Of a DNA stretch of 58,446 nt, positions 1 through 58,446 are shown piece after piece (the stretch's first letter is position 1; each line of letters opens with the position of its first letter). The stretch comes from Candidatus Zixiibacteriota bacterium (lineage in GTDB: Bacteria > Zixibacteria > MSB-5A5 > UM-FILTER-46-8). The notes beneath the pieces were generated by a model. That model was not told where the DNA came from. It was given only the letters and a program-made list of their open reading frames with translations, and did not search any database. The DNA lies in contig WJIJ01000086.1 of NCBI GenBank assembly GCA_014730345.1, positions 1-58,446 on the forward strand. Reading direction: 5' to 3'. The position numbers were made by a program, and so were the translations under genes.

Positions 1-117
1 CAAGCCGGCGAACATAATGTAAATTGGGATGCCTCCCAGAATTCATCAGGCATCTATTTCTATAAGTTATCCGTAGGTGACGAAACGTTCACGAAGCGAA
101 TGACATTGCTGAAATAG
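1..117 (+). CDS. 3' end of a secreted protein with T9SS type A / FlgD-Ig-like C-terminal sorting domain (partial, runs off the window start)
   Basis: Frame 1 reads QAGEHNVNWDASQNSSGIYFYKLSVGDETFTKRMTLLK, TAG at 115-117. Same C-terminal pattern as five complete proteins in the window. Not in the ORF track. Confidence 0.9.
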   Translation, partial: QAGEHNVNWDASQNSSGIYFYKLSVGDETFTKRMTLLK

Positions 118-181
118 AAATGAACTGTTATCGGAAGGTTTATGCGCTTTTAGCATGCATGCCCTTCCGAATGACTGAATT

Positions 182-212
182 AAACCGCCCGTGGGAACGG
201 GCGGTTTTTTTA
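182..212 (+). terminator. Rho-independent terminator
   Basis: aaaccgcccgt-ggga-acgggcggttt stem with GNRA loop followed by a T run, 65 nt after the TAG. Confidence 0.85.
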
Positions 213-285
213 TAGTACTTAAACATCTGTGGTGAGAATAAATCGTATCCCTTTCAATCCCGCGATACTTCTCTTTCAAGGTTGG

Positions 286-480
286 CATATTCATTTGCGG
301 AGCGAAGCGCGGCAAATGAGCATGATAGTTTTAAAAAGTTGCGGCTTGCACCCCCGCGTTCAATGTCATTCCCGCAAAATAGCCAGAGGCTATCAAGAGC
401 GGCAATCCAGGGGTGCCCAACCGCTCGCGGTGGGAATATAAAAGCGGCGGCGGACAAGCGCGTCTGCCGTGGATTCCCGG
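286..480. repeat. Cluster of degenerate palindromic repeats (dRS3/REP-like)
   Basis: Hairpin catattcatttgc/gcaaatgagcatg around GCGAAGC (286-324); gtcattcccgc...gcggcaatccag (365-410) with inner atagcc/ggctat hairpin; cggcggac/gtctgccg (448-469); tggattcccg (470-479). Confidence 0.55.
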
Positions 481-604
481 AAGGTTTTCCTTACCGGTTC
501 TATAACTTCGTTAATTAAAAATCTACATCACAACTAAACTTTTCCCCGGCTCCTGTGTCAAATTAACGAGAAACAAACGAATCTGCTAACCACAGGAGAC
601 CATC

Positions 605-2473
605 ATGAAATCCAAAACAACACTTATGATTGGCGCACTACTACTTGCAATCTGCTTCGGCGCAACAGCTTATGCCGGTGATTACACGATCGTCGACACC
701 GGGCAGGACAACTGCTACGATGAAAACAGCTGGATTGTTGAACCCGGAGTCGGGGAACCATTCTATGGACAGGATGCCCAGTACGACGGTTTCCAGCCGT
801 CTTACCGGGATAACGGCGATGGCACCGTTACCGACGTCAATACCGGTTTAATGTGGCAGAAAACCCCCTGCTTAGATCAAAAATTCGAGTTTTTCGAAGC
901 GTTGAACGGCGCGGATACATTCAGTCTCGCCGGTTATGATGATTGGCGTTTGCCGACTATCAAAGAGCTTTACTCGTTAATTAATTTCAATGGAAGTATC
1001 TACAATCTCGTACCTTATATCGATACGAATTATTTCGATTTCGCTTATCCAGATACCACACAGGGATGGCGTATAATCGATGCCCAGTATTGGTCAAGTA
1101 CTCAATACGTGGGCACTACTATGAATAATGAACCTACAGTATTCGGCGTTAATTTCGCCGACGGACGTATCAAGGGGTATCCGCGGGACAATGGACCCGG
1201 CGGGCAAACGATGACCGAATTCGTGCGCTATGTCCGCGGAAATATCAACTATGGCGAAAATAATTACGTTGACAACGGCAACGGCACAGTTATCGACCTC
1301 GCTACCGGGTTGATATGGCAAAAGACTGATGACGGCACCCCGCGCAACTGGGAGGATGCTCTGGCATACGCGGAAGGTTTGGAGCTTGCCGGGCATGATG
1401 ACTGGCGTTTGCCCAATGCCAAGGAGCTTCAGAGCATAGTTGACTACACCCACGCCCCCGATGCCACCGATCCCGAACTGGTTGGACCTGCTATCGACCC
1501 CGTTTTCGATATTACCAACACAGGCAGTCAGCAGGATCCTGACTATGGTTACTACTGGAGCGGTACCACGCACCTCGATGGTCCATACCCTGATTTCGCC
1601 TGCTACCAGACATTCGGCTGCGCCTGGGGGTGGATGGAGATTCCGCCTAATTCCGGCAATTATGTTTACATGAATGTTCACGGCGCCGGCGCGCAGAGAA
1701 GCGACCCTAAATCCGGCGATCCTTCTAACTGGCCCCATGGCAACGGCCCCCAGGGAGATGAAGTGCGCATCTATAACTATGTACGTTGCGTCCGTGGAGG
1801 TAATGTAACCACTATCAATATGATTCCCGATTCTTCCCCGGTTACCGTACCCCAGGGCGGTTCCTTCAACTATACCGGTATGTTGTTGAACAATACACAG
1901 CAATCGCAAACCGGTGATTTGTGGATTATGCTGGAATTGCCCAACGGCGCCGAGTATGGACCGCTCTATTTAATTGATGATATCTCAATGAACTCCGCGC
2001 AGAATATTATAGTGGATGATATCGAGCAATATGTTCCCACGTTCGCCCCCATGGGAACCTATAAGTACATCTCCTACTGCGGGATTTATCCCGATGTAAA
2101 GGTTGATTCTTCGGGTTTCGAATTTACAGTTATCTCCGGCGATGATTCCGGCGCGGATTCATGGGTACTGTCCGGCTGGTCCGGGGAAACTGGCGGTGAA
2201 CAGTTTCCGCTTAAAACCAGCCTGGATGAAAACTATCCGAATCCGTTCAACGCCGGTACCGCCATCAGCTATTCATTGGCAAATGATGCCGATGTTTCGC
2301 TTGCAGTGTACAATATCATGGGACAGAAAGTAGATGTCCTCTTTGCTGGCCATCAACAGGCGGGAGAGTACAAATTGAACTGGGATGGTTCGCCATTTTC
2401 ATCGGGTATTTACTTCTACAAACTGACCGCCGATGATAAATCTTTCACCCGACAGATGACCTTGTTGAAGTAA
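605..2473 (+). CDS. Secreted tandem DUF1566 (Lcl C-terminal) domain protein with MIPD module and C-terminal sorting domain
   Basis: Signal peptide; two DNGDGTV.D..TGL.WQK...DDWRLP..KEL.S repeats; NYPNPFN...RQMTLLK tail; caggag RBS. Confidence 0.88.
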   Translation: MKSKTTLMIGALLLAICFGATAYAGDYTIVDTGQDNCYDENSWIVEPGVGEPFYGQDAQYDGFQPSYRDNGDGTVTDVNTGLMWQKTPCLDQKFEFFEALNGADTFSLAGYDDWRLPTIKELYSLINFNGSIYNLVPYIDTNYFDFAYPDTTQGWRIIDAQYWSSTQYVGTTMNNEPTVFGVNFADGRIKGYPRDNGPGGQTMTEFVRYVRGNINYGENNYVDNGNGTVIDLATGLIWQKTDDGTPRNWEDALAYAEGLELAGHDDWRLPNAKELQSIVDYTHAPDATDPELVGPAIDPVFDITNTGSQQDPDYGYYWSGTTHLDGPYPDFACYQTFGCAWGWMEIPPNSGNYVYMNVHGAGAQRSDPKSGDPSNWPHGNGPQGDEVRIYNYVRCVRGGNVTTINMIPDSSPVTVPQGGSFNYTGMLLNNTQQSQTGDLWIMLELPNGAEYGPLYLIDDISMNSAQNIIVDDIEQYVPTFAPMGTYKYISYCGIYPDVKVDSSGFEFTVISGDDSGADSWVLSGWSGETGGEQFPLKTSLDENYPNPFNAGTAISYSLANDADVSLAVYNIMGQKVDVLFAGHQQAGEYKLNWDGSPFSSGIYFYKLTADDKSFTRQMTLLK

Positions 2474-2493
2474 TATTTATATAAATTGGGCGT

Positions 2494-2524
2494 AAAGGGC
2501 TGGGGTTAACTCGGCCCTTTTTTA
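2494..2524 (+). terminator. Rho-independent terminator
   Basis: aaagggctgggg-ttaa-ctcggccc followed by a T run just after the 2473 stop. Confidence 0.75.
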
Positions 2525-2599
2525 TTGTAATGCCGGAACAGTGATACTATATATTGGTTTATAACAGGATTGCTGTCATAATGAATTAAATGAGGGATT

Positions 2600-4240
2600 A
2601 TGAAAGTATCTGATTTAATTATTAAATGCCTTGAAACTGAGGGCGTGAAATATATTTTCGGGCTTCCCGGAGAGGAAAACGAAGACCTGATGTTCTCTCT
2701 GGAAGCATCCCCACAGATTAGATTCATACCGGTACGTATGGAACAGGGGGCTTCTTTTATGGCTGATGTATACGGCAGGCTGACCGGAAAAGCCGGAGTA
2801 TGCCTGGCTACCCTGGGGCCCGGCGCGACAAACCTTATAACCGGAGTCGCCGACGCTCATCTGGATAAAGCGCCGCTGGTAGCTATAACAGGGCAGGGCA
2901 GTTCGGACAGGATGCACAAGGAAAGCCACCAGAATCTGGACATTGTCAACATGTTCAAACCGATTACCAAGTGGAACGCCAGCATCCAGAACCCTCACAT
3001 TGTAACCGAGGTGATACGCAAAGCATTTAAACTGGCCGAGATGGAAAAACCGGGGGCGACACATTTCGAACTGCCGGAAGATATCGCCAAGATGGATTGC
3101 GCGCTGAAACCCATTCAGCCCAGGGTTCTGCGGCGGCCGTCGCCGGACTACAAAGCATTGGATTTGGCGGTCAACCTGATTAAAAAGGCCGAGAAGCCGC
3201 TTATATTAGCCGGCAACGGGGCTATACGGAAACTCGCCTCCAAACACCTGCGCCAGTTCGTTTCCCGTACTAATATACCCGTAGTTTCCACATTCATGGG
3301 TAAGGGGGCAATTTCCGACAGTGACGAACATTCGCTTTTTGCGGTAGGATTGCAGGCCCGCGATTATGTCATGCGAGCGCTGGATATGTCGGATTTAATC
3401 ATCACTATCGGTTACGATATCGCCGAATACGCCCCCGAAACATGGAATCCCGATAAGAAGCAGAAGATTGTTCATATTGATTTCTTGCCAGCGGAGGTTT
3501 ACGAATATTACCAGCCGGAAGTCGAAATTGTCTCCGATGTTTCCGGGGCGTTGTGGGACCTGAACCTGGCGGTTAAAAAGGAGAATATAAAGTTCGACCA
3601 TAGTTGGATGCTTCCTATCCGCAAAAAAATCCTCGAAGATTTCGAATCATACCGCCTCGAGGATGGCGGCGAATTCACAGTCCCCGGAGTTCTCCATATC
3701 GTCCGGGAAATCATGAATCCAGGCGATATTCTTATCTCGGATGTGGGCAGTCATAAGGTTTGGATAGGGCGCAACTACCCCGTCTATGAACCGAATTCGG
3801 TAATTATCTCCAATGGGCTGGCCAGTATGGGTATCGCTGTTCCGGGAGGGATAGCCGCCAAACTTGCTTATCCCGAAAAACAGGTGGTTACTATGATGGG
3901 CGACGGCGGTTTCCTTATGAATTCCCAGGAAATCGAGACCGCTAAGCGAATCGGAGTGGGGTACACCATTATCGTATTCAATGATAACGACTACGGTTTG
4001 ATATCATGGAAACAGCATGGTCACACTGGTAAATCATTCGGCACCATGCTAACCAACCCTGACCTGAAAAGGTACGCCGAAAGTTTTGGCATCAAAGGCT
4101 ATGCTCCCGGTAACCTTAACCAGTTGAAAAATAGCCTGCGGGAAGCTATTACCTCGCAGGAATTATCCCTGATAGAAATACCGATTCAACCGAGCGTGAA
4201 TATCGAGTTGAGCAGGAAGCTTGAACAAAATCAAATATAG
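2600..4240 (+). CDS. ThDP-dependent enzyme, acetolactate synthase large subunit family (possible 2-oxoglutarate decarboxylase)
   Basis: FGLPGEEN, EQGASFMA, TLGPGATN, GDGG...N ThDP-binding motif (MGDGGFLMNSQE...FNDNDYG). Confidence 0.9.
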   Translation: MKVSDLIIKCLETEGVKYIFGLPGEENEDLMFSLEASPQIRFIPVRMEQGASFMADVYGRLTGKAGVCLATLGPGATNLITGVADAHLDKAPLVAITGQGSSDRMHKESHQNLDIVNMFKPITKWNASIQNPHIVTEVIRKAFKLAEMEKPGATHFELPEDIAKMDCALKPIQPRVLRRPSPDYKALDLAVNLIKKAEKPLILAGNGAIRKLASKHLRQFVSRTNIPVVSTFMGKGAISDSDEHSLFAVGLQARDYVMRALDMSDLIITIGYDIAEYAPETWNPDKKQKIVHIDFLPAEVYEYYQPEVEIVSDVSGALWDLNLAVKKENIKFDHSWMLPIRKKILEDFESYRLEDGGEFTVPGVLHIVREIMNPGDILISDVGSHKVWIGRNYPVYEPNSVIISNGLASMGIAVPGGIAAKLAYPEKQVVTMMGDGGFLMNSQEIETAKRIGVGYTIIVFNDNDYGLISWKQHGHTGKSFGTMLTNPDLKRYAESFGIKGYAPGNLNQLKNSLREAITSQELSLIEIPIQPSVNIELSRKLEQNQI

Positions 4241-4255
4241 CGAAGGAGTTGTGAT

Positions 4256-5614
4256 ATGAAAGCGATTAATCCGGCAACCGATGAGTTGATTAAAGATTAT
4301 AAAGAGCATACTGACGAACAGGTAAGTGAAATAGTGAAGCAGGCCGATGCCGAATACCGTGCCTGGCGGGAAACATCTTTCTCCCACCGCAGGGGACTGA
4401 TGAAAAAAGCGGCGGAAACCCTGCGTACTAATGTAAATATATATGCCGAAACCATCACCAAAGAAATGGGCAAGACCATCACCGAGTCCCGTGCCGAAGT
4501 CGAAAAATCGGCATGGGTCTGTGACTACTACGCCGACAACGCCGAAAAGTTTTTAGCCGATGAGATAATTGAAACCGATGCCAGTAAAAGCTTCGTGGCT
4601 TTTGAACCTATCGGCGTAGTCTTAGCGGTCATGCCCTGGAACTTTCCCTTCTGGCAGGTCTTCCGCTTCGCCGCCCCAGCGCTCATGGCCGGCAACGCCG
4701 GAGTTCTTAAACACGCGTCCAATGTCCCCGGAAGCGCGCTTGATATCGAGTCGGTATTTAAAGAGGCCGGTTTCCCGGAAAATATCTTCCGCACCCTTTT
4801 AATCCGCGCCGGACAGGTCGAAGCGGTCATCAAAAATGATTTAATTAAAGCGGTAACATTAACCGGAAGTGAACCGGCGGGCATGCAGGTAGCCTCCGTT
4901 GCCGGGGGCGTTCTCAAGAAAACCGTCCTTGAGCTTGGAGGCTCTGATCCGTATATCGTCCTCGACGATGCCGACCTTCCAGCGTGCGTTACCACCAGCG
5001 TGCAGGCGCGGATGATAAACCAGGGGCAGAGTTGTATCGCCGCCAAACGCTTTATCGTAGTTGAACCTCTCGTGAAAGAGTTCGAGCAAAATCAGTTCGA
5101 GATAATGTCCAAACTAAAGGTTGGCGATCCCATGCTGGAGGAAACCCAGGTCGGTCCCATGGCGCGCCTTGACCTGCTTGAAGAACTCGATGAACAAGTG
5201 CAGAAATCGATTAAGATGGGGGCGCGGCTGTTATGCGGCGGTAAGAAGGTCGATGGTCCCGGGGCGTTCTACATGCCAACCGTGCTGGCCGATGTGAAAA
5301 CGGGGATGCCCGCCTGCAAGGAAGAAACTTTCGGCCCCGTATCCGCGATCATTCCGGTTAAGGATGAGGAAGAGGCGATTAAGGTAGCCAATGATTCCGA
5401 GTTCGGTCTCGGCGGAAGCGTTTGGTCGCGTGATGTAGAGCGTGCTGAACGGGTTGCCCGGCAAATTGAAACGGGGGCTGTGTTTGTAAACAGCATGACT
5501 AAGTCCGACCCGAGAATGCCTTTCGGGGGGGTTAAAAAATCCGGTTATGGACGGGAACTTTCCCATTACGGCATAAAGGAATTCGTAAACATCAAGAGCA
5601 TAAGTATAGCGTAA
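4256..5614 (+). CDS. NAD(P)-dependent succinate-semialdehyde dehydrogenase family aldehyde dehydrogenase
   Basis: MPWNFP, LKHAS, TGS, ELGGSDP, catalytic GQSCIA, EETFGP, PFGGVKKSGYGRE; aaggag RBS; 15 nt after the previous gene. Confidence 0.92.
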   Translation: MKAINPATDELIKDYKEHTDEQVSEIVKQADAEYRAWRETSFSHRRGLMKKAAETLRTNVNIYAETITKEMGKTITESRAEVEKSAWVCDYYADNAEKFLADEIIETDASKSFVAFEPIGVVLAVMPWNFPFWQVFRFAAPALMAGNAGVLKHASNVPGSALDIESVFKEAGFPENIFRTLLIRAGQVEAVIKNDLIKAVTLTGSEPAGMQVASVAGGVLKKTVLELGGSDPYIVLDDADLPACVTTSVQARMINQGQSCIAAKRFIVVEPLVKEFEQNQFEIMSKLKVGDPMLEETQVGPMARLDLLEELDEQVQKSIKMGARLLCGGKKVDGPGAFYMPTVLADVKTGMPACKEETFGPVSAIIPVKDEEEAIKVANDSEFGLGGSVWSRDVERAERVARQIETGAVFVNSMTKSDPRMPFGGVKKSGYGRELSHYGIKEFVNIKSISIA

Positions 5615-5634
5615 TAAAGGAAAACACATTAAAT

Positions 5635-5748
5635 ATGTGCCGCCGGGTCAATCCGCCTTGGCGGGCCCTTAGTCGACATGAATACAGGCGTGGTGTCAAA
5701 CGTCTTCGTTTGACACCTTAGGTCAGGCGAGGCCGGCTGACCGCACAT
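5635..5748. repeat. REP/REPIN-like multi-hairpin element
   Basis: Perfect 11-bp stem ggtgtcaaacg/cgtttgacacc (5692-5717) with GTGG at its foot; ggtcag/ctgacc (5721-5742); ccgcc-tt-ggcgg; closing atgtgc/gcacat. Confidence 0.55.
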
Positions 5749-5906
5749 TGTTGATTTACAAAAAATAGGCGTCGTATCCTCGAACGTGACGAAATATTTT
5801 TTAAGAAAACGCGACCGCAAATTGCTATTCCCTTCATTTGAGGAAACCTGCCGCGCAGTTTAATTCGCAAACCAAGCTCTGGATTCTTTGCTATTAAATG
5901 GCAAAC

Positions 5907-5936
5907 AAAAAAGGCTGTCTCGATGACAGCCTTTTT
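5907..5936. terminator. Bidirectional Rho-independent terminator between convergent genes
   Basis: aaaaaggctgtc-tcgat-gacagccttttt, with A and T runs on either side. Confidence 0.85.
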
Positions 5937-5956
5937 CGTTAAATCTGCATAAACTT

Positions 5957-6844
5957 TTAATCCCGGGCTTCGCTCAACTTGTTTACCACTTTTATTTCGA
6001 TAGGGATGGTGAAACGGGAGCCGTATTTATTCTTGGCCTGGAATGTTACCGATTTGCCCATCTTGCCCAATCCAAAAGCCTCGGTATCTACGGTAAACGC
6101 TACTTCAGTGGACTCATCCGGTTTTAGAACTTTTTTATCGATATCAACCTTGATTATATCGGGAAATGGATTGTCGACTATCTGTAATTCCGATTCGGTA
6201 GTGTCGATATTGGTAATGGTCGATTTAAGGACCTCTTTTTCCCCTATGAGAACTTCGTTGACATCGAACATGTCCGGTTCCACCTTGAAATCGCTGTTGG
6301 GAATACCCGCGATAGCCTTAACTGAAATCATTGGATTCTGGTTAGTGGAATCGTTGCAGGTAATCCGCATCTTTTTCATTATCGTCTTTTTATACCTTTT
6401 GGTATGAAAAGTAAAGTCGATAAAATCATGTTCGCCTGGCGGAATAACTATCCCGCGTCTTTTCGTCGTCGTGCATCCTCACGTAGGTTTGATGTTAATT
6501 ATGGTGAGGGTGTCGGTTCCGGTATTGGATACCTTGAAAAGATGGGTTACATTGGTATGTTGCGGAACATTGCCGAAATCGAAAATAGTGTATTCAAGGG
6601 TTATTTTCGAATCGTTCAGGGGAGCATCCGCTTGTTGGGGCGGTCTGCGCCTGATGTTTTTCGGATTTGTTCCCGTGGGAGCGGGTACATATTCTACCGG
6701 CCGTCCGTCTTCGTTGCGTTTCGGCCCCCAATACTGCTTATCATCTTTATTAGAATCGGTATCCGGTGTAAATTGACTTTGAGCCGGCGTGAAAAGAATA
6801 AGGCCGGTTATAGCTGAGAATAACAATATTTTTAGTATTTTCAT
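5957..6844 (-). CDS. Exported DUF1573-domain protein with in-frame TGA, probable selenoprotein (T-U-G-C, Sec at codon 122)
   Basis: Track ORFs 6479..6850 and 5957..6379 are in one frame with only TGA 6481-6479 between them. Read-through gives INIKPT-U-GCTTTKRRGIVIPPGEHDFIDFTFHTKRYKKTIMKKMRITCND, matching the DUF1573 CGC motif. AGGAG 9 nt before ATG 6844; signal peptide. Confidence 0.8.
6439..6456 (-). promoter_or_regulatory. Candidate bacterial SECIS hairpin
   Basis: mRNA +23..+40 after UGA: GCGGGAU-AGUU-AUUCCGC, a 7-bp stem whose loop has G in second position. Confidence 0.55.
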
Positions 6845-7008
6845 AAACAAGAACTCCTGATCCTATATTGCATGCAAAATAATGATAGAATCGCAAAGGT
6901 CAAGTATTTTCCCTTGTTTGCGGTAAATCTTTTGGGCTTCAATCCCCCGGATGGGGGGATTGTAACCCTAATATATGAATTTTCGGAATATTTGTTCCAT
7001 ATATTAAT

Positions 7009-8055
7009 TTATTCCGGGGTATCAAAAGAGGAATCAGCCAGCGCCCCGAAAGCATAAGCAATTTCGTATGGATTCCAATCCTGATCGAAAAGGGCTAAGT
7101 AGTGTCCCGGATGAGAAACCTCCTCCGGCATTTTTACCTGGGTCCAGATGGCGAATTTCGCTCCCATTTCAGCGACTGAGCTGTATAAAGGATAAACATA
7201 TTCAACCTTAGCCGCGTTGAATTCCTCGAAATTATCATAGTTCTCCACTTTGGGCCATGTGCATTCGCTAAGCGCTAATTCCTTGCTCCGGTCAACATCC
7301 CAAAGCGCGTTTATAGGTATGCTCGGATCATAATGACCGTTAATGTGAACATCCCATATATCGAATTTACAATCCTTTAATTGTTCGCCCCAATCGGCTA
7401 TATCGGCTGAAGGAGCCAACCCGCATAAAATTACCTGGGCTTTGGGATCCAACTCCTTCACGATATCATAAAACATATCTGTCAGCGTCTTTAATTCTTC
7501 AACAGTGCCGTTCCAGTGGCCGTAATCCTCGTACCTCATAGGGAATGTGTTTGGCTCATTGATCAACTGGTAGTATTTTACCCTGCTCGCGGTTTGCCTG
7601 ACCATAAATTCCATGGCGGTCCGAAAATCAGCGGTATCCACAGGGGGCCAGCTTCCCTTTGTATAATAATTTATCTCCGGATGACCGGTCATCCATCCCC
7701 GGCTTATAGTTAAATGGAGCATAATATCGATGTGTTCTGGAATTTCATTGAGCCTGTTTTTTATCACCATGCTGTCCAACTGCCCCCGCTCCCGCTCGAA
7801 ATCAAGCCAGTTAGCGAATAACCTTACAACTTCCGGTTTTACTATATCCAGCCAGTAATCGGAAATTTCAATACGGCGCGGTATCCATACCCCTCTTTTA
7901 AAGGAATTTTCACTGGTTGTAAGGGTGGTATCCGGTTCATTGATTGTAATATCATCATTGTTTGTTCCCGGTTCGGTTCCCTTGTTTTTACCGCAACCCA
8001 TTAATGAATAACAGATTAGAATTACCATAAAGAATAAACATATTGTTCTTTTCAT
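7009..8055 (-). CDS. Lipoprotein with clan GH-A (beta/alpha)8 glycoside hydrolase domain
   Basis: Lipobox LMG-C; YYQLINEP acid/base motif; LALSEC nucleophile-like motif; aggagg RBS. Confidence 0.72.
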   Translation of the reverse strand: MKRTICLFFMVILICYSLMGCGKNKGTEPGTNNDDITINEPDTTLTTSENSFKRGVWIPRRIEISDYWLDIVKPEVVRLFANWLDFERERGQLDSMVIKNRLNEIPEHIDIMLHLTISRGWMTGHPEINYYTKGSWPPVDTADFRTAMEFMVRQTASRVKYYQLINEPNTFPMRYEDYGHWNGTVEELKTLTDMFYDIVKELDPKAQVILCGLAPSADIADWGEQLKDCKFDIWDVHINGHYDPSIPINALWDVDRSKELALSECTWPKVENYDNFEEFNAAKVEYVYPLYSSVAEMGAKFAIWTQVKMPEEVSHPGHYLALFDQDWNPYEIAYAFGALADSSFDTPE

Positions 8056-8276
8056 AATTTTCCTCCTGTCGGCGGTATATTACACAAACTGGATGCCGGA
8101 ACCAGCTAAATGTTAACAGGCTTAAGCTGCTATACAGCAATGGATTAAGTGGGTCCAATATCCTTGTCGAAGGAGAGGTTTAGTATTTCTGGACTCGGAA
8201 TGAGCAATATGCTAATTTAATTGACATTTATTTTGGATTATAAATCAATAACTAACTAAATCCTTACAATACAGCC

Positions 8277-8305
8277 TTGACATAAGCACAAAAATTTAGT
8301 AAAAT
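8277..8305 (+). promoter_or_regulatory. sigma70-type promoter of the S8 peptidase gene
   Basis: TTGACA (8277-8282), 17-nt spacer, TAAAAT (8300-8305). Confidence 0.7.
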
Positions 8306-8390
8306 ATTCCTGCAAAGTTCTTCAAATTATGCAAAAAATATTTTTCCCAAATATTTTCCTTCACTAATCCCCCACAAGTAAGGAGGCTTT

Positions 8391-11300
8391 ATGGCCCAAA
8401 AATTAACCGTAGTGCTCTTGGCATTACTCCTCGCGGCAGGTTTTAGCGCGTCTGCCTTCGCCGGAGATATTGCCAGTGGTTTGGATAATTATATTATCCA
8501 GAACAACCTGCAGGAGGAGTTTACTCCTGTGATCATCGTCATGGATCAAAGAGTCGATACCAGGGCGATGAATGATGAGTTTGACGCTAACAACACCCCG
8601 CTTGCCGAACGTCATGCTTTAATCATGACCGCTCTGCAGGAAACCGCGGACAGAACCCAGATTCCGGTTGTTCGCAGAATTGAACAGCTTAAATCGGAAG
8701 GGCTGGTTTCTGATTACAGCCAACTCTGGATTTCAAACATTATATGCATGAGCGCGAAATATTCCGCCATCCAGGAAATCGCCTCCATGACTGCCGTCGG
8801 CAGGATTTACTATGATGCAGAGATGGAATTAATTGCTCCGGTCGATGAACCGAAGCCCGGTTCCGGAGGAGATCTGACTTCAGTCGAGCAGGGATTAATC
8901 GCCATCAACGCCAACGATGTATGGGCGATGGGTATAACCGGCTCCGGTACCCTGGTCAGCAGTTTGGATACCGGCGTGGACGGTAACCATCCCGCATTGT
9001 ATGATCGCTGGAGAGGGCATGACTCCCGCTACCAGAACAATCCCGAATGGGCCTGGCATGATCCCCTTACCGGAACTAATTTCCCGTTCGATGATGGTTA
9101 CCATGGAACCCATACGATGGGAACGGTATGCGGCGCGGATAATAGCGGCGGCGATACGGTTGGAGTTGCAGTAGATGCCGAATGGATTTCCGCCGGCGTA
9201 GTTGACCGCGGCGGCGACCTGCCTACCCGTATGCAACGTTATCTGGTAGCTTTCCAGTGGACAGCCGATCCCGACGGTAATCCCAATACTATGTGGGATG
9301 TTCCTTGTGTATCTTCCAATTCCTGGGGACATTATCCGGGGAGTATGCCCGGCGGCGATTGCGATGACTGGTACTGGGACGCCCTGGACAATCTCGAAGC
9401 TATGGGGTGTCTTGTAGTCTTAGCGGCCGGAAATGAAGGTACCCTCGGGTTGCGCAATCCGGGAGTAAGGGCTACTGATGATTATAACAGTTTCGCTATT
9501 GGAGCGGTGGATGGAAACACCACCGGCTGGCCCATAGCCTCCTTTTCAGCCCGCGGCCCCTCTTACTGCACCCCTTCCGGTGACCCGGCTATAAAGCCCG
9601 AAGTTTGCGCCCCGGGCGTGGACGTTAACTCCTGTTATCCCGGCGGAAGCTACACCACTTTGAGTGGTACTTCCATGGCTACCCCCCATGTAGCAGGTGT
9701 GGTCGCCCTTATCAAGCAGGCTAATCCCAATCTTACCACCGAAATGGTCAAGCAGATATTGATGGATACTGCTTACGACTTGGGTTCCTCCGGCGAGGAC
9801 AATACCTATGGTTGGGGAATGATTGACGCTTACGAAGCCGTTATGGTAGCGCTCAGCTATTTGCAGGGCTATGGCGTTATCGAAGGTCAGGTTACCGATG
9901 CTTTCTCCGGCGATGGGTTGGAAGCTACAGTAACAATTACCAACCGCCAGCCGCCGATCGTTGCCCAGTGCAACTCCTCGGGTTATTATTCAATGCTCGT
10001 GCCGGCAGACACTGCCTGGAACCTGCAGGCTGAATATCCAGACTACAGCCCTGGCTACGCCACCGTTACCGTTACCGAAGATGACACCGTAACCCAGAAC
10101 TTCCAGCTCAATCCTCCGCCGGTCGCTATTGATATGATACCGGATGAATATCCGATTTACCTGCATCCGGGTGAAAGCTTTACCTATACCGGCGTGCTTA
10201 CCAACCAGACCAGTATGCAGATATACGGCGATGTATGGCTTATGCTGGATGTGCCCGGTATTGGAATGTACGGTCCTCTTCAGCTTTACCAGCACGTACC
10301 TCTCGCTCCCGGCCAGACCATTACCGTGCCTGGAATTTCCCAGTACGTTCCCACATTCGCTCCTATAGGCACCTATGAGTATATTGCCATTGCCGGAATG
10401 TATCCCAACTATGAGCTGGCGCGCACTTCGTTTGACTTTACGGTTCTGCCCGAAGGCGGAGCCCCCGCCGAAGTATGTATCCTCTGCGCCGACTATACTG
10501 ACAATTGGCATGGCGCCCGCGATTTACTGCTTGATAATCCCAACGTATTAAGCGTTGATTTTATCGATGTACAAAACTCAACGCCTTCCCTTAATGATCT
10601 TCTGGCATACAATGTAGTTCTGGTATGGTCTAATTACCAATTCGCGGACGCGACCGCGCTTGGCAACGTGCTTGCAGACTTTGTGGAAGTCGGCGGCGGC
10701 GTGGTAACCTGTGAATTCGCCCATTACGGCGGATGGGCTCTCGGCGGAAGATACATGACCGATTACTCGCCTATGGGCGCCGGCAATACCGGATACGGCG
10801 ATGCCAATATCGTAATCGATGACCCCAACCATCCTATAATGATCGGTGTGAACAGCGGAAGCGAATATTACAACTTCAACGTTCCCCTTGCCGGTAATAA
10901 TCCGCAACTGCTCTGCCATTATGATAACGGTTACAACGGAACTATCGTGAATGGCGATGTGGTTCGCTGTGTGGCGCTGAACAATTACTTCGGCGACCAG
11001 CATGCCTCCTGGACCGGTGATATCGGCGCCATGATGGTCAATGCGGTAGTTTATTCCGCCGCTAACAGTTTCTCCTTAGCGTTCCCGTCTCCGGAAGGTT
11101 ACCTTGACGCTTATGCCGCCGAGGATGAAAACGTGGTAAGCGCCACCGTCGTTAATAATTCCATGGCCGCTACCGAAGTTATCGGAATGGCTGGACGCGG
11201 CGGTGCCGGTGAACTTCCAATAGAGTACGGTTTGAACGATGCTTATCCTAATCCGTTCAACGCTTCTGCCAAGATAGTGATCGCCCTGCCGGAAGCTTCA

Positions 11301-11483
11301 GTTGTAAATCTCGACATTTATAACCTTTCCGGCCAGAAGGTCGCTACTTTGATTGACGGCAAGATGGAAGCCGGTTACCATGATGTAACCTGGGATGCTT
11401 CCGAATACTCCAGCGGAATTTATTTCTACAGGATGAACGCCGGAGAATTCTCCGCTACCAAGAGAATGACCCTCTTGAAGTAA
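8391..11483 (+). CDS. Secreted multidomain S8 subtilisin-like serine peptidase (bacillopeptidase F-like) with MIPD module and C-terminal sorting domain
   Basis: Catalytic triad SLDTGVD / YHGTHTMG / GTSMATPHVAG; prodomain; carboxypeptidase-regulatory-like EGQVTDA domain; AYPNPFN...KRMTLLK; aaggagg RBS. Confidence 0.93.
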   Translation: MAQKLTVVLLALLLAAGFSASAFAGDIASGLDNYIIQNNLQEEFTPVIIVMDQRVDTRAMNDEFDANNTPLAERHALIMTALQETADRTQIPVVRRIEQLKSEGLVSDYSQLWISNIICMSAKYSAIQEIASMTAVGRIYYDAEMELIAPVDEPKPGSGGDLTSVEQGLIAINANDVWAMGITGSGTLVSSLDTGVDGNHPALYDRWRGHDSRYQNNPEWAWHDPLTGTNFPFDDGYHGTHTMGTVCGADNSGGDTVGVAVDAEWISAGVVDRGGDLPTRMQRYLVAFQWTADPDGNPNTMWDVPCVSSNSWGHYPGSMPGGDCDDWYWDALDNLEAMGCLVVLAAGNEGTLGLRNPGVRATDDYNSFAIGAVDGNTTGWPIASFSARGPSYCTPSGDPAIKPEVCAPGVDVNSCYPGGSYTTLSGTSMATPHVAGVVALIKQANPNLTTEMVKQILMDTAYDLGSSGEDNTYGWGMIDAYEAVMVALSYLQGYGVIEGQVTDAFSGDGLEATVTITNRQPPIVAQCNSSGYYSMLVPADTAWNLQAEYPDYSPGYATVTVTEDDTVTQNFQLNPPPVAIDMIPDEYPIYLHPGESFTYTGVLTNQTSMQIYGDVWLMLDVPGIGMYGPLQLYQHVPLAPGQTITVPGISQYVPTFAPIGTYEYIAIAGMYPNYELARTSFDFTVLPEGGAPAEVCILCADYTDNWHGARDLLLDNPNVLSVDFIDVQNSTPSLNDLLAYNVVLVWSNYQFADATALGNVLADFVEVGGGVVTCEFAHYGGWALGGRYMTDYSPMGAGNTGYGDANIVIDDPNHPIMIGVNSGSEYYNFNVPLAGNNPQLLCHYDNGYNGTIVNGDVVRCVALNNYFGDQHASWTGDIGAMMVNAVVYSAANSFSLAFPSPEGYLDAYAAEDENVVSATVVNNSMAATEVIGMAGRGGAGELPIEYGLNDAYPNPFNASAKIVIALPEASVVNLDIYNLSGQKVATLIDGKMEAGYHDVTWDASEYSSGIYFYRMNAGEFSATKRMTLLK

Positions 11484-11534
11484 GCTGTCTTACTATGCCG
11501 CGAACAACCAAAACCGCGGTAAAAAATAAAGTAC

Positions 11535-11563
11535 ATCCGGCAGACCGATGCGGTCTGCCGGAT
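11535..11563. terminator. Perfect 13-bp inverted repeat after the peptidase (terminator or REP-like)
   Basis: atccggcagaccg-atg-cggtctgccggat; only a weak T tract follows. Confidence 0.6.
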
Positions 11564-11784
11564 TAAATTTTCACAGCCGTCATTAGCTTTAAATAATTAA
11601 ATGGAACTATTGATTCATGTTCTATATTGATATATTTACAGCAACCTGGATAAATGACATCGGCGGAAAAAGTTAAGGTGATTTCATAAATTATGAAAAA
11701 TGTTTTGTTCAATGGCTGAGATTGAGATGATTGTTAGACAAATTTTGAGGTAGTATTAATATTATGTTATATGCAAATTACCTC

Positions 11785-11813
11785 TTGACAAGAAAGCATC
11801 TGCTATTTATAAT
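11785..11813 (+). promoter_or_regulatory. Consensus sigma70 promoter
   Basis: TTGACA (11785-11790), 17-nt spacer, TATAAT (11808-11813), an exact match. Confidence 0.85.
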
Positions 11814-11832
11814 ACTGTAGCTTAATTTTTTA

Positions 11833-11976
11833 AACCATAGCGATCGTTTTTCTTCGAATGGCTATGGTTGGGGCAGGTTCTTTAAATTCAAGTCTCGGTT
11901 CAGATTTCATCTGAACATCTGTTATTCAGGGTAGTGTGAATTAGGTTGCACATTAGAAGCATTGAATCACTATCCT
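11833..11976 (+). other. Structured 5' leader (three hairpins) or small RNA
   Basis: aaccatagc/gctatggtt (11833-11869), gttcagat/atctgaac (11898-11916), agggtagtg/cactatcct (11928-11976), starting just after the predicted TSS. Confidence 0.4.
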
Positions 11977-12154
11977 AAAAGTTACAGCCATATTAGTCAT
12001 ATAACAATATTCAGTTAACTTATTGAACTATAGGTTGTTATTAAGCAATATTCTAATCGGCAAGCAAATTGCATGGGATATAAGAAATTGAAAAATCGAT
12101 ATAGTAAATTTTCGAATTTTATCTTTGGACGGGTTTTAAAACAGGAGGTGCAAC

Positions 12155-12853
12155 ATTTATAATACTGAGGTAAGGCATACGGTTTTTACAAAAAGGGAAA
12201 AAATAGAAGCTTCCAAGTGGAGCGATTCGAAAACTAAAAGGGTTTTTGAAATTCTATTTTCGGGCACATTAATTCTGCTTCTATCGCCCATAATGATAAT
12301 GGTGGCGATATTGAACAAAATTCTGGATCCCAAGTATCCCATTATTTACAAACAGATACGCCTCGGCAAAAATGAGATCCCGTTTGAATGTTATAAGTTT
12401 CGCACCATGATTGACAGCCACGACAATGGTCAACCGTCGCAACCCAAAGAAAAGAAAGAGTTTACCAACGTTTTCGAACGTACCAAAGTTACTAACTGCA
12501 AGAAAATCACTCCCTTTGGCGCTTTAATCCGTAAGTACTACATCGATGAATTACCTCAGTTATTCAATGTTTTAAAAGGCGATATGTCCTTGATTGGCCC
12601 CCGTCCCAATGAAAAATATCAGATTGATTATATCAGAAAAAGTCATCGTGATTTCGAACGGCTGTTGAAAATAAGGTATTCCACCAAACCCGGCCTTACT
12701 GGACCATGGCAGGTCGACCCCAATAAATTCGACCTTACTGACAGGGAAATTATCCAGCGCGATATTGATTATATCCAGAATGCTACTTTGAAATCTGATA
12801 TTAAACTTTCTCTTGTTACAGTCCTGAGGGTCCTCGGCGGCTTTGGACAATAA
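12155..12853 (+). CDS. Priming sugar transferase (Bac_transf, WcaJ/CpsE-like), probable ATT start
   Basis: YKFRTM, DELPQLFNVLKGDMSLIGPRP, KPGLTGPWQV. The conserved N-terminal KRVFEILFS...LLLSP lies upstream of the track ATG 12293. AGGAGGT at 12143-12149 precedes in-frame ATT 12155. Confidence 0.85.
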   Translation: MYNTEVRHTVFTKREKIEASKWSDSKTKRVFEILFSGTLILLLSPIMIMVAILNKILDPKYPIIYKQIRLGKNEIPFECYKFRTMIDSHDNGQPSQPKEKKEFTNVFERTKVTNCKKITPFGALIRKYYIDELPQLFNVLKGDMSLIGPRPNEKYQIDYIRKSHRDFERLLKIRYSTKPGLTGPWQVDPNKFDLTDREIIQRDIDYIQNATLKSDIKLSLVTVLRVLGGFGQ

Positions 12854-12942
12854 AGCATTTTCCATTTTACGAAATTTATATTTGCCCTTTGATAATTAGG
12901 GCATTTATTTTTTATTTTCGAGAATATCAAAATTGATCGAAT

Positions 12943-13713
12943 ATGAATGATAATCCTTTGTTAAATGAAGTTTCGGATAGGGAAGTTGAACTCCTGGGCA
13001 CAAAGCTATGCAAATGCACCATAGAAGAGGGAGTGAATTTAATCGATGATGCGATTTCATCCGGAGGTAAGTACCGTGTTATCATCCGTAATGCCGCCTG
13101 CATTAATCTATCTTTTGCCAATGAAGAATACCGCGATGCAGTAGCCGGTTACCATATGCGTTTCGTGGATGGTATCGGTGTTTACCTTGCCGGTAAAATC
13201 CTCAAAGGCATCGGGTTTCCGGATTTAGGGGGTAATCCTTTCGGAAGGGCAATACTTCAGCGTTGCGCCGAAAAAGGATACAGGGTTTACCTGCTGGGCG
13301 CTAAACAGGAAGTTGTGGCTAAGGCGGCGGAGAATTTTCAAAAATGGCATCATGGATTAAAAATCGCCGGTTATCATCACGGGTACTTCGACCTTGAAAA
13401 CTGCGGTGATATTATCGAGGAGATTAATAAAACTGAACCCGACCTGGTGATGGCCTGCTTCGGAAAACCTGAAGAGGTTTTCTGGATTGCGCGTAATTTC
13501 GATAGTTTGAGAGCGAAAGTTATGATTCCCATGGGCGGATTTTTTGATTTCCAATCCGGGCATACTCGCAGGGCGCCGGAATGGATTTTAAAGATGCGTT
13601 TCGAGTGGCTTTTTCGCCTGCTTATCGAACCAAGACGACTATGGAGACGCTATATCATAGGCAATACCATTTTCATGACCCGCGTTTTCCGTTATAAACT
13701 ATTTGGTAAGTAA
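12943..13713 (+). CDS. WecB/TagA/CpsF family glycosyltransferase
   Basis: DGIGV, VYLLGAKQEV, GYHHGYF, GGFFDFQSG..RRAPEW.....FEWLFRL..EPRRLWRRY. Confidence 0.92.
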   Translation: MNDNPLLNEVSDREVELLGTKLCKCTIEEGVNLIDDAISSGGKYRVIIRNAACINLSFANEEYRDAVAGYHMRFVDGIGVYLAGKILKGIGFPDLGGNPFGRAILQRCAEKGYRVYLLGAKQEVVAKAAENFQKWHHGLKIAGYHHGYFDLENCGDIIEEINKTEPDLVMACFGKPEEVFWIARNFDSLRAKVMIPMGGFFDFQSGHTRRAPEWILKMRFEWLFRLLIEPRRLWRRYIIGNTIFMTRVFRYKLFGK

Positions 13714-13757
13714 GCTATCCGGAAATTCATCCCCCACGGTATAACTCACCTTTATAG

Positions 13758-13786
13758 TTGACATTTTTTATCTAATTAATTAGCAT
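13758..13786 (+). promoter_or_regulatory. sigma70-type promoter
   Basis: TTGACA (13758-13763), 17-nt spacer, TAGCAT (13781-13786), upstream of 13907. Confidence 0.55.
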
Positions 13787-13906
13787 AGCGGCGGGTAAAG
13801 TATGATTTTCGATATAGCAATTTTTTATTAGTTCTACCGCCATTCAGATATGAGTAAATTTTGAATTTGATTTGTTTCTTACAAAGTTTGAATAAAAAGG
13901 GGAAGT

Positions 13907-15946
13907 ATGGCAACCGGTAAATCTATGTTCGGGGACCTTTTTTATTCCGGTCCGGACGAGGAGATTCTCGCGGCTCCCGAGGTTAATGAAAATTACGAGA
14001 CCAATGTTAGCCATTTATATGTAATCGGCGACCTGACCGGGGTGCCGCTGTTAAAAAACGCGGTTAATATGGGGCAGGAATTAATTGAGAAGATTGGCGA
14101 TGAGCTTAAAGCTGAAGAGGTTGATGAAGATACATATCACCTTTTAATCGTAGGCGCAGGCGGGGCGGGGTTAGCCGCGGGGCTTGCCGCCCAGGAGAAG
14201 GGATTGAAATATATTGTGCTCGAACAGAAAAAACCGGGCAACACGATTAATAACTTCTTCAAGGGTAAGGAAATCTACACCGAGCCGAAAAATATGCCCA
14301 ATAAATCGAAACTCTGGGTGCGGGATTCCCGGAAGGAAGAACTCCTTGGGCATTGGGAAAAGATAATCGATGACGCCGATTTGAATATCAAAACCGGCGA
14401 CCAGATGAAGGTTACCGGGATACGCAGGCAAAACGATGGATTTATCGTCGAAACGTTGAAATCCGAATATCGCGCCAACAGGGTAGTACTGGCCATGGGA
14501 CGTTCGGGTAATCCCCGGATGCTCAGAGTTCCCGGCGAAGGGCTTGATAAGGTACATCATGTTCTCGTTGATCCCGAAGAATATACCGGGGAGAAAATCG
14601 CGGTGGTGGGAGCGGGCGATTCGGCTTTGGAAGCGGTAATAGCGTTAGCGCCCCATAACGACGTTTGCCTGGTAATACGTTCCGGGGAAATCACCAAAGC
14701 CCAGAAGGATAATAGAGACAAAGTCATGCAGTTGGTCGATTCGGGGAAGGTGGAGATCTTTGCCAATTCCAATGCCAAGGAAATCCGCCCCTATGAGATA
14801 GTAATTGATGTGGACGGTGAAGAGCGGATTATAGAAAACGACCATGTTTTTAGCCTCATTGGCGCTATCCCTCCCGATGGGTTTTTAAAGAAGATGGGTA
14901 TACGGAAACTGGGTGATTGGAGCTTCAAAAAGGTGTTATTTCTGGCGGGGATGACCGCGCTGGTGTTTTTTATCTATGCATGGAAAGCTCAAAAATTCTG
15001 GATTTTCACCCCTGACAGCGCCCTTTACTCATGGACATCATGGCGTCCATCCATGTGGTTTGGTGTCCTCTACAGCATTGTTATTACCGGCTTTGGTATA
15101 AAAGCTATCTATCGTTATCGTAATGATTCATACCAGGTAAAAAGGTACATTGCGTTAATTCTATCTCAGGTCATTCTGTTCTGGCTTATCCCTGAGATAA
15201 TTTTTCAAACGCTTTACCCTGTACATGATGGCTGGCGGGCGTATGGGCTTTTCTACCCGGCTCCACTGTACGTATGGAATTTCTGGGCTCCAATGAACGC
15301 GCATATCTTCTGGTTCGCGTGGTCCATTTTAATCTCGGTAATAGGGATACCGATTGTAGCCAGGATATGGGGCAAAAAGTATTGCTCTTATGTATGCTCC
15401 TGCGGGGGACTCGCCGAAACCCTCGGCGATAAATACCGTGTTCTTTCCCCGAGGGGCCGGAGGGCGAGGGCATGGGAGAACCTGTTGACATATTTTATTC
15501 TCCTATGCGTTGGCACGGTTGTCCTTTTCGGGTTGCTGGATAAAAATTCGGGATGGTGGTCGTTCCAGGCGCTGGTTATCGATTTCGCCATTGCCGGGGT
15601 TATCGGGATAGCCTCTTATCCATTCTGGGGCAACCGTATCTGGTGCAGGTTCGGATGTCCGCTGGCAAAATTATATTACATATTCGCCAAGGATAATTCT
15701 GATGTGAAAATATCATCGGGACAGCACTGTATACGGTGCACTCTTTGCTCCAAGTACTGCCAGATGGGTATCCAGGTTATGGAGTTCGCCAAGCGCAACC
15801 AGGATTTCTCCAATAAGAACAGTTCTTGTATCCAGTGCGGAATCTGCATAACCGTGTGTCCGACCCGTAATCTCCAGCATGGCGATTGGTCGGAGGAGAA
15901 ATGGAAGGAAGAGATTGAAAAGGGACCTCCCATTAACGTAGTATAA
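13907..15946 (+). CDS. FAD/NAD(P)-binding TrxR/YpdA-like oxidoreductase fused to a NapH/YccM-like polytopic 4Fe-4S membrane domain
   Basis: IVGAGGAG and VVGAGDSA Rossmann motifs; several TM segments; CSYVCSCG and WCRFGCP motifs; CIRCTLCSKYC and CIQCGICITVCP ferredoxin motifs. Confidence 0.85.
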   Translation: MATGKSMFGDLFYSGPDEEILAAPEVNENYETNVSHLYVIGDLTGVPLLKNAVNMGQELIEKIGDELKAEEVDEDTYHLLIVGAGGAGLAAGLAAQEKGLKYIVLEQKKPGNTINNFFKGKEIYTEPKNMPNKSKLWVRDSRKEELLGHWEKIIDDADLNIKTGDQMKVTGIRRQNDGFIVETLKSEYRANRVVLAMGRSGNPRMLRVPGEGLDKVHHVLVDPEEYTGEKIAVVGAGDSALEAVIALAPHNDVCLVIRSGEITKAQKDNRDKVMQLVDSGKVEIFANSNAKEIRPYEIVIDVDGEERIIENDHVFSLIGAIPPDGFLKKMGIRKLGDWSFKKVLFLAGMTALVFFIYAWKAQKFWIFTPDSALYSWTSWRPSMWFGVLYSIVITGFGIKAIYRYRNDSYQVKRYIALILSQVILFWLIPEIIFQTLYPVHDGWRAYGLFYPAPLYVWNFWAPMNAHIFWFAWSILISVIGIPIVARIWGKKYCSYVCSCGGLAETLGDKYRVLSPRGRRARAWENLLTYFILLCVGTVVLFGLLDKNSGWWSFQALVIDFAIAGVIGIASYPFWGNRIWCRFGCPLAKLYYIFAKDNSDVKISSGQHCIRCTLCSKYCQMGIQVMEFAKRNQDFSNKNSSCIQCGICITVCPTRNLQHGDWSEEKWKEEIEKGPPINVV

Positions 15947-16069
15947 CCAAACCCGATTACATTACTTGAAAGACAGTGAAATGGGCGGGCAATAAATAGG
16001 TAATAAACCTTGTTTAATTACATGGATATAGTTATACAACACTATTGTTCAATTAATGCGCGGCAGGTT

Positions 16070-17524
16070 ATGTCAATATATATTCTCCCTATAATAGTTA
16101 TCTACGCTCTCGCTTCGACATTGTTGCTGATTTACGGTATCAATGCCTACGTGTTGATTTATTATAGCATTAAGTCATGGAAAGACTGGAAACGATCGTG
16201 TAAAGACCTTGCTTCTTACGATGTAATTCCCCGCGTGACCATTCAGCTTCCTATATACAATGAGCGTAATGTAGCCGCGAGAGTGATCCATGCCGCCGCC
16301 AAGCTCCAATACCCGCGGGATAAACTGGAGATACAGGTTCTCGATGATTCCAATGATGAAACCCGGGAAATCATTGATAAAACAGCAGGGGAATTATCAC
16401 GGGCCGGCATTGATGTAAATGTACTTCGCCGCGCCGACCGGAAGGGATATAAAGCCGGCGCGTTGGCTGAGGGGACAAAAACCGCCAAAGGAGAATACCT
16501 CGCTGTTTTTGACGCGGATTTCGTTCCCGAACCTGATTTTCTATTGAAAGCAATGCCTCCATTTCTCGAAGATGATAAAATCGCTTTTGTGCAGGCCAGG
16601 TGGGGGCATATCAACCGTGATGAGAACATCCTGACCATGTGCCAGTCGCTGGGTATCGACGGTCATTTTCTGGTGGAGCAACCCGCGCGCGCCCATGCCG
16701 GATTTTTCATGAATTTCAATGGCACCGCCGGAATATGGAAAAAAGAGGCTATTGAAGATGTGGGCGGCTGGTCAGACCGGACATTGACCGAGGATTTGGA
16801 TTTATCCTACCGGGTTCAGCTCGCCGGATGGAAACCGTATTTTATGGAGGATGTGGTCGTCCCCGCGGAAGTCCCCGCTACCATGGCCGGAGCCAAAAGC
16901 CAGCAGTTCCGCTGGGCTAAAGGCTCGATTCAAACGGCTGTGTTAATGTTGCCGAAGATATGGAGGAGGGATTACAGCCTTTTAACAAAGATGGAGGCGG
17001 CACTGCACCTGACCAATTACGGAGTCCACCCGATGATGCTCACCCTGGCTATCCTTGCCTACCCCATTTTGCAGTTCAACCTGGTTAAGATGTCCCCATA
17101 TTTCTTCGCGGTAATCGCGTTGCCATTGATAGCGGCGACCTTGGGCCCTTCTACAATGTACACAATCGCCACTCTTAGGAACCAGGAGAGGAAAAATGTT
17201 TCGCTTTTATGGCTTCCTTTCCTGGTGATATATGGAACCGGAATCGCCATCTCCAACAGCATAGCCGTCTTTGAGGCGGTGGTGGGTAAAGCGAGTTCAT
17301 TCATCCGTACGCCTAAAAAAGGAAGCCGTATCCAATCCGGCTACAAACTGAACCGTTCCAAACTATGGCTTTTTGAGATCAGCCTCGGGCTGTATTCATT
17401 CGGTTCCATTTCGGCAAGTATAATGGGCGAGAACTACGGCGTTCTTCCCTTCCTGATGATTTTTGCCTTCGGATTTGTTACTGTGGGTATAAGGACTTTC
17501 ATGGGTATAGCCCGGGACGCATGA
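16070..17524 (+). CDS. Membrane GT2 glycosyltransferase, cellulose synthase-like (processive motif set)
   Basis: QLPIYNE, GYKAGAL, VFDADF, TEDLDLS, QQFRWAKG. Start moved from 16010 to ATG 16070 (gcaggt RBS, N-terminal TM). Confidence 0.88.
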   Translation: MSIYILPIIVIYALASTLLLIYGINAYVLIYYSIKSWKDWKRSCKDLASYDVIPRVTIQLPIYNERNVAARVIHAAAKLQYPRDKLEIQVLDDSNDETREIIDKTAGELSRAGIDVNVLRRADRKGYKAGALAEGTKTAKGEYLAVFDADFVPEPDFLLKAMPPFLEDDKIAFVQARWGHINRDENILTMCQSLGIDGHFLVEQPARAHAGFFMNFNGTAGIWKKEAIEDVGGWSDRTLTEDLDLSYRVQLAGWKPYFMEDVVVPAEVPATMAGAKSQQFRWAKGSIQTAVLMLPKIWRRDYSLLTKMEAALHLTNYGVHPMMLTLAILAYPILQFNLVKMSPYFFAVIALPLIAATLGPSTMYTIATLRNQERKNVSLLWLPFLVIYGTGIAISNSIAVFEAVVGKASSFIRTPKKGSRIQSGYKLNRSKLWLFEISLGLYSFGSISASIMGENYGVLPFLMIFAFGFVTVGIRTFMGIARDA

Positions 17525-19488
17525 GGCGGTTTTTAACTCCCATATCGATATTATTCTTTATTTCGGGGGCATTTCTTTACACCAGGACTCCTGATATTGG
17601 TCCCAACCTGCCCTTATTCTATAGCGGTTTTATCCTTTCCTCGGCCGGCTACCTCGGATTGCTTTACAGGGGATTGCCGCGGAAAAAGTTTGCATGGTGG
17701 GGGCTACTTTTCCTTCTGATTTTCCTGCCCCGGATATTCGCGCTGAACCTGACTCCCTCCGATGATATCCCCCGTTACATCTGGGAAGGACGGGTTTTGC
17801 TCGAAGGTTACAGCCCGTACTCTGTCTCGCCCGATGACCCGCGGTTGATTGAGCTCCGCGATGAAAGCTTTTGTTTAATCAATCATAAAGATATGCCCGC
17901 TATCTACCCGCCTTTGACGCAGTATATTTTCACGGCGGTTTCCGTGGCAACCCGAAGTGTTTATGATTACCGCCTGTTTGTGCTGTTGATTGAAATTATA
18001 TCAATCGCGCTAATGCTGGTATGGTTAAAACTGGAACGACTTCCACTTGATAGAATCCTCATCTACGCCTTAAATCCGCTGGTAATAATCGGTATAGCAG
18101 GTCATGGGCATCTTGACCCGTTGCAAGTGGTAATATTAGCAGGCGGATTATATCTTTATTCGAAAGGAAAAACCGGCTCCGGTATGTTGATAGTTACCTT
18201 TGCCGGACTGATTAAATTCCTCGCCTTTTTCGCGCTTCCATTCATGGTCAAAAGGCGTACCCTGAAGCACTTACCGCTATGCGCACTGACTGTCATTGTC
18301 TCTTACCTGCCATTCTTCTTCCTCAAGGGCGGTTTCAGTTTCGGAAATATGAGGATTTACGTCGGCGAGTTCGAATACTATTCCCTAACATTCGCCATCC
18401 TGCGCTGGCTTGCGGGAACGGCGGGGGCGCATGTCATTACTGCCGTAATCCTCTTTGCAGTTATGGCATCGCTTTATCTTACCCGCACAAAAATAGAACA
18501 TGCGATGTTGCCATTTCTATTTTTGGTCACTTTGATGAGTACGACAGTTCATTACTGGTATATTATCCCTCTTCTTGCTTTGAGTATCGTTGCCAAATCC
18601 CGCCCGTTGATAGCGTTGTCGCTACTGTTTATGCCCTATTTCGATGTGTTCGAAAAATTCACTAACGAGGGTATTTGGGAAGGGGAATGGTGGCGGCAGT
18701 TTGCTACCTATGTGCCATTCCTGGTTATCTTCTGGTTAGAGAAGAGCGGACGTTGGTTTAAAACAGGCGCAAGGAAGTATTCCCTGGGAGTGGTTATTCC
18801 CGCATTGAATGATGAAGCGCATTTGCGTAAACTGTTTAAATCGATAGAAAAATCGGACATAGACCCAAGCAAAATCGTGGTTGTAGATGGAGGAAGTAAT
18901 GATAATAGCGTGGAAGTTGCCGAGAAATGGGGAACAACGGTTATTAAAAGCGCTACCCGGGGCAGGGGAAATCAAATCGCGGAAGGGATTAGCAAACTGG
19001 ATACCGAACTTGTCTTAATAGTACACGCCGATAATGAAGTACCTTCGGATATAAGAAGGAGAATAGTAAACGCCGCCAACGCCTATCAGGATTCCGCGGG
19101 AGGATCATGCCGCATGGAGTATGACCCGGGAAGTATAAAATCGAAACTCCTCGCTGTTTTAAGTAATGCCAAGACTGCTTTATTGGGATTGAGTTTTGGG
19201 GACTCGGGACAGTGGTTTCATAAAAGCAGGATAGAGTTTCCGGCTTTGCCATTGATGGAGGATGTCGAGTTGGCAATCAGGATAAATGACCGGGGGCATT
19301 CGGTATGGACTCCATGCAAGTTGACTGTTTCAACCCGCCGTTACGCGAGAAAAGGATTTATACCAGTCGCCTTATCCGTGATCGCCCGAACCTCTAAATA
19401 TCTTTTTCAGAGACGGTGGTACGATAAAATCCCCGATACAAAAAGTATGTATAAGGAGTATTACGCTAATGCACCGGGTAAGAGTTAA
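17521..19488 (+). CDS. Fusion: GT-C (GT87/DUF2029-like) polytopic domain plus C-terminal TIGR04283-like GT2 domain
   Basis: N-part SDDIPRYIWEG, IYPPL, ALNPL...GHLD; C-part VVIPALNDE, VDGGSND, GRGNQ, VHAD, LMEDVEL; ATGA overlap with the upstream gene. Confidence 0.78.
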   Translation: MRRFLTPISILFFISGAFLYTRTPDIGPNLPLFYSGFILSSAGYLGLLYRGLPRKKFAWWGLLFLLIFLPRIFALNLTPSDDIPRYIWEGRVLLEGYSPYSVSPDDPRLIELRDESFCLINHKDMPAIYPPLTQYIFTAVSVATRSVYDYRLFVLLIEIISIALMLVWLKLERLPLDRILIYALNPLVIIGIAGHGHLDPLQVVILAGGLYLYSKGKTGSGMLIVTFAGLIKFLAFFALPFMVKRRTLKHLPLCALTVIVSYLPFFFLKGGFSFGNMRIYVGEFEYYSLTFAILRWLAGTAGAHVITAVILFAVMASLYLTRTKIEHAMLPFLFLVTLMSTTVHYWYIIPLLALSIVAKSRPLIALSLLFMPYFDVFEKFTNEGIWEGEWWRQFATYVPFLVIFWLEKSGRWFKTGARKYSLGVVIPALNDEAHLRKLFKSIEKSDIDPSKIVVVDGGSNDNSVEVAEKWGTTVIKSATRGRGNQIAEGISKLDTELVLIVHADNEVPSDIRRRIVNAANAYQDSAGGSCRMEYDPGSIKSKLLAVLSNAKTALLGLSFGDSGQWFHKSRIEFPALPLMEDVELAIRINDRGHSVWTPCKLTVSTRRYARKGFIPVALSVIARTSKYLFQRRWYDKIPDTKSMYKEYYANAPGKS

Positions 19489-20219
19489 TCGGCAGGCTTT
19501 TCCTCTGAGGGAATGTCCTCTACAATACGGTAATCGTAATAATCGCCGCCGAGTTTGAAACTGATATCCACTATTCCCAACAGCGCCTTCACCCTGCCGA
19601 CCATGTTGAAAGTGGAGGGGACGTAGGCCCCGTTTTCGAGTTTTTGGAAATTTAAAGTGATGTGCGCTTCCTTCAGCTTTTCCGGGCGGGGGATTACGAA
19701 ATCCATGTGTTCCACCCTGAAATCTTCCTTGTCGATATGATACACACCATCAACCTGTCCTTTATCAGGCTTTTCCGTCCTGGGTTTTACCGAAATGATA
19801 TAGGATGTATCAGTTTCCCCGATTAGCTGGTAGTTGTATGCTGGATCCCCGATTTCCAACTTTGCCCCGAAATTCTCCTTGTTATCTTTATCTTTTTTGT
19901 CTTTCTGTTGCCGCTTTTTAGCATCCTCGCTGGTGGCATAAGATATCCTGCGTTCTATCTCTTCCTCGCCCCGTATAGTAACGACCGAAATAACCGTATC
20001 AACCTCTTCATACTTCCCTTCATTGTCAATTTTACCGGAAACAATTTTCTCGGTAAACTGGTATGCGATATCTTTCCATTTTTCCTTCTCTTCTTCCGAG
20101 TTGGCTTTAGTTTTTGCAATTATTTCATCCACGGTTAAATCCGCGCACATGGCCCGATGGTTTTGTGTCGGAATCAAACTAACCGCGAGGCTTAGAAAGA
20201 TAAGCAAGTACCGCATCAT
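19485..20219 (-). CDS. Hypothetical exported protein (possible LolA/LolB-like beta-sheet fold)
   Basis: Signal peptide, beta-strand periodicity, overlaps both neighbours; no diagnostic motif. Confidence 0.65.
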   Translation of the reverse strand: MMRYLLIFLSLAVSLIPTQNHRAMCADLTVDEIIAKTKANSEEEKEKWKDIAYQFTEKIVSGKIDNEGKYEEVDTVISVVTIRGEEEIERRISYATSEDAKKRQQKDKKDKDNKENFGAKLEIGDPAYNYQLIGETDTSYIISVKPRTEKPDKGQVDGVYHIDKEDFRVEHMDFVIPRPEKLKEAHITLNFQKLENGAYVPSTFNMVGRVKALLGIVDISFKLGGDYYDYRIVEDIPSEEKPAD

Positions 20220-20926
20220 TTTTCTCCGCTCTTATTAAGTTCACCTTCAAAGAAGGGTATTTTATTTATAATTCTTACGGTCTCCGGTATATTCTCTCGC
20301 GCCGCGCGGGTCATCCTGCCGATATCATCAATCAGCCGGCGGAGGTCATCGATTGTATCGACATCGTTTCGGAGTTTCAATTCGTATAAATTTATGCTGA
20401 GTTCCTTAATCCTGCTTAAAGTAGAACTATAGACTCCCGACGAGCCCCAATCGATATCCTCGAATAACTGTTGATAGGCATGTTTAAGCCCTATCAGGTA
20501 ATAACCGCCGTCCTCCGCCGGACCGAGAACTATACCATCGGTTTCCAGAGCTTTAAAAGCTTCGCCTATATCGGCAATATCAATGGTGGGCACATCACTG
20601 CCTATTATTACCGCTTTTTCATATCCCTCGTTAAATAGCTCTGCGAAGGCGTTGAGCATTCTCTCTCCGAGATTTTCGCCCTGTTGAGGACGTAATTCCA
20701 CTTCGAAAGTAGCCCAAAAGCTATCAACGATGTTGCTATGATAAAGGTAAACGTAGAAATCATAATATTCGCTTCCTTTTAGTTTATCCAGCAGGTCTCT
20801 AATGAACGCCTTGTAAAGATTCGCCGACTGATCTTCATTCAAGTGCGGGGTTAAACGGGTTTTACATTCTCCCGGCACAGGGTCCCTGGCGAACATTACT
20901 AATACATTTTTACTCTTCCTGGTCAT
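20216..20926 (-). CDS. TIGR04282 family (DUF2064, CofC-like) transferase
   Basis: FARDPVPGECKTRL, QQGENLGERM, IIGSDVP, LGPAEDGGYYLIG, DVDTIDDL. Confidence 0.9.
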   Translation of the reverse strand: MTRKSKNVLVMFARDPVPGECKTRLTPHLNEDQSANLYKAFIRDLLDKLKGSEYYDFYVYLYHSNIVDSFWATFEVELRPQQGENLGERMLNAFAELFNEGYEKAVIIGSDVPTIDIADIGEAFKALETDGIVLGPAEDGGYYLIGLKHAYQQLFEDIDWGSSGVYSSTLSRIKELSINLYELKLRNDVDTIDDLRRLIDDIGRMTRAARENIPETVRIINKIPFFEGELNKSGEK

Positions 20927-21746
20927 TTAAGGTCCAATCGTAATCATAATATTTTATTTTGGGTTTGTTATTAATTATATAGGATGACAAATTTTCATCA
21001 GCGTAATTTATTATATAGTATAACAACCACCGTTCCTTATCTTTATAGTCCGAAAGCTGAGGGGGATTCGCGTCGGTTTTAAAATCATCAGCGTACCATT
21101 TGAAAATCTCTGAAAGCTCTACAGTATTTACCTCACGGTTAATCCGCACCCCGCCTTTCTCATTAATAAACTGCCTGGTTGCTATTTTTAGCTGATAATC
21201 GAGGGAATCGGGATTGAAAGCGTAGCTTTGCAGTGGAGGACATCCTATGGAGGCGCAAACCAAAGCGAAATGAATCTCCGGTTTATAGAATCTTTTACGG
21301 ATTATCTCATGCTCTATCTTATCGAGGGAAATATCTTCCCCCATCACTTCCGACCAACTCTTCTTCCAGAAATCGGAAATCTGGCGGATACTGCTTTTGG
21401 GAAAACGTAACCTGGAGACCAGGGAACCATAGCCGATAGGGTAATTCTCGATAACCCCAAATATGGTTATGGCGTTATAGGCGTTTATCCAGAAAGCCAG
21501 CCGTTCATTTTCTTCCCAGTTCACAAATTCATGTTTGTTTACGTGTTTAAGTTTATCGAGATAAATATTCAAAAGCCGTGGATTCTCTTTGATACCGCTG
21601 TAATCTACCCGGCCATTGCTGACATATTCTTTAAGCAGGCTGTCATAATGGGCATGACTGAATTCACCGGCGTTGATACATGGGCTAAACAACGCAATAA
21701 AGGCAATTATGAGTATTACTTGAAATCGTCTCATTTTCTTATCCAA
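20910..21746 (-). CDS. DUF547 domain exported protein
   Basis: LAFWINAYNA, SLDKIEH, IHFALVCASIGCP, LSEIFKWY..DF, YDWTLN. Confidence 0.9.
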   Translation of the reverse strand: MDKKMRRFQVILIIAFIALFSPCINAGEFSHAHYDSLLKEYVSNGRVDYSGIKENPRLLNIYLDKLKHVNKHEFVNWEENERLAFWINAYNAITIFGVIENYPIGYGSLVSRLRFPKSSIRQISDFWKKSWSEVMGEDISLDKIEHEIIRKRFYKPEIHFALVCASIGCPPLQSYAFNPDSLDYQLKIATRQFINEKGGVRINREVNTVELSEIFKWYADDFKTDANPPQLSDYKDKERWLLYYIINYADENLSSYIINNKPKIKYYDYDWTLNDQEE

Positions 21747-22425
21747 ACTTGTAAAATTTCGCCAGGTATGCGGGAGAAACTCCCAGCCTGTAAGCGAGTT
21801 TCAAGAGGTTGTTTCTTACATAAACTTTGATAATCCCTTCTTTGCGCCATCGTCTACTGGATGTTTCCATCGGGTCTTTCAGGATTACCACTTTGCCCTG
21901 CCTTTTTAACCGTTTGCAGAAATCCATATCCTCCATAAGAGGTATATTCTTGAACCCGCCGATTTTTTTGAAAACTTCTTCGCGTACGAATATTCCCATA
22001 TCACCATATAGCGTTTTTTTCAACCGGTTTTTCAAATTTGAAGTCGATTGCAGGTATTTCATTAACCTTGGAAAATTATCCAGCTTCCAGTAAAAACCGC
22101 CTCCAACTACGCTTTTATCTTCAAGCGCTTTCCTGATAGAATGAATTGAAGTTTTAGAAGGTTTACAGTCGGCGTGGACAAACCACAGGATATCTCCACT
22201 GGCAATCCGCGCTCCGGCGTTCATCTGGGAGCCCCGGCCCCTTTCCGCGGTGATTGAATGGGCATGTTTGCGCGCCAGCTCTATGGTACTATCAGCGCTT
22301 CCACCGTCGACAACAATAATTTCCGCCGAATCATCAAGCGAACGAAGATATTCAAGCTGATTTTGGATAATGCCCGCTTCGTTTAATGCTGGTACAATTA
22401 TAGATACCGATAATTTGTCGCCCAA
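21739..22425 (-). CDS. TIGR04283 family GT2 glycosyltransferase
   Basis: IIVPALNEA, VDGGSAD, GRGSQMNAGA, FVHAD, YGDMGIFV, LMEDMDF, TSSRRW. Confidence 0.9.
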   Translation of the reverse strand: MGDKLSVSIIVPALNEAGIIQNQLEYLRSLDDSAEIIVVDGGSADSTIELARKHAHSITAERGRGSQMNAGARIASGDILWFVHADCKPSKTSIHSIRKALEDKSVVGGGFYWKLDNFPRLMKYLQSTSNLKNRLKKTLYGDMGIFVREEVFKKIGGFKNIPLMEDMDFCKRLKRQGKVVILKDPMETSSRRWRKEGIIKVYVRNNLLKLAYRLGVSPAYLAKFYKFG

Positions 22426-22625
22426 TAGATTTCCTCGCTGTAAACTAAATACAATTCATTGCCATGTATGTAATAAGACGGTAAAACTGCCACCTTTGTT
22501 CCCGGCAAAAAGAAATGGCGGAATTAAAGAAAAAAATTGATTTGATAATCGCGATTGGCGCGTATAAATTAAATCAGTCGAACAATTAGAAAGGTTGGAA
22601 TCTAATATAACAGGAGAGTAGCATT

Positions 22626-24527
22626 ATGGCCAAAAGTGTAAAAGCCTTTAAAACCGAAGTACAACAGCTATTAAACCTGGTTATTAATTCATTATATTCC
22701 AAGAAGGAGATTTTCCTTAGGGAATTGATTTCCAACGCGTCGGATGCCATCGACCGTGTCCGCTTCGAAGCTCTCACCGATGATAGCCTCCTGCAGGGCG
22801 ACAGCGATTTTAAGATTAAGATTATACCTGATAAAGATAGGCACACATTGACTATTACCGATAACGGGATCGGTATGAATCGCGAAGAAGTTGAAAACAA
22901 TATCGGCACCATAGCCAACTCCGGCACCCGGCAGTTTTTAGAGCGGATTCAGCATGCTAAAGACGGCGATAAGCTGGAGTTCATCGGCCAGTTCGGTGTG
23001 GGATTTTACTCGGCATTTATGGTCGCCGACAGGGTAGAACTACTTACCAAACGCGCGGGAGAGAACCAGCGGGCGGTAAAATGGGAATCCTCGGGAAGCG
23101 GTGAGTATACAATCGAGGATGCCGAAAAGGAAAGCCGGGGAACCGTGATTACCCTGCACCTGCGTGAGGGGATGGATGAATACCTCGACGAGTGGCGTGT
23201 AAGGTCTATCATCACCGATTATTCCGATTATATCTCATTTCCAATTGTGATGGATGTAACCCGCAGGGAGAAGGAAGGGGACGAAGAAGTGGAGAAAACT
23301 GTGGAGGAAACGCTCAACTCCATGAAGTCTATCTGGAAAAAGGCTAAGGATGAAATCAGCCGGGAAGAATACAACGAGTTCTATAAACATATTAGCCATG
23401 ATTTCAGCGAGCCCCTGAAGGTCATACACTATGCCGCCGAGGGAACCACCGAGTTCAAAGCCCTGCTTTTTATCCCCTCGCAGGCTCCATTTGACATGAT
23501 GATGCCCGATATGCGCAAGGGCATACACCTGTATGTCAAAAACGTTTTCATAACCGATGACTGCAAAGAACTCCTGCCCGATTATCTCCGGTTTATCCGG
23601 GGCGTGGTCGACTCCAGCGACCTGCCGCTGAACATTTCCCGGGAGATGTTCCAGGATGACGCGATCATCAAGCGCATTCACAAAAGCCTTGTGGGGAAAA
23701 TCTTGAATACGCTCAAAGAGATGATGGATAAAGAGCGCGAGGACTACCTTAAGTTCTACAGCGCTTTCGGCAAAATAATAAAGGAAGGCCTTTATTTCGA
23801 TTTCGAAAACCAGGATAAGCTCAAAGAACTGGTGTTGTATCAATCAACGGCTAACGAGGATGGAAAGCTGGTTAGTCTGCGCGAGTATGTGGACCGGATG
23901 CCCGAAAAGCAGAAGGATATTTATTACATCACCGGCGAAAACCTTGAATCGGTTCGCAACTCACCCTACCTGGAGATATTTAAAGAGAAGGGATACGAAG
24001 TTCTGTTCTTTACCGACCAGATTGATGAATTCGTAATCCAAAGGCTGTTCGAATATGACAAAAAGAAACTCGTCCCTGTCCATCGCGGCGAACTCGACCT
24101 TGATACTGATGAGGAAAAGAAGGAAAAAGAAGAAAAGCTCAAGGAATCTCAAAAAGAGTATGAACCTCTGCTGAAGTTTATCCACAAGCATCTTGAAGAG
24201 GATGTGAAGGAAGTAAAATTCTCTAACCGCCTGACTGATTCGGTTTGCTGTCTGGTTGCCGAGGACAGTATGGGGGCGGGCATGGAAAAGCTCTTGAAAG
24301 CCATGAACAAAGACGTTCCGCCGTCAAAGAGGGTGCTTGAACTCAATCCCGGTCATCCGCTTTTATCCAGGATGAAAGGATATTACGACGAGGACGAAAA
24401 CAGCGAACGTCTGAAAGACTATATTGAACTTATCCACGACCAGGCGCTCATATCGGCAGGCTCAACTCCCAAAAATCCAACAAGGTTTACGAAGCTGATC
24501 AGCGAGCTGATGGTCAACTCGGATTAA
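22626..24527 (+). CDS. htpG: Molecular chaperone HtpG (Hsp90)
   Basis: [62 protein letters not shown]. Confidence 0.97.
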
Positions 24528-24764
24528 TACTTAACTCCAACGTAGTCCACATAATAAATTAGCCATTGACGGCGGTTTCGTTACTGGTTTAATTAATCCT
24601 GTAAATGGGTCCCGCTAAAATAATTGTGGATATATATATCCGCATTCCGTATAATTTCCGGGAACAAGATTAGACTTGCTTAGTTTTATCCTGCTATCTA
24701 TAGGGCAAATAATAATCGGGCGGAATATCCGCGTTTTTCATTTTTAAAGAAAGGAAACAAATAG

Positions 24765-25580
24765 ATGGAAATGGAGAAGGTTTTTGACCAGTTGGTAGTT
24801 TTTGCCACGGAGTACGGATTGAAAGTAATCGGCGCGATTATAATATTAATCGTCGGTCGGATTATTGCGGGAATGATGAAGAAGTTCATGGTCAGGATGT
24901 TAAACAAAAGCAATACCGATCCCACAATAGTTTCTTTCGCCGGAAGCCTGGTATACATCCTGGTTATTACATTTACCATACTCGCCGTATTATCCAAGTT
25001 CGGTATTGAAACCGCCTCGATTATCGCGGTGTTAGGCGCCGCCGGTTTTGCAGTCGGTTTCGCGTTACAGGGTTCGCTGGCCAATTTCGCCGCGGGATTA
25101 CTGGTGCTGGTATTTAGACACTACAAGATCGGCGATTACATCAGCGCGGCCGGCGTCGCCGGTACCGTTAAGGAGATACGCCTGTTTTCTACGGTGCTGG
25201 CCACTCCCGACAATGTACAGATCATCGTCCCCAGCGGAAAAATATTCGGCGATATCATCATGAACTACTCCGCCAATGATACCCGCAGAATAGACCTGGT
25301 AATAGGAATCGGTTATGGTTCAGACATAGGCAAAGCGCTTGAGGTAATGACCACCGTGCTTAAAGAGGATGACAGGGTTCTCGAGGATCCCGCCTACCAG
25401 GTAGCTGTTTCCGAACTCGCCGACTCGAGCGTCAACCTCGTAGTCAGGCCCTGGGTGAATTCTTCCGACTATTGGGGGGCCCGCTTCGATTTAACCCGGA
25501 AGATTAAAGAACAACTCGACGCCAACGGCATCGAGATTCCATTCCCGCAGAGAGTTGTCCACATGACCCAGGAAAATTAA
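24765..25580 (+). CDS. mscS: Small-conductance mechanosensitive channel
   Basis: LGAAGFAVGFALQGSLANFAAG, GDYI, NYS....RRIDL..GIGY, IPFPQR. Confidence 0.93.
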   Translation: MEMEKVFDQLVVFATEYGLKVIGAIIILIVGRIIAGMMKKFMVRMLNKSNTDPTIVSFAGSLVYILVITFTILAVLSKFGIETASIIAVLGAAGFAVGFALQGSLANFAAGLLVLVFRHYKIGDYISAAGVAGTVKEIRLFSTVLATPDNVQIIVPSGKIFGDIIMNYSANDTRRIDLVIGIGYGSDIGKALEVMTTVLKEDDRVLEDPAYQVAVSELADSSVNLVVRPWVNSSDYWGARFDLTRKIKEQLDANGIEIPFPQRVVHMTQEN

Positions 25581-25621
25581 CCCGGATAAAAGCTGTTCTG
25601 CAATTCTATTTAAAAGGAAAG

Positions 25622-25644
25622 GGGCGGGGAATATATCCCCGCCC
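25622..25644. terminator. Terminator between convergent mscS and phosphoesterase genes
   Basis: gggcgggga-atata-tccccgccc preceded by an A-rich run (T tract on the minus strand). Confidence 0.75.
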
Positions 25645-25665
25645 GTTGTGGATTGCCGAGAAGGA

Positions 25666-27483
25666 TTACTTTACCATAGTCATACGTTTTGTGAAAACTT
25701 TGCCTTCGGCATTGAGAGTATAGAAATAGATTCCGCTGGCATGTTTGGTGCCGTCCCAATCCACGAAGTGCTGACCGGCGTTGATATTGCCTTCAACCAG
25801 GGTTTCGACAAGCTGACCGGCAAGGTTGTAGATTTTTAAAGTTACAAAACCATCACGGGGAGCGTCGAACTCGATAACGGTCGACGAGTTGAATGGATTC
25901 GGATAATTAGTACCCAGCGAGTACTCGGTGGGCACCATTTCGTAATCCTGCTTTTCTACGGTTCCCCAGCCGTAAGCCTGCCAGGAATCGCCGTCGCCTG
26001 CAATCGGCGGGACAATTGTAAACTCGAATGAGGAAGAATCGAGCTTAACTGAAGGATAGATGCCGGCATACGAAATGTACTCATATACGCCTGAAGGGGC
26101 GCCGGCCGGTATGGTCTGGACCACATTGGGTACTGACAGCGATTGAAATGGCGCGAGAGGAACTCCGCCGATCTGGAGAGTCGGTCCATAATATGTTCCC
26201 CACGGGGCTTTGACCATTGTCCATACGCCGCCGGTGGTCTGGTTGCCGGTGTTGTTTATTAATGTTCCGGTAAAGGTGAACGAACCGCCGGGATTCACGG
26301 TAACCGGGGGATAATCCGGCACCATGTTTACCGTAACAGGGTTTGATGGATACCTGTTGATGGTAAAACTTTCGATGATATCGCCGCCTTTTTTAACGGA
26401 TTCGAAGTAGAGATTATTACCTTCAATGCTGATTTTGCTGATATGATGGCTCATGCTTGTTTTTACAACATTCGGATACCAGGGCCAGGGCGGGTAGAGC
26501 GGACCGCCGCCGCCGGCGGTGGTGATATGCTGGATTCCATTTACAACCGCCCGGGCGTAGAAATGGCAATGCCCCGCGAATATCATACAAACATCATACT
26601 GCTCGAGCAGGGGCTGAATATAATTCTGGATGTCTTCATTATTATCGTGTCCTCCGGCGGACCATCCGGGTTCATGGAAGGTGGCAAATTTCCACAGCTT
26701 ATCAGTCGATGATAAGTCATCGATTATCCATTGGTGCTGTGCCGAACCCGGGGAATAATCGGTGTACTCGTCAATTACCGTGAAATGAGCCGGACCGTAA
26801 TCGAATGACCAGTATCTTCCGCCGCTTTCATGGGGATAGGGAAGGTACTTGTCGAAACAGTTGCCGGGGGTATCATGGTTGCCGTAGGTCGACTGAAATG
26901 GCAGGGTAGAGAGCATTTCATTTATGCTTTGATAACCTGTACCGAGCAGATGGTCGTCCCATTCCGATTCGCTGTCACCGTCATTTACGAGGTCGCCAAC
27001 CGAAATTATAAATGTCTGGAAATCAGGATCGGAATTGACTGTGGTCATGACCCGCTGGCAGACTTCGTCATGGGTCCCGGGGAATGTACGGGAATCACCG
27101 TAGGCGATAAACTTCAGATTAAGCTCATTCTCATGGGCGGCGGACCTGAAAGACCCCGTTTTAACATCTCCGCCGGCGGTTACCCTGTAGAGATAACGGG
27201 TACCCGGGGAGAGGTTGTTTATGGTGTAGGTGTGCTGATGATCACTGCCATATTCGGCAGTAACTTCGTTGCCCATACCGTAACCGGTGTCGGTGCCCCA
27301 TTCAATGGTACAACTCATGGTTGAGTTTAACTGCCACATGATTTTCATGCTGGTATTATCGTTTTCATAGATGCTGTATGGCCTTTTGCGGAAATTCTGC
27401 GCTTCGGCGGAAGCGGCCAGGACCACGAACATCATGGCAACCAGCAGTGTACCGATCAATACTTTTCCTGCGATTCTGTTCAT
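25666..27483 (-). CDS. Secreted metallophosphoesterase (purple acid phosphatase-like, FN3 N-terminus) with MIPD module and C-terminal sorting domain
   Basis: YGDSR, VGDLV, YGNHD, FHEP, AGHCH calcineurin-like motifs; NYPNPFN...KRMTMVK. Confidence 0.88.
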   Translation of the reverse strand: MNRIAGKVLIGTLLVAMMFVVLAASAEAQNFRKRPYSIYENDNTSMKIMWQLNSTMSCTIEWGTDTGYGMGNEVTAEYGSDHQHTYTINNLSPGTRYLYRVTAGGDVKTGSFRSAAHENELNLKFIAYGDSRTFPGTHDEVCQRVMTTVNSDPDFQTFIISVGDLVNDGDSESEWDDHLLGTGYQSINEMLSTLPFQSTYGNHDTPGNCFDKYLPYPHESGGRYWSFDYGPAHFTVIDEYTDYSPGSAQHQWIIDDLSSTDKLWKFATFHEPGWSAGGHDNNEDIQNYIQPLLEQYDVCMIFAGHCHFYARAVVNGIQHITTAGGGGPLYPPWPWYPNVVKTSMSHHISKISIEGNNLYFESVKKGGDIIESFTINRYPSNPVTVNMVPDYPPVTVNPGGSFTFTGTLINNTGNQTTGGVWTMVKAPWGTYYGPTLQIGGVPLAPFQSLSVPNVVQTIPAGAPSGVYEYISYAGIYPSVKLDSSSFEFTIVPPIAGDGDSWQAYGWGTVEKQDYEMVPTEYSLGTNYPNPFNSSTVIEFDAPRDGFVTLKIYNLAGQLVETLVEGNINAGQHFVDWDGTKHASGIYFYTLNAEGKVFTKRMTMVK

Positions 27484-27525
27484 TTTAAAACCTTTCGTTA
27501 AATTATAGCGATTGAAAATGTTGAC

Positions 27526-29652
27526 CTATTTCAACAACGACATTCTTTTGGTTACTGTCTTTTCGCCGTTGGAGAGCCTGTAGAAATACACGCCGCTGGC
27601 GTATTCAGAGGCATTCCAGGTTATATCGTGTTCTCCGGCCTCCATGAAACCATCAACAAGAGATTCAACCCTCTGGCCGAGGATATTATACACATCGAGG
27701 TCTACCTTGCCGGCCCTGTCAAGGCTGAATGCGATATTTGTGGCGGCATTGAACGGATTCGGGTAGTTTTTATCCAGGGCAAAACGCGCCGGCAGTGATT
27801 CACCGGAATCTCCCTCAAACCATCCATAAAGTTTCCACTGGTCGGCTGAACCGCCCAGGGGAGCGATAACATTGAAATTGAAATATGAGGAATCGTAAAT
27901 TGTGCTCGGGTAACGTCCGGCATAGGAGACATATCTATAAGTTCCCTCCGGCGCGAATACCGGCACATACTGGGTTACATTCGGTACGATGATAGTCTGG
28001 CCGGGAGACATGTAGATATTGTTGAACTGTTGAAGGGGACCGTAGCGGGTGCCGTCGGGAAGCTCCAGCATTATCCAAACGTGCCCCACAACCGGTTGCC
28101 CATTGGGATTCGCCAGTTTCCCGGTAAACTCAAAAGAACCGCCGCGAGCTACATCCACCGGCGCGGAATGCGGTATCATGGCGATATTGACCGGGATGAC
28201 CTCTCCCCATTCTATATTTAGAATAGGCCTCTGGCAATAATCCATCTCTTCCTCGGAAGCGAAACGGAACACGCCCTCGGTTCCGAGCGGCGATTGGTCT
28301 CTCAATATGAAACCGTTGTTCAGAGAAGGATTATCGAACCATTCGCGCACCGTGTTGGTTACATCCCATTTTATCCACTGGCTGGTAGCGGTGGACACGG
28401 AAAGGTTAGTAAACGATGACGGGTATTCACTCCGGTCGCTGTTCACCATATCACAGCCGGGAGTATCCCAGGGCAAATATGCGAATTTCGCGAATCCGTG
28501 GGTAGCCCAACCCGAACCGGATGGGGCTGTACTGCCGTAGAATTCGTATGGATTTCCATCCTCGCCATGGCCCTCGCCCCATTCCTTGTAAACTTCGAAA
28601 AGGGCAAGGGTTTTATCCGCCGATTGCGATTGTGCGCGCTCGGTGAAATAGAGGTTCAGTTCAGCTTTGTGTATTGCCGGTTCAGGCGGAGTTTCCGGCA
28701 GTTCGAATTTTATAAGGGCGCTCTTACGGTCATTGCCGCCGTCCTGGCCGCCAACCTCAAAACGGGTTTCCGCGCCGGTGTTGTTGTCCGGGTGAGATGC
28801 CCGCAGGAAGGTACCATAGGCGTCATCATAAGCGAATTCGCGATATGAATGCTGGTATGCCCATTCGCCGTCCTTCAGAATATGCCAGCATCTTATCATC
28901 TGCTGGGCGGCAAGAGCCGCGTCATCGTTGATACCGCCCGGGAAATAATCCTTGTAGTTATTATGGGAGAACGGGATGTCCAACAGCAACTCGAGGTACA
29001 TTAACCATCCGCTGACGTTTTCTCCGGTTATCCCCAACTCGATCCAGTTGGTTCCGGAAGCTATTGTATCCGCGGTGACCTGGGGCATTCCCGCCGCGTG
29101 GTACACTTCGACCCAGGTATCATACGGCCAGTAATAATCAGGAGTCCATGGGTACTCGCCCTCTTCCCACATCATAAAAATATCGCACCCGTATTCTATA
29201 AATCCATGAGAATTATTATCCTCGACCATGGCTACCGGCAGGAACGCGGTACTGTCATATATACCATGCCAGGGGACATCGCCATAGGTATGCGATGCCG
29301 CTCCCATCAGGAATACAATTTCACGCTGTTCGGCTTCATCAAACGGATAACTCACCCGGTGCCGCAATACTTCCACGTAGTGGTCTATCCAGAAAGCTTC
29401 ATGGGCTATTTCGGAGATTGGAGGATTATCGGTCCATCCAATGTCAGGGGACATGGATCCGCAATAAAGTTCATCGAGATGGCTTTCAATCATCTGCGCG
29501 AGTTCTGCTTCACCCTGGGCGTAGAGATGAGGTATCGCCCGCTGGCCGACCATCCAATGGTTGCGTATCCCCAGGGAATATGCAGTCGCCGTATAAAACA
29601 GGATAGTGATAATTATCACTAAGGAACATCTAAACAGGTAACTATTCTTCAT
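27526..29652 (-). CDS. Secreted zinc-dependent phospholipase C/nuclease-like protein with DNRLRE-like domain, MIPD module and C-terminal sorting domain
   Basis: GIRNH after the signal peptide, GSMSPD, AHE, GAASHTYGDVPWH; LRASHPDNNTG...KSALIKF..P....I.KAELNLY; NYPNPFN...KRMSLLK. Confidence 0.8.
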   Translation of the reverse strand: MKNSYLFRCSLVIIITILFYTATAYSLGIRNHWMVGQRAIPHLYAQGEAELAQMIESHLDELYCGSMSPDIGWTDNPPISEIAHEAFWIDHYVEVLRHRVSYPFDEAEQREIVFLMGAASHTYGDVPWHGIYDSTAFLPVAMVEDNNSHGFIEYGCDIFMMWEEGEYPWTPDYYWPYDTWVEVYHAAGMPQVTADTIASGTNWIELGITGENVSGWLMYLELLLDIPFSHNNYKDYFPGGINDDAALAAQQMIRCWHILKDGEWAYQHSYREFAYDDAYGTFLRASHPDNNTGAETRFEVGGQDGGNDRKSALIKFELPETPPEPAIHKAELNLYFTERAQSQSADKTLALFEVYKEWGEGHGEDGNPYEFYGSTAPSGSGWATHGFAKFAYLPWDTPGCDMVNSDRSEYPSSFTNLSVSTATSQWIKWDVTNTVREWFDNPSLNNGFILRDQSPLGTEGVFRFASEEEMDYCQRPILNIEWGEVIPVNIAMIPHSAPVDVARGGSFEFTGKLANPNGQPVVGHVWIMLELPDGTRYGPLQQFNNIYMSPGQTIIVPNVTQYVPVFAPEGTYRYVSYAGRYPSTIYDSSYFNFNVIAPLGGSADQWKLYGWFEGDSGESLPARFALDKNYPNPFNAATNIAFSLDRAGKVDLDVYNILGQRVESLVDGFMEAGEHDITWNASEYASGVYFYRLSNGEKTVTKRMSLLK

Positions 29653-29893
29653 GGAAGCTCCTTTAAACGTTTAGTAGCATATTTTTAAACAGGAATTTTG
29701 ATTCTTTGAGTAGGCAGCCTCTTTAGCAATTGAGGGAAGTTATTTCCTTTTCTAAAACGCTAAAGTGTGTTTGTTGAAATGAGAATTTATCCCAATTGGT
29801 ATTGATATGTCAAATTAATGGTCGGTTAGTTTTATGTGAGGAGAATGTTACGATAGCGATAAAATAGAGTTTATCAACTAAATTGCGGCGTTG

Positions 29894-31372
29894 CTATTTA
29901 ATCAACATCAACGGTTTGCAAATTTCGCCATCCGGGGATTTGAGTTTACAGAAATAAATTCCGGTGGCAAAATCTTCCGCATTCCAGCGGATTATATGTT
30001 CACCCGCTTTGAATCTACTATTAACCAGCGGCTCTATTTTTTGACCGCGGACATTATAAATATCAATATTGACCTCGCTTTCCCTTTTCAGGGTGAAAAC
30101 AATACTGGTTGTCGCATTAAAGGGATTGGGATAATTACTCAACATGGAATATTTAACCGGAAGTTTCTTTGGTTGTTGTTCATCAATACCGGTAGGTATG
30201 CCCGCTCCGCCGTAAGCGCCCATATCGCACAGGTCATCGCCGATACCGCCATCTTCGCAATCGATGAACGCGTCGAAAATAGTTGGATCCCCGGTATCTT
30301 TGCAAGGCGAATCCTCGGCCTGGCCGCATTCAATTGCCGACAGTCGGTAGTCATCGGTATCCGCGTCGCGGAACAGGGGATTGTCGGAGATATTTCCTGC
30401 ACCGCCGAAACCGCCTTCCACACAGCAATAGGTAACCCGCGGCGATTCGCCGAAAATCTGGGGATTATGGTTATCGGCTGTATTGGCCCAGAAAATATTA
30501 TTCTTAATCTCATGGTTGGGAGCGGCAATTACCAAACCTCCTCCATAGTCGGTAGCGTTATTGCCGTAAATTACGTTGTTGATGATTCTGACCATATCAT
30601 CGACGTAGTTAAGTATCACAATTCCACCGCCGCGTTCTCCCTCATTGCCTATAATACAGTTGTTGGCAATGATTATATCAGAATCAAAGGACATAATACC
30701 TCCGCCGGGGTAGTGAGTGTAATTATCCTTTATAGTGTTGCCTGAGATTCGTAAGCTGGATTCCATGATACACATAGCCGCCCCTATACCGACAGTGGCA
30801 TTCTCATAAATCATGTTATTTTCTATAACAGGCGTTGAGGCTTGAGCGGCGAAGATACCTCCGCCGGAATTGCCCTGGTTATGGCGGATGATATTGTTCA
30901 TAATTAACGCGTTCGTGTTCTCTCCCGCGCAGTATAAACCGCCTCCGCCGCCGCTCATGTAGTTATCCTCTATAATGTTATCGCGTATTACCGGACTCGA
31001 CGATGAGATATAAAAGCCCCCGCCGTATGGCGCGAAACCATTGCGTATTGTAAATCCTAATATCGTTGTTGTGCTATCCTCGCCGCTGTTTACGCTGAAC
31101 ACAGTCCCCGCGGAATCCCCATCTACAATTGTAGACCTTATATATGATGAATCGCGCTCAGTTAAAAATCTCGATGCGACGACTATATTTTTGCCGTTCA
31201 GGTTCAAATTTTCGGCGTATGTACCGGGTTCAACCAATATGGTATCCCCGTCATGGGCGGAGTTAATTCCATCCTGTATCAACGAGTAATCATCTGGGAC
31301 ATAAATAATTTCCGCTGAAGCATTTGGGGATAACAACAAGAGCATGAAAAGAAGGTATAGTGTTGATTTCAT
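29894..31372 (-). CDS. Secreted right-handed parallel beta-helix (pectin lyase-like) protein with C-terminal sorting domain
   Basis: IIYVPDDYSLIQDGINSAHDGDTILVEPGTY, repeated N...GGG beta-helix coils, DMGAYGG, NYPNPFN...KPLMLIK; no MIPD module. Confidence 0.85.
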   Translation of the reverse strand: MKSTLYLLFMLLLLSPNASAEIIYVPDDYSLIQDGINSAHDGDTILVEPGTYAENLNLNGKNIVVASRFLTERDSSYIRSTIVDGDSAGTVFSVNSGEDSTTTILGFTIRNGFAPYGGGFYISSSSPVIRDNIIEDNYMSGGGGGLYCAGENTNALIMNNIIRHNQGNSGGGIFAAQASTPVIENNMIYENATVGIGAAMCIMESSLRISGNTIKDNYTHYPGGGIMSFDSDIIIANNCIIGNEGERGGGIVILNYVDDMVRIINNVIYGNNATDYGGGLVIAAPNHEIKNNIFWANTADNHNPQIFGESPRVTYCCVEGGFGGAGNISDNPLFRDADTDDYRLSAIECGQAEDSPCKDTGDPTIFDAFIDCEDGGIGDDLCDMGAYGGAGIPTGIDEQQPKKLPVKYSMLSNYPNPFNATTSIVFTLKRESEVNIDIYNVRGQKIEPLVNSRFKAGEHIIRWNAEDFATGIYFCKLKSPDGEICKPLMLIK

Positions 31373-31473
31373 ATAATTCTCCGTTTGCCAATTTCATAAC
31401 TCGGGTGGATAATAAATCCTCCTTAAACTTATAGTATTTTAATAGATAATAATGCCGTTACTTTCAATCACTA

Positions 31474-31500
31474 TTTGTTGTCTAACAAACTTCTAACAAA
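31474..31500. promoter_or_regulatory. Candidate regulator-binding direct/inverted repeats
   Basis: tctaacaaa twice at 11-nt period (31481, 31492), overlapping the palindrome tttgtt-gtct-aacaaa, in the divergent intergenic region upstream of otr. Confidence 0.35.
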
Positions 31501-31625
31501 ACGAAATCGAGAAAATATTTTTGAATCGTTTTTTTGATAGTCGAATCATATATTAACGAATTTTGTGAATTAAATCGCAAACTGCAGTAATGTAATCAAC
31601 ATTTGAACGGTACCGAGGAAATGTT

Positions 31626-33209
31626 ATGTCTCAAAAGAATAGCTTGTTATTATTCATCATGCTGATGCTAATATCGGGTTTAGTCCCTCAATCGTGGGGC
31701 GTGACGGCTGACCACGGCAAGTTTCCGATTTTAAAGCAAGAATTTAAAACCGGGCCCGAAGTTACCCGGGCATGCCTTAGTTGTCACACAGAATCGGCAA
31801 AGCAGGTGCATAAAACTATACACTGGACCTGGGTATGCCCCAAATCGTTCGATCCCCAGCTGGGCAAATCAATCGTGGTCAATAATTTCTGTATTGCTCT
31901 TCCATCTAACGAGCCGAGGTGCACCAGTTGCCATGCCGGGTACGGATGGCGTGACAGTACCTTCGATTTCACATCCGAGGAGAATGTTGACTGTTTAGTA
32001 TGCCACGACCAGACCGGGGAATATCAAAAATTTCCCACCGGCGCGGGGCATCCCGCCTACGAGGTGAAAACATTCGGCGGCAAAAAGTATTTCCCCCCTG
32101 ATTTTAACAAGATAGCCCGGAACGTTGGTAAACCGAGCCGGCATAACTGTGGAGTATGCCATTTTTACGGCGGCGGGGGAGAGGGAGTTAAGCATGCCGA
32201 CCTCGATGAATCCCTTGAAAATCCGCGCAGGGAACTGGATGTTCACATGGCCCGCGACGGCCTCAATTATCAGTGTATCGATTGCCACCGGAGCAGAGAT
32301 CATGAGATCGCCGGGCGTTGTTATTCGGTGCCTGCCGCCGAAAGGAGGGAGTTCGCGCTTCCCAAAGATAGCGGACTGCGTATCGCCTGCGAATCCTGCC
32401 ACAGTGCCGCACCACATGAAAACAACGATAAATTAAACGACCACACCGACCGCGTCGCCTGCCAGACATGCCATATACCGTATGCCGCCCGCGAAAAAGC
32501 CACCAAGCATTGGTGGGACTGGTCGAAAGCAGGCGAGTTCGATGAAAATGGGGAAATGATTGTTAAAAAGGATGAACATGGAAATATAACCTATCATACC
32601 ATGAAAGGCGAATTCGCCTGGTCGAAAAATATGATTCCGGAATATTACTGGTTCAATGGCGGCGCGAACCATACCCTTGTTACCGATAAGGTTGACCCTG
32701 CCAAGCCGGTGGAGATCAACAGCCTTAAGGGCGATGAAGATGATCCGGATTCGAGGATATACCCGGTTAAAGTTCACAGGGGCAAGCAGGTTTACGACCC
32801 TGTGAATGAAACCCTGATAATACCCAAACTTTTCGGCCCTAAAGGCTCTGGAGCGTACTGGAAGGATTTCGATTGGGTTAAATCCGCCGAAAAGGGAATG
32901 GAATATGTCGGACTGCCTTTCAGCGGAGAGGTCGGTTTCGTGGAGACCGCTATGTACTGGCCTATTACCCACATGGTCGCTCCCAAGGAACACGCGCTAA
33001 AATGTAATGAATGTCACGCCGAAAACGGCAGGTTGGCCAGCCTGGGCGGTTTTTACATGCCCGGCCGTGATGATTTCGCCGCCCTGGATATAATTGGTTG
33101 GGTGATGGTTGGTTTAACTTTTCTCGGAGTTCTCGGACATGGTTTACTCAGGTTAACTTTTAACAACCGGCATGATGACATCGACGATTCGGAGGATAAG
33201 AATGAGTAA
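31626..33209 (+). CDS. otr: Octaheme c-type cytochrome, tetrathionate reductase (OTR) family
   Basis: Eight CxxCH motifs (CLSCH, CTSCH, CLVCH, CGVCH, CIDCH, CESCH, CQTCH, CNECH); GK...NNFC active-site segment; signal peptide and C-terminal TM anchor. Confidence 0.92.
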   Translation: MSQKNSLLLFIMLMLISGLVPQSWGVTADHGKFPILKQEFKTGPEVTRACLSCHTESAKQVHKTIHWTWVCPKSFDPQLGKSIVVNNFCIALPSNEPRCTSCHAGYGWRDSTFDFTSEENVDCLVCHDQTGEYQKFPTGAGHPAYEVKTFGGKKYFPPDFNKIARNVGKPSRHNCGVCHFYGGGGEGVKHADLDESLENPRRELDVHMARDGLNYQCIDCHRSRDHEIAGRCYSVPAAERREFALPKDSGLRIACESCHSAAPHENNDKLNDHTDRVACQTCHIPYAAREKATKHWWDWSKAGEFDENGEMIVKKDEHGNITYHTMKGEFAWSKNMIPEYYWFNGGANHTLVTDKVDPAKPVEINSLKGDEDDPDSRIYPVKVHRGKQVYDPVNETLIIPKLFGPKGSGAYWKDFDWVKSAEKGMEYVGLPFSGEVGFVETAMYWPITHMVAPKEHALKCNECHAENGRLASLGGFYMPGRDDFAALDIIGWVMVGLTFLGVLGHGLLRLTFNNRHDDIDDSEDKNE

Positions 33210-33843
33210 CAGGATTTATATATATAAAGGCTTCGAAAGGTTCTGGCATTGGGGTCAGGCTTTGCTGGTTATCCTGCTTTTATACACCGGTTTTGAAATT
33301 CATGGCACCCTCGGTTTCATTGGCTATGAACAGGCGGTGAATCTGCACAATAAACTGGTATGGGCGCTGTTGGTTCTGATCTCGTTCGCCATTTTCTGGC
33401 ACTTTACAACCGGGGAATGGAAACAGTATATCCCCACGGTGAAAAAGCTGAACCACATGATTCGTTACTATCTTGTGGGCATTTTCAGGAATGAACCTCA
33501 CCCAACCAGGAAAACAGAGCTTTCCAAGCTGAACCCATTGCAGAGAATTACCTACCTTTCCTTGAAGATACTCATCTTCCCGGTGCAGATAATTTCCGGA
33601 TTCGCCTATTATTATTACAATGAGTTGAGCGAGATAGGAATCAATATCAGCCTGGGAGCAATAGCTTTTGTGCATACCGCGGCGGCTTTCGTGATGCTCG
33701 TTTTCCTTATCGGGCATGTTTACCTGACCACCACCGGGCATACTGTCTTCTCTAATATCAAAGCTATGATCACCGGTTGGGAGGATTTGGAAGATGAGGA
33801 AAAGGAGCCTTATATACAGGAGGTTAAACAGGAAATTTCCTGA
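33202..33843 (+). CDS. Di-heme cytochrome b (PhsC/Ni-hydrogenase b-type), partner of OTR
   Basis: ERFWHW, GFEIHG, LH, LNPLQR..Y, HT..A......GHVY. Start ATG 33202 with ggagg RBS, overlapping the otr stop. Confidence 0.88.
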   Translation: MSNRIYIYKGFERFWHWGQALLVILLLYTGFEIHGTLGFIGYEQAVNLHNKLVWALLVLISFAIFWHFTTGEWKQYIPTVKKLNHMIRYYLVGIFRNEPHPTRKTELSKLNPLQRITYLSLKILIFPVQIISGFAYYYYNELSEIGINISLGAIAFVHTAAAFVMLVFLIGHVYLTTTGHTVFSNIKAMITGWEDLEDEEKEPYIQEVKQEIS

Positions 33844-33853
33844 AAATAAAAAC

Positions 33854-33876
33854 GCGCGGGATGGGGAATCCCGCGC
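33854..33876. terminator. Terminator between convergent cytochrome b and MCP genes
   Basis: gcgcgggat-gggga-atcccgcgc, A-rich on its left side. Confidence 0.7.
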
Positions 33877-33908
33877 TATTAGGGTGGAGTAAGGGAAGCA
33901 AAGTACTG

Positions 33909-35918
33909 CTAAAACTGTGCCAATTCTTCCTGGTCCTCTTCCAACGGTATCGCTTCTTCGGAGTTTTGCCTGGAATCAAAGGCGGTGTTGACGGATTTCT
34001 TTTGCCGGGAACCGGCGCCCTTTTTCATCTGGTTCAATCGCTGTTTCAATGACAGACGGTCCTGGACACCAGGTTTATTATGATGGTCGCTATTGTATAT
34101 ATTCCCGGGCCTTGATTCTGAGGAGCTTTTTGACGAATTCGCGCCGTTGATAACGACCGTTAACTCTTTTACTATCCTTTGCAGTTCAGACGCCTGCGCC
34201 GAAAGTTCCTCGCTTGCCGATGCCGATTCTTCCGCGTTCGAAGCGTTCTGCTGAGTGACCTCATCGATCTGGGTGATGGCGGTGTTTATCTGGGTAATTC
34301 CCTGGGCCTGCTCATTGCTTGCCGCGGAAACTTCGTTTACAAGTTCGGATACCTTCCTGATATTGGAGACTACATCGCTGAGTATTCCGTTGAATTCCTG
34401 GGCTACTCTTACGCCATTTTCAGCATTGCCCTGTGAACCCTCTATCAGGGAGCTGGTGTTCTTGGCGGCTTCGGCGCTCCGCATTGCCAGGTTGCGGACT
34501 TCCTCGGCTACCACGGCGAATCCCTTGCCGGCTTCACCGGCGCGGGCGGCTTCCACCGCGGCATTGAGCGCCAGCAGGTTGGTCTGGAAGGCTATCTCAT
34601 CTATTACCTTTATTATCTTGGCGGTTTCATCGGAGGAGTTCTTTATCTCCTCGATAGCTTTGGTCAGGGAACTCATGGCTTTGTTGCCGTTCTCCGCCGC
34701 CTCGTTAGCCTGCTTGGCCAGCGAGTTGGCCTGGGCGGCGTTGTCAGCGTTCTGTTTGGTCATTCCCGACATTTCCTCAAGCGCCGATGAAGTTTCCTCC
34801 AGCGATGACGCCTGCTCGGACGCTCCTTCCGCGAGCGACTGGCTTGCAGAGGAAACCTGCGAGGATGCCGAACCGACCTGCTCGGAACCGGTAGTGAGGT
34901 TTTCGATAATTAAGTTTATCGGTTTGGTGATACCGCGGGTGATGAAGAATGCCAGCAGACTGCCGATAATTATCCCGGCCAAGGTCAGGGTGATCATCAA
35001 TGTTATCGACTGGGCCATAACCGAACTCATCCGCTCATCGAGCATTTCCCTCAATTCCGCACAATTTTCGGTTATCTTATGCGCCGCCGCTATCATGACC
35101 TTTTCCGCCTGGCGCTGGGAAACGACCCCCGAATAATAGTTCTCGCCATGACCGGAATACTGCCTTAAATATCCATCGAGATTATTAGCCGCGCTTTCAA
35201 GCGCCGGTATCCCGCGGATCAAAGAAGTCCAGCTGGAAAGGCCATCGCGGGTTTTATTCAACTGCTTATTGTATCCCGCCCATTGCTCATCAGCCTCGGT
35301 TACCCTGAGGTAAACCGCGGTTACCCGTAAAAGCAGGAACCTCTCGATGACATCGCTGTGGAGCTTCTCCGCGATGTTCGTCCATTTCTTGATGGCTTCG
35401 GTATCTTCCATCACCTTCGCGTTGTCCAACGCCGGGTAGATAACTTCGCTGAATGCCTGGTCGATTTTCGATGTAATATCCCATCCCGCTTTTGACCAGC
35501 CGGAGAACGCTTCGTCTTTCTGCTTGCGCGCGTTGGTCAGTGTTTCAAAACCGTCGCGATACTCACCCGACTGCTGATTAGCCCCCTGGGCCAACTCCCT
35601 TTCGCGCGAGTTCAGTACTTCCGATTCGGAGAGGGTTGTAAGTTGTTCCTCAAGCTGGCTGTAAACCTCATTATATTTCTCCGCCGCGTTTTTGGAATCA
35701 TTACCGGCGGTTTTAAATCCGTTAATAATAAAATCCTTCTCCTGTTCACGGGCATTCTGGAGTTCCCTGATTACCTGGTTCGCGTTATCCGCGGTTATCA
35801 CCAGCTCTTCCACTCTATCAAGGCTGTTCCATCCCATAAAGCCGAGTACGGCGGCGATTACTATAATAATCCCGAATCCCCCGGCAATCTTTACGCCCAC
35901 ACTCATCTTACTGAACAT
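33909..35918 (-). CDS. Methyl-accepting chemotaxis protein
   Basis: Two TM helices around a ~280-aa periplasmic domain; [37 protein letters not shown]; C-terminal ELAQF pentapeptide; GGAGG before ATG 35918. Confidence 0.95.
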
Positions 35919-36149
35919 TAAAACCTCCATTCTCTCATAAAAATAGTAAGTTGTTAATTAGCTCTCCACTTCCTCTCCAGCCGCCGCCTATACCGTATTA
36001 AAGGCTAATTTCCCCCTGTTGATTACCGAGTTGCTAACAGAAAATAGCTCGTATATTCGTTCAATCGTCTGTGTGTGTTTCGAATTAACGTTTGGAAATG
36101 GGGCTTAATAGGTGAAATATGGGGTACAGCGTTTACCCCAAAAAGGAGG

Positions 36150-38531
36150 TCAATAATGCGGATTTTCGGATAGCTCCGTGTTTTCTACCGTTTTCAGGTA
36201 ACTGGCTAAATTGATCCGTTTGCTGTTGATTCTGAGCTTTTTACGGATTCTCTTGCGTTGCTTCAAAACTGTTTGCTCGGAAATGTTTAAAAGCGACGCT
36301 ATCTGCTTGGAACTCATGCCATCCCTGACCATATTGCAGATTTCTAACTCACGCGGGGCCAGCAGGGAAAATTCCCGCTGGAGTTTATCGACAAAGGGGG
36401 AGAATATTTCATTCAGCGAATTTTCCAGCAAGGTCAAATATTCGCGGTTATTCTCATCGAGACGCTGAGCCAAAGTCCTAATCAGGGGTACGACGATTTT
36501 ATCGATGTTTGATTGAATCCTCTGCTTTACACTAAACTTTTCTCTTTCTATACTTTCAAGTATCTCCCTCATGGCGATATTTTTTCGTTCAAGCGTTTCC
36601 CGCTCGGCCTGCAACATGAGGTTGGTTTCTTCCAATTTTTTCTGGTCATTTTTGCGTTCAGCGAAACGGCCGATTTCTGAAGCGAGGGCATTGAGCAGGT
36701 CGGATTCTTCCTCGAGGAATGGATTGTTTTTCCTGTCGCCGTAATAGTAAACTTCGATCTGCCCCATTTGCTTACCGGCAGTTACTATATCGGCGCGCTG
36801 GAAAATATCCGAGTCCCTGAAATCCGGACTGTAGTAAGTTTTATTATCGTAAATTACCTTTGCCCTTGTATTTTCGGGCTCAAGCCAGCTTATAGGAATC
36901 ATGTAAACCAGTTCCTGAAGAATCTGGTCGAGGTCATTTCCGGTATCTTTTGTCAGGTTAGTAATTCGGTAAAGACAGCGAAGCTCCTTTACCCTCTCGG
37001 TTAAATCTATAGTTTTCTGCTTGAGTTTGGCTTCGAACTCCCTATGTTTGGTAACATCGCGGATAACACTCACCCATGCCATATATTCGCCCTTTTCATT
37101 CGCGATGGGAGTAACGCTATGACTGGTAGGAAACTTTGAACCATCTTTTCGTTTCAAGTGGAAACTGTCCAGTTCAAGAAATCCCCGTTTTTCAACCTGT
37201 TCGAATAGTTGGGACTTGAATACTCCAAATTGCTTTTCATCGACATGAACTGTAATCCGGGGCTTGCCTGTTAATTCGCTCTTTTTCCATCCGAACATCG
37301 ATTCCGCCGCGGGATTGCAATCCATTATAGTATCGGTTTCGTAATCTATAATAAGGAGGGCTTCGCGAATACTGGCAAAAGTCTTTTCGATTAATTGTCT
37401 TGAATGAGTCAATTCCTGGTCGAATTTAATACGTTCAGATATATCCCGCATTATCGCCAGGTAACCAAGTAATGAACCATCATCAGTTTTTACCCGAGCG
37501 CCGATTGTTTCGCATTGAAACTCTTCTCCATCGTTGCGAAGGCATCTCATAATGTAGGGTTTAAAGTTTTCTGCCGCGTTGGGATTGTAGCGCAAACGCC
37601 CCTGTTTCAGGTACTCCTCTTCTGAGGAGTATAAAATCCGTGTGCTCCTACCAATTATATCCTCCGGTTTGAATTTGTACATCCGGTAGAATGCCGGGTT
37701 GGCCATTATTATCTTTCTGTCGGTACTGCACACTATAACGGCATCGCTGATACTGTTGAAGGTCGACTCAAGCAGTCCTTTCTGGAGTTTCAGCATCTCC
37801 AGCTCTTCTTTATTGCCGGTAACGTCCGTGCCGATTATTCCCATGCCGTTTCCAACCGGGAAGGCCCTGACAACCATGTAATGACCGTCTTCGCCATCCG
37901 GCGATTCAAAATAACTATCAAGGGATATGGATTTCCTGTTCTTCAATACCTCCAGGTATTTTTCATACCGTCCTGAACTTTTAGCAAACGGGGATATCTC
38001 CTCCACTTTCTTGCCGATAACATTTTTATCTTTAACCCCTAATATCTTTAACCCATCCCGGTTTATGGCAATAATGCGCATATCCGAGTCTATTATACAG
38101 CAACCGTCGGTAGCCGAATCTATAAAATCGCGGAGCAACTTTGTTTCTGCTTCGCTGTTATTTATTTCGGATTCGTCAGTATCCATCCGGTTGAATATAA
38201 GGAGGTAATATTCATCTTCCAACCTGTTAAAACTCGCCTGGTATATATTCCCTTTTATCTCCAGCCGGAATTTTGTATTTCCCCATTCGTGGTCAGGCCC
38301 GTTATCTCCTTTTGAGAGGATGCTGATTACTTCGCCAGCATTTGCTTTGCCAATAAGTTTTGATAGGGGAGAGTTTTTAACAGATTTTGCTTTGAAACAC
38401 AGTTCTTCAATGGCCATTTCATTAAGCTCATGAATAACCGCTTTAGAAGTTTCCGCATCATGCTTTATTATTATACAGACGGATGGGATATGCTCTATCG
38501 AAACCTGAAATGGTCTTTTGCTTTTTTTCAA
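36150..38531 (-). CDS. Multi-PAS, GAF-like, LuxR-type HTH one-component regulator
   Basis: Three PAS S-box repeats (..RDISER, ..RDVTK), ERVKELRCLY segment, LAPRELEICNMVRDGMSSKQIA.LLNISEQTV..QR..IRKKL; TTG start. Confidence 0.88.
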   Translation of the reverse strand: MKKSKRPFQVSIEHIPSVCIIIKHDAETSKAVIHELNEMAIEELCFKAKSVKNSPLSKLIGKANAGEVISILSKGDNGPDHEWGNTKFRLEIKGNIYQASFNRLEDEYYLLIFNRMDTDESEINNSEAETKLLRDFIDSATDGCCIIDSDMRIIAINRDGLKILGVKDKNVIGKKVEEISPFAKSSGRYEKYLEVLKNRKSISLDSYFESPDGEDGHYMVVRAFPVGNGMGIIGTDVTGNKEELEMLKLQKGLLESTFNSISDAVIVCSTDRKIIMANPAFYRMYKFKPEDIIGRSTRILYSSEEEYLKQGRLRYNPNAAENFKPYIMRCLRNDGEEFQCETIGARVKTDDGSLLGYLAIMRDISERIKFDQELTHSRQLIEKTFASIREALLIIDYETDTIMDCNPAAESMFGWKKSELTGKPRITVHVDEKQFGVFKSQLFEQVEKRGFLELDSFHLKRKDGSKFPTSHSVTPIANEKGEYMAWVSVIRDVTKHREFEAKLKQKTIDLTERVKELRCLYRITNLTKDTGNDLDQILQELVYMIPISWLEPENTRAKVIYDNKTYYSPDFRDSDIFQRADIVTAGKQMGQIEVYYYGDRKNNPFLEEESDLLNALASEIGRFAERKNDQKKLEETNLMLQAERETLERKNIAMREILESIEREKFSVKQRIQSNIDKIVVPLIRTLAQRLDENNREYLTLLENSLNEIFSPFVDKLQREFSLLAPRELEICNMVRDGMSSKQIASLLNISEQTVLKQRKRIRKKLRINSKRINLASYLKTVENTELSENPHY

Positions 38532-38622
38532 AGGGATCCTTTATCGAGTGGTTACGGATTACAATAGTTTTGTTTCCAGTCTAACCTCTATCCTTGATAT
38601 CGACAATTGCCCCCGATTTATA

Positions 38623-38651
38623 AAGCCCATCCGGCAGAATCGGATGGGCTT
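38623..38651 (-). terminator. Terminator of the TonB receptor gene
   Basis: aagcccatccg-gcagaat-cggatgggctt, 11-bp perfect stem 28 nt past the stop. Confidence 0.75.
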
Positions 38652-38679
38652 CAGTGATTTACGGAGAGGTAAGATGGAA

Positions 38680-40527
38680 TCAGTAATTAAATCTAAGACC
38701 GATGGTGGCGGTTCTGCCGAAACTTACCGAGGTGTTGCCTTCCTCGTAAGTCGCGTATTCCTCATCGAAGATGTTTCCTATGGTTAAGAATATATGGGCA
38801 TTCTCGATGATGCGCTGGCGGATGTTCAGGTTGATTATATTATAGTCAGGCAACTCCTTCATGGCTCCGCTTTTTGTTTTAAAGTAGCGTTGCCATGCCC
38901 CTTCGAAAGAAGCGAGAATTTTCGTACCAGTGGGTTTAATGCTGTAATAAACCTGTATATTAGCGCCGTGCTCGGGGCTGTAGGAAAGGGCGTTGCCGTC
39001 CTCATCTTCTGTGTCGAGATATGTGTACGCCAAGACGGTTCCAAAGCCGCTTTTATCGAACCTTAACTCGGTTTCAATACCCTGGGTATGGGCTTTCTTA
39101 ACGTTTTCCCTCTGAAAAATCGGTAAACCATCATCCTCGAGCCTTCCCGTGTTTACGGCGGTAATCATATTTTCCAAATCAATCCTGAATCCGGTTACCC
39201 TGGCCAGCAGGGATTTATTGAAAATATGCTCAACGCCCAGGTTGTAATTGGTTGAATATTCCGGTTCCAGGTCCGGATTGCCGTCTCTCCAGTAGGTTTT
39301 ATGGAAATAATGGTATTCGTAAAGGTCCTGCAGGGAAGGAGCCCTGAATCCGCGGCCCACCGAACCGCGAAGTTTTGAGTGTTCCGTGATTTTGAAATAT
39401 CCGGCGATGCTGGGGGCGAAGACACTGCCGAATTCGGGGTGGTTGTCCACGCGCGAAGATGCCACTATCGATAACCGGTCGTTCAACCGGAAGTCATCCT
39501 GTAAATACGCGCCTAATAAAGTTTCATCTTTCAGGGGGGTGGCGACCCGCTCGAACTCCTCGTAGCGCGCTTCAACTCCGACCATCAGGTTGTGCCGGTT
39601 GGCCAGCAGGGATTGGAATATCGCGTTAAACCCCGCCGTTTTGCTGGTAGCTTCTTTTCTACTTCCGGTGAAAACCGTGTAATTGGTTTCCAGCTTTAAA
39701 CTCGAAACTCCCGAAAATTTATTGGAAATGTCCATTCCCAGGTCGATTCTTTCATCCTCCACATCATTTCCGGAATGAAGGTATTCATTACGGTAGTACT
39801 TGCCGTCTACATTAATGCTGGCAATACTGCTGATATCGTAACCTATACGTCCCAACGCGTTATACTGCTTGTAGGCATTGTCCTCGATACCGTCGGAATC
39901 GGCAAGCTTGCCGCTGATAAGATATTTAGCGTTTCCGATACGGTAACCATGTTCGGCGGTAAACTCCCTGGTATTAAAAGTGCCGTAGGATATCTGCCCG
40001 CCAACTATAGACTCGTCCGAGGCTGTCTTGGTAATTATATTTATAACCCCGCCTATGGCATCGCTACCGTAAACCGATGATAAGGGGCTCTTTACTACCT
40101 CGATTTTGTCCACCATCTCAATCGGGAGAAGGTTCAGGTTTATGCCCGTATGAATATGCTCGCTTTTAGTGCGTTTACCGTCGATGAGTACTAAACTGTA
40201 CTGGGAAGGAAGACCGCGGTGCATTACTGTAAGCCGTTGGCTTGCTCCGAATGCCGCGCCGCCGGAAACATTTAAGCCGGTAAATAAACGGAGGGCGTCG
40301 GCCACATTTTTCAATCCCGCCCTTTCCATCTCCACCTGGGTGATCACCCCGGTTTCAACCGGAGAATCTTTCAGGATGTACGCGCTTCTTGTTCCCGTAA
40401 CCACTACCGGGTCCATCTGGAAGACCGGAAGTTTTTCGCTTTTGACAGTATCATCAGCGAATGCTCCAAATGGACACAATACTGCCGTCATTAAAATGAT
40501 TAATAAAGATTTAAACAGTTTGACCAT
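38680..40527 (-). CDS. TonB-dependent receptor (BtuB/CirA-like)
   Basis: Signal peptide; DPVVVTGTR TonB box region; VLIDGKR, IEVVKSPLSSVYGSDAIGGVINIITK plug; GNPDLEPE; C-terminal aromatic strand (GLRFNY). Confidence 0.93.
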   Translation of the reverse strand: MVKLFKSLLIILMTAVLCPFGAFADDTVKSEKLPVFQMDPVVVTGTRSAYILKDSPVETGVITQVEMERAGLKNVADALRLFTGLNVSGGAAFGASQRLTVMHRGLPSQYSLVLIDGKRTKSEHIHTGINLNLLPIEMVDKIEVVKSPLSSVYGSDAIGGVINIITKTASDESIVGGQISYGTFNTREFTAEHGYRIGNAKYLISGKLADSDGIEDNAYKQYNALGRIGYDISSIASINVDGKYYRNEYLHSGNDVEDERIDLGMDISNKFSGVSSLKLETNYTVFTGSRKEATSKTAGFNAIFQSLLANRHNLMVGVEARYEEFERVATPLKDETLLGAYLQDDFRLNDRLSIVASSRVDNHPEFGSVFAPSIAGYFKITEHSKLRGSVGRGFRAPSLQDLYEYHYFHKTYWRDGNPDLEPEYSTNYNLGVEHIFNKSLLARVTGFRIDLENMITAVNTGRLEDDGLPIFQRENVKKAHTQGIETELRFDKSGFGTVLAYTYLDTEDEDGNALSYSPEHGANIQVYYSIKPTGTKILASFEGAWQRYFKTKSGAMKELPDYNIINLNIRQRIIENAHIFLTIGNIFDEEYATYEEGNTSVSFGRTATIGLRFNY

Positions 40528-41114
40528 TTACGTTTCCTTTCCTTCCCTTAATTTCCTGTAAGTTTTGAAATACTATAGCAGCATTTTATTAGGTTTGGAT
40601 TAGGGTTATAATATTTTTAAATTTAATCGCGGTTAGCGGAAAGAACCTGAATATCAAAGCTCATTGGACTAAAATACACGTTATTCATGTTCTATTATGC
40701 AATTTAAAGTTGCTTTTAGATTATTATTGTGTAAAATTAAAGTAGATATTTATCGAGCATCAAATGTTTGACATCAAAGGCAGAACCTGGAATATTTTCT
40801 CATGGTAAATATTTCCTGATTGCGCATCGCTCGATAACAGTATTTGTGTAACATTATTAAAATCGTAAATATTTTCGTGGTTGTGAGAACATAATGCCGA
40901 ATATATAGGTTAGTAATAACTTAATTGGATTTTATGGGCAATTGAAAGCAGGTAAACAGGCAGACAGCGAAATCGATTGAGATAAAAGATGCCGATGTTA
41001 CAGAAAATAACTGATTCGGTGGTGCGAAATCAGGATGAATTATAAAAAGAAACTTCTTCCAATTAATATTATTCCAACGAAAGTCAGATTATTCAAAGAG
41101 GGAGCTTTTAGTCA

Positions 41115-42068
41115 ATGAGTTCCAAACCCCGCGTATCGATCGGTTTGCCAGTTTATAATGGAGCAGCGTATCTCAGAGAAACAATTGAGTCGATTTTAAA
41201 TCAGACCTATACCGATTTCGAGCTGGTTATATCCAATAATGCTTCAACTGATGAAACTGACTCAATATGCCGGGAATATGCCTTTGGCGATAACCGCATA
41301 CGTTACTACAGCTATGGCAAAAATAGCGGCGCGGCATGGAATTACAACAATGTTTTCTACCTGTCAAGGGGAAAGTATTTTAAATGGGGGGCCCACGATG
41401 ATATATGCGCCCCGGAAAATATCGAACAATGCGTAAAAGCGCTCGATGAGAATCCCCAGGCAGTGTTGTCTTATCCCAAAAGCGATCTTATCGATGAACA
41501 TGGGCTTGAGATAGAGGTCGGGAAAGAGGATCTTTACTTGAGTTCCTCGGATATACGGGACAGGTTTGCGAAATGCCTGGATCCTATGCCCCTGTATCAT
41601 AATCCGGTTTTCGGTTTGACGCGCCGTGAAGTTTTGGCTAAAACAAGGCTTATTGAACCATATTTGGCATCGGACAGGTGCTTGATGGCTGAACTAAGCC
41701 TGCATGGAACCTTTCATGAAATTCCAGAGGTGCTGTTTTATCGGCGCAAAAGACCGGGAAATATCGGAACCTCTCCCGAGGATCTCGAATTTTACAATCC
41801 CAGCCTTAAGGGCAAAATCGTCTTTCCCGAATGGCGGGTTTTTTTAGAACACATGAAATCGGTCTGGAAAACCCGGATTCCTCAAGGCTCAAAAATTTTA
41901 TTATGGTGGGACGTTATCAAGTGGGCGTTGCGTAAACGTAAAATAATGTTATGGCAGATTAAACTGGCAGTAAAAACCTTTTACTATAAGCAATTTTCGT
42001 CTGGCGGAGTCCGTCGAAGCGCCGGTAGCAAGTACATGGTTGACGAATTAAAAAGGCAGAAATCATGA
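41115..42068 (+). CDS. GT2 family glycosyltransferase
   Basis: VSIGLPVYNG, ISNNASTD, NSGAAWNYN, FKWGAHDD. Confidence 0.9.
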   Translation: MSSKPRVSIGLPVYNGAAYLRETIESILNQTYTDFELVISNNASTDETDSICREYAFGDNRIRYYSYGKNSGAAWNYNNVFYLSRGKYFKWGAHDDICAPENIEQCVKALDENPQAVLSYPKSDLIDEHGLEIEVGKEDLYLSSSDIRDRFAKCLDPMPLYHNPVFGLTRREVLAKTRLIEPYLASDRCLMAELSLHGTFHEIPEVLFYRRKRPGNIGTSPEDLEFYNPSLKGKIVFPEWRVFLEHMKSVWKTRIPQGSKILLWWDVIKWALRKRKIMLWQIKLAVKTFYYKQFSSGGVRRSAGSKYMVDELKRQKS

Positions 42069-42835
42069 AGGTAGCGATTTTGGCGGGGGGAGTGGGAACC
42101 CGCCTTGTAGAAGAAACAGAGATTAAACCCAAGCCCATGGTTGAAATCGGCGGTAAACCTATTCTGTGGCATATAATGATGCATTACGCCCACTTTGGTT
42201 ACAAAGATTTTATTATCGCCCTGGGCTACAAAGGGCATGTGATAAAAAAGTATATGGTCGATTATTGTTCATTGAATTCAAACCTTACCGTTAACCTTTC
42301 AAGCGGCGAGGTAACTATACATAACGGTTCTAAGCAGGATTGGAATGTTGAGCTGATAGATACTGGCATGCCCACCCTGACCGGCGGGAGGATAAAACGC
42401 CTCAAGCCCTATATAGGTGATGAAACCTTCATGCTTACCTGGGGCGATGGAGTTTCCGATGTAGATCTGGATAAACTCCTCCAGTTCCACCGTTCGCATG
42501 GAAAACTGGCTACCCTGACCGCCGTACGCCCCCCGGCCCGTTTCGGACACCTCGAATTCGAAGGGGAAAAGGTGGTGCAGTTCTCCGAGAAACCGCAGAC
42601 CGCGGAAGGATGGATAAACGGGGCTTTCTTTGTTCTTGAACCGGGCATATTCAACTATATCGACGGGGACATGACCCAATGGGAGAAGGAACCGCTGGAG
42701 AGGTTAGCCGCCGATGGGCAGTTGATGGCATATCGCCACGGCTCCTTCTGGCAATGCATGGATACTTTGAGAGATAAAAAGCTGTTGCAGGATTTATGGG
42801 ATAATGGCAACCCACCCTGGAAATTATGGAGATAA
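42065..42835 (+). CDS. rfbF: Glucose-1-phosphate cytidylyltransferase
   Basis: ILAGGVGTRL.EET..KPKPMVEIGGKPILWHIM, TGGRIKR, F.EKP, WINGAFF, FWQCMDTLRDK. Confidence 0.93.
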   Translation: MKVAILAGGVGTRLVEETEIKPKPMVEIGGKPILWHIMMHYAHFGYKDFIIALGYKGHVIKKYMVDYCSLNSNLTVNLSSGEVTIHNGSKQDWNVELIDTGMPTLTGGRIKRLKPYIGDETFMLTWGDGVSDVDLDKLLQFHRSHGKLATLTAVRPPARFGHLEFEGEKVVQFSEKPQTAEGWINGAFFVLEPGIFNYIDGDMTQWEKEPLERLAADGQLMAYRHGSFWQCMDTLRDKKLLQDLWDNGNPPWKLWR

Positions 42836-42840
42836 ATAGA

Positions 42841-43881
42841 ATGAAAGTACTTGTTACCGGCAATAAAGGATATATTGGAGTTGTCCTTGTACCCATGTTA
42901 GAGGACGCGGGTCATGAGGTCATCGGCCTCGATTCCGATTTATACAACACCTGCACCTTTGGCGAATACGAAGATAAAACTACTACAATTATCAAGGATA
43001 TCAGGGATGTTACCTTGGCTGACCTCGAAGGTTTTGACGCCGTAATGCATCTCGCTGGTCTGTCAAACGATCCCCTTGGCGACCTTAATCCTGAGTTAAC
43101 CATGGAAATCAATTACCGGGCATCGGTAAGGCTCGCTGAATTAGCCAAACAGGCGGGAGTTCGCAGGTATATATTTTCCTCATCATGCAGTAACTACGGC
43201 GCCGCCGGAGACGATTATATCGATGAATCGGCGGATTTCAACCCGGTTACTCCTTACGGCAAATCCAAAGTTCTCGTGGAGCAGGAAGTGGCCAGGCTGG
43301 CCGATGATAGTTTCTCGCCTACGTTCCTGCGTAATGCCACCGCTTATGGTTTTTCGCCAAGATTGCGGTTCGATCTTGTTCTCAACAACCTGACCGCGTG
43401 GGCGTTCACCACAGGGGAGGTGCACCTTAAAAGCGATGGAACACCATGGAGGCCGATTGTGCATATAGAGGACATCTCCCTGGCATTTCTGGCGGTTCTG
43501 CATGCCCCCATCGGCAAGATCCACAACGAGGCTTTTAATGTGGGCGCTACTGAAGAGAATTACCAGATAAGAGACCTGGCCCAAATCGTTAAGGAAACCG
43601 TACCCGGATGCGAAATCGGTTTTGCTGACAACGCGGGCCCGGATAAACGCAATTACCGGGTCAACTGCGATAAGATAGTTAAGACTCTCCCGGAATACAA
43701 GCCGAGGTGGAATGCGAGCCGGGGAGCGTTGGAGCTTTACAAGGTGTACAAAAGGGTGGGATTGGAACTCGATGAATTTGAGGGTCCCCGCTACCGCCGT
43801 ATTGACCATATTAAAAACCTGCTCAAAACCGGCGCGCTGGAGGAATCCCTGCGCTGGAATGAAAAAAGTAAAGTAGCGTAA
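42841..43881 (+). CDS. NAD-dependent epimerase/dehydratase (extended SDR)
   Basis: [42 protein letters not shown]. Start moved to ATG 42841. Confidence 0.9.
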
Positions 43882-43897
43882 TAAGGCTGGGGAAGTG

Positions 43898-45127
43898 ATG
43901 GCGCAAAATCATCCTGTGTGCCGGTTGTGCGGCAACAGCGAACTTAAACCTGTAATATCTTTCGGGAGAACTCCGCTTGCCGATGACCTCCGCACACATG
44001 AACAACTATATGAACCGGAGATAACTGAAATCCTGGAACTTGTCTACTGCCCGGAATGTACCCTGGTGCAGATAACCAGGTCGGTGGACCCGGAAATATT
44101 ATTCTGCGATGACTATCCCTATTATTCATCGGTTTCACAATCTTTACTTAAGCATTTCGGGGCCAGCGCTGAACATCTTATTGAATCCCGTAGCCTTGGT
44201 GGAGAAAGCCTGGTGATTGAAGCGGCGAGCAATGACGGATACATGCTTAAAAATTTCAAGGAGAAGGGCATTGGCGTTCTTGGGATAGACCCTGCCGATG
44301 GACCGGCGAAGGTCGCCAATGACAACGGTATTCCCACTATGAATACTTTCTTCAATATAGATTTGGCCAAGCGGCTGAAAAGCGAAGGTAAGTCCGCCGA
44401 TGTTTTCCTGGCAAATAATGTTCTCGCCCACGTGCCCGATCTAAATGGCTTCGTGGAGGGAATACAGGTGTTGCTGAAAGAAAATGGAGTCGCGGTGATT
44501 GAATGCCCGTACCTGATAGACTTAATTGAAAATACCGAATTCGATACGATATACCATCAACACCTCTGTTATTTCTCCATAACCGCCCTTGACATTCTCT
44601 TCAGGAATCATTCGCTTTATCTTAATGAGGTAATCAGGACGAGTATCCATGGCGGTTCGTTGCGCCTGTTCGTGGAAAAGAAGGAAAACCAGGGTGATAC
44701 GCTGAAGGAATTACTGGAGAATGAATCCCGGTTGGGGCTCGATGAGAGTAGATACTACCGCGATTTCAGCGAAAGGGTGGAGAATATTAAAAAACGCGTT
44801 CTGGACATTCTATGGGATTTGAAAGCTCAGGGCAGAAGCATCGTGGGCTACGGCGCGGCGGCCAAGGCGGCTACTTTTCTCAGCTATTTAGGTTTGGACA
44901 AGCGTTACCTTGACTACGTCGCTGATTTGAATAAACACAAACATGGCCGATTCATGGGCGTTAACCACCTGCCGGTCGTACCGCCGGAGAAATTGCTGGA
45001 AACGAAACCTGATTATGTTTTGATACTGGCATGGAATTTCGCCGAGGAGATAATGGAACAACAGATAGAATATTCCCGGCGGGGCGGTAAATTTATAATC
45101 CCCATTCCCGAACCAAAAATCGTCTAA
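43898..45127 (+). CDS. NDP-sugar C-methyltransferase family, class I SAM-dependent (copy 1)
   Basis: CRLCG...CPECTLVQ zinc site, [32 protein letters not shown]. Confidence 0.9.
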
Positions 45128-45133
45128 GTAATT

Positions 45134-46318
45134 ATGACTGCAAGAAGAAATGACTGTCCCGGTTGCGGGAGTATGAACATCGAGCCATTCTATGAGGTTC
45201 TAAATGTTCCTGTGCACAGTTGCCTGATGATGTCCACTATCGAGGAAGCGGAGAAGTTCCCCCGAGGTGATGTAGTCCTCGGTTTTTGCGGCAACTGCGG
45301 TTTTATTTTCAATACCGCGTTTGATTCATCGCACTCCAGTTACTCGGCGATATACGAGGACCAGCAATCCTACTCTCCGACATTCAACGCTTTCGCCAAA
45401 AGACTGGCGAGGGATTTGATTAACAAATTCGAATTAAGGAATAAGAACCTGGTGGAGATAGGATGCGGTAAGGGTGATTTCCTGGCGCTGATGTGCGAAC
45501 TTGGTGACAATAGCGGAGTGGGAATTGATCCCACCTGTGTTAAAGAGCGAATCAGAGGGGCGGTCGCTAACCGTATTACTGTAATCGATGATTACTACTC
45601 CGAGAAATATTCCGGATACACCGGTGATTTTGTTATGTGCCGGCATACTCTCGAACATATACCCGAAACCTCCGAATTCCTTTCTACCCTGCGGAAGGGA
45701 ATAGGCGGCAAACTGGAGACCAATGTTTTCTTCGAGATACCGGAGACCGTCCGGGTTCTCCGCGAGGCGGCGTTCTGGGATATTTATTACGAGCACTGTT
45801 CCTATTTCACTCCCGGTTCCCTGGGAAGGCTATTCCGGTATTGCGGTTTTGATGTCGAGGAGATATACCTCGATTATAACGGTCAGTATCTTCTACTCGA
45901 CGCCCGGCCCGCGCCGGTTAAGCCCGAACGTGAACATCCCCTTGAGGAAAGTATAGAAAGCTTGAAAAAGGATGTGGATAGTTTTCGGGCAAGGATAAAG
46001 GGTGTCCTGGAATCATGGCGTTTAAAATTCGATGGTTACCGCGGGAATAGCAAAAAAGTGGCAATCTGGGGTTCCGGTTCCAAGTGCGTTTCATTTTTAA
46101 CCACCCTGGGCATCGAGGATATCGATTTGAGGGTAGTGGATATTAATCCAAACCGTCATGGAAAATACATCCCCGGAGCCGCCATGCAGGTGTTTTCTCC
46201 GGAATCACTAAGGGATTTTAACCCGGATACAGTGATGGTGATGAACCCTGTATATGAAGATGAAATCCGGGGAATGCTGGCAGATATGAAGCTAAAACCT
46301 GAGGTCTATTCGGTTTAA
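45134..46318 (+). CDS. NDP-sugar C-methyltransferase-like protein (copy 2)
   Basis: CPGC...CGNCG, EIGCGKG, RHTLEH, WDIYYEH, WGSGSK. Confidence 0.85.
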   Translation: MTARRNDCPGCGSMNIEPFYEVLNVPVHSCLMMSTIEEAEKFPRGDVVLGFCGNCGFIFNTAFDSSHSSYSAIYEDQQSYSPTFNAFAKRLARDLINKFELRNKNLVEIGCGKGDFLALMCELGDNSGVGIDPTCVKERIRGAVANRITVIDDYYSEKYSGYTGDFVMCRHTLEHIPETSEFLSTLRKGIGGKLETNVFFEIPETVRVLREAAFWDIYYEHCSYFTPGSLGRLFRYCGFDVEEIYLDYNGQYLLLDARPAPVKPEREHPLEESIESLKKDVDSFRARIKGVLESWRLKFDGYRGNSKKVAIWGSGSKCVSFLTTLGIEDIDLRVVDINPNRHGKYIPGAAMQVFSPESLRDFNPDTVMVMNPVYEDEIRGMLADMKLKPEVYSV

Positions 46319-46323
46319 ATATT

Positions 46324-47478
46324 ATGGATTTAATTAATTGCCCGGTCTGTAAATCCACAGACCTTGAAAAAATATACGATGCCTGTTCAGCTCCGGTCTA
46401 TTGCAACTTACTCTGGGATGACCGCGAAAGCGCCGTAAACTGTCCCAAAGGTTCCATCCAACTCCAGTATTGCCGCAGGTGCGGCTATATTTTCAACTCT
46501 GATTTCGATACGGAACTGCTCGATTATGATGTTGAATATGAAAACTCCCTGCACTTCTCCCGAAAATTCGAAACCTATGCTCAATCCCTCGCCCAACGCC
46601 TGGTGGAGCATTATCGACTCTATGACAAAAAGATAATAGAAATCGGATGCGGCCGGGGAGATTTCCTGAAGCTGTTATGCAAACTGGGGGACAACCATGG
46701 TATCGGCTTTGACCCCAGTTACCACGAAGGAACCGTTGATAACGATGCCAGCGGCAACATAATAATAATCAAGGATTACTACGGGGGTAAATATTCATCA
46801 CTGGAACCCGACTTTATCCTTGCCCGGCAGACCGTTGAACATATCCCCGATCCGGTTAAATTCCTGAGGACTATATTGGCAACAACCGGCAACAAGACGA
46901 TTCCATTGTTTATCGAAGTACCAAACATGGTCTACACGCTAAAGAATATGTTCATCTGGGATATTATTTACGAGCATTACTCGTACTTTACTCCAATCTC
47001 CGTGAACGCCCTTTTAGCAATGAGCGGATATAACGCGAGCTTGATTTCCGATGAGTTCGGGGGGCAGTTTATGGGAGCGCACGCCATACCCGGGGAAGGC
47101 GAAATTATCGACGGTTCGATATTCGATAAGGAAGTCGACCGTTTTAAGTGTCGTTATCCTGAATGGATTAGTGAATGGAAAGCACAAGTAAAAAAAGATA
47201 TCAACGAGGGTAAAAACATCGTAGTTTGGGGCTCCGGCTCCAAAGGTGTAACATTTTTGAACATCCTGGGTATGGGTTCCGGTATTGAATACGCGGTCGA
47301 CATTAATCCCCGCAAAAACGGCAGATATATTGCCGGTACCGGTCAAAAAATAATCTCCCCTCAGCAACTTATTGATGTTAAACCAGATATAGTCCTGATT
47401 ATGAATCCATTGTACGAACAGGAAATACGTTCTACCCTCGCCAATCTAAAGATAGACCCGCAGGTAATGATAATTTAG
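46324..47478 (+). CDS. NDP-sugar C-methyltransferase-like protein (copy 3)
   Basis: CPVC...CRRCG, EIGCGRG, RQTVEH, WDIIYEH, WGSGSKG. Confidence 0.85.
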   Translation: MDLINCPVCKSTDLEKIYDACSAPVYCNLLWDDRESAVNCPKGSIQLQYCRRCGYIFNSDFDTELLDYDVEYENSLHFSRKFETYAQSLAQRLVEHYRLYDKKIIEIGCGRGDFLKLLCKLGDNHGIGFDPSYHEGTVDNDASGNIIIIKDYYGGKYSSLEPDFILARQTVEHIPDPVKFLRTILATTGNKTIPLFIEVPNMVYTLKNMFIWDIIYEHYSYFTPISVNALLAMSGYNASLISDEFGGQFMGAHAIPGEGEIIDGSIFDKEVDRFKCRYPEWISEWKAQVKKDINEGKNIVVWGSGSKGVTFLNILGMGSGIEYAVDINPRKNGRYIAGTGQKIISPQQLIDVKPDIVLIMNPLYEQEIRSTLANLKIDPQVMII

Positions 47479-47714
47479 CACCCCATTCTTACTTATAAAT
47501 CTTCACCGAAAAGCGCAATAACTCCTCTAAAAGGATTTCATTAAAACTGTATAAAACCCTAATTAATCCGGATGATTATCCGATAATAGCAGATAAGTAA
47601 TAGCTGCAATGGGAAGAGTGTTGCATAGTAATAAGTTACGTCTGCGGGAATAATTATCCTGAGCGAAAAATTAAATACTATATAAACTAAATCCATTTTT
47701 CGGAGGATGCAATT

Positions 47715-49100
47715 ATGAGGAAAGGGTTGGTATTATTAATGGTGCTGTTAGTAAGCACCTGGTGGGTTTCAGCTTTCGCTGAAGAAAGCTACATGACCAT
47801 CGCGGAGTTGAAGGACAAGGTCGTCCGCCTTGAAAAGCAGTTGTCCAATTTGAATGCCGCTTATAACCGCGACATTCCCCGGCTCAGGGAAGCTTCGACT
47901 TCCAATACCAGTTCAAACAACACCGAGTTGACCCAACTGCGTCAGGATATGGACGCGCTTACTACTGAGATGATGCATTTGAGACAGAGTCTGACCCGGG
48001 AAACTACTCAAACGGGTTCCGACACCGAACGCCTGGCGAGTATCGAGCACAAGCTGGAAATGCTCCAGATGAGGTTGGATGCTTGGCGCCACCAGAGCGA
48101 AGAGTACGCCGATTTAACCGCTCCCAATGTAAGACCCCAGCAGATCGATAAATCCTCGATGTCAATCGAGGAGTTTGAGATTACCGGGTTCGTGGATGGT
48201 AGCTACGCGGTTGACGTACCAACCGGCGAAAACACCTTCGGATTCGATCAGGCGGAAGTAAATATTATCAAAACTATCGGCGAGGTCGGAGAAGTACGCG
48301 CTGATGTTGAGTGGGTCAGTGACGGCCAGGGTGATTTTGAACTCAGCGCTGAACAGGGTTACGTGGTCTTCAGCCCGACCTTCCTTAGCCCGGTCAATTT
48401 CACCTTCGGTAAATATAACGCTCCTATCGGCTTCGAGCTTTTAGACGCTCCCGATATGTACCAGTATTCCCACGCGCTGGTGTTTAATTACGGCTTGCCC
48501 ACTAATGTCAGCGGCGCCATGATTTCTGCTGAATTCGCCGAACATTTTGACGCAAGGCTTTATGTTTGTAACGGTTGGGACCAGAACGTCGATGTAAACA
48601 CCGGAAAAACCGTAGGCACCCGTTTCGGTTATTCCAATGAAAACGCGCTCAATATTACCACCGGGTTGTCGTTTCTGCACGGGGCCGAAACCGCCATCGA
48701 AGGCGACTTCACCACCGTCGTGGACTGGGATTTATCACTCAATCCTACCCAGTGGTGGACTCTCGGCGCTGAGGTTAACTACGGCAGGAGCGAAATCAGC
48801 GATACCAACCTGAACTGGTTCGGTTTTCTGCTTATGAACCATTGGGACTATAATAGTTGGGGCGGCATTACCGTAAGGTATGATTATTTCAATGATTCCG
48901 ACGCGTATCGTATCACAACCGGCGTAGCCCAGACCCGGCAGGCGGTTGCATTCGCTCCCACCTTTGCCCTCGGTAAGGGTATGGGCGCCTTATTTGAAAT
49001 CCGCGCCGATATCAGCGACAAGGAAGTATTCACCAATAGCGATGGTGAACCCTCCAAGTCCACTATTAACTTCGCCTACGAAATGACTTATACATTCTAA
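47715..49100 (+). CDS. Outer-membrane beta-barrel porin (OmpL-like/BBP2-type) with N-terminal coiled coil
   Basis: Signal peptide; ~120-aa heptad region; ITGFVDGSY, FGKYNAPIGFE, NGWD; terminal YEMTYTF; ggagg RBS. Confidence 0.82.
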   Translation: MRKGLVLLMVLLVSTWWVSAFAEESYMTIAELKDKVVRLEKQLSNLNAAYNRDIPRLREASTSNTSSNNTELTQLRQDMDALTTEMMHLRQSLTRETTQTGSDTERLASIEHKLEMLQMRLDAWRHQSEEYADLTAPNVRPQQIDKSSMSIEEFEITGFVDGSYAVDVPTGENTFGFDQAEVNIIKTIGEVGEVRADVEWVSDGQGDFELSAEQGYVVFSPTFLSPVNFTFGKYNAPIGFELLDAPDMYQYSHALVFNYGLPTNVSGAMISAEFAEHFDARLYVCNGWDQNVDVNTGKTVGTRFGYSNENALNITTGLSFLHGAETAIEGDFTTVVDWDLSLNPTQWWTLGAEVNYGRSEISDTNLNWFGFLLMNHWDYNSWGGITVRYDYFNDSDAYRITTGVAQTRQAVAFAPTFALGKGMGALFEIRADISDKEVFTNSDGEPSKSTINFAYEMTYTF

Positions 49101-49119
49101 AGCGAATGTGATTGTATTT

Positions 49120-49150
49120 AAAAGCGCGGGATAAGAACTCCCGCGCTTTT
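49120..49150. terminator. Bidirectional terminator
   Basis: aaaagcgcggga-taagaac-tcccgcgctttt, 12-bp perfect stem between convergent genes. Confidence 0.88.
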
Positions 49151-49174
49151 CTACTTTAAACCTGGAAAAGGAAG

Positions 49175-50446
49175 TTAAGTTAAACCGTGCGGGAATTCGA
49201 GCGGTTTGACCGGGATAGTTACGCTTCTCTTACCAGTATCATCCGGTGGATTGATGGTTAATTTTCCCGCGCTCTCACCCATGATGTAAATTTCGATTTT
49301 CTCCGGTTCGCCGGCATAGAAAGTGATTCCTTCATAATTCGGCGGCACATCTACAGGTCCGTTAGTGCCTTTTATATTAATGCGATAAGCGCCCTCTGAA
49401 ACTTTCTCGCTATCCCAAACTAAATACTTGTTGGTATAATGGTAATTGAGCATACGGGAAGTGGTGGTTATCCAGATTCTTTCGGATTCCTGCCGGGATT
49501 TTAGCTCGCGGAAACGTTTGCAGAGTTCAGTATCGAAAATTTGCCCATCCTCCCGTTCAAGCGGTTGACCGAAATGGGTGTAAATTATCATGGTTCCCCG
49601 GTTTCTTTCGAGTTTGTCGAGGACTTCAGTTGAGAGTTGTTTTTTCAGGATATCGCGGTTAGGCGGGAAATTAATATTGCCGTAACTGTAGCAGTAACGG
49701 GTAAATTCCATCAATAACTGTCTATCCCGAAGACGGCGCGGGCGCATCAACTCATTTCCGAAAACTTTGCGGATTTTATGTTTTCTACCGATAAGGTATT
49801 TTATCAGACTTTTAACCAGGTGCTCGGTCTTAAATTTAAAATAATCCATATCCCCGAGGTTTAAACTCCTGTCCTGTCCGACCACCGCGGTTAAATCGCA
49901 TCCCCAGTAAAAATAAATGCCAAGGTTTTCGATGGTAAGGTCGCTATGATATGCTTCACTTTCAGGGTCATCCCCATACGCCTCAATAAGCTGGCACAAC
50001 AGATTTTGCCGGTTATAATTATCGCCATGGTTTATATAGGTATCGAATTTAATGCCGTCTTTTGCCAGCCGGTCCAGTGCCGTTTCGGCGAGTTTTCGTT
50101 CGAAATATGCGGGGTCTGGAGGATTTTCCCATCTGGAAAAATTCCCGTAGGAATGGAAGCAGTCGATATATCCCGCTTCGATAAGCTCTTTGAGGATTGG
50201 GGCGTGCGGCGATTTCCCGGCAGATAAACCATTGAAATACGTTACTTCATAGGGGAGAAGCGAATAGCACCAGAACGTTTCCCCTATTTCCAGCCCGAGC
50301 CCCTCTCCCATCGGTGTGGATTGAGTTGAATTAAGATACTGCCTTATCGCAAGGAAATCATCGATTCTCAGATTATCGAGATCATTGGCAATGGTTAAGG
50401 CCGCCCTGTAACGGTATGGGAATTTCCTTAGACTTATCAGGTTCAT
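49175..50446 (-). CDS. Hypothetical protein in the polysaccharide operon, possibly deacetylase-like (beta/alpha) barrel
   Basis: 423-aa ORF translationally coupled to wzx (ATGA); IANDLD, CFHSYG, YINHG, IYTHFG suggest metal-binding Asp/His residues. Confidence 0.6.
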   Translation of the reverse strand: MNLISLRKFPYRYRAALTIANDLDNLRIDDFLAIRQYLNSTQSTPMGEGLGLEIGETFWCYSLLPYEVTYFNGLSAGKSPHAPILKELIEAGYIDCFHSYGNFSRWENPPDPAYFERKLAETALDRLAKDGIKFDTYINHGDNYNRQNLLCQLIEAYGDDPESEAYHSDLTIENLGIYFYWGCDLTAVVGQDRSLNLGDMDYFKFKTEHLVKSLIKYLIGRKHKIRKVFGNELMRPRRLRDRQLLMEFTRYCYSYGNINFPPNRDILKKQLSTEVLDKLERNRGTMIIYTHFGQPLEREDGQIFDTELCKRFRELKSRQESERIWITTTSRMLNYHYTNKYLVWDSEKVSEGAYRINIKGTNGPVDVPPNYEGITFYAGEPEKIEIYIMGESAGKLTINPPDDTGKRSVTIPVKPLEFPHGLT

Positions 50447-51894
50447 TTGTCCTTTCCGGCGGTTTCAATTCCTACCAAACCCTTTATGATAGCTGTTTCC
50501 CGGCTGTCGAAAGTTCTGGTCGCGAAAAGAGCGGCAATGTAGATCACTCCTCCGGTTAATAGAGAGATAACAACCCCCACATAACTATTAATGTAATTAA
50601 TCGAGATTGCCATCAACGACGCCGCTATCAACGGTTTTATCAGCGCGCTTACTGCACGCGAAGATAGTCTAACGTTGATATGCAGTTTCACGAAATAGAC
50701 GATTAACTTCAATAGTTCCGCCGCGGCAATTGACAGCGCCGCTCCTATGTAAGAATAGATGGGGATTAAGATTAAATTCAGCACTATGATTAATATGACT
50801 CCGAACGTGTTTATCAACAATATGAATTTTTCCCTGCCCATGGCAATGAAAGAATGAGCCAGGATTGCATTATTGAACGAGAAGGTAAGGGATATACCCA
50901 GGAACATCAAAGGGATTCCGCTCTCCCGAAAACTCTCTCCAAAAATCAACACGCAGATTTGTTCAGGAAGCATTATAAATGCGACGGTAATCGGAAATCC
51001 AATGAGCGTCATAAATTTCAGTGCGTATCGGATCGTATTAGAGAATTCTTCGCCTGTGCCGCTTTCGGCGTAGTACCGGGTAATCGCCGGCAGGAAAGCG
51101 GATGTCAATGCCGCCGGGAAAAACATCAGCGTCTGTGGGAGTTTATTGGCCATTGAAAAAATGCCGGTATGATAATCCCCCATTATCAGGTTCAACATCA
51201 GGGTTCCGACATGATATGTTAACATAGAGACCATCGATAACAACATAAATGGCAATGCGATTGTGAGCATATTTGCGGAGCGGCTTACCTTGAAGGAAAA
51301 TGGACGTTTAATAAATACCTTTTTAACAATAAGGTAACCAATGATAAATATGATCAAGGCTGATAAAACCTGTGATAAGGAGAAACCTATCAAGCGCCAA
51401 CCAGTTATCAACACGAACAATCCGCCGGCGAAATTCAGTATCCTTAATGATATTCTTATATAAGCTTCGTATTCAGCTTTCTGGAATGCGCGGATAAATG
51501 AAGATAGCCAGCTTATGTAGGAGTAGACAAAAACGGTAGCCGATGCAATTATAACTACAATGCTTTTTAAACGCGTATAATCGAGGTTTAGTACCAGTAA
51601 TACCAGCAAGCCAATCAGGAAGAGAGTTATTACTGTTTTTAGAATAAAGGTTCGATTGAAATAATCTCCGGCGATATGGATATCCCGGCTGACATCCCGC
51701 ATGATCAACTTATCGAATCCGAAATTAATCACCTGGGCGCCGATCATGCCGATGGTTAATCCAAAACTGTAGATACCTATGTTGACGGGACCGAGATAAC
51801 GCCCTGCAACGATAAATACCGCGGCGCCGATGATACTTGCTGAGAGTTCGGTGAGAGTATAGATCCAGGAATTACGTACTATTGGAGGGAGCAT
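50443..51894 (-). CDS. wzx: Wzx polysaccharide flippase
   Basis: About 12-14 TM segments; GRYLGPVNIGIYSF, GIFSMANK, LILIPIYSYIGAA. Confidence 0.9.
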   Translation of the reverse strand: MLPPIVRNSWIYTLTELSASIIGAAVFIVAGRYLGPVNIGIYSFGLTIGMIGAQVINFGFDKLIMRDVSRDIHIAGDYFNRTFILKTVITLFLIGLLVLLVLNLDYTRLKSIVVIIASATVFVYSYISWLSSFIRAFQKAEYEAYIRISLRILNFAGGLFVLITGWRLIGFSLSQVLSALIIFIIGYLIVKKVFIKRPFSFKVSRSANMLTIALPFMLLSMVSMLTYHVGTLMLNLIMGDYHTGIFSMANKLPQTLMFFPAALTSAFLPAITRYYAESGTGEEFSNTIRYALKFMTLIGFPITVAFIMLPEQICVLIFGESFRESGIPLMFLGISLTFSFNNAILAHSFIAMGREKFILLINTFGVILIIVLNLILIPIYSYIGAALSIAAAELLKLIVYFVKLHINVRLSSRAVSALIKPLIAASLMAISINYINSYVGVVISLLTGGVIYIAALFATRTFDSRETAIIKGLVGIETAGKDK

Positions 51895-53410
51895 CTAAAA
51901 CGTTTTCCGGAGATATTTTTTCGAAATTCAGATGTATGGCATAGATAATACCCACGGGTATCCACAGGTACCATTGTTGAAATAAAGGAAAAATGGTATA
52001 TGTCAGCGCGATGATATTACTTAAAATTCCGGCGCTGAACCCAATCATTACATAATTCAGCGGGGGGGCATACCTGTTCATATACCTGAATCCGACATAC
52101 AATATGGATGAAAAGAATACTATAATCAATAATAATGCCGGGATGCCGTTTTCAGCACAATAATAAAGAAAAGTATTGTGTACTGTTCTGGAGCGTCTTA
52201 CAGGAAGTTGTTCGAGGGTATCATCATATTCCCTGAGCTTTAAAACATAATTCATCGGCCCTACGCCCAAAAAAGGCTTATCGATAATATAGTTCAGCGC
52301 GGCTTTGAATTGAGGAATCCTGCTGTAAGTGGGGCTCGTGTACGAAAAACTTGTGTTATATATCCTCCTTGAGAAAGGATTATCGGTTAGCAATATTGGA
52401 GGCGTAATAATAAAAAATAAAAGGGTGGAAATTAAAAGCGTTTTTAGAAGAACACGTTTATGGTAGGCGATGATAACAAAGCCGATTGCGAAACTTATGC
52501 CCAGGCCGACCCATCCTGAACGCGAAAGCGTATAGAGCACCGCTAATAGGCATAAAAAGGATATACCGAGTAGAACAGTCCGTTGATATAGTTTCATTTT
52601 ATGAAAGATACCGATGTACAGAAATACAGGTATAAAAGTATTTAAAAGTTTCGCGAGCTGGTTGGGATGACGAAAAGCGCCCTCAACGCGTCCTCCCTCC
52701 CATCCGGCGCCGGTAACACCGAAAGCTGTGATTTGCTTGGGGCTGATGACCGGAATATTAATGGTTCTTCCCAGTAATTTTTGACCCACTCCTAACAGCG
52801 ACTGAAGAGAGCATCCTATTCCAGCCCCGATTAATAACGCGTAGACATGGTTTTTGTCTCGTATATTGTTAATTAAATACCACAATATTAATAATACCTG
52901 GAGATATTGGATTTCAGCGATAAACGCGTTATTGACTAAAAAAGACTCGGTCCTGATAATTGAAATACTGGTCCATACAGTAAACAGAAAAAAAGATACA
53001 ATAGGCAAATTAAAGAGATGTCTGCGGGAGATCTGCCGAGAAACGCCTGACAGCGATTCTTTCAGCCATATAAGATAAAGAAGCGCCAGCGTTATATCCC
53101 GCAGGTCGAGGGAATATCCGCTCATCACAGTTTGGAACCTGATGATATCATCGTCTCGATAAATCCTCGCGTTAATAAATATCAGGGTGGAGAGAGTAAA
53201 CAGGGTTAAGAGCACGTACTTGGGATTTTTAATCTGGGAAAGGGTAATGAAAAAAACAATACTCAGAAAAATGCCCATAATCCATTTCAGGGGGAATGCT
53301 GATAATTTCGAGATAACAAATGTGCTGAAAAGTACTATTACAATAAATGTTAGAATCTGGGCGGGGTCATATTTATATCGAAGGGACGCGCTATTCTTTT
53401 GATTAAACAT
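51872..53410 (-). CDS. O-antigen ligase/Wzy polymerase family membrane protein
   Basis: Polytopic; RVEGAFRHPN, TLSRSGW, R...FKAA...I..KPFLGVG, HNTFL...AENGI. Confidence 0.88.
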   Translation of the reverse strand: MFNQKNSASLRYKYDPAQILTFIVIVLFSTFVISKLSAFPLKWIMGIFLSIVFFITLSQIKNPKYVLLTLFTLSTLIFINARIYRDDDIIRFQTVMSGYSLDLRDITLALLYLIWLKESLSGVSRQISRRHLFNLPIVSFFLFTVWTSISIIRTESFLVNNAFIAEIQYLQVLLILWYLINNIRDKNHVYALLIGAGIGCSLQSLLGVGQKLLGRTINIPVISPKQITAFGVTGAGWEGGRVEGAFRHPNQLAKLLNTFIPVFLYIGIFHKMKLYQRTVLLGISFLCLLAVLYTLSRSGWVGLGISFAIGFVIIAYHKRVLLKTLLISTLLFFIITPPILLTDNPFSRRIYNTSFSYTSPTYSRIPQFKAALNYIIDKPFLGVGPMNYVLKLREYDDTLEQLPVRRSRTVHNTFLYYCAENGIPALLLIIVFFSSILYVGFRYMNRYAPPLNYVMIGFSAGILSNIIALTYTIFPLFQQWYLWIPVGIIYAIHLNFEKISPENVLDAPSNST

Positions 53411-53444
53411 ATTAACATTTATTCATTTTATGGAATTCTAATCG

Positions 53445-54956
53445 CTACACTTCTTTTATAGAACCAAGCGTTTTCAATCCCAGATAATGTTCCGAATCTT
53501 CCGGATTATTTATGGAATGGTCAAAGAACTCAAGTCCCAAAACCGTACCCAGGCCGATTAACGGAGCAATCAAAATAGCGATTATCAGGTTTAACCTGAT
53601 GTTTGGCGAAGATGACTTCGACGGAACATTGGCGTACTCGATTACCTTAACCATTCTCGATCTGCTGTCGCTGGCTTCCTCCACTAAAGCTTCTTCATAC
53701 TTCTCTTTGAGGTTTTTAAGCAGTTCCTTCTCCCTCTTCAAATTCTCTTCCATAGATTTATAAGTAATCTCCTTTTTGGGGAGTCCCGACATGGTAGCCC
53801 TGAGTTCCGCTATTGTAGACTCCAGCGCGTTTTCTTCAGCTATTAGTTTTTCCAAAGAAGCCGATTCCAACTCTATCCTTTTGAGAACCTGTCCACGTAT
53901 CTGCTTTTGATAATCATCTATTTGAGTTTCAGTTTCGATAACCAGGCGATTCTCATCGGTATATTTTTGCTTGAGGTCCGCGAGTTTCAATTCGAGCTGG
54001 ACCAACTCCCTGTTTAATTGCGAAATGAGGGGATCCTGGGCCAACTCCTTCGATGGAATCATCTGGTCAGGATTTTCTCGCATATAGTTTTTTATCCGCT
54101 CCAGCTTGTTCTGCTGACTGATTATTTCTTTTCTTACCTCGGTAAGGGCGTTGGTGTAGCTGTTAATGGTGAACAACATGCTCTTCTCTTGCTCATCGTA
54201 TGATAATAACTCTTCACTGCTCCTGAACCTCGAAAACTGCTCCTCCAGCACTTCAAGTTTTTGGGTCAATGTGTTGATCTGTTCAGCGTAAAACTCGCTT
54301 TTCCCTATGTTAATGTTTACTTCGAGGTGACGGTTCAAATATTCGTCGGTAACCGCGTTTACTATCTTGGCCGCCATCTGGGGATCATAGTCCTGGTATG
54401 AAATCGTGAATACCCTCGAATATGGAACAGGCTTGCATTTTATCTTCCCCTGAAGGCCGTTAACAGCCTTACGGAATTTCACCGCCTCGCCGCCGCCTCC
54501 TCCTGAATCTTCCAATTCGCCCTGTGAATCTTCATCCCCGCCTATCCATCCTCTTATAAGACCCGGGAGCGATAACAACTGTCTAAAAGGCCATCTGATA
54601 TAATATTTTATATAGTCCCTTATGGTTTTGTCTTCTTTAGTCCTGCTTTGTAGTTGGAAGAGGGAGACCACCTTCTCCATCACCGGCCAACTTGTAACAA
54701 TTGCTATTTCCGTGTTGATTCGTTCCTGCCCGAAAGGCATCGCGTCAGCTATAATCTCCCGCTGGTTGTCGAACAAATTTTCATTGTAGATAGTTGAACG
54801 GACATAAATCTGGGTAGATGCGCCATACATCGGAGTTTTCAGCATGGAAAAAATCAGGGTCAGTACTATAATTCCCAGCGTTATTCCTATTAGTGCCGAT
54901 TTATGCTTGAATACTATGTAAAGATAATCTCGTAATGTGTTTCTAAATGGATTCAT
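53445..54956 (-). CDS. Polysaccharide co-polymerase (GumC/Wzc-like, no fused kinase)
   Basis: TM1, P.Y.AST, long coiled coil, VIEYANVP...SSP motif, TM2, ends DHSINNPEDSEHYLGLKTLGSI. Confidence 0.9.
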   Translation of the reverse strand: MNPFRNTLRDYLYIVFKHKSALIGITLGIIVLTLIFSMLKTPMYGASTQIYVRSTIYNENLFDNQREIIADAMPFGQERINTEIAIVTSWPVMEKVVSLFQLQSRTKEDKTIRDYIKYYIRWPFRQLLSLPGLIRGWIGGDEDSQGELEDSGGGGGEAVKFRKAVNGLQGKIKCKPVPYSRVFTISYQDYDPQMAAKIVNAVTDEYLNRHLEVNINIGKSEFYAEQINTLTQKLEVLEEQFSRFRSSEELLSYDEQEKSMLFTINSYTNALTEVRKEIISQQNKLERIKNYMRENPDQMIPSKELAQDPLISQLNRELVQLELKLADLKQKYTDENRLVIETETQIDDYQKQIRGQVLKRIELESASLEKLIAEENALESTIAELRATMSGLPKKEITYKSMEENLKREKELLKNLKEKYEEALVEEASDSRSRMVKVIEYANVPSKSSSPNIRLNLIIAILIAPLIGLGTVLGLEFFDHSINNPEDSEHYLGLKTLGSIKEV

Positions 54957-54980
54957 GTCATTTATGAATTAAATTTTATG

Positions 54981-55664
54981 TTACAATCTTCTGTATACAT
55001 TGTCCGGGATTACATACTCCCGCCTGTTTAAAACGGTACCGAGTATATGCGCTCCCGATTGCTCCAATTGCCTCTGGGTCTCCTGGATTATCTCACGCCG
55101 CGTTCTGTGGGCGGCTATCACAATTATTGTACCGTCCACTACCGACGAGTACGTAACCGCGTCCGGGAACGCGGTTACCGCGGGACTGTCGATTATTACC
55201 CATTCGTAACCCGTGCCAATATCATCCAGCACCGGTTTTATAACCGCTTTATTCAGTACCCGGTTTAAATTAACCTGGAATCCGCCGGCGGGAATGAATG
55301 ATAAATTCTTTATCCCCGTGTTGTATATCGCTTCATTGGCCTGAGCGTTGCCGAAAAGCAGATCCGAAAAGCCGGTCTTGTTTTCCATTCCGAAAACTTT
55401 GTGAAGCCCCGGGTGCCGGAGATTGCCATCGATTAAAAGTATCCGGGAATCATTGTTCTCAGCTGTCGCCGCCGCCAGGTTCATTGCCCAGGTCGATGTG
55501 CCTTCAAAGCGTATCGAACTGGTTAAACATATTGAACGTATAGTGCGCTCGCCTTCCTGGTTGCGGATCTTGAGCTGTATCGATGAGAATATCTTCCTGT
55601 GATCTTCATCTCGGTACAGAATCAATGGCTCATTATAATCTATTTCATCGGTGATGCCCGGCAT
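54981..55664 (-). CDS. CpsD/CapB-family BY-kinase-like protein with degenerate Walker A
   Basis: TSS...EGTST (Lys replaced by Thr), LLIDGNLRHP, IIDSPAV, GTVLN. Confidence 0.88.
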   Translation of the reverse strand: MPGITDEIDYNEPLILYRDEDHRKIFSSIQLKIRNQEGERTIRSICLTSSIRFEGTSTWAMNLAAATAENNDSRILLIDGNLRHPGLHKVFGMENKTGFSDLLFGNAQANEAIYNTGIKNLSFIPAGGFQVNLNRVLNKAVIKPVLDDIGTGYEWVIIDSPAVTAFPDAVTYSSVVDGTIIVIAAHRTRREIIQETQRQLEQSGAHILGTVLNRREYVIPDNVYRRL

Positions 55665-55692
55665 CTTATATAACCTCTTTACGTCTGTAAGT

Positions 55693-56460
55693 TTAATCCC
55701 TGAACCGCATATAATAATCGTACCTGTCCTCGATTCTATACGCGTTGTACCCCTGAATATAAGAGTTAAATAACGGCGGGAATATATTAGTAAAGAACTG
55801 ATTTATAAATATGTTCAGCTTCCCGATAAATGTCTTCGGTACATAAACTATGTCATATCCCGATAAAACAATATTTTCGCTCAAATTCTTCCTGTCCAGC
55901 ACCCGTGACAGGTTTATCCTCTGCGCCGTCGGCCTGTCTAATCCATTGGAGTGAAAAACGATTACTGAGGACTGCTCGGCTATCAGGTTAAATCCTCCGG
56001 CCGATGCTATCGCCTGCAACGCCGTCAACCGGCCGTTCATCTCAATCGGACCCGGGCTTCTAACCTCCCCGAATACATACACGACCTCCCGCGCCGATTC
56101 ACGTACCTGAACAGTTATATCCGGATTTTTTAAAATCTCCGAGTATTTTTCGGTTACAATACTATCCACCTGGGTCGGCGTTAATCCAACTACCACGAAA
56201 TCGCCTAACCGCGGAAGAGTAATCCTGCCATCGGAACGCACCAGCAATTCCTCGTTCAACTCCGGGTCATAGAAAAACTTGATACCCAATACATCCCCAA
56301 AACCTATACGGTATTCCGGAAGAGCAGGGGTTACCCCGGGAACATAAATCGGTTTGGGATTTTTGGGCAGTCTAACGCCCTTCGATGGTTTGCCGCCACA
56401 CCCGATGTTTAAAAATATTGCTAATGAAATCAGAATCAGAGATAAAATTTTCCTGTACAT
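55693..56460 (-). CDS. wza: Polysaccharide export lipoprotein (OPX/Wza family)
   Basis: Lipobox NIG-C; YRIGFGDVL, VRSDGRITLP..G....GLT, VYVFGEVRSPG, GYDIVYVP. Confidence 0.9.
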   Translation of the reverse strand: MYRKILSLILISLAIFLNIGCGGKPSKGVRLPKNPKPIYVPGVTPALPEYRIGFGDVLGIKFFYDPELNEELLVRSDGRITLPRLGDFVVVGLTPTQVDSIVTEKYSEILKNPDITVQVRESAREVVYVFGEVRSPGPIEMNGRLTALQAIASAGGFNLIAEQSSVIVFHSNGLDRPTAQRINLSRVLDRKNLSENIVLSGYDIVYVPKTFIGKLNIFINQFFTNIFPPLFNSYIQGYNAYRIEDRYDYYMRFRD

Positions 56461-56809
56461 ACCCGTAGGTCTTTATCTTTAAGCTTATTATTCAGTCCTA
56501 ATTTTACAATCGGTGAATTTCCCTTAGAGTTTACTTTTTCGTAAATAATTGGCTCTCCTTATTTTGAAAAGAAAATAGATAAGGAAATCACCGGCCACTG
56601 TCAATACTTTTATACTGCTTTGATTCCATATTGTTTTAACGCTAAAACCATTAAAAATCCAAATCTAACCTTCAATTGGCGCGAATGATTATCTAAAAGC
56701 CAAATATTATGGGGCTTTCCCGCCAATCCCCTTGATTCCTGCACTCAATTAATTCCTGAATTATTGAAAATTACGGGGCAAAAAAAATTATATTGATCAG
56801 CAGTAATCC

Positions 56810-57187
56810 TCACCTTTCCGCCATCACTTCGATCTCAATCAGCACATCCTTGGGCAAACGGCTAACTTCTACTGTCGAGCGCACCGGCTTATGACCGTCC
56901 ATGAATCCGGCGTAAACTTCGTTCATCTTCTCGAAGTCAGCCAGGTCGCTCAAGAAAATAGTTACCTTTACAATTTTATCTTTCGAACTGCCGCCGGCCT
57001 TGAGTATTTCTTCTATATTATTCAACGCCTGTTTCGTCTGTTCTTCGATTCCCCCGGAAATTACATTGCCGTCGGCATCCATTGGAATCTGGCCGCATGT
57101 ATAGAGAAGTTTGCCATCGAGAAAAATCACTCCCTGTGAATAGGGCGCTATAGCCTTGGGCGCCTTGCCGGTATGTAATAAATCCAT
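56810..57187 (-). CDS. ridA: RidA/YjgF/UK114 reactive intermediate deaminase
   Basis: APKAIAPYSQG, GQIP, KVTIFL..L.DF..MNEVY, P.RSTVEVSRLP...LIEIE. Confidence 0.93.
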   Translation of the reverse strand: MDLLHTGKAPKAIAPYSQGVIFLDGKLLYTCGQIPMDADGNVISGGIEEQTKQALNNIEEILKAGGSSKDKIVKVTIFLSDLADFEKMNEVYAGFMDGHKPVRSTVEVSRLPKDVLIEIEVMAER

Positions 57188-57264
57188 AATTCTCCTTTCT
57201 TTCCAGTCTGATAGAAATACATTAACACTGAAACGATGGCAACAGATTTGTTGTTAAAATTGTA

Positions 57265-58446
57265 TTAAGGCTCATCGCCCTTCTCCTTCATCTTCGCCCA
57301 CCATTCCAGCCGCTTTTTTATCTCCCTCTCGTAACCGAATTTCCCCGGCTTGTAAAGCCTTTTATCCTTAATCTCCTCAGGCAGATAATCCTGCGGAATA
57401 TAGTGTTCCTCGCTGTCATGGTCATAGCGGTAATCTTTTCCGTAACCGATAGATTCCATCAATGCCGTGGGCGCGTTGCGGATAAACAGCGGCACCGGCA
57501 ATGCCCCGGTATCATCTACCGTTCTCTGCGCCTTCTTATACGCCGAGTAAAGCGAGTTCGATTTGGGGGCCGTAGCGAGATAAACAGCTACCTCCACCAG
57601 CGCCAGCTCCCCCTCCGGCGACCCGAGGAAATGATATGTCTCCTTTCCCGCGATCGCCACCTGCAAAGCGTTGGGATCAGCCAGCCCCACATCCTCCGCC
57701 GCGAAACGCACGAGCCGCCGGGCGAGATACATCGGGTCATCGCCGCCCTTGAGCATCCGGGTAAGGTAATAGACCGCCGCGTCCGGATCAGAACCGCGCA
57801 TACTCTTATGAAGCGCCGAAATCAAGTTGAAGTGCTCCTCGCCGCTTTTATCATATAATATAGACCGCTGGGCCGCCTTCTCCACCAGTTCCCGGTCTAT
57901 TCCCACCGCGCCGGAATCATCCATCTTCCCCGTCTCCGCGCAGAACTCCAGCATGTTATACGCCTTGCGGGCGTCGCCATCGGCGATATTGACAATCATC
58001 TCCAAAGCCGAATCTTCCAGCGTTATCTTCTTATTTCCCAACCCCTTTTCTCTATCCGCCAACGCCCTTTCGATAAGCCGTTTTATCTGCGCCCCGGAAA
58101 GTTTCTTCAAAATATACACCCTGCAACGGGATAGAAGCGCGGCGTTGACCTCGAACGACGGGTTCTCGGTGGTGGCCCCTATCAGGATTATATCTCCACT
58201 CTCGATATACGGCAGGAACGCGTCCTGCTGGGCTTTGTTGAAACGGTGTATCTCATCGACGAAAAGGATAGTCCGCTCCCCGGAGAATTTACGCCGTTTC
58301 TTGGCCGCTGAAATAACTTCTTTTATCTCCTTGATTCCGGAGACCACCGCGGAGTAGGAAAGGAAAGTCATGCCGGTACGGTTGGCGATTATGCGGGCGA
58401 TGGTGGTTTTCCCCGAGCCGGGGGGGCCCCAGAAAATCATGGAACC
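57265..58446 (-). CDS. rarA: Replication-associated recombination protein A (AAA+), 5' end beyond the window
   Basis: SMIFWGPPGSGKTT, FVDEIHRFNKAQQD, ATTENPSF, SALHKSMRGSDPDA, EDVGLADP; frame stays open to the window edge. Confidence 0.95.
   Translation of the reverse strand, partial: GSMIFWGPPGSGKTTIARIIANRTGMTFLSYSAVVSGIKEIKEVISAAKKRRKFSGERTILFVDEIHRFNKAQQDAFLPYIESGDIILIGATTENPSFEVNAALLSRCRVYILKKLSGAQIKRLIERALADREKGLGNKKITLEDSALEMIVNIADGDARKAYNMLEFCAETGKMDDSGAVGIDRELVEKAAQRSILYDKSGEEHFNLISALHKSMRGSDPDAAVYYLTRMLKGGDDPMYLARRLVRFAAEDVGLADPNALQVAIAGKETYHFLGSPEGELALVEVAVYLATAPKSNSLYSAYKKAQRTVDDTGALPVPLFIRNAPTALMESIGYGKDYRYDHDSEEHYIPQDYLPEEIKDKRLYKPGKFGYEREIKKRLEWWAKMKEKGDEP

Follow-up and report, generated by a model that had tools for sequence, protein, structure and literature searches.

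A 58,446-nt stretch of Zixibacteria DNA, the window analyzed here, encodes four otherwise unrelated predicted secreted proteins that share a segment of about 106 residues. The question is whether this segment is a known domain, and what role it may have in proteins carrying a type A T9SS CTD. An earlier note had placed four copies of a "MIPD" module in the window, and the translations show MIPD, MVPD, or MIPH modules at these coordinates (Table 1). The positions stand, but the strand of the last two copies had been omitted; their plus-strand reading is stop-ridden, and thus copies 3 and 4 are minus-strand features. The earlier annotation of the hosts as DUF1566, S8, phosphoesterase, and Zn-PLC-like proteins agrees with their Pfam and NCBIfam domains, respectively two Lcl_C/DUF1566 domains, Peptidase_S8 with CarboxypepD_reg, Pur_ac_phosph_N with Metallophos, and Zn_dep_PLPC with DNRLRE/CBM96. 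The T9SS sorting domain (Por_Secre_tail/TIGR04183) is present in all four hosts and in the beta-helix protein at 29894, with scores of 37–42 bits in Pfam and 41–49 bits in NCBIfam (cut-offs 27 and 23 bits, respectively). The N-termini of the hosts are hydrophobic and, judged by eye, end with AYA/G, AFA/G, AEA/Q, and AYS/L, making them candidate Sec signal peptides. As the note claimed, the module directly precedes the CTD in three hosts, is internal in the S8 peptidase, and is missing from the 29894 cargo. The S8 copy is followed by 343 residues, with no W tail (see below) but with an unnamed region of ~260 residues and then the CTD. Genes for the biosynthesis of an O-antigen- or EPS-type polysaccharide occupy much of the window. 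The 30 ORFs of the window that were scanned for genomic context include no recognizable component of the T9SS machinery.

Table 1. Module copies, W tails, and CTDs in the window, with the module-less comparator.
Feature	Positions	Strand	Host protein and details
Module copy 1	1820..2137	+	aa 406-511 of DUF1566/Lcl_C protein, gene 605-2473
WVLSGW tail	2162..2179	+	after copy 1, past G/D/S/A-rich connector
Type A T9SS CTD	2234..2470	+	DUF1566 protein
Module copy 2	10134..10451	+	aa 582-687 of S8 peptidase, gene 8391-11483
Type A T9SS CTD	11244..11480	+	S8 peptidase; no adjoining module, no W tail
Module copy 3	26008..26325	-	aa 387-492 of purple-acid-phosphatase-like metallophosphoesterase, gene 25666-27483
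WQAYGW tail	25966..25983	-	after copy 3
Type A T9SS CTD	25669..25905	-	phosphoesterase
Module copy 4	27862..28179	-	aa 492-597 of Zn-phospholipase-C-like + DNRLRE/CBM96 protein, gene 27526-29652
WKLYGW tail, then F	27820..27837	-	after copy 4
Type A T9SS CTD	27529..27765	-	PLC-like protein
Comparator T9SS cargo	29894..31372	-	beta-helix protein with CTD, without module, without W tail

The four copies align without gaps over 106 residues, with pairwise identity of 44–55% and 32 invariant columns. Any three copies, used as an HMM, retrieve the fourth from the 644 six-frame ORFs of the window with E-values from 1e-35 to 1e-44, and the claim of a shared module is thus borne out. The four-copy HMM finds no fifth copy among the window ORFs (the best further ORF has E=1.7). 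At the nucleotide level, the copies are 51–58% identical, with third codon positions saturated (identity 33–40%). Thus, these are old copies under protein-level selection rather than recent duplications or an assembly artifact. An origin of the resemblance in chance, in a low-complexity repeat, or in a degenerate CTD duplicate has a negligible probability. The leave-one-out E-values and thousands of relatives argue against chance, and a degenerate copy of the CTD (Por_Secre_tail/FlgD_ig) was rejected by comparison of the module profile with the window CTDs (hhalign probability 0.2%).

The four-copy profile matches 2,563 representatives (clusters at 50% identity) from public genomes and metagenomes at E≤1e-3 and 1,089 at E≤1e-10. 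A word-indexed homology search returned nothing for the four-copy alignment and one fragment for an alignment of 50 sequences; since the exhaustive profile search finds thousands, such a search is blind to this family. Public sequencing runs gave word sharing of only 5–8%, in metagenomes that include one from a hypersaline lake, and no source run emerged. Zixibacteria, an uncultured phylum, account for all 13 GTDB loci, five of the five organism-named clusters, and all other organism-labeled matches except one genome labeled Ignavibacteria, which is near-identical to a Zixibacteria MAG. The lineage specificity suggested by the note is therefore retained. The module also proved not to be a named domain, as had been supposed, with no significant match in Pfam-A, NCBIfam, or PDB sequences. 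In NCBI, the proteins are named "T9SS type A sorting domain-containing", "DUF1566 domain-containing", or "hypothetical". A literature search returned no paper joining "Zixibacteria" with T9SS or type IX secretion, and the module was absent from the results of a broader search on pre-CTD domain architecture. The four stretches represent an undescribed protein domain family characteristic of Zixibacteria; it merits a database entry and is not a new kind of system. With a model of the module, several thousand proteins from metagenomes would be better annotated, and Zixibacterial surface enzymes would have a clean marker.

The position of the module is largely uniform among its top relatives. In 118 of the 150 top relatives, the module ends 100–120 residues from the C-terminus, and 128 of the 150 have an NPFN motif within the last 110 residues. 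For modules next to the CTD, the distance from the module end to NPFN is mostly 34–42 residues. In the Pfam-scanned subset, Por_Secre_tail is found in 68 of 76 module proteins, confirming the co-occurrence with CTDs. The window phosphoesterase that hosts copy 3 has a counterpart with 100% identity in the protein library, P0005, although a search for contigs encoding it gave no record. In the Pfam-scanned subset, over 15 unrelated families are represented among the N-terminal cargo, the range including S8, C1, C25, M14, M28, FG-GAP, Omp28, PETase-like, Beta_helix, BNR, and more. The proposal that the module serves a cargo subclass is not supported, given this diversity and the module-less 29894 cargo, which has module-bearing homologs. 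In two of the latter, P0104 and P0109, the module with its tail appears as a clean insertion of ~125 residues. Because the same cargo occurs with and without the module, presence or absence of the module is independent of the cargo family. The S8 catalytic domain is fused to module+CTD in other genomes (L010 and L011) and to module+X+CTD in the window, the latter block being found also behind other N-termini. Some proteins contain two or three tandem copies of the module, and tandem repetition is frequent among stalk or adhesin domains. The module is thus a self-contained shuffled unit between any presumably Sec-exported cargo (protease, phosphoesterase, lipase-like, lectin-like, beta-helix, FG-GAP, or other) and the type A T9SS CTD. 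A single travelling cassette of module and CTD was rejected, since the pairwise divergences of the two are weakly correlated (r=0.14).

The module is usually extended by a short connector of G, D, A, and S residues and a W-x-L-x-G-(W/F) tail (the W tail), to ~125 residues in total. This tail follows each of the 21 CTD-adjacent modules examined and is absent from CTDs without an adjoining module. It is also observed behind internal module copies in P0001, P0059, and P0078, so that its interpretation as an element of the module–CTD junction was rejected and it is best described as an optional tail of the module.

The AlphaFold (AF2) model of the bare module has eight strands, with pLDDT 95.7 and pTM 0.84, and Foldseek returns generic Ig-like and E-set folds only, in accordance with the Ig-like nature proposed in the note. 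The best Foldseek matches (TM 0.6–0.72) are RbmA FnIII, CARDB, the GH66 N-domain, RhoGDI, and MG domains. RbmA FnIII and CARDB come closest, with TM of 0.66–0.72 and identity of 13–17%. By this modeling, the module is an eight-strand Ig-like beta-sandwich of ~106 residues. Approximately 30 positions are near-invariant across 160 modules from unrelated proteins, including D33, W35, Q70, Y81, Y83, and D96.

A natural explanation, to which we assign a probability of roughly 55%, is that the module is a lineage-specific, cargo-independent stalk or surface-retention domain that precedes the CTD and contacts a component common to the cargoes. In this scenario, the cargo would fold in the periplasm, and the CTD would carry it through the T9SS. 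A sortase would then presumably cut the CTD off in the acidic linker, so that the mature protein would have the module at its C-terminus, proximal to the envelope. In this place, the module could act as a common stalk that spaces the enzyme from its anchor point and probably contributes to retention. The contact with a shared component is suggested by the unusually strong sequence constraint; the partner would most likely be a lineage-specific surface glycan or, alternatively, the attachment machinery. The internal S8 copy is at odds with a strictly anchor-proximal role. Some cargo dispenses with the module, as seen from the beta-helix protein in the window and from the CTD of the S8 peptidase, which has no adjoining module. 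A well-constrained, cargo-independent domain at the position of processing and anchoring provides a handle on the surface retention of T9SS cargo outside Bacteroidota, a subject on which we know of no studies. In this uncultured phylum, the module appears to mark much of the predicted T9SS secretome, and it could serve as a fusion partner for surface display; the current understanding of T9SS is not challenged by it.

A comparable arrangement is found in RgpB, Kgp, and PPAD of Porphyromonas gingivalis, whose IgSF domain (Peptidase_C25_C, PF03785) is likewise an Ig-like sandwich between the catalytic domain and the CTD. In both cases, a linker connects the domain with the CTD, and the domain is expected to stay on the mature surface protein; an Ig-like domain immediately before the CTD is the arrangement of three of the four window copies and of the 118 relatives counted above. 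However, the module is larger (106–125 vs. ~85 residues), has a longer linker (~35 vs. 9 residues) and its own W-x-L-x-G-W tail, and is far better conserved across unrelated cargo. It serves more than 15 cargo families in Zixibacteria, whereas the gingipain IgSF domain belongs to Bacteroidota. PF03785 has no match in 50 modules at E≤1 and is absent from the best 50 Foldseek matches; in full-length scans, it is seen once in a module-bearing C25 protein, counted irrespective of its place relative to the module.

In RgpB, the IgSF domain lies directly before the CTD, and a spacer or insulator function has been proposed for it (PMC4804311). By the same position, the module could be an inert Ig-like domain that has no partner and keeps the cargo off the CTD, leaving the latter accessible to the translocon and sortase. 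The generic fold, the dispensability of the module in some homologs, and the tandem copies are compatible with such a passive function. We nevertheless consider it rather unlikely, given that the near-invariant positions of the module include polar and aromatic ones. Inert spacers usually drift and are swapped with PKD or Fn3 domains. In addition, the mean pairwise identity of the module comes close to that of the CTD signal (44.6 vs. 51.3% in the same 125 proteins, a comparison biased by their choice by module score).

Two other features of RgpB are relevant here: the linker length controls A-LPS attachment, and, as the RgpB study concluded, motifs in both adjoining Ig-like domains dictate CTD processing (PMC4804311). 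The latter feature is in line with an extended secretion signal, where the Zixibacterial T9SS (a PorV-like shuttle, a PorU/PorZ-like complex) would recognize the module together with the W tail, and the two would raise the efficiency of export or processing of the cargoes bearing them. The adjacency to the CTD, the narrow range of linker lengths, and the constant presence of the W tail at the CTD-adjacent modules examined agree with this, although the tail is shared with some internal copies. On the other hand, there are CTDs with neither an adjoining module nor a W tail, two of them in the window and others in related loci. Given the weak correlation of divergences, module and CTD do not behave as one co-evolving unit, and there are also internal and tandem copies of the module remote from the CTD. 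We regard an extended signal as quite unlikely.

The preferred reading, a stalk or retention domain with a common partner, can be compared with RbmA of Vibrio cholerae. Its FnIII domain (RbmA-like, PF22021; PDB 4kkp/4be6) is the best structural match of the module (TMq 0.71–0.72). Among PDB sequences, too, RbmA scores best with the family profile (E=0.027), and the motifs in the alignment are G-G-x-F-x-F-T...L-x-N...V-x-F/V-W-M...P-D-G...P...G-x-Y. PF22021 is found below threshold in 2 of 50 modules (best E 0.0023) and in none of the four window copies at E≤10. In hhalign, the module and the RbmA-like domain are matched with a probability of 22.7% and a pairwise E of 9e-4, a weak signal, compared with 0.2% for a control Ig-like domain. 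The two differ in that identity is 15–17% and RbmA, from a gammaproteobacterium, is a free matrix protein of two domains, not a module of T9SS cargo. With respect to the anchoring, glycan-binding, or sorting roles raised in the note, the RbmA-like signal and the high sequence constraint lean weakly towards specific binding. The ligand of RbmA is the exopolysaccharide of the Vibrio cell itself (PMC5605196), and a role of this kind is proposed for the module.

A more specific version, in our opinion doubtful, is that the module with its W tail is a Zixibacteria-specific device for non-covalent surface retention, distantly related to RbmA, which would bind the cell's own O-antigen/EPS-type polysaccharide and assemble a coat. 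If so, dozens of unrelated T9SS-exported enzymes would be organized into a surface coat, as an alternative or an addition to covalent attachment to A-LPS, as known in Porphyromonas. Alternatively, the module might be a carbohydrate-binding module that binds an environmental polymer and brings enzymes to their substrates. The fold resembles the GH66 N-domain, GH3 FnIII, and a porphyran CBM, and the weak similarity to RbmA, as an exopolysaccharide-binding protein (PMC5605196), points in the same direction. This substrate-targeting function is very unlikely, as the substrates of the cargoes are unrelated (proteins, phosphoesters, and lipids), making a single environmental ligand improbable, and the fixed place before the CTD points to the cell's own envelope.

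The other near structure is CARDB (PF07705; PDB 3idu/2kl6), an Ig-like sandwich of the same size that is matched over the whole domain (TMq and TMt 0.66–0.71). CARDB is common in surface and secreted proteins of uncultured prokaryotes, and the module likewise. The identity is 13%, and membership in CARDB was rejected, as PF07705 has no match at E≤1 in 50 modules; the similarity is at the level of the fold only. Two of the 76 module-bearing proteins contain CARDB as a domain distinct from the module.

All four copies of the module claimed by the earlier note are present in the window, but the note had omitted that copies 3 and 4 can be read only on the reverse strand, as translation of both strands demonstrated; copies 1 and 2 are encoded on the forward strand. 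The copies form a gapless alignment of 106 residues with 44-55% pairwise identity and 32 invariant columns. They align significantly: among the 644 six-frame ORFs of the window, an HMM built from any three copies recovers the fourth with E of 1e-35 to 1e-44. The four-copy HMM found no fifth copy among these ORFs, its best further match having E=1.7. At the nucleotide level the copies are 51-58% identical, and at third codon positions 33-40%, which is near saturation; thus, the copies are ancient and kept by selection on the protein.

The four host proteins have hydrophobic, Sec-signal-like N-termini (judged by eye), and each terminates in a type A T9SS C-terminal sorting domain (CTD; Por_Secre_tail / TIGR04183). 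A fifth CTD protein of the window, the beta-helix protein, lacks the module, as the earlier note had it and as the window HMM and a domain scan confirm.

Features of the window by nucleotide position
Feature	Position	Strand	Content
DUF1566 protein	605-2473	+	two Lcl_C/DUF1566, module, CTD
Module copy 1	1820-2137	+	
W tail	2162-2179	+	after copy 1
Short ORF	5957-6379	-	part of DUF1573/HYDIN-VesB-like Ig domain
Short ORF	6479-6850	-	part of DUF1573/HYDIN-VesB-like Ig domain
Predicted lipoprotein	7009-8055	-	348 aa
S8 protein	8391-11483	+	Peptidase_S8 + CarboxypepD_reg, module, unnamed ~260 aa, CTD
Module copy 2	10134-10451	+	
Unnamed ~260-aa region	10458-11240	+	aa 690-950 of S8 protein
Polysaccharide genes	12293-22425		Bac_transf, WecG, several GT2
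Phosphoesterase	25666-27483	-	Pur_ac_phosph_N + Metallophos, module, CTD
W tail	25966-25983	-	after copy 3
Module copy 3	26008-26325	-	
Zn-PLC-like protein	27526-29652	-	Zn_dep_PLPC + DNRLRE/CBM96, module, CTD
W tail	27820-27837	-	after copy 4
Module copy 4	27862-28179	-	
Beta-helix protein	29894-31372	-	CTD, no module
Multihaem cytochrome c	31626-33209	+	Cytochrome_cB + MtrC/MtrF-like domain II/IV
Polysaccharide genes	41115-47478		GT2, NDP-sugar enzymes, C-methyltransferases
Polysaccharide genes	50443-54956		Wzx-like, Wzy_C, Wzz

The view that the module is no named domain was borne out by database searches. Pfam-A gave no match for the four window copies at E<=10 and no recurrent match among 50 family members at E<=1, NCBIfam gave none, and the four-copy profile matched no PDB sequence. 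With a 50-sequence profile, the sole match among PDB sequences was RbmA (E=0.027), with a plausible motif correspondence. Relatives are named by NCBI 'T9SS type A sorting domain-containing protein', 'DUF1566 domain-containing protein' or 'hypothetical protein', and a literature search found no paper covering Zixibacteria together with T9SS.

AlphaFold models of the module alone reached pLDDT 80 with four sequences and, with 50, pLDDT 95.7 and pTM 0.84 for an eight-strand beta-sandwich. Foldseek matches in the PDB were all generic Ig-like/E-set domains, with 10-17% identity, namely the RbmA FnIII domain (TMq 0.72), the GH66 N-domain (0.68), and CARDB (0.66-0.67), and also RhoGDI, macroglobulin MG domains, NPC2, and a GH3 FnIII-like domain. 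The sandwich and these matches support the Ig-like fold suggested previously. RbmA FnIII combines the best TMq with the only PDB sequence match; its family PF22021 matches 2 of 50 modules, below threshold. Alignment by hhalign to a shallow RbmA alignment gave a probability of 22.7%, versus 0.2% for the control with the window's own Ig-like CTDs. Among known domains, we take RbmA-like FnIII to be the nearest relative or analogue of the module; membership is not established.

An exhaustive profile search over 1.84 billion cluster representatives yielded 2,563 related proteins with E<=1e-3, of which 1,089 reach E<=1e-10 and 89 reach E<=1e-30. Five of the looked-up clusters carry an organism name, in each case 'candidate division Zixibacteria'. 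The GTDB scan (one genome per species) produced 13 module loci in four MAGs, three of them labelled Zixibacteria. The fourth, CAZLVS01 (loci L007, L009, L010), is labelled 'uncultured Ignavibacteria', probably wrongly, because its module genes match those of the Zixibacteria MAG WJIR01 (L005, L006) in gene order and protein lengths, with near-identical C-terminal stretches (L006 against L007). With this exception, organism-labelled relatives agree with the proposed lineage specificity. Module genes are clustered: L005 and L006 hold three, whereas L007, L008, and L009 hold two each; likewise, the window contains an adjacent pair, the phosphoesterase and Zn-PLC-like genes.

Most of the 150 best relatives (139) carry a single copy; eight carry two and three carry three. 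In 118 of the 150, the module is followed by 100-120 residues (linker and CTD). Por_Secre_tail was detected at E<=1e-5 in 68 of 76 full-length representatives, most of the others being contig-end fragments, so the module and the CTD do co-occur. The proteins ahead of the module are unrelated to each other and include S8, C1, C25, M14, M28, FG-GAP, Omp28, PETase-like, Beta_helix, BNR, CARDB, and more. This variety does not support the suggestion that the module marks a 'cargo subclass', and even the module-less beta-helix protein has module-bearing homologues.

The consensus of 163 modules reads M-I-P-D-N-P-P-V-x-V-P-x-G-G-S-F-T-F/Y-T-G-I-L-x-N-N-T...D-V-W-I-M-L-x-L-P-G...Y-G-P, continuing ...F-N-N-I-P-L-x-P-x-Q-T...Q-x-V-P-x-Y-A-P-L-G-T-Y-D-Y-I-A-Y-C-G-D-Y-P...D-S-A-S-F-x-F-T-V, with ~30 positions conserved in >90% of sequences. 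N-N-T (module positions 24-26) and D-S-(A/S) (96-98) are near-invariant (e.g., window 1889-1897 and 2105-2113). The general O-glycosylation motif of Bacteroidota is D-(S/T)-(A/I/L/V/M/T), which D-S-A fits.

The last module strand is followed by a short G/D/A/S-rich connector and W-x-L-x-G-(W/G/S)-(F/W); next come an acidic, variable linker and NYPNPFN, with which the CTD begins. This W tail, ~10 residues C-terminal of the module and not mentioned in the earlier note, occurs in some form after all 21 CTD-adjacent modules of the window and GTDB loci (strict W-x-x-x-x-W in eight; looser W-x-L-x-G-(G/S)-(F/W), judged by eye, in the rest), and on no CTD there without an adjacent module. Since it also follows some internal copies (relatives P0001, P0059, P0078) and is absent after closely packed tandem copies (P0002 to P0004) and the S8 internal copy, it is an extension that the module may or may not carry at its C-terminal end.

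Relative P0005 is identical to the window phosphoesterase, and a Zixibacteria MAG encodes a full-length, module-bearing orthologue of the DUF1566 protein (L004, 48% identity). Elsewhere, the S8 catalytic domain is found in the order S8, module, CTD, without the ~260-aa region (L010, L011) that in the window separates the internal module from the CTD. Pfam, NCBIfam, and PDB sequences gave no match to this region. Behind other N-termini (P0123, P0115, L013, P0011; 48-52% identity), the block of module, 260 aa, and CTD recurs, which makes the region another shuffled unit. Relatives P0104 and P0109, compared with their homologue, the module-less beta-helix protein of the window, contain a clean ~125-aa insertion, module plus W tail, between the cargo end (DMGAYGG) and the acidic linker. 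These varied arrangements and the clean indel show the module to be a discrete, shuffled unit, required neither for folding of a given cargo nor strictly for CTD presence. In 125 proteins with both domains, the module averages 44.6% pairwise identity and the CTD 51.3%, and their divergences correlate only weakly (r=0.14, reached in 4 of 300 permutations), a caveat being that selection of these proteins was by module score.

The module is an Ig-like domain that is specific to its lineage, under strong constraint, independent of the cargo, and placed ahead of the CTD. It forms a new domain family in an architectural role already known from T9SS cargo and merits its own family model. In Porphyromonas, PorU removes the CTD and cargo is attached to A-LPS (PMC4804311, PMC5445135). 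By analogy, once the protein is exported and its CTD removed, the module would form the end of the mature protein nearest the envelope and could provide a stalk or retention domain common to these cargoes. Rival readings considered were a passive spacer, an extended secretion signal, and a substrate-targeting CBM. The Porphyromonas pre-CTD IgSF was proposed to be a spacer or insulator, attachment being governed by linker length (PMC4804311). Paralogue conservation, tandem copies, and the faint resemblance to RbmA, which binds Vibrio exopolysaccharide directly (PMC5605196), tilt the interpretation away from an inert spacer and towards a specific partner in the envelope.

Surface-polysaccharide genes are abundant in the window; two large sets (12293-22425 and 41115-56460) flank the T9SS cargo genes and together include at least five GT2, NTP_transferase, epimerase/dehydratase, two C-methyltransferases, a Wzx-like flippase, and Wzz/GNVR. 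This context would suit a surface layer linked to glycans, but the co-location may be coincidental. The predicted lipoprotein, with an N-terminal signal ending in Cys, matches no Pfam or NCBIfam family. The two adjacent short ORFs may be one gene broken by a frameshift or stop; the upstream one matches profile positions 1-40 only, at its very end. The multihaem cytochrome c adjoining the cargo genes is a candidate for extracellular electron transfer.

Follow-up and report, generated by a model that had tools for sequence, protein, structure and literature searches.

A putative OgdA/SsaD-type 2-oxoglutarate decarboxylase and succinic semialdehyde dehydrogenase gene pair in a non-phototrophic Zixibacteria genome

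Organization of the locus

The window, which is the whole 58,446-nucleotide stretch of DNA analysed here, comes from a Zixibacteria metagenome-assembled genome (MAG; 92.7% complete) and contains two adjacent genes on one strand (Table 1). The product of the first carries TPP_enzyme_N, TPP_enzyme_M and TPP_enzyme_C domains, and that of the second carries an Aldedh domain. A reading made from the sequence alone had described this arrangement as an acetolactate synthase (ALS)-like gene placed 15 nt 5' of a gene of the succinic semialdehyde dehydrogenase (SSADH) family, and the open reading frames bear out both lengths and the spacing. It had also remarked that no small regulatory subunit or ilv gene lies nearby; none occurs in the window, and a tblastn search of the host genome returned no match to ilvH.

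Table 1. Features of the ogdA-like/ssaD-like locus (positions in the window)
Feature	Position	Strand	Description
Terminator-like hairpin and T-run	2494..2520	+	11-bp stem with 6 GC pairs, then TTTTATTG
ogdA-like gene	2600..4240	+	546-aa ThDP-dependent enzyme, PRK08322/NF006187 family, putative 2-oxoglutarate decarboxylase
Spacer	4241..4255	+	15 nt, contains an AAGGAG ribosome-binding site, no terminator
ssaD-like gene	4256..5614	+	452-aa SSADH, SsaD/Sad type; NADP preference predicted
Hairpin GGCTGTC-TCGAT-GACAGCC	5913..5936	.	A-run and T-run on its flanks; from sequence and fold

The two genes constitute a stand-alone bicistron between terminator-like hairpins. The upstream hairpin ends the gene of a T9SS-secreted protein and delimits the operon on its 5' side; the downstream hairpin, which delimits it on the 3' side, is probably a two-way terminator shared with a convergent gene on the minus strand (5957-6379). 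A GAGGGA sequence is found 5 nt 5' of the ogdA-like ATG. Because the spacer is devoid of a terminator, the two genes are expected to be co-transcribed. A scan for sigma-70 promoters gave sites no more frequent than in shuffled sequences and none immediately 5' of position 2600, and an Rfam scan of the whole window gave no family above threshold.

Family, descent and active site of the ThDP enzyme

The ThDP enzyme scores 701 bits on the NCBIfam model NF006187 (PRK08322), passing its cut-off of 509; the top scorers on this model are cyanobacterial OgdA-like proteins, at 859-874 bits. It falls below both AlsS cut-offs (NF006378/TIGR02418 models; 471 against 510 and 430 against 551) and below that of IlvB (TIGR00118; 371 against 538). 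Each of five cyanobacteria has one PRK08322-type paralogue, to which identity is 48-51%, against about 32% to IlvB of the same five; these comparators are inferred orthologues from five named genomes found through a 16S pattern rather than A2770, Sll1981 or MAE_06010 themselves. All public names of the enzyme and of the relatives found read 'acetolactate synthase large subunit', and a homologous-protein search recovered close Zixibacteria-type relatives only, each labelled as ALS. Among solved structures, catabolic acetolactate synthases come closest (327-358 bits), since the PDB contains no OgdA structure.

A maximum-likelihood tree joins the window protein and the cyanobacterial OgdA-like proteins in a PRK08322 clade (UFBoot 95, SH-aLRT 88). 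AlsS is the sister group of this clade, with a stem length of 2.8 changes per site, and the IlvB/IlvI proteins fall outside the two with support of 100/100. Within the PRK08322 clade the window protein belongs to a subclade of 23 rows (100/100); the cyanobacterial subclade is the sister of this one and does not contain it. No member of the 23-row subclade has been characterised. The sequence-only reading had proposed phylogeny as the means of distinguishing OgdA, AlsS and IlvB. The tree groups the enzyme with OgdA and excludes IlvB, but an AU test of a tree that joins the window subclade with AlsS did not reject it (delta lnL 5.6, p 0.24).

The three motifs that the same reading had named for the cyanobacterial enzymes, FGLPGEEN, DRMHxESHQ and ISDVGxHK, are indeed present: FGLPGEEN at residue 20, DRMHKESHQ at residue 103 and ISDVGSHK at residue 379. 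The five cyanobacterial OgdA-like proteins share them (FGLPGEEN and SDVGAHK in all five, DRMHIESHQ in four), and AlsS and IlvB/IlvI have other residues at these positions. AlsS/BudB (PDB 1ozf, 4rjj) resembles the window enzyme in its three-domain ThDP fold and its lack of a regulatory subunit but differs at positions lining the substrate site, where FGIPGAK replaces FGLPGEEN and LKRTHQ replaces HKESHQ.

Residues reported to contact 2-oxoglutarate and ThDP in the Microcystis enzyme MaKGD (PMC10418658), which derive from an AlphaFold model and docking and not from a crystal structure, are retained in the window protein. Val382, His385, Lys386, Ala408, Met410, Asp435, Asp462, Tyr465, Leu467 and Lys471 are conserved at the MaKGD numbers, and Gln254 and Glu50 are conserved as window residues 252 and 48. 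Positions 386 and 471 are each Lys in the window enzyme and KGD; they are Tyr and Gln, respectively, in AlsS, and Gln and Trp in IlvB. Cyanobacterial KGDs are strictly specific for 2-oxoglutarate and do not decarboxylate pyruvate (PMC10418658).

The dehydrogenase and the conservation of the pair

The best PDB match of the dehydrogenase is the SSADH of Synechococcus 7002 (4it9/3vz1; 506 bits), compared with 283 bits for E. coli GabD, and its identity to cyanobacterial SsaD-like neighbours is 53-58%. Catalytic residues Cys260, Glu226 and Asn129 are conserved (Cys262, Glu228 and Asn131 in Synechococcus 7002), as are the contacts with the carboxylate of succinic semialdehyde, Trp133, Arg137 and Ser417 (Trp135, Arg139 and Ser419), the Synechococcus 7002 residues of both sets being those given in PMC7510979. 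The determinants of NADP preference, Lys152 and Ser155, match Lys154 and Ser157 of the Synechococcus 7002 enzyme. The protein lies below the NCBIfam SSADH equivalog cut-off, its best model being NF006915 (582 against 730); one of the cyanobacterial SsaD-like proteins misses the cut-off of this model too (671 against 730), with an identical order of hits, so NF006915 is too narrow to decide.

Adjacent ogdA-like and ssaD-like genes occur in at least nine phyla, the pairs being seen in Zixibacteria, Marinimicrobia, Phycisphaerae/Planctomycetes, Balneolota, Omnitrophota, Bacteroidota, a gammaproteobacterial MAG, Halobacteria and three of the five cyanobacteria checked. According to the summary in PMC12214013, Zhang and Bryant (2011) described related gene pairs among methanogens and anaerobic bacteria. 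The shunt pair in non-phototrophs is not a new idea, and the Zixibacteria pair is a fairly ordinary, well-supported addition.

The reference system is the cyanobacterial TCA bypass formed by OgdA (2-OGDC, SynPCC7002_A2770) and SsaD (SSADH, A2771) (Zhang and Bryant 2011), with Sll1981 and MaKGD (MAE_06010) as further decarboxylases. Like it, the window has a NF006187-type ThDP enzyme and a SsaD-type SSADH adjacent on one strand, with the reported 2-oxoglutarate, ThDP, succinic semialdehyde and NADP contacts conserved and no small subunit, in a host without a sucA match. The order ogdA-ssaD is that of PCC 7002 and is reversed in the three cyanobacterial loci examined and in Halobacteria. Unlike the reference system, the window pair resides in a non-phototrophic host, and its ThDP enzyme, about 50% identical, comes from a sister subclade. 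Family models, the tree, the active-site residues of both enzymes and the synteny across phyla support assignment to a candidate OgdA/SsaD module, away from AlsS and IlvB, and the gene pair probably encodes a 2-oxoglutarate decarboxylase/SSADH shunt of this type.

A pair of the same design could instead act on another 2-oxoacid, for example converting 2-oxoadipate to glutarate through glutarate semialdehyde, or on some other dicarboxylic or substituted substrate. The distance from the cyanobacterial enzymes and the lack of a characterised relative in the window subclade would accommodate this reading, as would the replacement of Gln254 by Gly, Pro or Thr in other lineages of that subclade. Certain members of the PRK08322 family, moreover, are paired with another type of aldehyde dehydrogenase, lactaldehyde-dehydrogenase-like, and these different partners imply that the family may have more than one substrate. 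The Zixibacteria clade, however, retains every listed 2-oxoglutarate contact, Gln254 included, and the dehydrogenase retains Trp133, Arg137 and Ser417, which bind the C4 carboxylate of succinic semialdehyde, and is 53-58% identical to the cyanobacterial neighbours, all of which makes a different substrate unlikely.

Host metabolism and the role of the pair

Less probable still is that the ThDP enzyme is an acetolactate synthase, either catabolic and AlsS-like or the sole anabolic AHAS feeding IlvC, with the dehydrogenase functionally unrelated to it. Every database name reads this way, the nearest solved structures are AlsS, the AU test does not reject a grouping with AlsS, and the gene is the only one of the ALS family in an ilvC-bearing genome: no ilvB or second ALS-family gene was found in the host, whose sole detected ilv gene, ilvC, is on another contig than the window. 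Among 26 genomes of the class, however, ilvC is present in 22 and the ThDP enzyme in 5, while 17 have no ALS-family protein, and no true IlvB was found among the class relatives. These counts indicate that ilvC is independent of the ThDP enzyme. Neither a small subunit nor alsD (PF03306) was found in the host genome, and the operon partner is an SSADH, unlike in AlsS/BudB systems. Biosynthetic AHAS (IlvB/IlvI with IlvN/IlvH) shares the ThDP superfamily, at about 27-32% identity, but forms its separate clade and differs at positions 386 and 471. The scores beneath the AlsS and IlvB cut-offs, the KGD-like lysines at these two positions, the pairing with a SsaD-type dehydrogenase kept across phyla and the absence of pyruvate use in characterised family members argue further against acetolactate synthesis.

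It is very improbable that the enzyme is a carboligase that uses a ThDP-bound succinic-semialdehyde carbanion without releasing free aldehyde, in the manner of 2-hydroxy-3-oxoadipate synthase or MenD: AlsS, the sister group, does act as a carboligase, and mycobacterial Kgd, initially named a decarboxylase, turned out to work by chemistry of this sort (PMC10418658), but the tightly coupled SSADH with intact substrate-binding residues points to a free aldehyde, and cyanobacterial family members release succinic semialdehyde in vitro (PMC10418658). The mycobacterial SucA-like Kgd/2-hydroxy-3-oxoadipate synthase, nominally similar in its 2-oxoglutarate reaction, is of the OGDH E1 type, a ThDP family unrelated to that of the window enzyme, and a gene of that kind was not found in the host genome.

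In the OgdA/SsaD-type shunt as we infer it, in substrate, product, co-transcription and physiological role alike, the ThDP enzyme would decarboxylate 2-oxoglutarate non-oxidatively to succinic semialdehyde and CO2, and the dehydrogenase would oxidise the aldehyde to succinate with formation of NAD(P)H, probably NADPH. These steps would use neither CoA nor ferredoxin and would yield no ATP.

The sequence-only reading had suggested the cyanobacterial bypass in a non-phototroph and named sucAB and korAB as the genes to look for. No reaction-centre genes were found in the host genome, in agreement with a non-phototrophic life. Nor was sucA, encoding the 2-oxoglutarate dehydrogenase of the OGDH E1 type, which is present in one of the 26 class genomes; its absence from the host fits the shunt. 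The suggested bypass is supported by models, tree, residues and synteny, but the host also has korABC (2-oxoglutarate:ferredoxin oxidoreductase, KOR) adjoining sucCD (succinyl-CoA synthetase). The shunt would then be parallel to an existing link between 2-oxoglutarate and succinate, and closure of the TCA cycle does not need it. Most likely, it is a second route beside KOR and, unlike that of the cyanobacteria, redundant, filling no missing step.

One tentative role, which we regard as possible but doubtful, is that of an oxygen-proof alternative to the oxygen-sensitive KOR in facultatively aerobic Zixibacteria. Under anoxic conditions KOR and succinyl-CoA synthetase would operate, giving reduced ferredoxin and ATP; under oxygen or oxidative stress OgdA/SsaD would take over, giving NADPH with neither CoA nor an Fe-S enzyme. 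The host has both a haem-copper oxidase and cytochrome bd. A haem-copper oxidase is present in all five class genomes with the ThDP enzyme and in 12 of the 21 without it, a difference that is not significant and too weak to serve as evidence; the genomes are also mutually related. If this role is correct, the module would serve KOR-based TCA cycles as a portable 'aerobic patch', which would account for its patchy spread across phyla.

The main value of the pair lies in annotation and metabolic reconstruction, and it opens no new kind of biology. The ALS name given to a family whose model scores cyanobacterial OgdA-like proteins highest amounts to mislabelling. As a result, pipelines will attribute to Zixibacteria, Marinimicrobia, Balneolota, Planctomycetes, Halobacteria and others a step of branched-chain amino-acid synthesis that these groups may lack, and will overlook a route through succinic semialdehyde in the TCA cycle of the same organisms. 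The presence of the shunt and KOR in one genome also raises the question of oxygen-dependent use of the two routes.

The GABA shunt (glutamate decarboxylase, GABA aminotransferase and the SSADH GabD) likewise bypasses 2-oxoglutarate dehydrogenase by feeding succinic semialdehyde to an SSADH. Unlike that system, the host genome gave no match to glutamate decarboxylase, and the window SSADH is of the SsaD/Sad type and not the GabD type; a better match to GabD lies elsewhere in the host, on C8.

Architecture of the gene pair

The ThDP enzyme and aldehyde dehydrogenase genes lie exactly where the sequence-only reading had placed them, on contig C203 of the host MAG (3.58 Mb, 204 contigs, 92.7% complete). 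The TAG of the first gene is separated from the ATG of the second by a 15-nt spacer containing AAGGAG. With a hairpin on either side of the two genes, the pair looks like a free-standing bicistron. The gene upstream encodes a T9SS-sorted Lcl_C protein. Elsewhere the 58-kb window encodes glycosyltransferases, T9SS-secreted proteins, HtpG, a multihaem cytochrome, an MCP, a PAS-LuxR regulator and a sugar-modification cluster, with no ilv genes, as had been claimed, and no TCA genes.

The tail 3' of the SSADH gene folds into a row of hairpins, far more stably than shuffles do (z −4.8). A 44-nt piece of it (about 5682-5725) recurs on another host contig with 89% identity. The tail had no match in an Rfam search and could represent either a small repeat element or a structured 3' UTR.

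Coordinates of features in the window, on other host contigs (C) and in homologous loci (L)
Feature	Position	Strand	Details
Terminator-like hairpin	2494-2520		Ends upstream gene; fold
ThDP enzyme ORF, 546 aa	2600-4240	+	Pfam TPP_enzyme_N, _M, _C
TAG stop of ThDP gene	4238-4240	+	Sequence
Aldehyde dehydrogenase ORF, 452 aa	4256-5614	+	Pfam Aldedh, 473 bits
SSADH-gene tail, 340 nt	5615-5945		Recurring piece at C38:6688-6731
GC hairpin with flanking A- and T-runs	5913-5936		Between pair and convergent gene 5957-6379
348-aa ORF	7009-8055	−	No Pfam or NCBIfam match
Pyridine-nucleotide-disulphide oxidoreductase/4Fe-4S dicluster fusion, 679 aa	13907-15946	+	Glycosyltransferase genes on either side
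Multihaem cytochrome c, 527 aa	31626-33209	+	Cytochrome_cB 246 bits; weak MtrC/MtrF-like and c3/c7 hints; surrounded by T9SS-secreted protein genes
423-aa ORF	49175-50446	−	No Pfam match
sucC, sucD, korA, korB, korC	C137:4199-9419	−	korA, korB, korC directly downstream of sucC, sucD
ilvC	C118:69-1055		
GabT-like gene and second sucC/sucD-like pair	C161:7939-11706	+	
Lactaldehyde-DH/GapN-like neighbours	L049:5729-7084; L075:5719-7062; L224 (genome G024)		One branch of PRK08322 family

Active-site residues and neighbouring genes

Judged from sequence comparison, the pair is most probably a cyanobacterial-type 2-oxoglutarate decarboxylase/SSADH shunt, with residues giving sharper evidence of membership than the tree. 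The motifs FGLPGEEN, DRMHxESHQ and ISDVGxHK, which the sequence-only reading ascribed to the cyanobacterial enzymes, are indeed present at residues 20, 103 and 379, and alignment marks FGLPGEEN and H-x-ESHQ as specific to the PRK08322-type family. An AlphaFold model of Microcystis KGD, with docking and mutagenesis, gives contacts to 2-oxoglutarate (Val382, Ala408, Leu467, Gln254, Lys386, Lys471) and ThDP (His385, Met410, Asp435, Asp462, Tyr465, Glu50), the two lysines being proposed to hold the distal carboxylate (PMC10418658). All are kept in the aligned window protein, with Val382 to Lys471 identically numbered, and Lys386/Lys471 are family-specific, aligning with Tyr/Gln in AlsS and Gln/Trp in IlvB/IlvI. 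Cyanobacterial KGDs are reported to accept 2-oxoglutarate only and not to use pyruvate (PMC10418658).

The closest solved structure to the dehydrogenase is Synechococcus sp. PCC 7002 SSADH (4it9, 3vz1-3; 506 bits), against 415-427 bits for Sad/YneI and 283 for E. coli GabD. An ungapped alignment, with roles taken from PMC7510979, shows all key residues kept: Cys262, Glu228, Asn131, the SSA-carboxylate contacts Trp135, Arg139 and Ser419, and the NADP determinants Lys154 and Ser157. The protein reaches none of the NCBIfam SSADH equivalog cut-offs (582<730), and the cyanobacterial neighbour dehydrogenase also falls short (671<730).

Among 80 loci retrieved with the ThDP protein, nearly all long-enough Zixibacteria ones have an SsaD-type gene (52-79% identical) immediately downstream, and the same arrangement is seen in Marinimicrobia, Phycisphaerae, Balneolota, Omnitrophota, Planctomycetales, Bacteroidota and one gammaproteobacterial MAG. 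The SsaD-type gene is directly upstream in Halobacteria and is not found beside the ThDP gene in Nitrosocosmicus-type archaea. Three PRK08322 members instead adjoin a lactaldehyde-DH/GapN-like gene, only 28-30% identical to SsaD, which points to a variant of the module or to another aldehyde in that branch. That the window pair applies the same design to another 2-oxoacid is unlikely: the listed 2-oxoglutarate contacts and the SSA-carboxylate contacts are all kept.

Family assignment and phylogeny

NCBIfam profiles place the ThDP enzyme over the NF006187 (PRK08322) cut-off (701 bits; cut-off 509) and under those for AlsS (NF006378, 471 against 510; TIGR02418, 430 against 551) and IlvB (TIGR00118, 371 against 538). 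Five cyanobacterial genomes reached via a 16S pattern (Trichodesmium, Chlorogloeopsis, Calothrix, Pseudanabaena, Baaleninema) were searched with the window protein. In each, the first homologue is 48-51% identical (563-589 bits) and in 3/5 it adjoins an SsaD-type gene; a second, at ~32%, is IlvB-like. The first homologues are taken to be orthologues of characterised OgdA/KGD, the comparison standing in for A2770, Sll1981 and MAE_06010 themselves. The three scored against NF006187 give 859-874 bits, the highest in the analysis. This equivalog model is called "acetolactate synthase large subunit", probably a misnomer for the family, and correcting the widespread mis-annotation is the main practical benefit.

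A maximum-likelihood tree (43 sequences, LG+C20+F+G4 PMSF) favours, short of proof, the grouping with OgdA. All PRK08322-type proteins form a single clade (95/88) and IlvB/IlvI fall outside (100/100), but joining of the window subclade with AlsS is not rejected by the AU test (delta lnL 5.6, p 0.24); the three AlsS sequences, each exceeding the NF006378 cut-off, form a clade whose stem is 2.8 changes per site long. The window subclade (23 rows, 100/100) takes in Zixibacteria, Marinimicrobia, Phycisphaerae, Halobacteria, Balneolota, Omnitrophota, Planctomycetes, Bacteroidota and one gammaproteobacterial MAG. Its sister holds the cyanobacterial proteins, Nitrospirota-type sequences, an Ignavibacteriales-labelled MAG and a different Zixibacteria-class genome. 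The nearest homologues of the window's ThDP gene are from Candidatus Zixiibacteriota MAGs (75-79% identity).

A true acetolactate synthase, to which the model name, the AU result and the ilvC gene could point, is nevertheless quite improbable: alsD and ilvH were not found in the host genome. A second ALS-family gene was not found there either. Nor is ilvC an argument for AHAS, because 22/26 class genomes have it over cut-off, 0/26 have a true IlvB, 17/26 (several 98-100% complete) lack any ALS-family ThDP enzyme and only 5/26 have a PRK08322 enzyme. A carboligase is the least credible reading.

2-Oxoglutarate routes in the host

A genome check for sucAB and korAB finds no sucA in the host (1/26 class genomes has it) and korABC next to sucCD, a tight sucC-sucD-korA-korB-korC cluster that is a succinyl-CoA synthetase/2-oxoglutarate:ferredoxin oxidoreductase operon. 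KOR-type alpha subunits occur in 26/26 class genomes, and KOR was reported for the first Zixibacteria genome (Castelle et al. 2013, PMC3903129). The host also has an E1ab/E2 complex (contig C181), POR and a VOR-like enzyme, citrate synthase-like and SdhAB-like genes, cytochrome bd and a haem-copper oxidase; glutamate decarboxylase and type I or type II reaction-centre genes were not found in its genome.

Of the proposed TCA bypass in a non-phototroph, the cyanobacterial-type shunt stands as the best reading, but it would fill no gap: since the host has KOR and succinyl-CoA synthetase, the shunt would run in parallel. It would yield NADPH in place of ATP and reduced ferredoxin, and would need neither CoA nor Fe-S enzymes. 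The shunt and the KOR route could plausibly share the work according to oxygen; haem-copper oxidase occurs in 5/5 class genomes with the PRK08322 enzyme and 12/21 without, a difference that is not significant.

Non-cyanobacterial pairs of this kind are already known: as summarised in PMC12214013, Zhang and Bryant (2011) reported close relatives of the pair from some methanogens and from anaerobic bacteria. Our literature search found no published description of the pair in Zixibacteria.

Elsewhere in the host genome, a second sucC/sucD-like pair, immediately preceded by a GabT-like class III aminotransferase gene, encodes products 39-51% identical to E. coli SucCD, with sucC under the TIGR01016 cut-off.

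What the first reader, a model, noticed from the sequence alone, without database searches (positions are those of the whole stretch)
5957..6844. Hidden exported selenoprotein: in-frame UGA at the Cys position of a DUF1573 CGC motif
Seen: the two minus-strand track ORFs (123 and 140 aa) are one reading frame broken only by TGA at 6481-6479. Read-through gives a 295-aa protein: signal peptide, Pro/charged linker, FDFGNV...HLFKVSNTGTDTLTIINIKPT-U-GCTT...IPPGEHDFIDFTFHT...KKMRITCND, then a second Ig-like domain. The 33 codons between TGA and the next ATG are stop-free and continue the domain. Known: DUF1573 carries a CGC motif at this point, and Sec is encoded by UGA, typically at Cys-homologous redox sites. 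Inference: a periplasmic or secreted U-G-C redox or metal-binding protein that standard gene callers would split.
Basis: partly seen in the sequence, partly recalled or inferred. Interest (0 to 1): 0.9.

Follow-up and report, generated by a model that had tools for sequence, protein, structure and literature searches.

The report
Exported DUF1573 selenoprotein gene, split by callers
The two short neighbouring ORFs are one gene for an exported 295-residue protein whose in-frame UGA very probably encodes selenocysteine; the family was already catalogued by computation, so this is a well-supported new member, not a new kind.

Summary
Minus-strand ORFs 6850-6479 and 6379-5957 share one frame, broken only by TGA 6481-6479, which aligns with the first Cys of the invariant CGC motif of DUF1573.

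The selenocysteine reading is strongly supported:
- The TGA is present in two further independent assemblies. One is about 9% diverged, with 44 synonymous against 14 non-synonymous codon changes.
- More than 100 homologous genes carry TGA at the same column, mainly in Zixibacteria and Ignavibacteria MAGs; many other homologs have Cys.
- A 7-bp hairpin with an AGUU loop lies 22 nt after the UGA. It is kept in all 11 proteins of the window's subtype (33-45% identical), with one pair covarying at wobble positions (C-G, U-A, A-U). A Cys homolog encoding nearly the same peptide lacks it.
- TGA is a normal stop in 8 of 38 other window genes, and none has it internally.

DUF1573 "UGC" selenoproteins are already listed (OS_HP2, Zhang & Gladyshev 2007; NCBIfam NF041425; reviews of 2022 and 2026). 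The window protein scores below that model's cutoff (72.9 against 100 bits), so it belongs to an unannotated two-domain branch.

Not shown: Sec machinery in this genome, selenium in the protein, or biochemical function. Verdict: real, ordinary within its field, useful for annotation.

The parts
6876..6903 (-). sigma-70-like promoter candidate (TTGACC, 16 nt, TATTTT)
   Evidence: This is a consensus match only (9 of 12); four such sites were found in the region against 2.7 expected, so the evidence is weak.
6854..6858 (-). Shine-Dalgarno AGGAG, 9 nt before ATG 6844
   Evidence: Read directly. The spacing favours ATG 6844 over TTG 6850 as the start.
5957..6844 (-). Full selenoprotein gene (295 codons plus TAA), with UGA at codon 122
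   Evidence: for the frame. for selection: 44 synonymous against 14 non-synonymous codon changes versus strain X2 across the whole frame.
6776..6844 (-). Sec-type signal peptide MKILKILLFSAITGLILFTPAQS, with predicted cleavage before QF
   Evidence: Sequence features (inference; no predictor was run). The homolog model has an N-terminal helix followed by a disordered stretch.
6605..6775 (-). Pro- and charge-rich low-complexity linker (about residues 24-80)
   Evidence: The equivalent segment in the P0103 model has low pLDDT. It is the fastest-evolving part (17 synonymous to 8 non-synonymous changes together with the signal peptide).
6323..6604 (-). DUF1573 / HYDIN-VesB Ig-like domain (residues 81-174), containing the U-G-C site
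   Evidence: PF07610 E = 6.8e-21, PF22544 E = 1.2e-21. NF041425 at 72.9 bits.
6479..6481 (-). In-frame UGA, the predicted selenocysteine codon 122
   Evidence: Kept in runs X1 and X2. Same column in all Sec-type homologs.
6473..6481 (-). U-G-C motif (UGA GGA UGC), replacing the family's invariant C-G-C
   Evidence: C100 and C102 are invariant and G101 nearly invariant in 24 Cys-form homologs.
6439..6456 (-). SECIS-like hairpin GCGGGAU-AGUU-AUUCCGC; the stem starts 22 nt after the UGA and the loop 29 nt after
   Evidence: All 77 cells pair across 11 sequences. Pair 36-51 shows UA 6, CG 4, AU 1. RNAalifold predicts the same helix. The Cys control L100 lacks it.
5975..6289 (-). Second Ig-like beta-sandwich domain (about residues 186-290)
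   Evidence: One search gives weak PapD-like and ZirS_C hits; the second sandwich in the homolog model has pLDDT above 95; this domain defines the subfamily.
5904..5940 (-). Intrinsic terminator (core stem-loop 5931-5913, then a T tract)
   Evidence: -24.1 kcal/mol, z = -5.5, none of 200 shuffles as stable. It lies 17 nt after the TAA stop, and no comparable signal lies between the TGA and the internal ATG.

Best explanation
Window 6844-5957 (minus strand) is one gene. The ribosome decodes UGA 6481-6479 as selenocysteine. A SelB-type factor carrying Sec-tRNA(Sec) would be recruited by the mRNA hairpin at 6456-6439, a 7-bp stem with an AGUU loop whose loop begins 29 nt after the UGA. The product is a 295-residue precursor with an N-terminal Sec-type signal peptide, so the mature protein should be exported to the periplasm. 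It has no T9SS sorting tail. It consists of a flexible Pro/charged linker and two Ig-like beta-sandwich domains. The first is a DUF1573 domain in which the family's invariant C-G-C becomes U-G-C, at the end of a beta strand. The two chalcogen side chains, two residues apart, most likely form a selenenylsulfide/selenol-thiol redox couple or a soft-metal binding site. Shown here: a single frame, the TGA/Cys alternation, selection across the frame, and the conserved covarying hairpin. Inferred: that SelB and the Sec machinery act here, that the protein is exported, and the chemistry of the site.
For: The TGA sits at the first Cys of CGC. It is kept in assemblies X1 (over 99% identical) and X2 (about 91%). 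Against X2 there are 44 synonymous and 14 non-synonymous codon changes, and 53 of 64 base changes are at third positions; the count is 5:0 in DUF1573 before U and 2:0 between U and the next ATG. All four short homologs looked up (five loci) have an in-frame TGA at the same column. A motif scan of GTDB genomes gave 82 matching stretches against about 2 expected (my estimate from the pattern's roughly 39 bits), all intact read-through DUF1573 ORFs. Nine more type-A genes came from metagenomes. The hairpin was not part of the search pattern, yet it is present with 7 of 7 pairs in all 11 type-A genes whose proteins are only 33-45% identical. Pair 36-51 shows three pair types at two wobble positions with no mismatch, while slid controls pair in 21-73% of cells. 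RNAalifold finds the same helix. Cys-form L100 encodes S-I-V-I-A-P-G with different codons and has only 4 of 7 pairs. TGA ends 8 of 38 other window genes and is internal to none. A terminator follows the full-length stop. The family is listed as a UGC selenoprotein and hits NF041425 'OS_HP2 family (seleno)protein'.
Against: No selA, selB, selD or tRNA-Sec is in the 58-kb window or in 60 related loci. The source genome is not among the GTDB representatives, so Sec-decoding capacity is unverified for this organism. I found no paper reporting Sec use in Zixibacteria or Ignavibacteria. In the window alone the hairpin is unremarkable: the 71-nt fold has z = -0.23, and 14% of coding positions have a 7-bp stem in the same range. 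Rfam gave no hit. No experimental proof exists for any member of the family. The biochemical function rests only on the motif and on neighbours seen in the other subtype.
Confidence: 0.85

Rival explanations
1. The UGA is read through, but not as selenocysteine. The conserved hairpin would stimulate near-cognate suppression (Trp or Cys), or another recoding event, giving a full-length protein without selenium.
For: No Sec machinery could be shown for this genome. The comparative evidence demonstrates functional read-through and a conserved RNA element, not the identity of the inserted residue.
Against: The UGA always replaces a Cys of a redox-type CxC motif, which is the classic Sec signature. 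The family is catalogued as a selenoprotein family with a curated NCBIfam model. The hairpin position, with its loop 29 nt after the UGA and a G in the loop, fits the range of bacterial SECIS elements as I recall them from bSECISearch. TGA is otherwise a normal stop here.
Confidence: 0.06
2. Translation really stops at the TGA. The locus is a split or decaying gene that gives a 121-aa N-terminal fragment, and perhaps a separate 140-aa protein from ATG 6379.
For: This is what gene callers output. An ATG lies 33 codons downstream. Premature termination is also expected as a by-product when selenium is scarce.
Against: The split would cut a beta-sandwich domain in half. The 33 codons between the TGA and the ATG are open, homologous to DUF1573, and show only synonymous change. 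The TGA has persisted through about 9% nucleotide divergence and across genes only 33-45% identical. More than 100 homologs share the same 'defect' at the same codon. No terminator or ribosome-binding signal was found between the halves.
Confidence: 0.05
3. The TGA is a sequencing or assembly error for TGC or TGT.
For: It is a single-base difference from a Cys codon.
Against: Three independent assemblies (the window, X1 and X2) have TGA, and so do 98 homologous sites in unrelated assemblies.
Confidence: 0.01

Closest known systems
OS_HP2 / 'DUF1573 domain-containing protein' selenoprotein family (Zhang & Gladyshev 2007, PMC1976440; reviews PMC9312934 and PMC13188914; NCBIfam NF041425)
   Same: Same Pfam domain (PF07610) and the same U-G-C motif at the CGC position. 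Like this locus, the family was predicted from in-frame TGA plus a downstream stem-loop.
   Different: The window protein scores 72.9 bits against NF041425's 100-bit cutoff, and a type-B protein scores 82.7, so they lie outside the curated family. The original members came from deltaproteobacterial symbionts of Olavius. This branch has a second Ig-like domain and occurs mainly in Zixibacteria and Ignavibacteria MAGs. I could not retrieve the reference proteins CAB1076174.1 and MDJ0815992.1 for direct comparison.
Cys-form two-domain DUF1573 proteins (e.g. P0001, P0103, P0006, P0013)
   Same: Same architecture: signal peptide, linker, DUF1573, second Ig-like domain. They are 31-40% identical to the window protein and share the KP(T/G)-C-GCTTT context.
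   Different: They have Cys (TGC or TGT) instead of Sec. The control examined at the DNA level (L100) lacks the hairpin.
'Type B' Sec-form DUF1573 proteins of Zixibacteria and Ignavibacteria (KPG-U-GCTKAP...AVGDS)
   Same: Same column for the UGA and the same two-domain architecture; 28-33% identical to the window protein.
   Different: The RNA element differs: two hairpins, the second being GCUGUC-GGU-GACAGC at +40 to +54. They sit in a conserved neighbourhood with a thioredoxin-fold AhpC/TSA lipoprotein, YHS, a ThiI-like protein, SBF and MacB/FtsX genes, which the window gene lacks.
Bacterial SECIS elements (E. coli fdhF type; bSECISearch model)
   Same: A stem-loop a short distance downstream of the UGA, inside the coding region, with a G in the apical loop. 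The comparison rests on my recollection of the published model; the geometry was measured.
   Different: It is a short perfect 7-bp stem with an AGUU tetraloop and no bulged U. SelB binding is untested. No Rfam family matched.
PapD/ASH/HYDIN-type Ig-like domains; PDB 2qsv (P. gingivalis protein of unknown function)
   Same: Same beta-sandwich fold, by Foldseek on the P0103 model.
   Different: The resemblance is fold-level only (10-16% identity), with no shared active site and no functional information.

Membership tests
Pfam PF07610 (DUF1573) | Match to the family HMM above the gathering score | tested here: met
   74.6 bits against a cutoff of 26.1, residues 81-174, profile positions 1-93 of 98 (with Cys placed at the UGA).
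Pfam PF07610 (DUF1573) | Conserved C-G-C-T motif after the fourth strand | tested here: met
   the window has U-G-C-T at the column where 24 homologs have invariant C..C.
NCBIfam NF041425, OS_HP2 family (seleno)protein | Score at or above the curated cutoff (100 bits) | tested here: not met
   72.9 bits for the window protein and 82.7 bits for a type-B protein. It is the best NCBIfam hit but below the cutoff, so this is a relative outside the curated family.
Bacterial selenoprotein gene (general criteria) | In-frame UGA aligned with Cys in homologs, with conserved coding sequence on both sides | tested here: met
Bacterial selenoprotein gene (general criteria) | Independent homologs with UGA at the same column | tested here: met
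   10 other type-A genes and 88 type-B sites.
Bacterial selenoprotein gene (general criteria) | SECIS stem-loop shortly downstream of the UGA, conserved in Sec forms | tested here: met
   7 of 7 pairs in 11 of 11 sequences, with covariation at pair 36-51. It is absent in Cys control L100. SelB binding itself is untested.
Bacterial selenoprotein gene (general criteria) | selA, selB, selC (tRNA-Sec) and selD present in the same genome | not testable with these tools
   None is in the window or in 60 related loci. The source genome was not found in GTDB representatives, and whole genomes could not be scanned.
Bacterial selenoprotein gene (general criteria) | Selenium demonstrated in the protein | not testable with these tools
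   This needs 75Se labelling or mass spectrometry. I found no experimental report for any DUF1573 selenoprotein.
Alternative genetic code (TGA as a sense codon, e.g. tables 4 or 25) | TGA not used as a stop, and frequent in-frame TGA in genes | tested here: not met
   8 of 38 genes end in TGA, and none of the 38 has an internal TGA.

The most novel reading that the evidence does not exclude
The two-domain, signal-peptide-bearing DUF1573 proteins of Zixibacteria, Ignavibacteria and related FCB-group bacteria form a large, so far unannotated clade of exported selenoproteins. The clade has two distinct SECIS types, tandem Sec/Cys paralogs and recent Sec/Cys switches. In type-B loci they may act as a periplasmic selenol/thiol relay or soft-metal(loid) handling module together with the adjacent TlpA/AhpC-like thioredoxin-fold lipoprotein. 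This would also document selenocysteine decoding in candidate phyla where I found no report of it.
Probability: 0.4. Interest if true: 0.5.

Novelty: new member of a known kind. Interest (0 to 1): 0.35.

Why it matters
For annotation, the gene is mis-called as fragments in public collections. The same is likely for many relatives, because roughly half of the nearest protein clusters are truncated calls. The curated NCBIfam model would not rescue them, since they score below its cutoff.

For biology, the result adds more than 100 candidate exported selenoproteins in Zixibacteria, Ignavibacteria and related uncultured lineages. It also provides two compact, well-conserved SECIS-like elements that could be used to find further selenoprotein genes in these phyla. 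The function of the DUF1573 CGC/UGC site is still unknown, and natural Sec/Cys paralog pairs in one locus offer a convenient system to study it.

It does not change what is known about how selenoproteins work.

Tried and rejected
- **Locus finder with the window protein on GTDB genomes:** 145 pattern matches, none confirmed. The source genome and close relatives are not in that collection.
- **Look-up of the 121-aa N-terminal product:** not on record.
- **Rfam and single-sequence folding:** no signal. The hairpin alone is not statistically unusual, so I based the SECIS claim on comparative data only.
- **tRNA-Sec scan of 60 related loci:** none found.
- **Screen for other selenoprotein genes in about 700 kb of flanking DNA:** motif filtering and tblastn through stop codons gave only antisense-frame artefacts. 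This provides no independent evidence of Sec decoding in these genomes.
- **Synteny between the window and type-A or named loci:** none beyond shared T9SS tail domains. No taxonomic assignment of the window was possible, and type-A genes have no conserved operon.
- **PDB by sequence and by fold:** only generic Ig-like/PapD/ASH matches, with no functional lead.
- **Literature on Sec in Zixibacteria or Ignavibacteria:** nothing relevant.
- **Alternative genetic code:** rejected.
- **Sequencing error:** rejected.

Full report
**1. Observation**

On the minus strand, ORF 6850/6844-6479 and ORF 6379-5957 share a frame. The only stop between them is TGA at 6481-6479. Reading through gives 295 residues:
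- a typical signal peptide (MKILKILLFSAITGLILFTPAQS|QF);
- a Pro/charged linker;
- a DUF1573 / HYDIN-VesB Ig-like domain on residues 81-174 that spans the TGA (PF07610 74.6 bits, PF22544 77.2 bits);
- a second Ig-like domain.

The 33 codons between the TGA and the next ATG are open. An AGGAG lies 9 nt before ATG 6844. A strong intrinsic terminator follows the TAA of the long frame (-24.1 kcal/mol, z = -5.5). Among all TGA-joined ORF pairs in the window, this is the only one not explained as a shadow of a gene on the other strand. The public protein collection contains only the 140-aa fragment from this contig (P0003).

**2. Is the TGA real, and is it old?**

Three sequencing runs hold related sequence. 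A contig from X1 (over 99% identical) and contigs from X2 (a hypersaline-lake metagenome, about 91% identical) both keep TGA at 6479-6481.

I compiled the listed X2 differences and classified them in the read-through frame. There are 44 synonymous and 14 non-synonymous codon changes, and 53 of 64 base changes are at third positions.

| Segment | Synonymous : non-synonymous |
|---|---|
| Signal peptide and linker (1-78) | 17 : 8 |
| DUF1573 before U (79-121) | 5 : 0 |
| U to next ATG (123-155) | 2 : 0 |
| After the ATG (156-295) | 20 : 6 |

So the TGA predates about 9% divergence, and the whole frame has stayed under purifying selection. That excludes an assembly error and a recent nonsense mutation.

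TGA is otherwise a normal stop in this organism. It ends 8 of 38 other genes and occurs inside none of them, which excludes a recoded genetic code.

**3. Sec/Cys alternation in homologs**

The word-index search found two Cys homologs whose KPTCGCT aligns with the window's KPT*GCT.

An exhaustive phmmer search with the 173 residues after the TGA gave 100 representative hits. About half are full-length proteins with CGC. The others are 100-200-aa proteins that begin just after the CGC region, as the window's own fragment does.

I looked up four of these short proteins on their contigs. All four (five loci) have an in-frame TGA exactly at the first Cys of CGC, preceded by a signal peptide and the first half of DUF1573.

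A degenerate DNA pattern built from these sites was scanned over the GTDB species genomes. It returned 82 stretches, against roughly two expected; that expectation is my estimate from the pattern's roughly 39 bits. Every one is an intact read-through DUF1573 ORF. Most are in Candidatus Zixiibacteriota and Ignavibacteria MAGs. A few are in Calditrichota, GN15, FCB-group, Acidobacteriota and Syntrophobacterales bins, and some are on complete chromosomes. These are 'type B' (KPG-U-GCTKAP...AVGDS).

The window and L001 are 'type A' (KP[T/G]-U-GCT[TS][TS][KR]). A type-A pattern run on JGI metagenomes gave 12 hits, of which nine are genuine type-A Sec genes and three are chance hits. The window protein is 33-45% identical to the other type-A proteins and 28-33% identical to type B.

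**4. SECIS-like element**

In the window alone the hairpin GCGGGAU-AGUU-AUUCCGC (6456-6439) is not significant. The 71-nt fold has z = -0.23, and 14% of coding positions have a 7-bp stem in the same range. The comparative evidence is what counts.
- The hairpin lies outside the search pattern, yet all 11 type-A genes have it at the same distance. The stem starts 22 nt after the UGA and the loop 29 nt after.
- 16 of its 18 nucleotides are invariant, and the Ile-Val-Ile codons are fixed as AUA GUU AUU.
- All 77 pair cells are standard pairs. Pair 36-51, which joins two codon third positions, shows UA 6, CG 4 and AU 1. Pair 39-48 shows AU 8 and GU 3.
- Slid controls pair in only 21-73% of cells, and no shuffle out of 500 reaches the observed covariation score. 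RNAalifold predicts the same helix.
- As a control, Cys-form L100 encodes S-I-V-I-A-P-G with AUC GUA AUA and forms only 4 of 7 pairs.

Type B has a different element. A variable first hairpin lies at about +14 to +39. A nearly invariant GCUGUC-GGU-GACAGC follows at +40 to +54, with synonymous sites fixed. Of 88 Sec sites, 85 have at least 5 of 6 pairs there, while the Cys-form genes in the same loci mostly have 2-4.

Two Cys paralogs adjacent to Sec paralogs, in L024 and L099, retain a near-intact hairpin. That suggests recent Sec/Cys switches.

**5. What the protein is**

AlphaFold2 on the closest eligible Cys homolog, P0103, with a 24-sequence alignment gave mean pLDDT 86.6. The model has an N-terminal helix (the signal peptide), a disordered linker and two beta-sandwiches. 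The CGC sits at the end of strand 91-98. C100 and C102 are invariant in the family, along with G87 and K138.

Foldseek finds only PapD/ASH/HYDIN-type Ig-like domains and a P. gingivalis protein of unknown function, 2qsv. Sequence search of the PDB finds nothing.

The protein has a signal peptide but none of the T9SS tail domains seen in five other window proteins, so a periplasmic location is the best inference.

Type-B genes sit in a recurrent neighbourhood:
- an exported AhpC/TSA-Redoxin thioredoxin-fold protein immediately downstream, in 19 loci;
- a ThiI-like protein, in 17 loci;
- YHS-domain, SBF, DUF2284, ArsR-type and MacB/FtsX-ABC genes.

This points to envelope thiol redox or metal(loid) handling. 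Type-A genes, the window's included, are monocistronic with no conserved neighbours, so this functional hint transfers only by homology.

**6. Comparison with what is known**

Two reviews list 'DUF1573 domain-containing protein, PF07610, motif UGC' among prokaryotic selenoprotein families, citing Zhang & Gladyshev 2007. That paper's Table 2 lists OS_HP2 with two Sec genes in the Olavius delta-1 and delta-4 symbionts, and states that all new families had SECIS-like stem-loops.

NCBIfam NF041425, 'OS_HP2 family (seleno)protein', is the window protein's best hit, at 72.9 bits against a cutoff of 100. The kind is therefore known, by computation only. The window gene belongs to a related branch that falls outside the curated model. 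That branch has two domains, is centred on the FCB group, and is much larger than the original report.

I found no paper on Sec use in Zixibacteria or Ignavibacteria.

**7. What remains open**

- **Sec machinery.** None is in the window or in 60 related loci, the source genome is not in the GTDB representatives, and whole genomes could not be scanned.
- **Independent evidence of Sec decoding.** A screen of the flanking DNA for other selenoprotein genes found none.
- **Direct proof.** The inserted residue, the export and the chemistry of the U-G-C site are all inferred.

**8. Verdict**

The novelty is modest: this is a new member, within a large unannotated branch, of an already catalogued selenoprotein family. 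Interest is 0.35.

Noticed in passing
L008:1933-3874 (Zixibacteria MAG contig JAJRZO010000255.1): Three tandem Sec-type DUF1573 paralogs lie on one contig, with TGA at 1933, 2886 and 3872. Each has its own signal peptide and an open downstream frame.
   Followed up: partly
L024 minus strand around oriented position 3002; L099 minus strand around 3662: Cys-form paralogs lying next to Sec-form paralogs still carry the SECIS-like hairpin: 6 of 6 helix-2 pairs in L024 and 6 of 7 type-A pairs in L099. These look like recent Sec-to-Cys or Cys-to-Sec switches.
   Followed up: partly
L003, L004, L005 and 19 GTDB loci (e.g. L071:6131-6739, L042:4896-5951, L055:2876-3946): Type-B genes have a conserved neighbourhood: an SBF transporter, the DUF1573 Sec gene, an AhpC/TSA-Redoxin lipoprotein, a YHS-domain protein and a ThiI/NFACT-R_2 protein. 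ArsR, DUF2284 and MacB/FtsX-ABC genes occur in subsets. YHS is itself a known selenoprotein family, but I saw no TGA in these copies.
   Followed up: partly
L089:5951-6424 (minus strand): A further C-terminal DUF1573 fragment ORF lies directly upstream of the type-A Sec gene. It may be another TGA-split paralog whose motif my pattern missed.
   Followed up: no
window 6241-6260: Strain X2 shows four single-base indels here (+1, -1, -1, +1), net zero. This is either a short compensated frame shift in the second domain or an alignment artefact of a substitution cluster.
   Followed up: no
window 5904-5940 (minus strand): The consensus terminator scan missed a strong terminator. The likely reason is that A/U pairs extend the stem into the T tract. 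Direct folding shows it clearly.
   Followed up: yes
window 605-2473, 8391-11483, 25666-27483, 27526-29652, 29894-31372: Five proteins carry T9SS C-terminal sorting domains (Por_Secre_tail): an Lcl-like protein, an S8 subtilase, a metallophosphatase, a Zn-phospholipase-C-like protein and a beta-helix protein. This marks an FCB-group-type organism. Their tails are 43-57% identical to tails in Zixibacteria and Ignavibacteria loci.
   Followed up: partly
window 13907-15946 and 31626-33843: There is an HdrA-like Pyr_redox/4Fe-4S fusion protein with no Sec codon, and a multihaem cytochrome c plus cytochrome b561 pair. Both suggest anaerobic or extracellular electron-transfer metabolism.
   Followed up: no
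L001 and L095: Two type-A Sec genes share Hdr-like CCG-domain and 4Fe-4S neighbours (clusters 35 and 36). This is the only recurrent neighbourhood seen for type A.
   Followed up: no

What the first reader, a model, noticed from the sequence alone, without database searches (positions are those of the whole stretch)
12137..12295. Priming glycosyltransferase appears to start at a rare ATT codon
Seen: between in-frame TAA 12137 and CTG 12275 there is no ATG, GTG or TTG, yet the conserved KRVFEILFSGTLILLLSP segment (from 12236) lies in that interval. A strong SD, AGGAGGT (12143-12149), sits 5 nt before in-frame ATT 12155. Known: AUU initiation is rare (infC, pcnB), inefficient and sensitive to IF3. 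Inference: a very strong promoter paired with throttled translation, possibly linking polysaccharide initiation to translational state.
Basis: partly seen in the sequence, partly recalled or inferred. Interest (0 to 1): 0.65.

Follow-up and report, generated by a model that had tools for sequence, protein, structure and literature searches.

The report
Sugar-priming enzyme gene starts at ATT
In this uncultured Zixibacteria genome and its relatives, the gene for the enzyme that starts a cell-surface polysaccharide very probably begins at the weak start codon ATT behind an unusually strong ribosome-binding site, which is a new example of a known way to keep a protein scarce and explains why public gene models cut the protein short.

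Summary
TAA 12137, AGGAGGT(G) 12143-12150 and in-frame ATT 12155 are all present. No ATG, GTG or TTG lies in frame before ATG 12293. That ATG is residue 47, after the Ser44-Pro45 kink of the membrane helix that this enzyme class needs.

The gene encodes a 232-residue monotopic phosphoglycosyl transferase (PF02397, PglC/WbaP fold).

Comparative evidence makes ATT the real start:
- Five independent orthologous lineages, down to 51% identity and including all five species of the order, have GGAGGTG, 4 nt, then ATT at the same position.
- A sixth lineage has ATG exactly there, behind a much weaker SD (-8.3 against -13 to -16 kcal/mol).
- This is the only position with any possible start codon in all eight sequences.
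- In-frame stops lie 2-7 codons upstream in four of the six lineages.
- An independent 93%-identical assembly rules out a sequencing error.

infC in all five genomes starts at ATA behind GGAGG, so control through weak start codons appears to operate in this clade.

Reduced expression and coupling to IF3 are inferred, not shown. This is a well-supported new member of a known kind (infC, pcnB, ebpA, cvfC1). Interest is moderate. It has practical value for annotation, because every public gene model inspected for these lineages except the ATG lineage's (five inspected, a sixth inferred) has the wrong start.

The parts
11785..11813 (+). Sigma-70-type promoter, TTGACA-17-TATAAT
   Evidence: 12 of 12 consensus match. 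A TTGACA lies 302-410 nt upstream of the start codon in all six lineages, but the -10 is an exact consensus only here and in L014.
11835..11886 (+). Hairpin near the 5' end of the leader (CCATAGC 11835-11841 / GCTATGG 11861-11867), followed by the conserved box GGGCAGGTTCTTTAAA (11871-11886)
   Evidence: Every lineage has a hairpin of different sequence ending 2-4 nt before a GGGCAnGTTCTWTWA-like box. The box occurs once in this genome. There is no Rfam match. Function unknown.
12137..12139 (+). In-frame TAA that closes the frame 6 codons before the start
   Evidence: Equivalent in-frame stops lie 2-7 codons upstream in L008, L009/G003 and L001.
12143..12150 (+). Extended Shine-Dalgarno AGGAGGTG, 4 nt before the start codon
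   Evidence: It is a perfect 8-nt complement of the 16S rRNA 3' end CACCTCCT found in this genome. Duplex energy is -14.0 kcal/mol, reached by 1.8% of 1976 long ORFs. GGAGGTG is conserved in all ATT lineages.
12155..12157 (+). ATT initiation codon (proposed)
   Evidence: This is the only position with a possible start codon in all 8 orthologous sequences: ATT in 7 and ATG in 1. It stays ATT in a 93%-identical independent assembly in which both neighbouring codons carry synonymous changes.
12155..12853 (+). Full coding sequence of the 232-residue monotopic phosphoglycosyl transferase, stop included
   Evidence: PF02397 at 177.6 bits, profile positions 1-178 on residues 28-227. Sequence matches to WbaP (query residues 8-226) and PglC (27-228). 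AF2 model pLDDT 84.4. Foldseek match to PglC 8e37, E 7e-14, TM 0.80.
12230..12325 (+). Membrane-associated helix (residues 26-57) with K28-R29 and the Ser44-Pro45 kink (12284-12289)
   Evidence: Helix 26-57 in the model. P45 is invariant and K28/R29 nearly invariant in 65 homologues. S44 and P45 are invariant among the orthologues.
12293..12295 (+). Internal ATG (Met47), the start used by the public 186-residue gene model
   Evidence: the ORF listing and P0001. The position is not conserved as a start: it reads CTG, ATT or ATA in other lineages.
12943..13713 (+). Downstream WecG/TagA-family glycosyltransferase, probably in the same transcription unit
   Evidence: PF03808 at 173 bits. It sits next to the transferase gene in 5 of 6 lineages. 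Its own SD is weak, -5.8 kcal/mol.

Best explanation
The gene at 12155-12853 encodes a 232-residue monotopic phosphoglycosyl transferase. This enzyme class puts the first sugar-phosphate on the lipid carrier. Translation starts at AUU 12155.

Proposed mechanism:
- The 30S subunit is held in place by an 8-nt Shine-Dalgarno, AGGAGGUG, that pairs perfectly with the 16S rRNA 3' end and lies 4 nt upstream.
- Initiator tRNA then decodes the near-cognate AUU, so the protein should begin with (f)Met-Tyr-Asn-Thr-Glu.
- By analogy with infC, pcnB, ebpA and cvfC1, initiation at AUU is several-fold to 100-fold less efficient than at AUG and is opposed by IF3. The strong SD makes the site usable, and the weak codon keeps output low.
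- The likely benefit is a low, steady level of an enzyme that commits the scarce undecaprenyl-phosphate carrier.

Shown here: the position of the start, the conservation of ATT together with the strong SD, the need for the N-terminal segment, and the weak ATA start of infC in the same genomes. Inferred: reduced efficiency, IF3 sensitivity and the physiological reason.
For: 1. The frame is closed by TAA six codons upstream, and no canonical start precedes residue 47.
2. Residues 28-46 are the first half of the membrane helix, including K28, R29, S44 and P45, which are conserved family-wide. The WbaP alignment reaches back to residue 8. A start at ATG 12293 would therefore remove a required part.
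3. Five independent lineages at 51-77% identity, including all 5 species of the order held in GTDB, have GGAGGTG, 4 nt, then ATT. A sixth has ATG at that codon.
4. That codon is the only site with a possible initiator in all 8 sequences.
5. The codon is always ATT, although ATT makes up only 42% of internal Ile codons in these genes. Five lineages all with ATT has P about 0.013.
6. The first 27 codons have no indel or stop in any lineage, whereas the leader is full of indels.
7. SD energy is -13.2 to -16.0 kcal/mol in the ATT lineages and -8.3 in the ATG lineage. The genome median is -6.0.
8. All 80 distant PGT loci from other phyla have canonical starts, so the absence here is specific to this clade.
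9. infC in all 5 genomes of the order lacks a canonical start and has ATA; GGAGG precedes it in four (G001 shows only GGG), which is the same design.
10. Precedent: in S. aureus, conserved AUU/AUA starts all carry extended SDs and give about 10% of AUG output (PMC13009471). The ebpA ATT start was proven by mutagenesis (PMC4447247).
Against: There is no direct evidence of initiation. No RNA, ribosome-profiling or proteome data exist for this uncultured organism.

dN/dS over the N-terminal extension is saturated between lineages. Only two close pairs are informative (pN/pS 0.19-0.23 over codons 2-46) and they rest on few changes.

Residues 1-14 are predicted disordered (pLDDT below 50) and, apart from the Y-N-T-E motif, are weakly conserved.

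The link between ATG and a weak SD rests on a single ATG lineage. The tree leaves open whether ATT or ATG came first.

One species (G003) also has an ATG at codon 8, which NCBI used for its model, so a downstream start is possible in that species.

The strong SD might compensate largely for the weak codon, in which case the 'throttle' would be small.
Confidence: 0.85

Rival explanations
1. ATT is the true start but has no regulatory meaning. It would be a nearly neutral substitution tolerated because the very strong SD largely restores initiation, or because little enzyme is needed anyway.
For: The SD is in the top 2% of the genome. One lineage works with ATG and an ordinary SD. Nothing here measures expression.
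Against: A single T-to-G change would restore ATG, yet ATT persists in five lineages down to 51% protein identity, with synonymous sites saturated. The third base of the codon never drifts to ATC or ATA. In tested cases AUU behind an extended SD still gives only about 10% of AUG output (PMC13009471).
Confidence: 0.2
2. Translation starts further downstream at another in-frame codon, with a different start in each lineage. In this window that would be ATA 12203, CTG 12275 or ATG 12293.
For: These codons exist in the window. G003 has ATG at codon 8 and NCBI annotated that start. Public gene callers chose downstream starts.
Against: None of these positions is shared between lineages, and none has an SD. 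Starts after residue 28 remove the KR motif, and starts after residue 45 remove the Ser-Pro kink of the membrane helix. The conserved strong SD would then have no purpose. The Y-N-T-E motif directly after the ATT is conserved through synonymous changes.
Confidence: 0.06
3. The N-terminus is supplied by recoding, that is, a frameshift or stop-codon read-through from an upstream ORF that has a canonical start.
For: A four-codon TTG mini-ORF (12125-12139) ends at the TAA, as read from the sequence. L005 has an open frame upstream containing GTG and TTG.
Against: No upstream ORF or slippery site is conserved. The in-frame stops lie at different distances (2 to 61 codons) and the upstream sequence aligns poorly. 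Upstream of the ATT, only the SD is conserved.
Confidence: 0.02
4. The ATT is a sequencing or assembly error, or the gene is a decaying pseudogene.
For: The window comes from a metagenome-assembled genome. No reads from its own sample could be laid on position 12157.
Against: The same ATT appears in at least seven independent assemblies from different studies, including a 93%-identical relative in which positions 12154 and 12160 differ but 12155-12157 do not. The reading frame is intact, and all catalytic and structural motifs are kept.
Confidence: 0.01

Closest known systems
E. coli infC (IF3) and pcnB AUU start codons
   Same: It is a conserved near-cognate AUU initiator behind an SD, maintained by selection, and the established effect of such a start is low, IF3-sensitive initiation. 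The same genomes also carry a non-canonical (AUA) infC start.
   Different: The gene class differs: a membrane sugar-priming enzyme rather than a translation factor or poly(A) polymerase. No autoregulatory loop is implied for the transferase. Efficiency and IF3 dependence were not measured here.
S. aureus cvfC1 (AUU), ccpN (AUA) and infC (AUA) with extended SD motifs (PMC13009471)
   Same: A weak AUH start codon is paired with an unusually long, start-proximal SD, and both are conserved among relatives. In that study output was about 10% of AUG.
   Different: Those starts were mapped by retapamulin ribosome profiling and tested with reporters. Here the evidence is comparative only. The phylum differs too (Zixibacteria), and most genes in this genome have weak SDs (median -6 kcal/mol).
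Enterococcus faecalis ebpA ATT start (PMC4447247)
   Same: The annotated downstream ATG is wrong, and the true start is an upstream ATT that attenuates production of a cell-surface component.
   Different: ebpA encodes a pilus tip protein, and there the ATT supplies the signal peptide. Here it supplies the membrane helix of an enzyme. The ebpA case was proven by in situ mutagenesis.
PglC (Campylobacter) and the catalytic domain of WbaP (Salmonella), monotopic phosphoglycosyl transferases
   Same: Same Pfam family and fold. It shares the N-terminal helix with basic residues and the Ser-Pro kink, the Asp-Glu pair in DELPQL, and the PRP motif.
   Different: It is only 33-34% identical. It carries a 27-residue N-terminal extension absent from PglC and an insert at about residues 87-105. 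The sugar substrate is unknown. The orthologue group is confined to one order of Zixibacteria.

Membership tests
Monotopic phosphoglycosyl transferase (PF02397 Bac_transf; PglC/WbaP type) | Match to the family profile above the curated cut-off over its full length | tested here: met
   177.6 bits against a cut-off of 27. Profile positions 1-178 of 179 lie on residues 28-227.
Monotopic phosphoglycosyl transferase (PF02397 Bac_transf; PglC/WbaP type) | N-terminal membrane-associated (re-entrant) helix with basic residues at its start and a Ser-Pro break | tested here: met
   K28 and R29 are nearly invariant and P45 invariant in 65 homologues. S44-P45 are invariant in the orthologues. The model has a helix at 26-57 with pLDDT above 90. 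The re-entrant topology itself was not tested.
Monotopic phosphoglycosyl transferase (PF02397 Bac_transf; PglC/WbaP type) | Catalytic Asp-Glu pair and the neighbouring PRP motif | tested here: met
   D131, E132, P149, R150 and P151 are invariant in 65 homologues. They align with DELPQLFNVLKGEMSLVGPRP of WbaP. The catalytic role is taken from published work on PglC, not tested here.
Monotopic phosphoglycosyl transferase (PF02397 Bac_transf; PglC/WbaP type) | Fold similar to solved PglC/WbaP structures | tested here: met
   Foldseek gives 8e37_A at E 7.4e-14 and TM (target) 0.80, and 8t53_A (WbaP) at E 9.4e-12. No other fold scores below E = 3.
Monotopic phosphoglycosyl transferase (PF02397 Bac_transf; PglC/WbaP type) | Transfer of a sugar-1-phosphate from a nucleotide sugar to polyprenyl phosphate | not testable with these tools
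   This needs an enzyme assay or complementation.
Genes initiated at a near-cognate AUU codon (infC/pcnB type) | No canonical start codon available upstream of a required part of the protein, with the frame closed upstream | tested here: met
   TAA lies 6 codons upstream, and there is no ATG, GTG or TTG before residue 47.
Genes initiated at a near-cognate AUU codon (infC/pcnB type) | Shine-Dalgarno at working distance from the AUU | tested here: met
   AGGAGGTG with a 4-nt spacer, at -14.0 kcal/mol against this genome's own 16S 3' end.
Genes initiated at a near-cognate AUU codon (infC/pcnB type) | The non-canonical codon is conserved, or replaced by AUG at the same site, in orthologues | tested here: met
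   ATT in 7 sequences (5 independent lineages) and ATG in one lineage at the same codon.
Genes initiated at a near-cognate AUU codon (infC/pcnB type) | Initiation mapped directly to the AUU (N-terminal peptide, toeprint or ribosome profiling) | not testable with these tools
   No RNA or ribosome data are available for this organism.
Genes initiated at a near-cognate AUU codon (infC/pcnB type) | Lower output than with AUG, and sensitivity to IF3 | not testable with these tools
   Inferred from published cases. The weak ATA start of infC in the same genomes shows only that the design is used in this clade.

The most novel reading that the evidence does not exclude
The AUU start of the priming transferase and the AUA start of infC may form a small IF3-tuned set in this Zixibacteria order. 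When IF3 is scarce relative to ribosomes, both would be translated better, so the first committed step of an envelope polysaccharide would follow the cell's translational state. The conserved promoter and the structured leader (hairpin plus GGGCAnGTTCTWTWA box) would supply steady, high transcription, giving low-noise, low-level enzyme production.
Probability: 0.15. Interest if true: 0.6.

Novelty: new member of a known kind. Interest (0 to 1): 0.4.

Why it matters
First, annotation. Of the public gene models inspected, the only one with the right start belongs to the ATG lineage. The other models are 186, 190, 195, 202, 225 and 260 residues long, against a true length of 229-232. The truncated ones lack the membrane helix, so they would look inactive or would mislead modelling.

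Second, it adds a membrane sugar-priming enzyme, from a poorly known candidate phylum, to the short list of genes whose weak AUU start is kept by selection. It also shows the pairing of a weak codon with a very strong SD in a genome where strong SDs are rare.

Third, it offers a testable idea: cells may limit the enzyme that commits the scarce lipid carrier at the level of translation. I found no paper in the searchable library that links an ATT start to a phosphoglycosyl transferase.

Tried and rejected
1. Reads at 12157. No run from the source sample was served. Only a 93%-identical relative covers the site, and it keeps ATT. No RNA runs were listed.

2. dN/dS of the N-terminal extension. 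Synonymous sites are saturated between lineages (pS 0.6-0.9), so the ratio says little. I used the absence of indels and stops, and conservation at each position, instead.

3. The search for related loci on genome contigs. The patterns it chose were generic for the whole family and returned only relatives at 30-40% identity. I reused those 80 loci as a control set.

Only two extra copies of a lineage already known were recovered.

5. A genome-wide scan for other non-canonical starts behind GGAGG found no enrichment of ATT, ATC or ATA over other codons. Only infC and this gene stand out, so a clade-wide relaxed start code is rejected.

6. Leaderless or internal-promoter reading. The TTTAAA-17-TATAAT match at 12135-12163 is not conserved, because other lineages read TAC AAT or TAC AAC there.

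7. An SD-masking structure or thermosensor around the start. No shared structure was found, and the SD is variably accessible across lineages.

8. A specialised NusG paralogue of the RfaH, LoaP or UpxY type that might act on the leader. Only one NusG gene was found in the 93%-complete genome.

9. Rfam search of 11400-12400 found nothing above noise.

10. The tree could not decide whether ATT or ATG is ancestral, because the base of the clade is a trichotomy.

Full report
**What is in the sequence**

TAA lies at 12137-12139. AGGAGGT lies at 12143-12149 and continues as AGGAGGTG to 12150. ATT at 12155-12157 is in frame with the open frame that ends at 12853.

In that frame, the window has only these possible initiators between the TAA and ATG 12293: ATT (codon 1), ATA (codon 17, 12203), ATT (33), ATT (40), CTG (41, 12275) and ATA (46). 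There is no ATG, GTG or TTG. The ORF listing therefore reports only a 186-residue ORF from ATG 12293. A public protein cluster with that truncated form exists (P0001).

**What the gene is**

Read from the ATT, the 232-residue product matches Pfam PF02397 (Bac_transf) at 177.6 bits. Profile position 1 falls on residue 28, the K of KRVFEIL at 12236.

Against solved structures:
- It aligns with WbaP over residues 8-226.
- It aligns with PglC over residues 27-228.
- An AlphaFold2 model built on 65 homologues (pLDDT 84.4) has a long helix at residues 26-57.
- By Foldseek the model matches only PglC (8e37, E 7e-14, TM 0.80) and WbaP (8t53).

K28 and R29 are nearly invariant across the 65 homologues. 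P45, D131-E132 (in DELPQL) and P149-R150-P151 are invariant. S44 and P45 are invariant among the orthologues. This is a small monotopic phosphoglycosyl transferase, the enzyme class that starts lipid-linked glycan synthesis.

Met47, encoded by ATG 12293, lies after the Ser44-Pro45 kink. The annotated 186-residue product would therefore lack the first half of the membrane helix.

**Organism**

The genome is 3.58 Mb in 204 contigs, 47% GC and 93% complete. It belongs to candidate division Zixibacteria, according to the name NCBI gives a member of an orthologue's protein cluster. The closest relative's assembly comes from a hypersaline lake metagenome.

**Orthologues decide the question**

The large protein search found only six close clusters (51-99% identity). 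Five of the six were called with the wrong start: lengths 186, 190, 195, 202 and 260, while P0003 (229 aa, the ATG lineage) starts at the right codon. I fetched their DNA and the orthologues in all five species of the order held in GTDB. The start regions are:

| Lineage | Identity to window | Start region |
|---|---|---|
| window | - | acAGGAGGTGcaac ATT tat aat act gag |
| L014 | 98-99% protein, 93% DNA, independent assembly | acAGGAGGTGcaat ATT tac aat act gag |
| L008 | 77% | aaCGGAGGTGcgtt ATT tac aat gca gaa |
| L009 / G003 / G004 | 67-72% | aAAGGAGGTGtgtt ATT tac aac act gat |
| L013 / G001 | 51-52% | gaCGGAGGTGcatt ATT tat aac act gaa |
| L005 / G002 | 51-52% | aaCCGGAGGTGtgtt ATT tat aag act gag |
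| L001-L004 | 59% | caatAGGTGaaat ATG tat aat act gag |

Five independent lineages keep ATT behind GGAGGTG with a 4-nt spacer. One lineage has ATG at exactly that codon.

Further points from the same comparison:
- That codon is the only position between the upstream stop and residue 47 where all eight sequences have any possible initiator.
- In-frame stops lie 2-7 codons upstream in four of the six lineages.
- The peptide after it, Y-N-T-E/D, is conserved through synonymous changes (TAT/TAC, AAT/AAC).
- Upstream of the ATT, only the SD is conserved.
- The first 27 codons contain no indel or stop in any lineage, while the leader aligns only with many gaps.
- ATT makes up 42% of internal Ile codons in these genes, so five lineages all with ATT would be unlikely (about 0.013) if this were an ordinary Ile codon free to drift.

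Outside the order, the phylum (285 genomes) has only large paralogues at about 40% identity. In 80 distant homologues from many phyla, every gene has a canonical start upstream of the KR motif.

**Error and pseudogene are excluded**

No reads from the source sample were available. The contig of a 93%-identical relative covers the site. It differs at 12154 and 12160 but not at 12155-12157. With at least seven independent assemblies agreeing, and all functional motifs intact, neither a sequencing error nor decay is tenable.

**The ribosome-binding site**

The genome's 16S rRNA ends in GGATCACCTCCTTTCT, so AGGAGGTG pairs perfectly over 8 nt.

| Site | Duplex energy with the 16S tail (kcal/mol) |
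|---|---|
| ATT lineages | -13.2 to -16.0 |
| ATG lineage (L001) | -8.3 |
| Median of 1976 long ORFs in this genome | -6.0 |
| infC | -12.5 |
| WecG gene immediately downstream | -5.8 |

Only 1.8% of the long ORFs reach -14.0. The weak codon is thus paired with an exceptional SD, and the one lineage with a strong codon has an ordinary SD. That contrast rests on one ATG lineage. The tree (orthologues monophyletic at 100/99, basal trichotomy) does not say which state came first.

**Is this a general habit of the organism?**

No. A genome-wide scan behind GGAGG shows no excess of ATT, ATC or ATA over other codons. The two clear cases are this gene and infC.

infC has no canonical start before its N-terminal domain and reads AGGAGG-cgcggc-ATA. 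The same holds in all five genomes of the order, with ATA in all five and GGAGG upstream in four; G001 shows only GGG. The classical weak-start design of IF3 is therefore present in this clade, which makes IF3-sensitive initiation of the transferase plausible.

**Mechanism proposed**

- Step 1, partly shown: transcription from a conserved promoter. TTGACA lies 302-410 nt upstream of the start in every lineage, but the exact TATAAT is found only in this species and L014. The transcript runs through a roughly 335-nt leader.
- Step 2, shown by sequence and energy: strong anchoring of the 30S subunit by the 8-nt SD.
- Step 3, inferred from conservation and architecture: initiator tRNA decodes AUU, giving (f)Met-Tyr-Asn-Thr-Glu.
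- Step 4, inferred from infC and pcnB, from ebpA (PMC4447247) and from the S. aureus AUU/AUA starts that all carry extended SDs and give about 10% of AUG output (PMC13009471): low, IF3-opposed initiation.
- Step 5, inference from general knowledge of lipid-carrier sequestration in polysaccharide pathways: the benefit is a low, steady amount of the enzyme that commits undecaprenyl phosphate. High transcription with low translation is also the combination expected to minimise cell-to-cell noise.

**Rivals**

- Neutral ATT with no regulatory role: about 0.2 (an alternative reading of the main explanation's throttling part, not exclusive of ATT being the start).
- A downstream start specific to each lineage: about 0.06. 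G003 does have an ATG at codon 8, and NCBI used it.
- Recoding from an upstream ORF: about 0.02.
- Error or pseudogene: about 0.01.

**Comparison with what is known, and novelty**

As an enzyme it meets every sequence and fold criterion of the monotopic phosphoglycosyl transferases. As a start site it meets every comparative criterion of an AUU-initiated gene. Direct mapping and efficiency could not be tested.

I found no paper in the searchable library linking an ATT start to this enzyme class. Earlier notes of this scan report several conserved ATT starts in other genes and phyla. The kind is known, so this is a new and well-supported member.

**Verdict**

The ATT start is very probable (0.85). 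The regulatory reading is plausible but untested. Interest is moderate (0.4).

Noticed in passing
window 11785-11886; L008 1298-1400; L009 2500-2600; L001 1465-1565; L013 1165-1275; L005 2789-2900: The leader has a conserved 5' module. A TTGACA promoter lies 302-410 nt upstream of the start in all six lineages. It is followed by a hairpin whose stem sequence differs in every lineage (compensatory changes) and ends 2-4 nt before a conserved box, GGGCAnGTTCTWTWA. There is no Rfam match. The box occurs once in this genome, and the module is confined to this order. Only one NusG gene is present, so an RfaH/LoaP-type factor is not evident. This bears on the separate first-stage note e1-5212474.
   Followed up: partly
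genome contig C28 about 42322-42606 (outside the window); L251-L254: infC (IF3) in this genome and in all four other species of the order has no ATG, GTG or TTG before its N-terminal domain and evidently starts at ATA 6-7 nt behind GGAGG (in G001 only GGG is visible).
   Followed up: yes
L001 1840-1860 (also L002-L004): The only orthologue lineage with ATG at the start position has lost the GGAGG core of the SD (aatAGGTGaaat; -8.3 against -13 to -16 kcal/mol). This looks like compensation between codon strength and SD strength, but it is a single lineage.
   Followed up: partly
window 12884-12918: Between the transferase gene and the WecG-family gene lies a short GC hairpin (GCCCT-9 nt-AGGGC) followed by a T-rich run (atttattttttatttt). 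It could be a partial terminator or attenuator inside the operon. The consensus scan did not list it.
   Followed up: no
L102 (G003) codon 8 of the orthologue; protein P0121: One species of the sister genus has an ATG at codon 8 (K-M-G), where its close relative G004 has ACG. NCBI's 225-residue model starts there. A canonical alternative start may be arising in that species.
   Followed up: partly
L009/L010 3001-5468: In genus g4 the WecG/TagA-family gene is not next to the transferase gene. A 397-residue ORF without a Pfam match follows after about 700 nt. The upstream neighbour differs in almost every lineage (RidA-like, SurE, EutN, S8 protease), so the conserved unit is the leader plus the transferase gene.
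   Followed up: no
window 11535-11563: A perfect 13-bp GC-rich hairpin lies just after the S8 protease/T9SS-tail gene. It reads as a terminator on both strands and separates that gene from the promoter of the transferase operon.
   Followed up: no
whole genome: Strong SDs are uncommon in this Zixibacteria genome. The median SD duplex energy is -6 kcal/mol, and only about 190 ATG-started long ORFs have GGAGG at 4-9 nt. The two weak-start genes therefore stand out by their SDs.
   Followed up: partly
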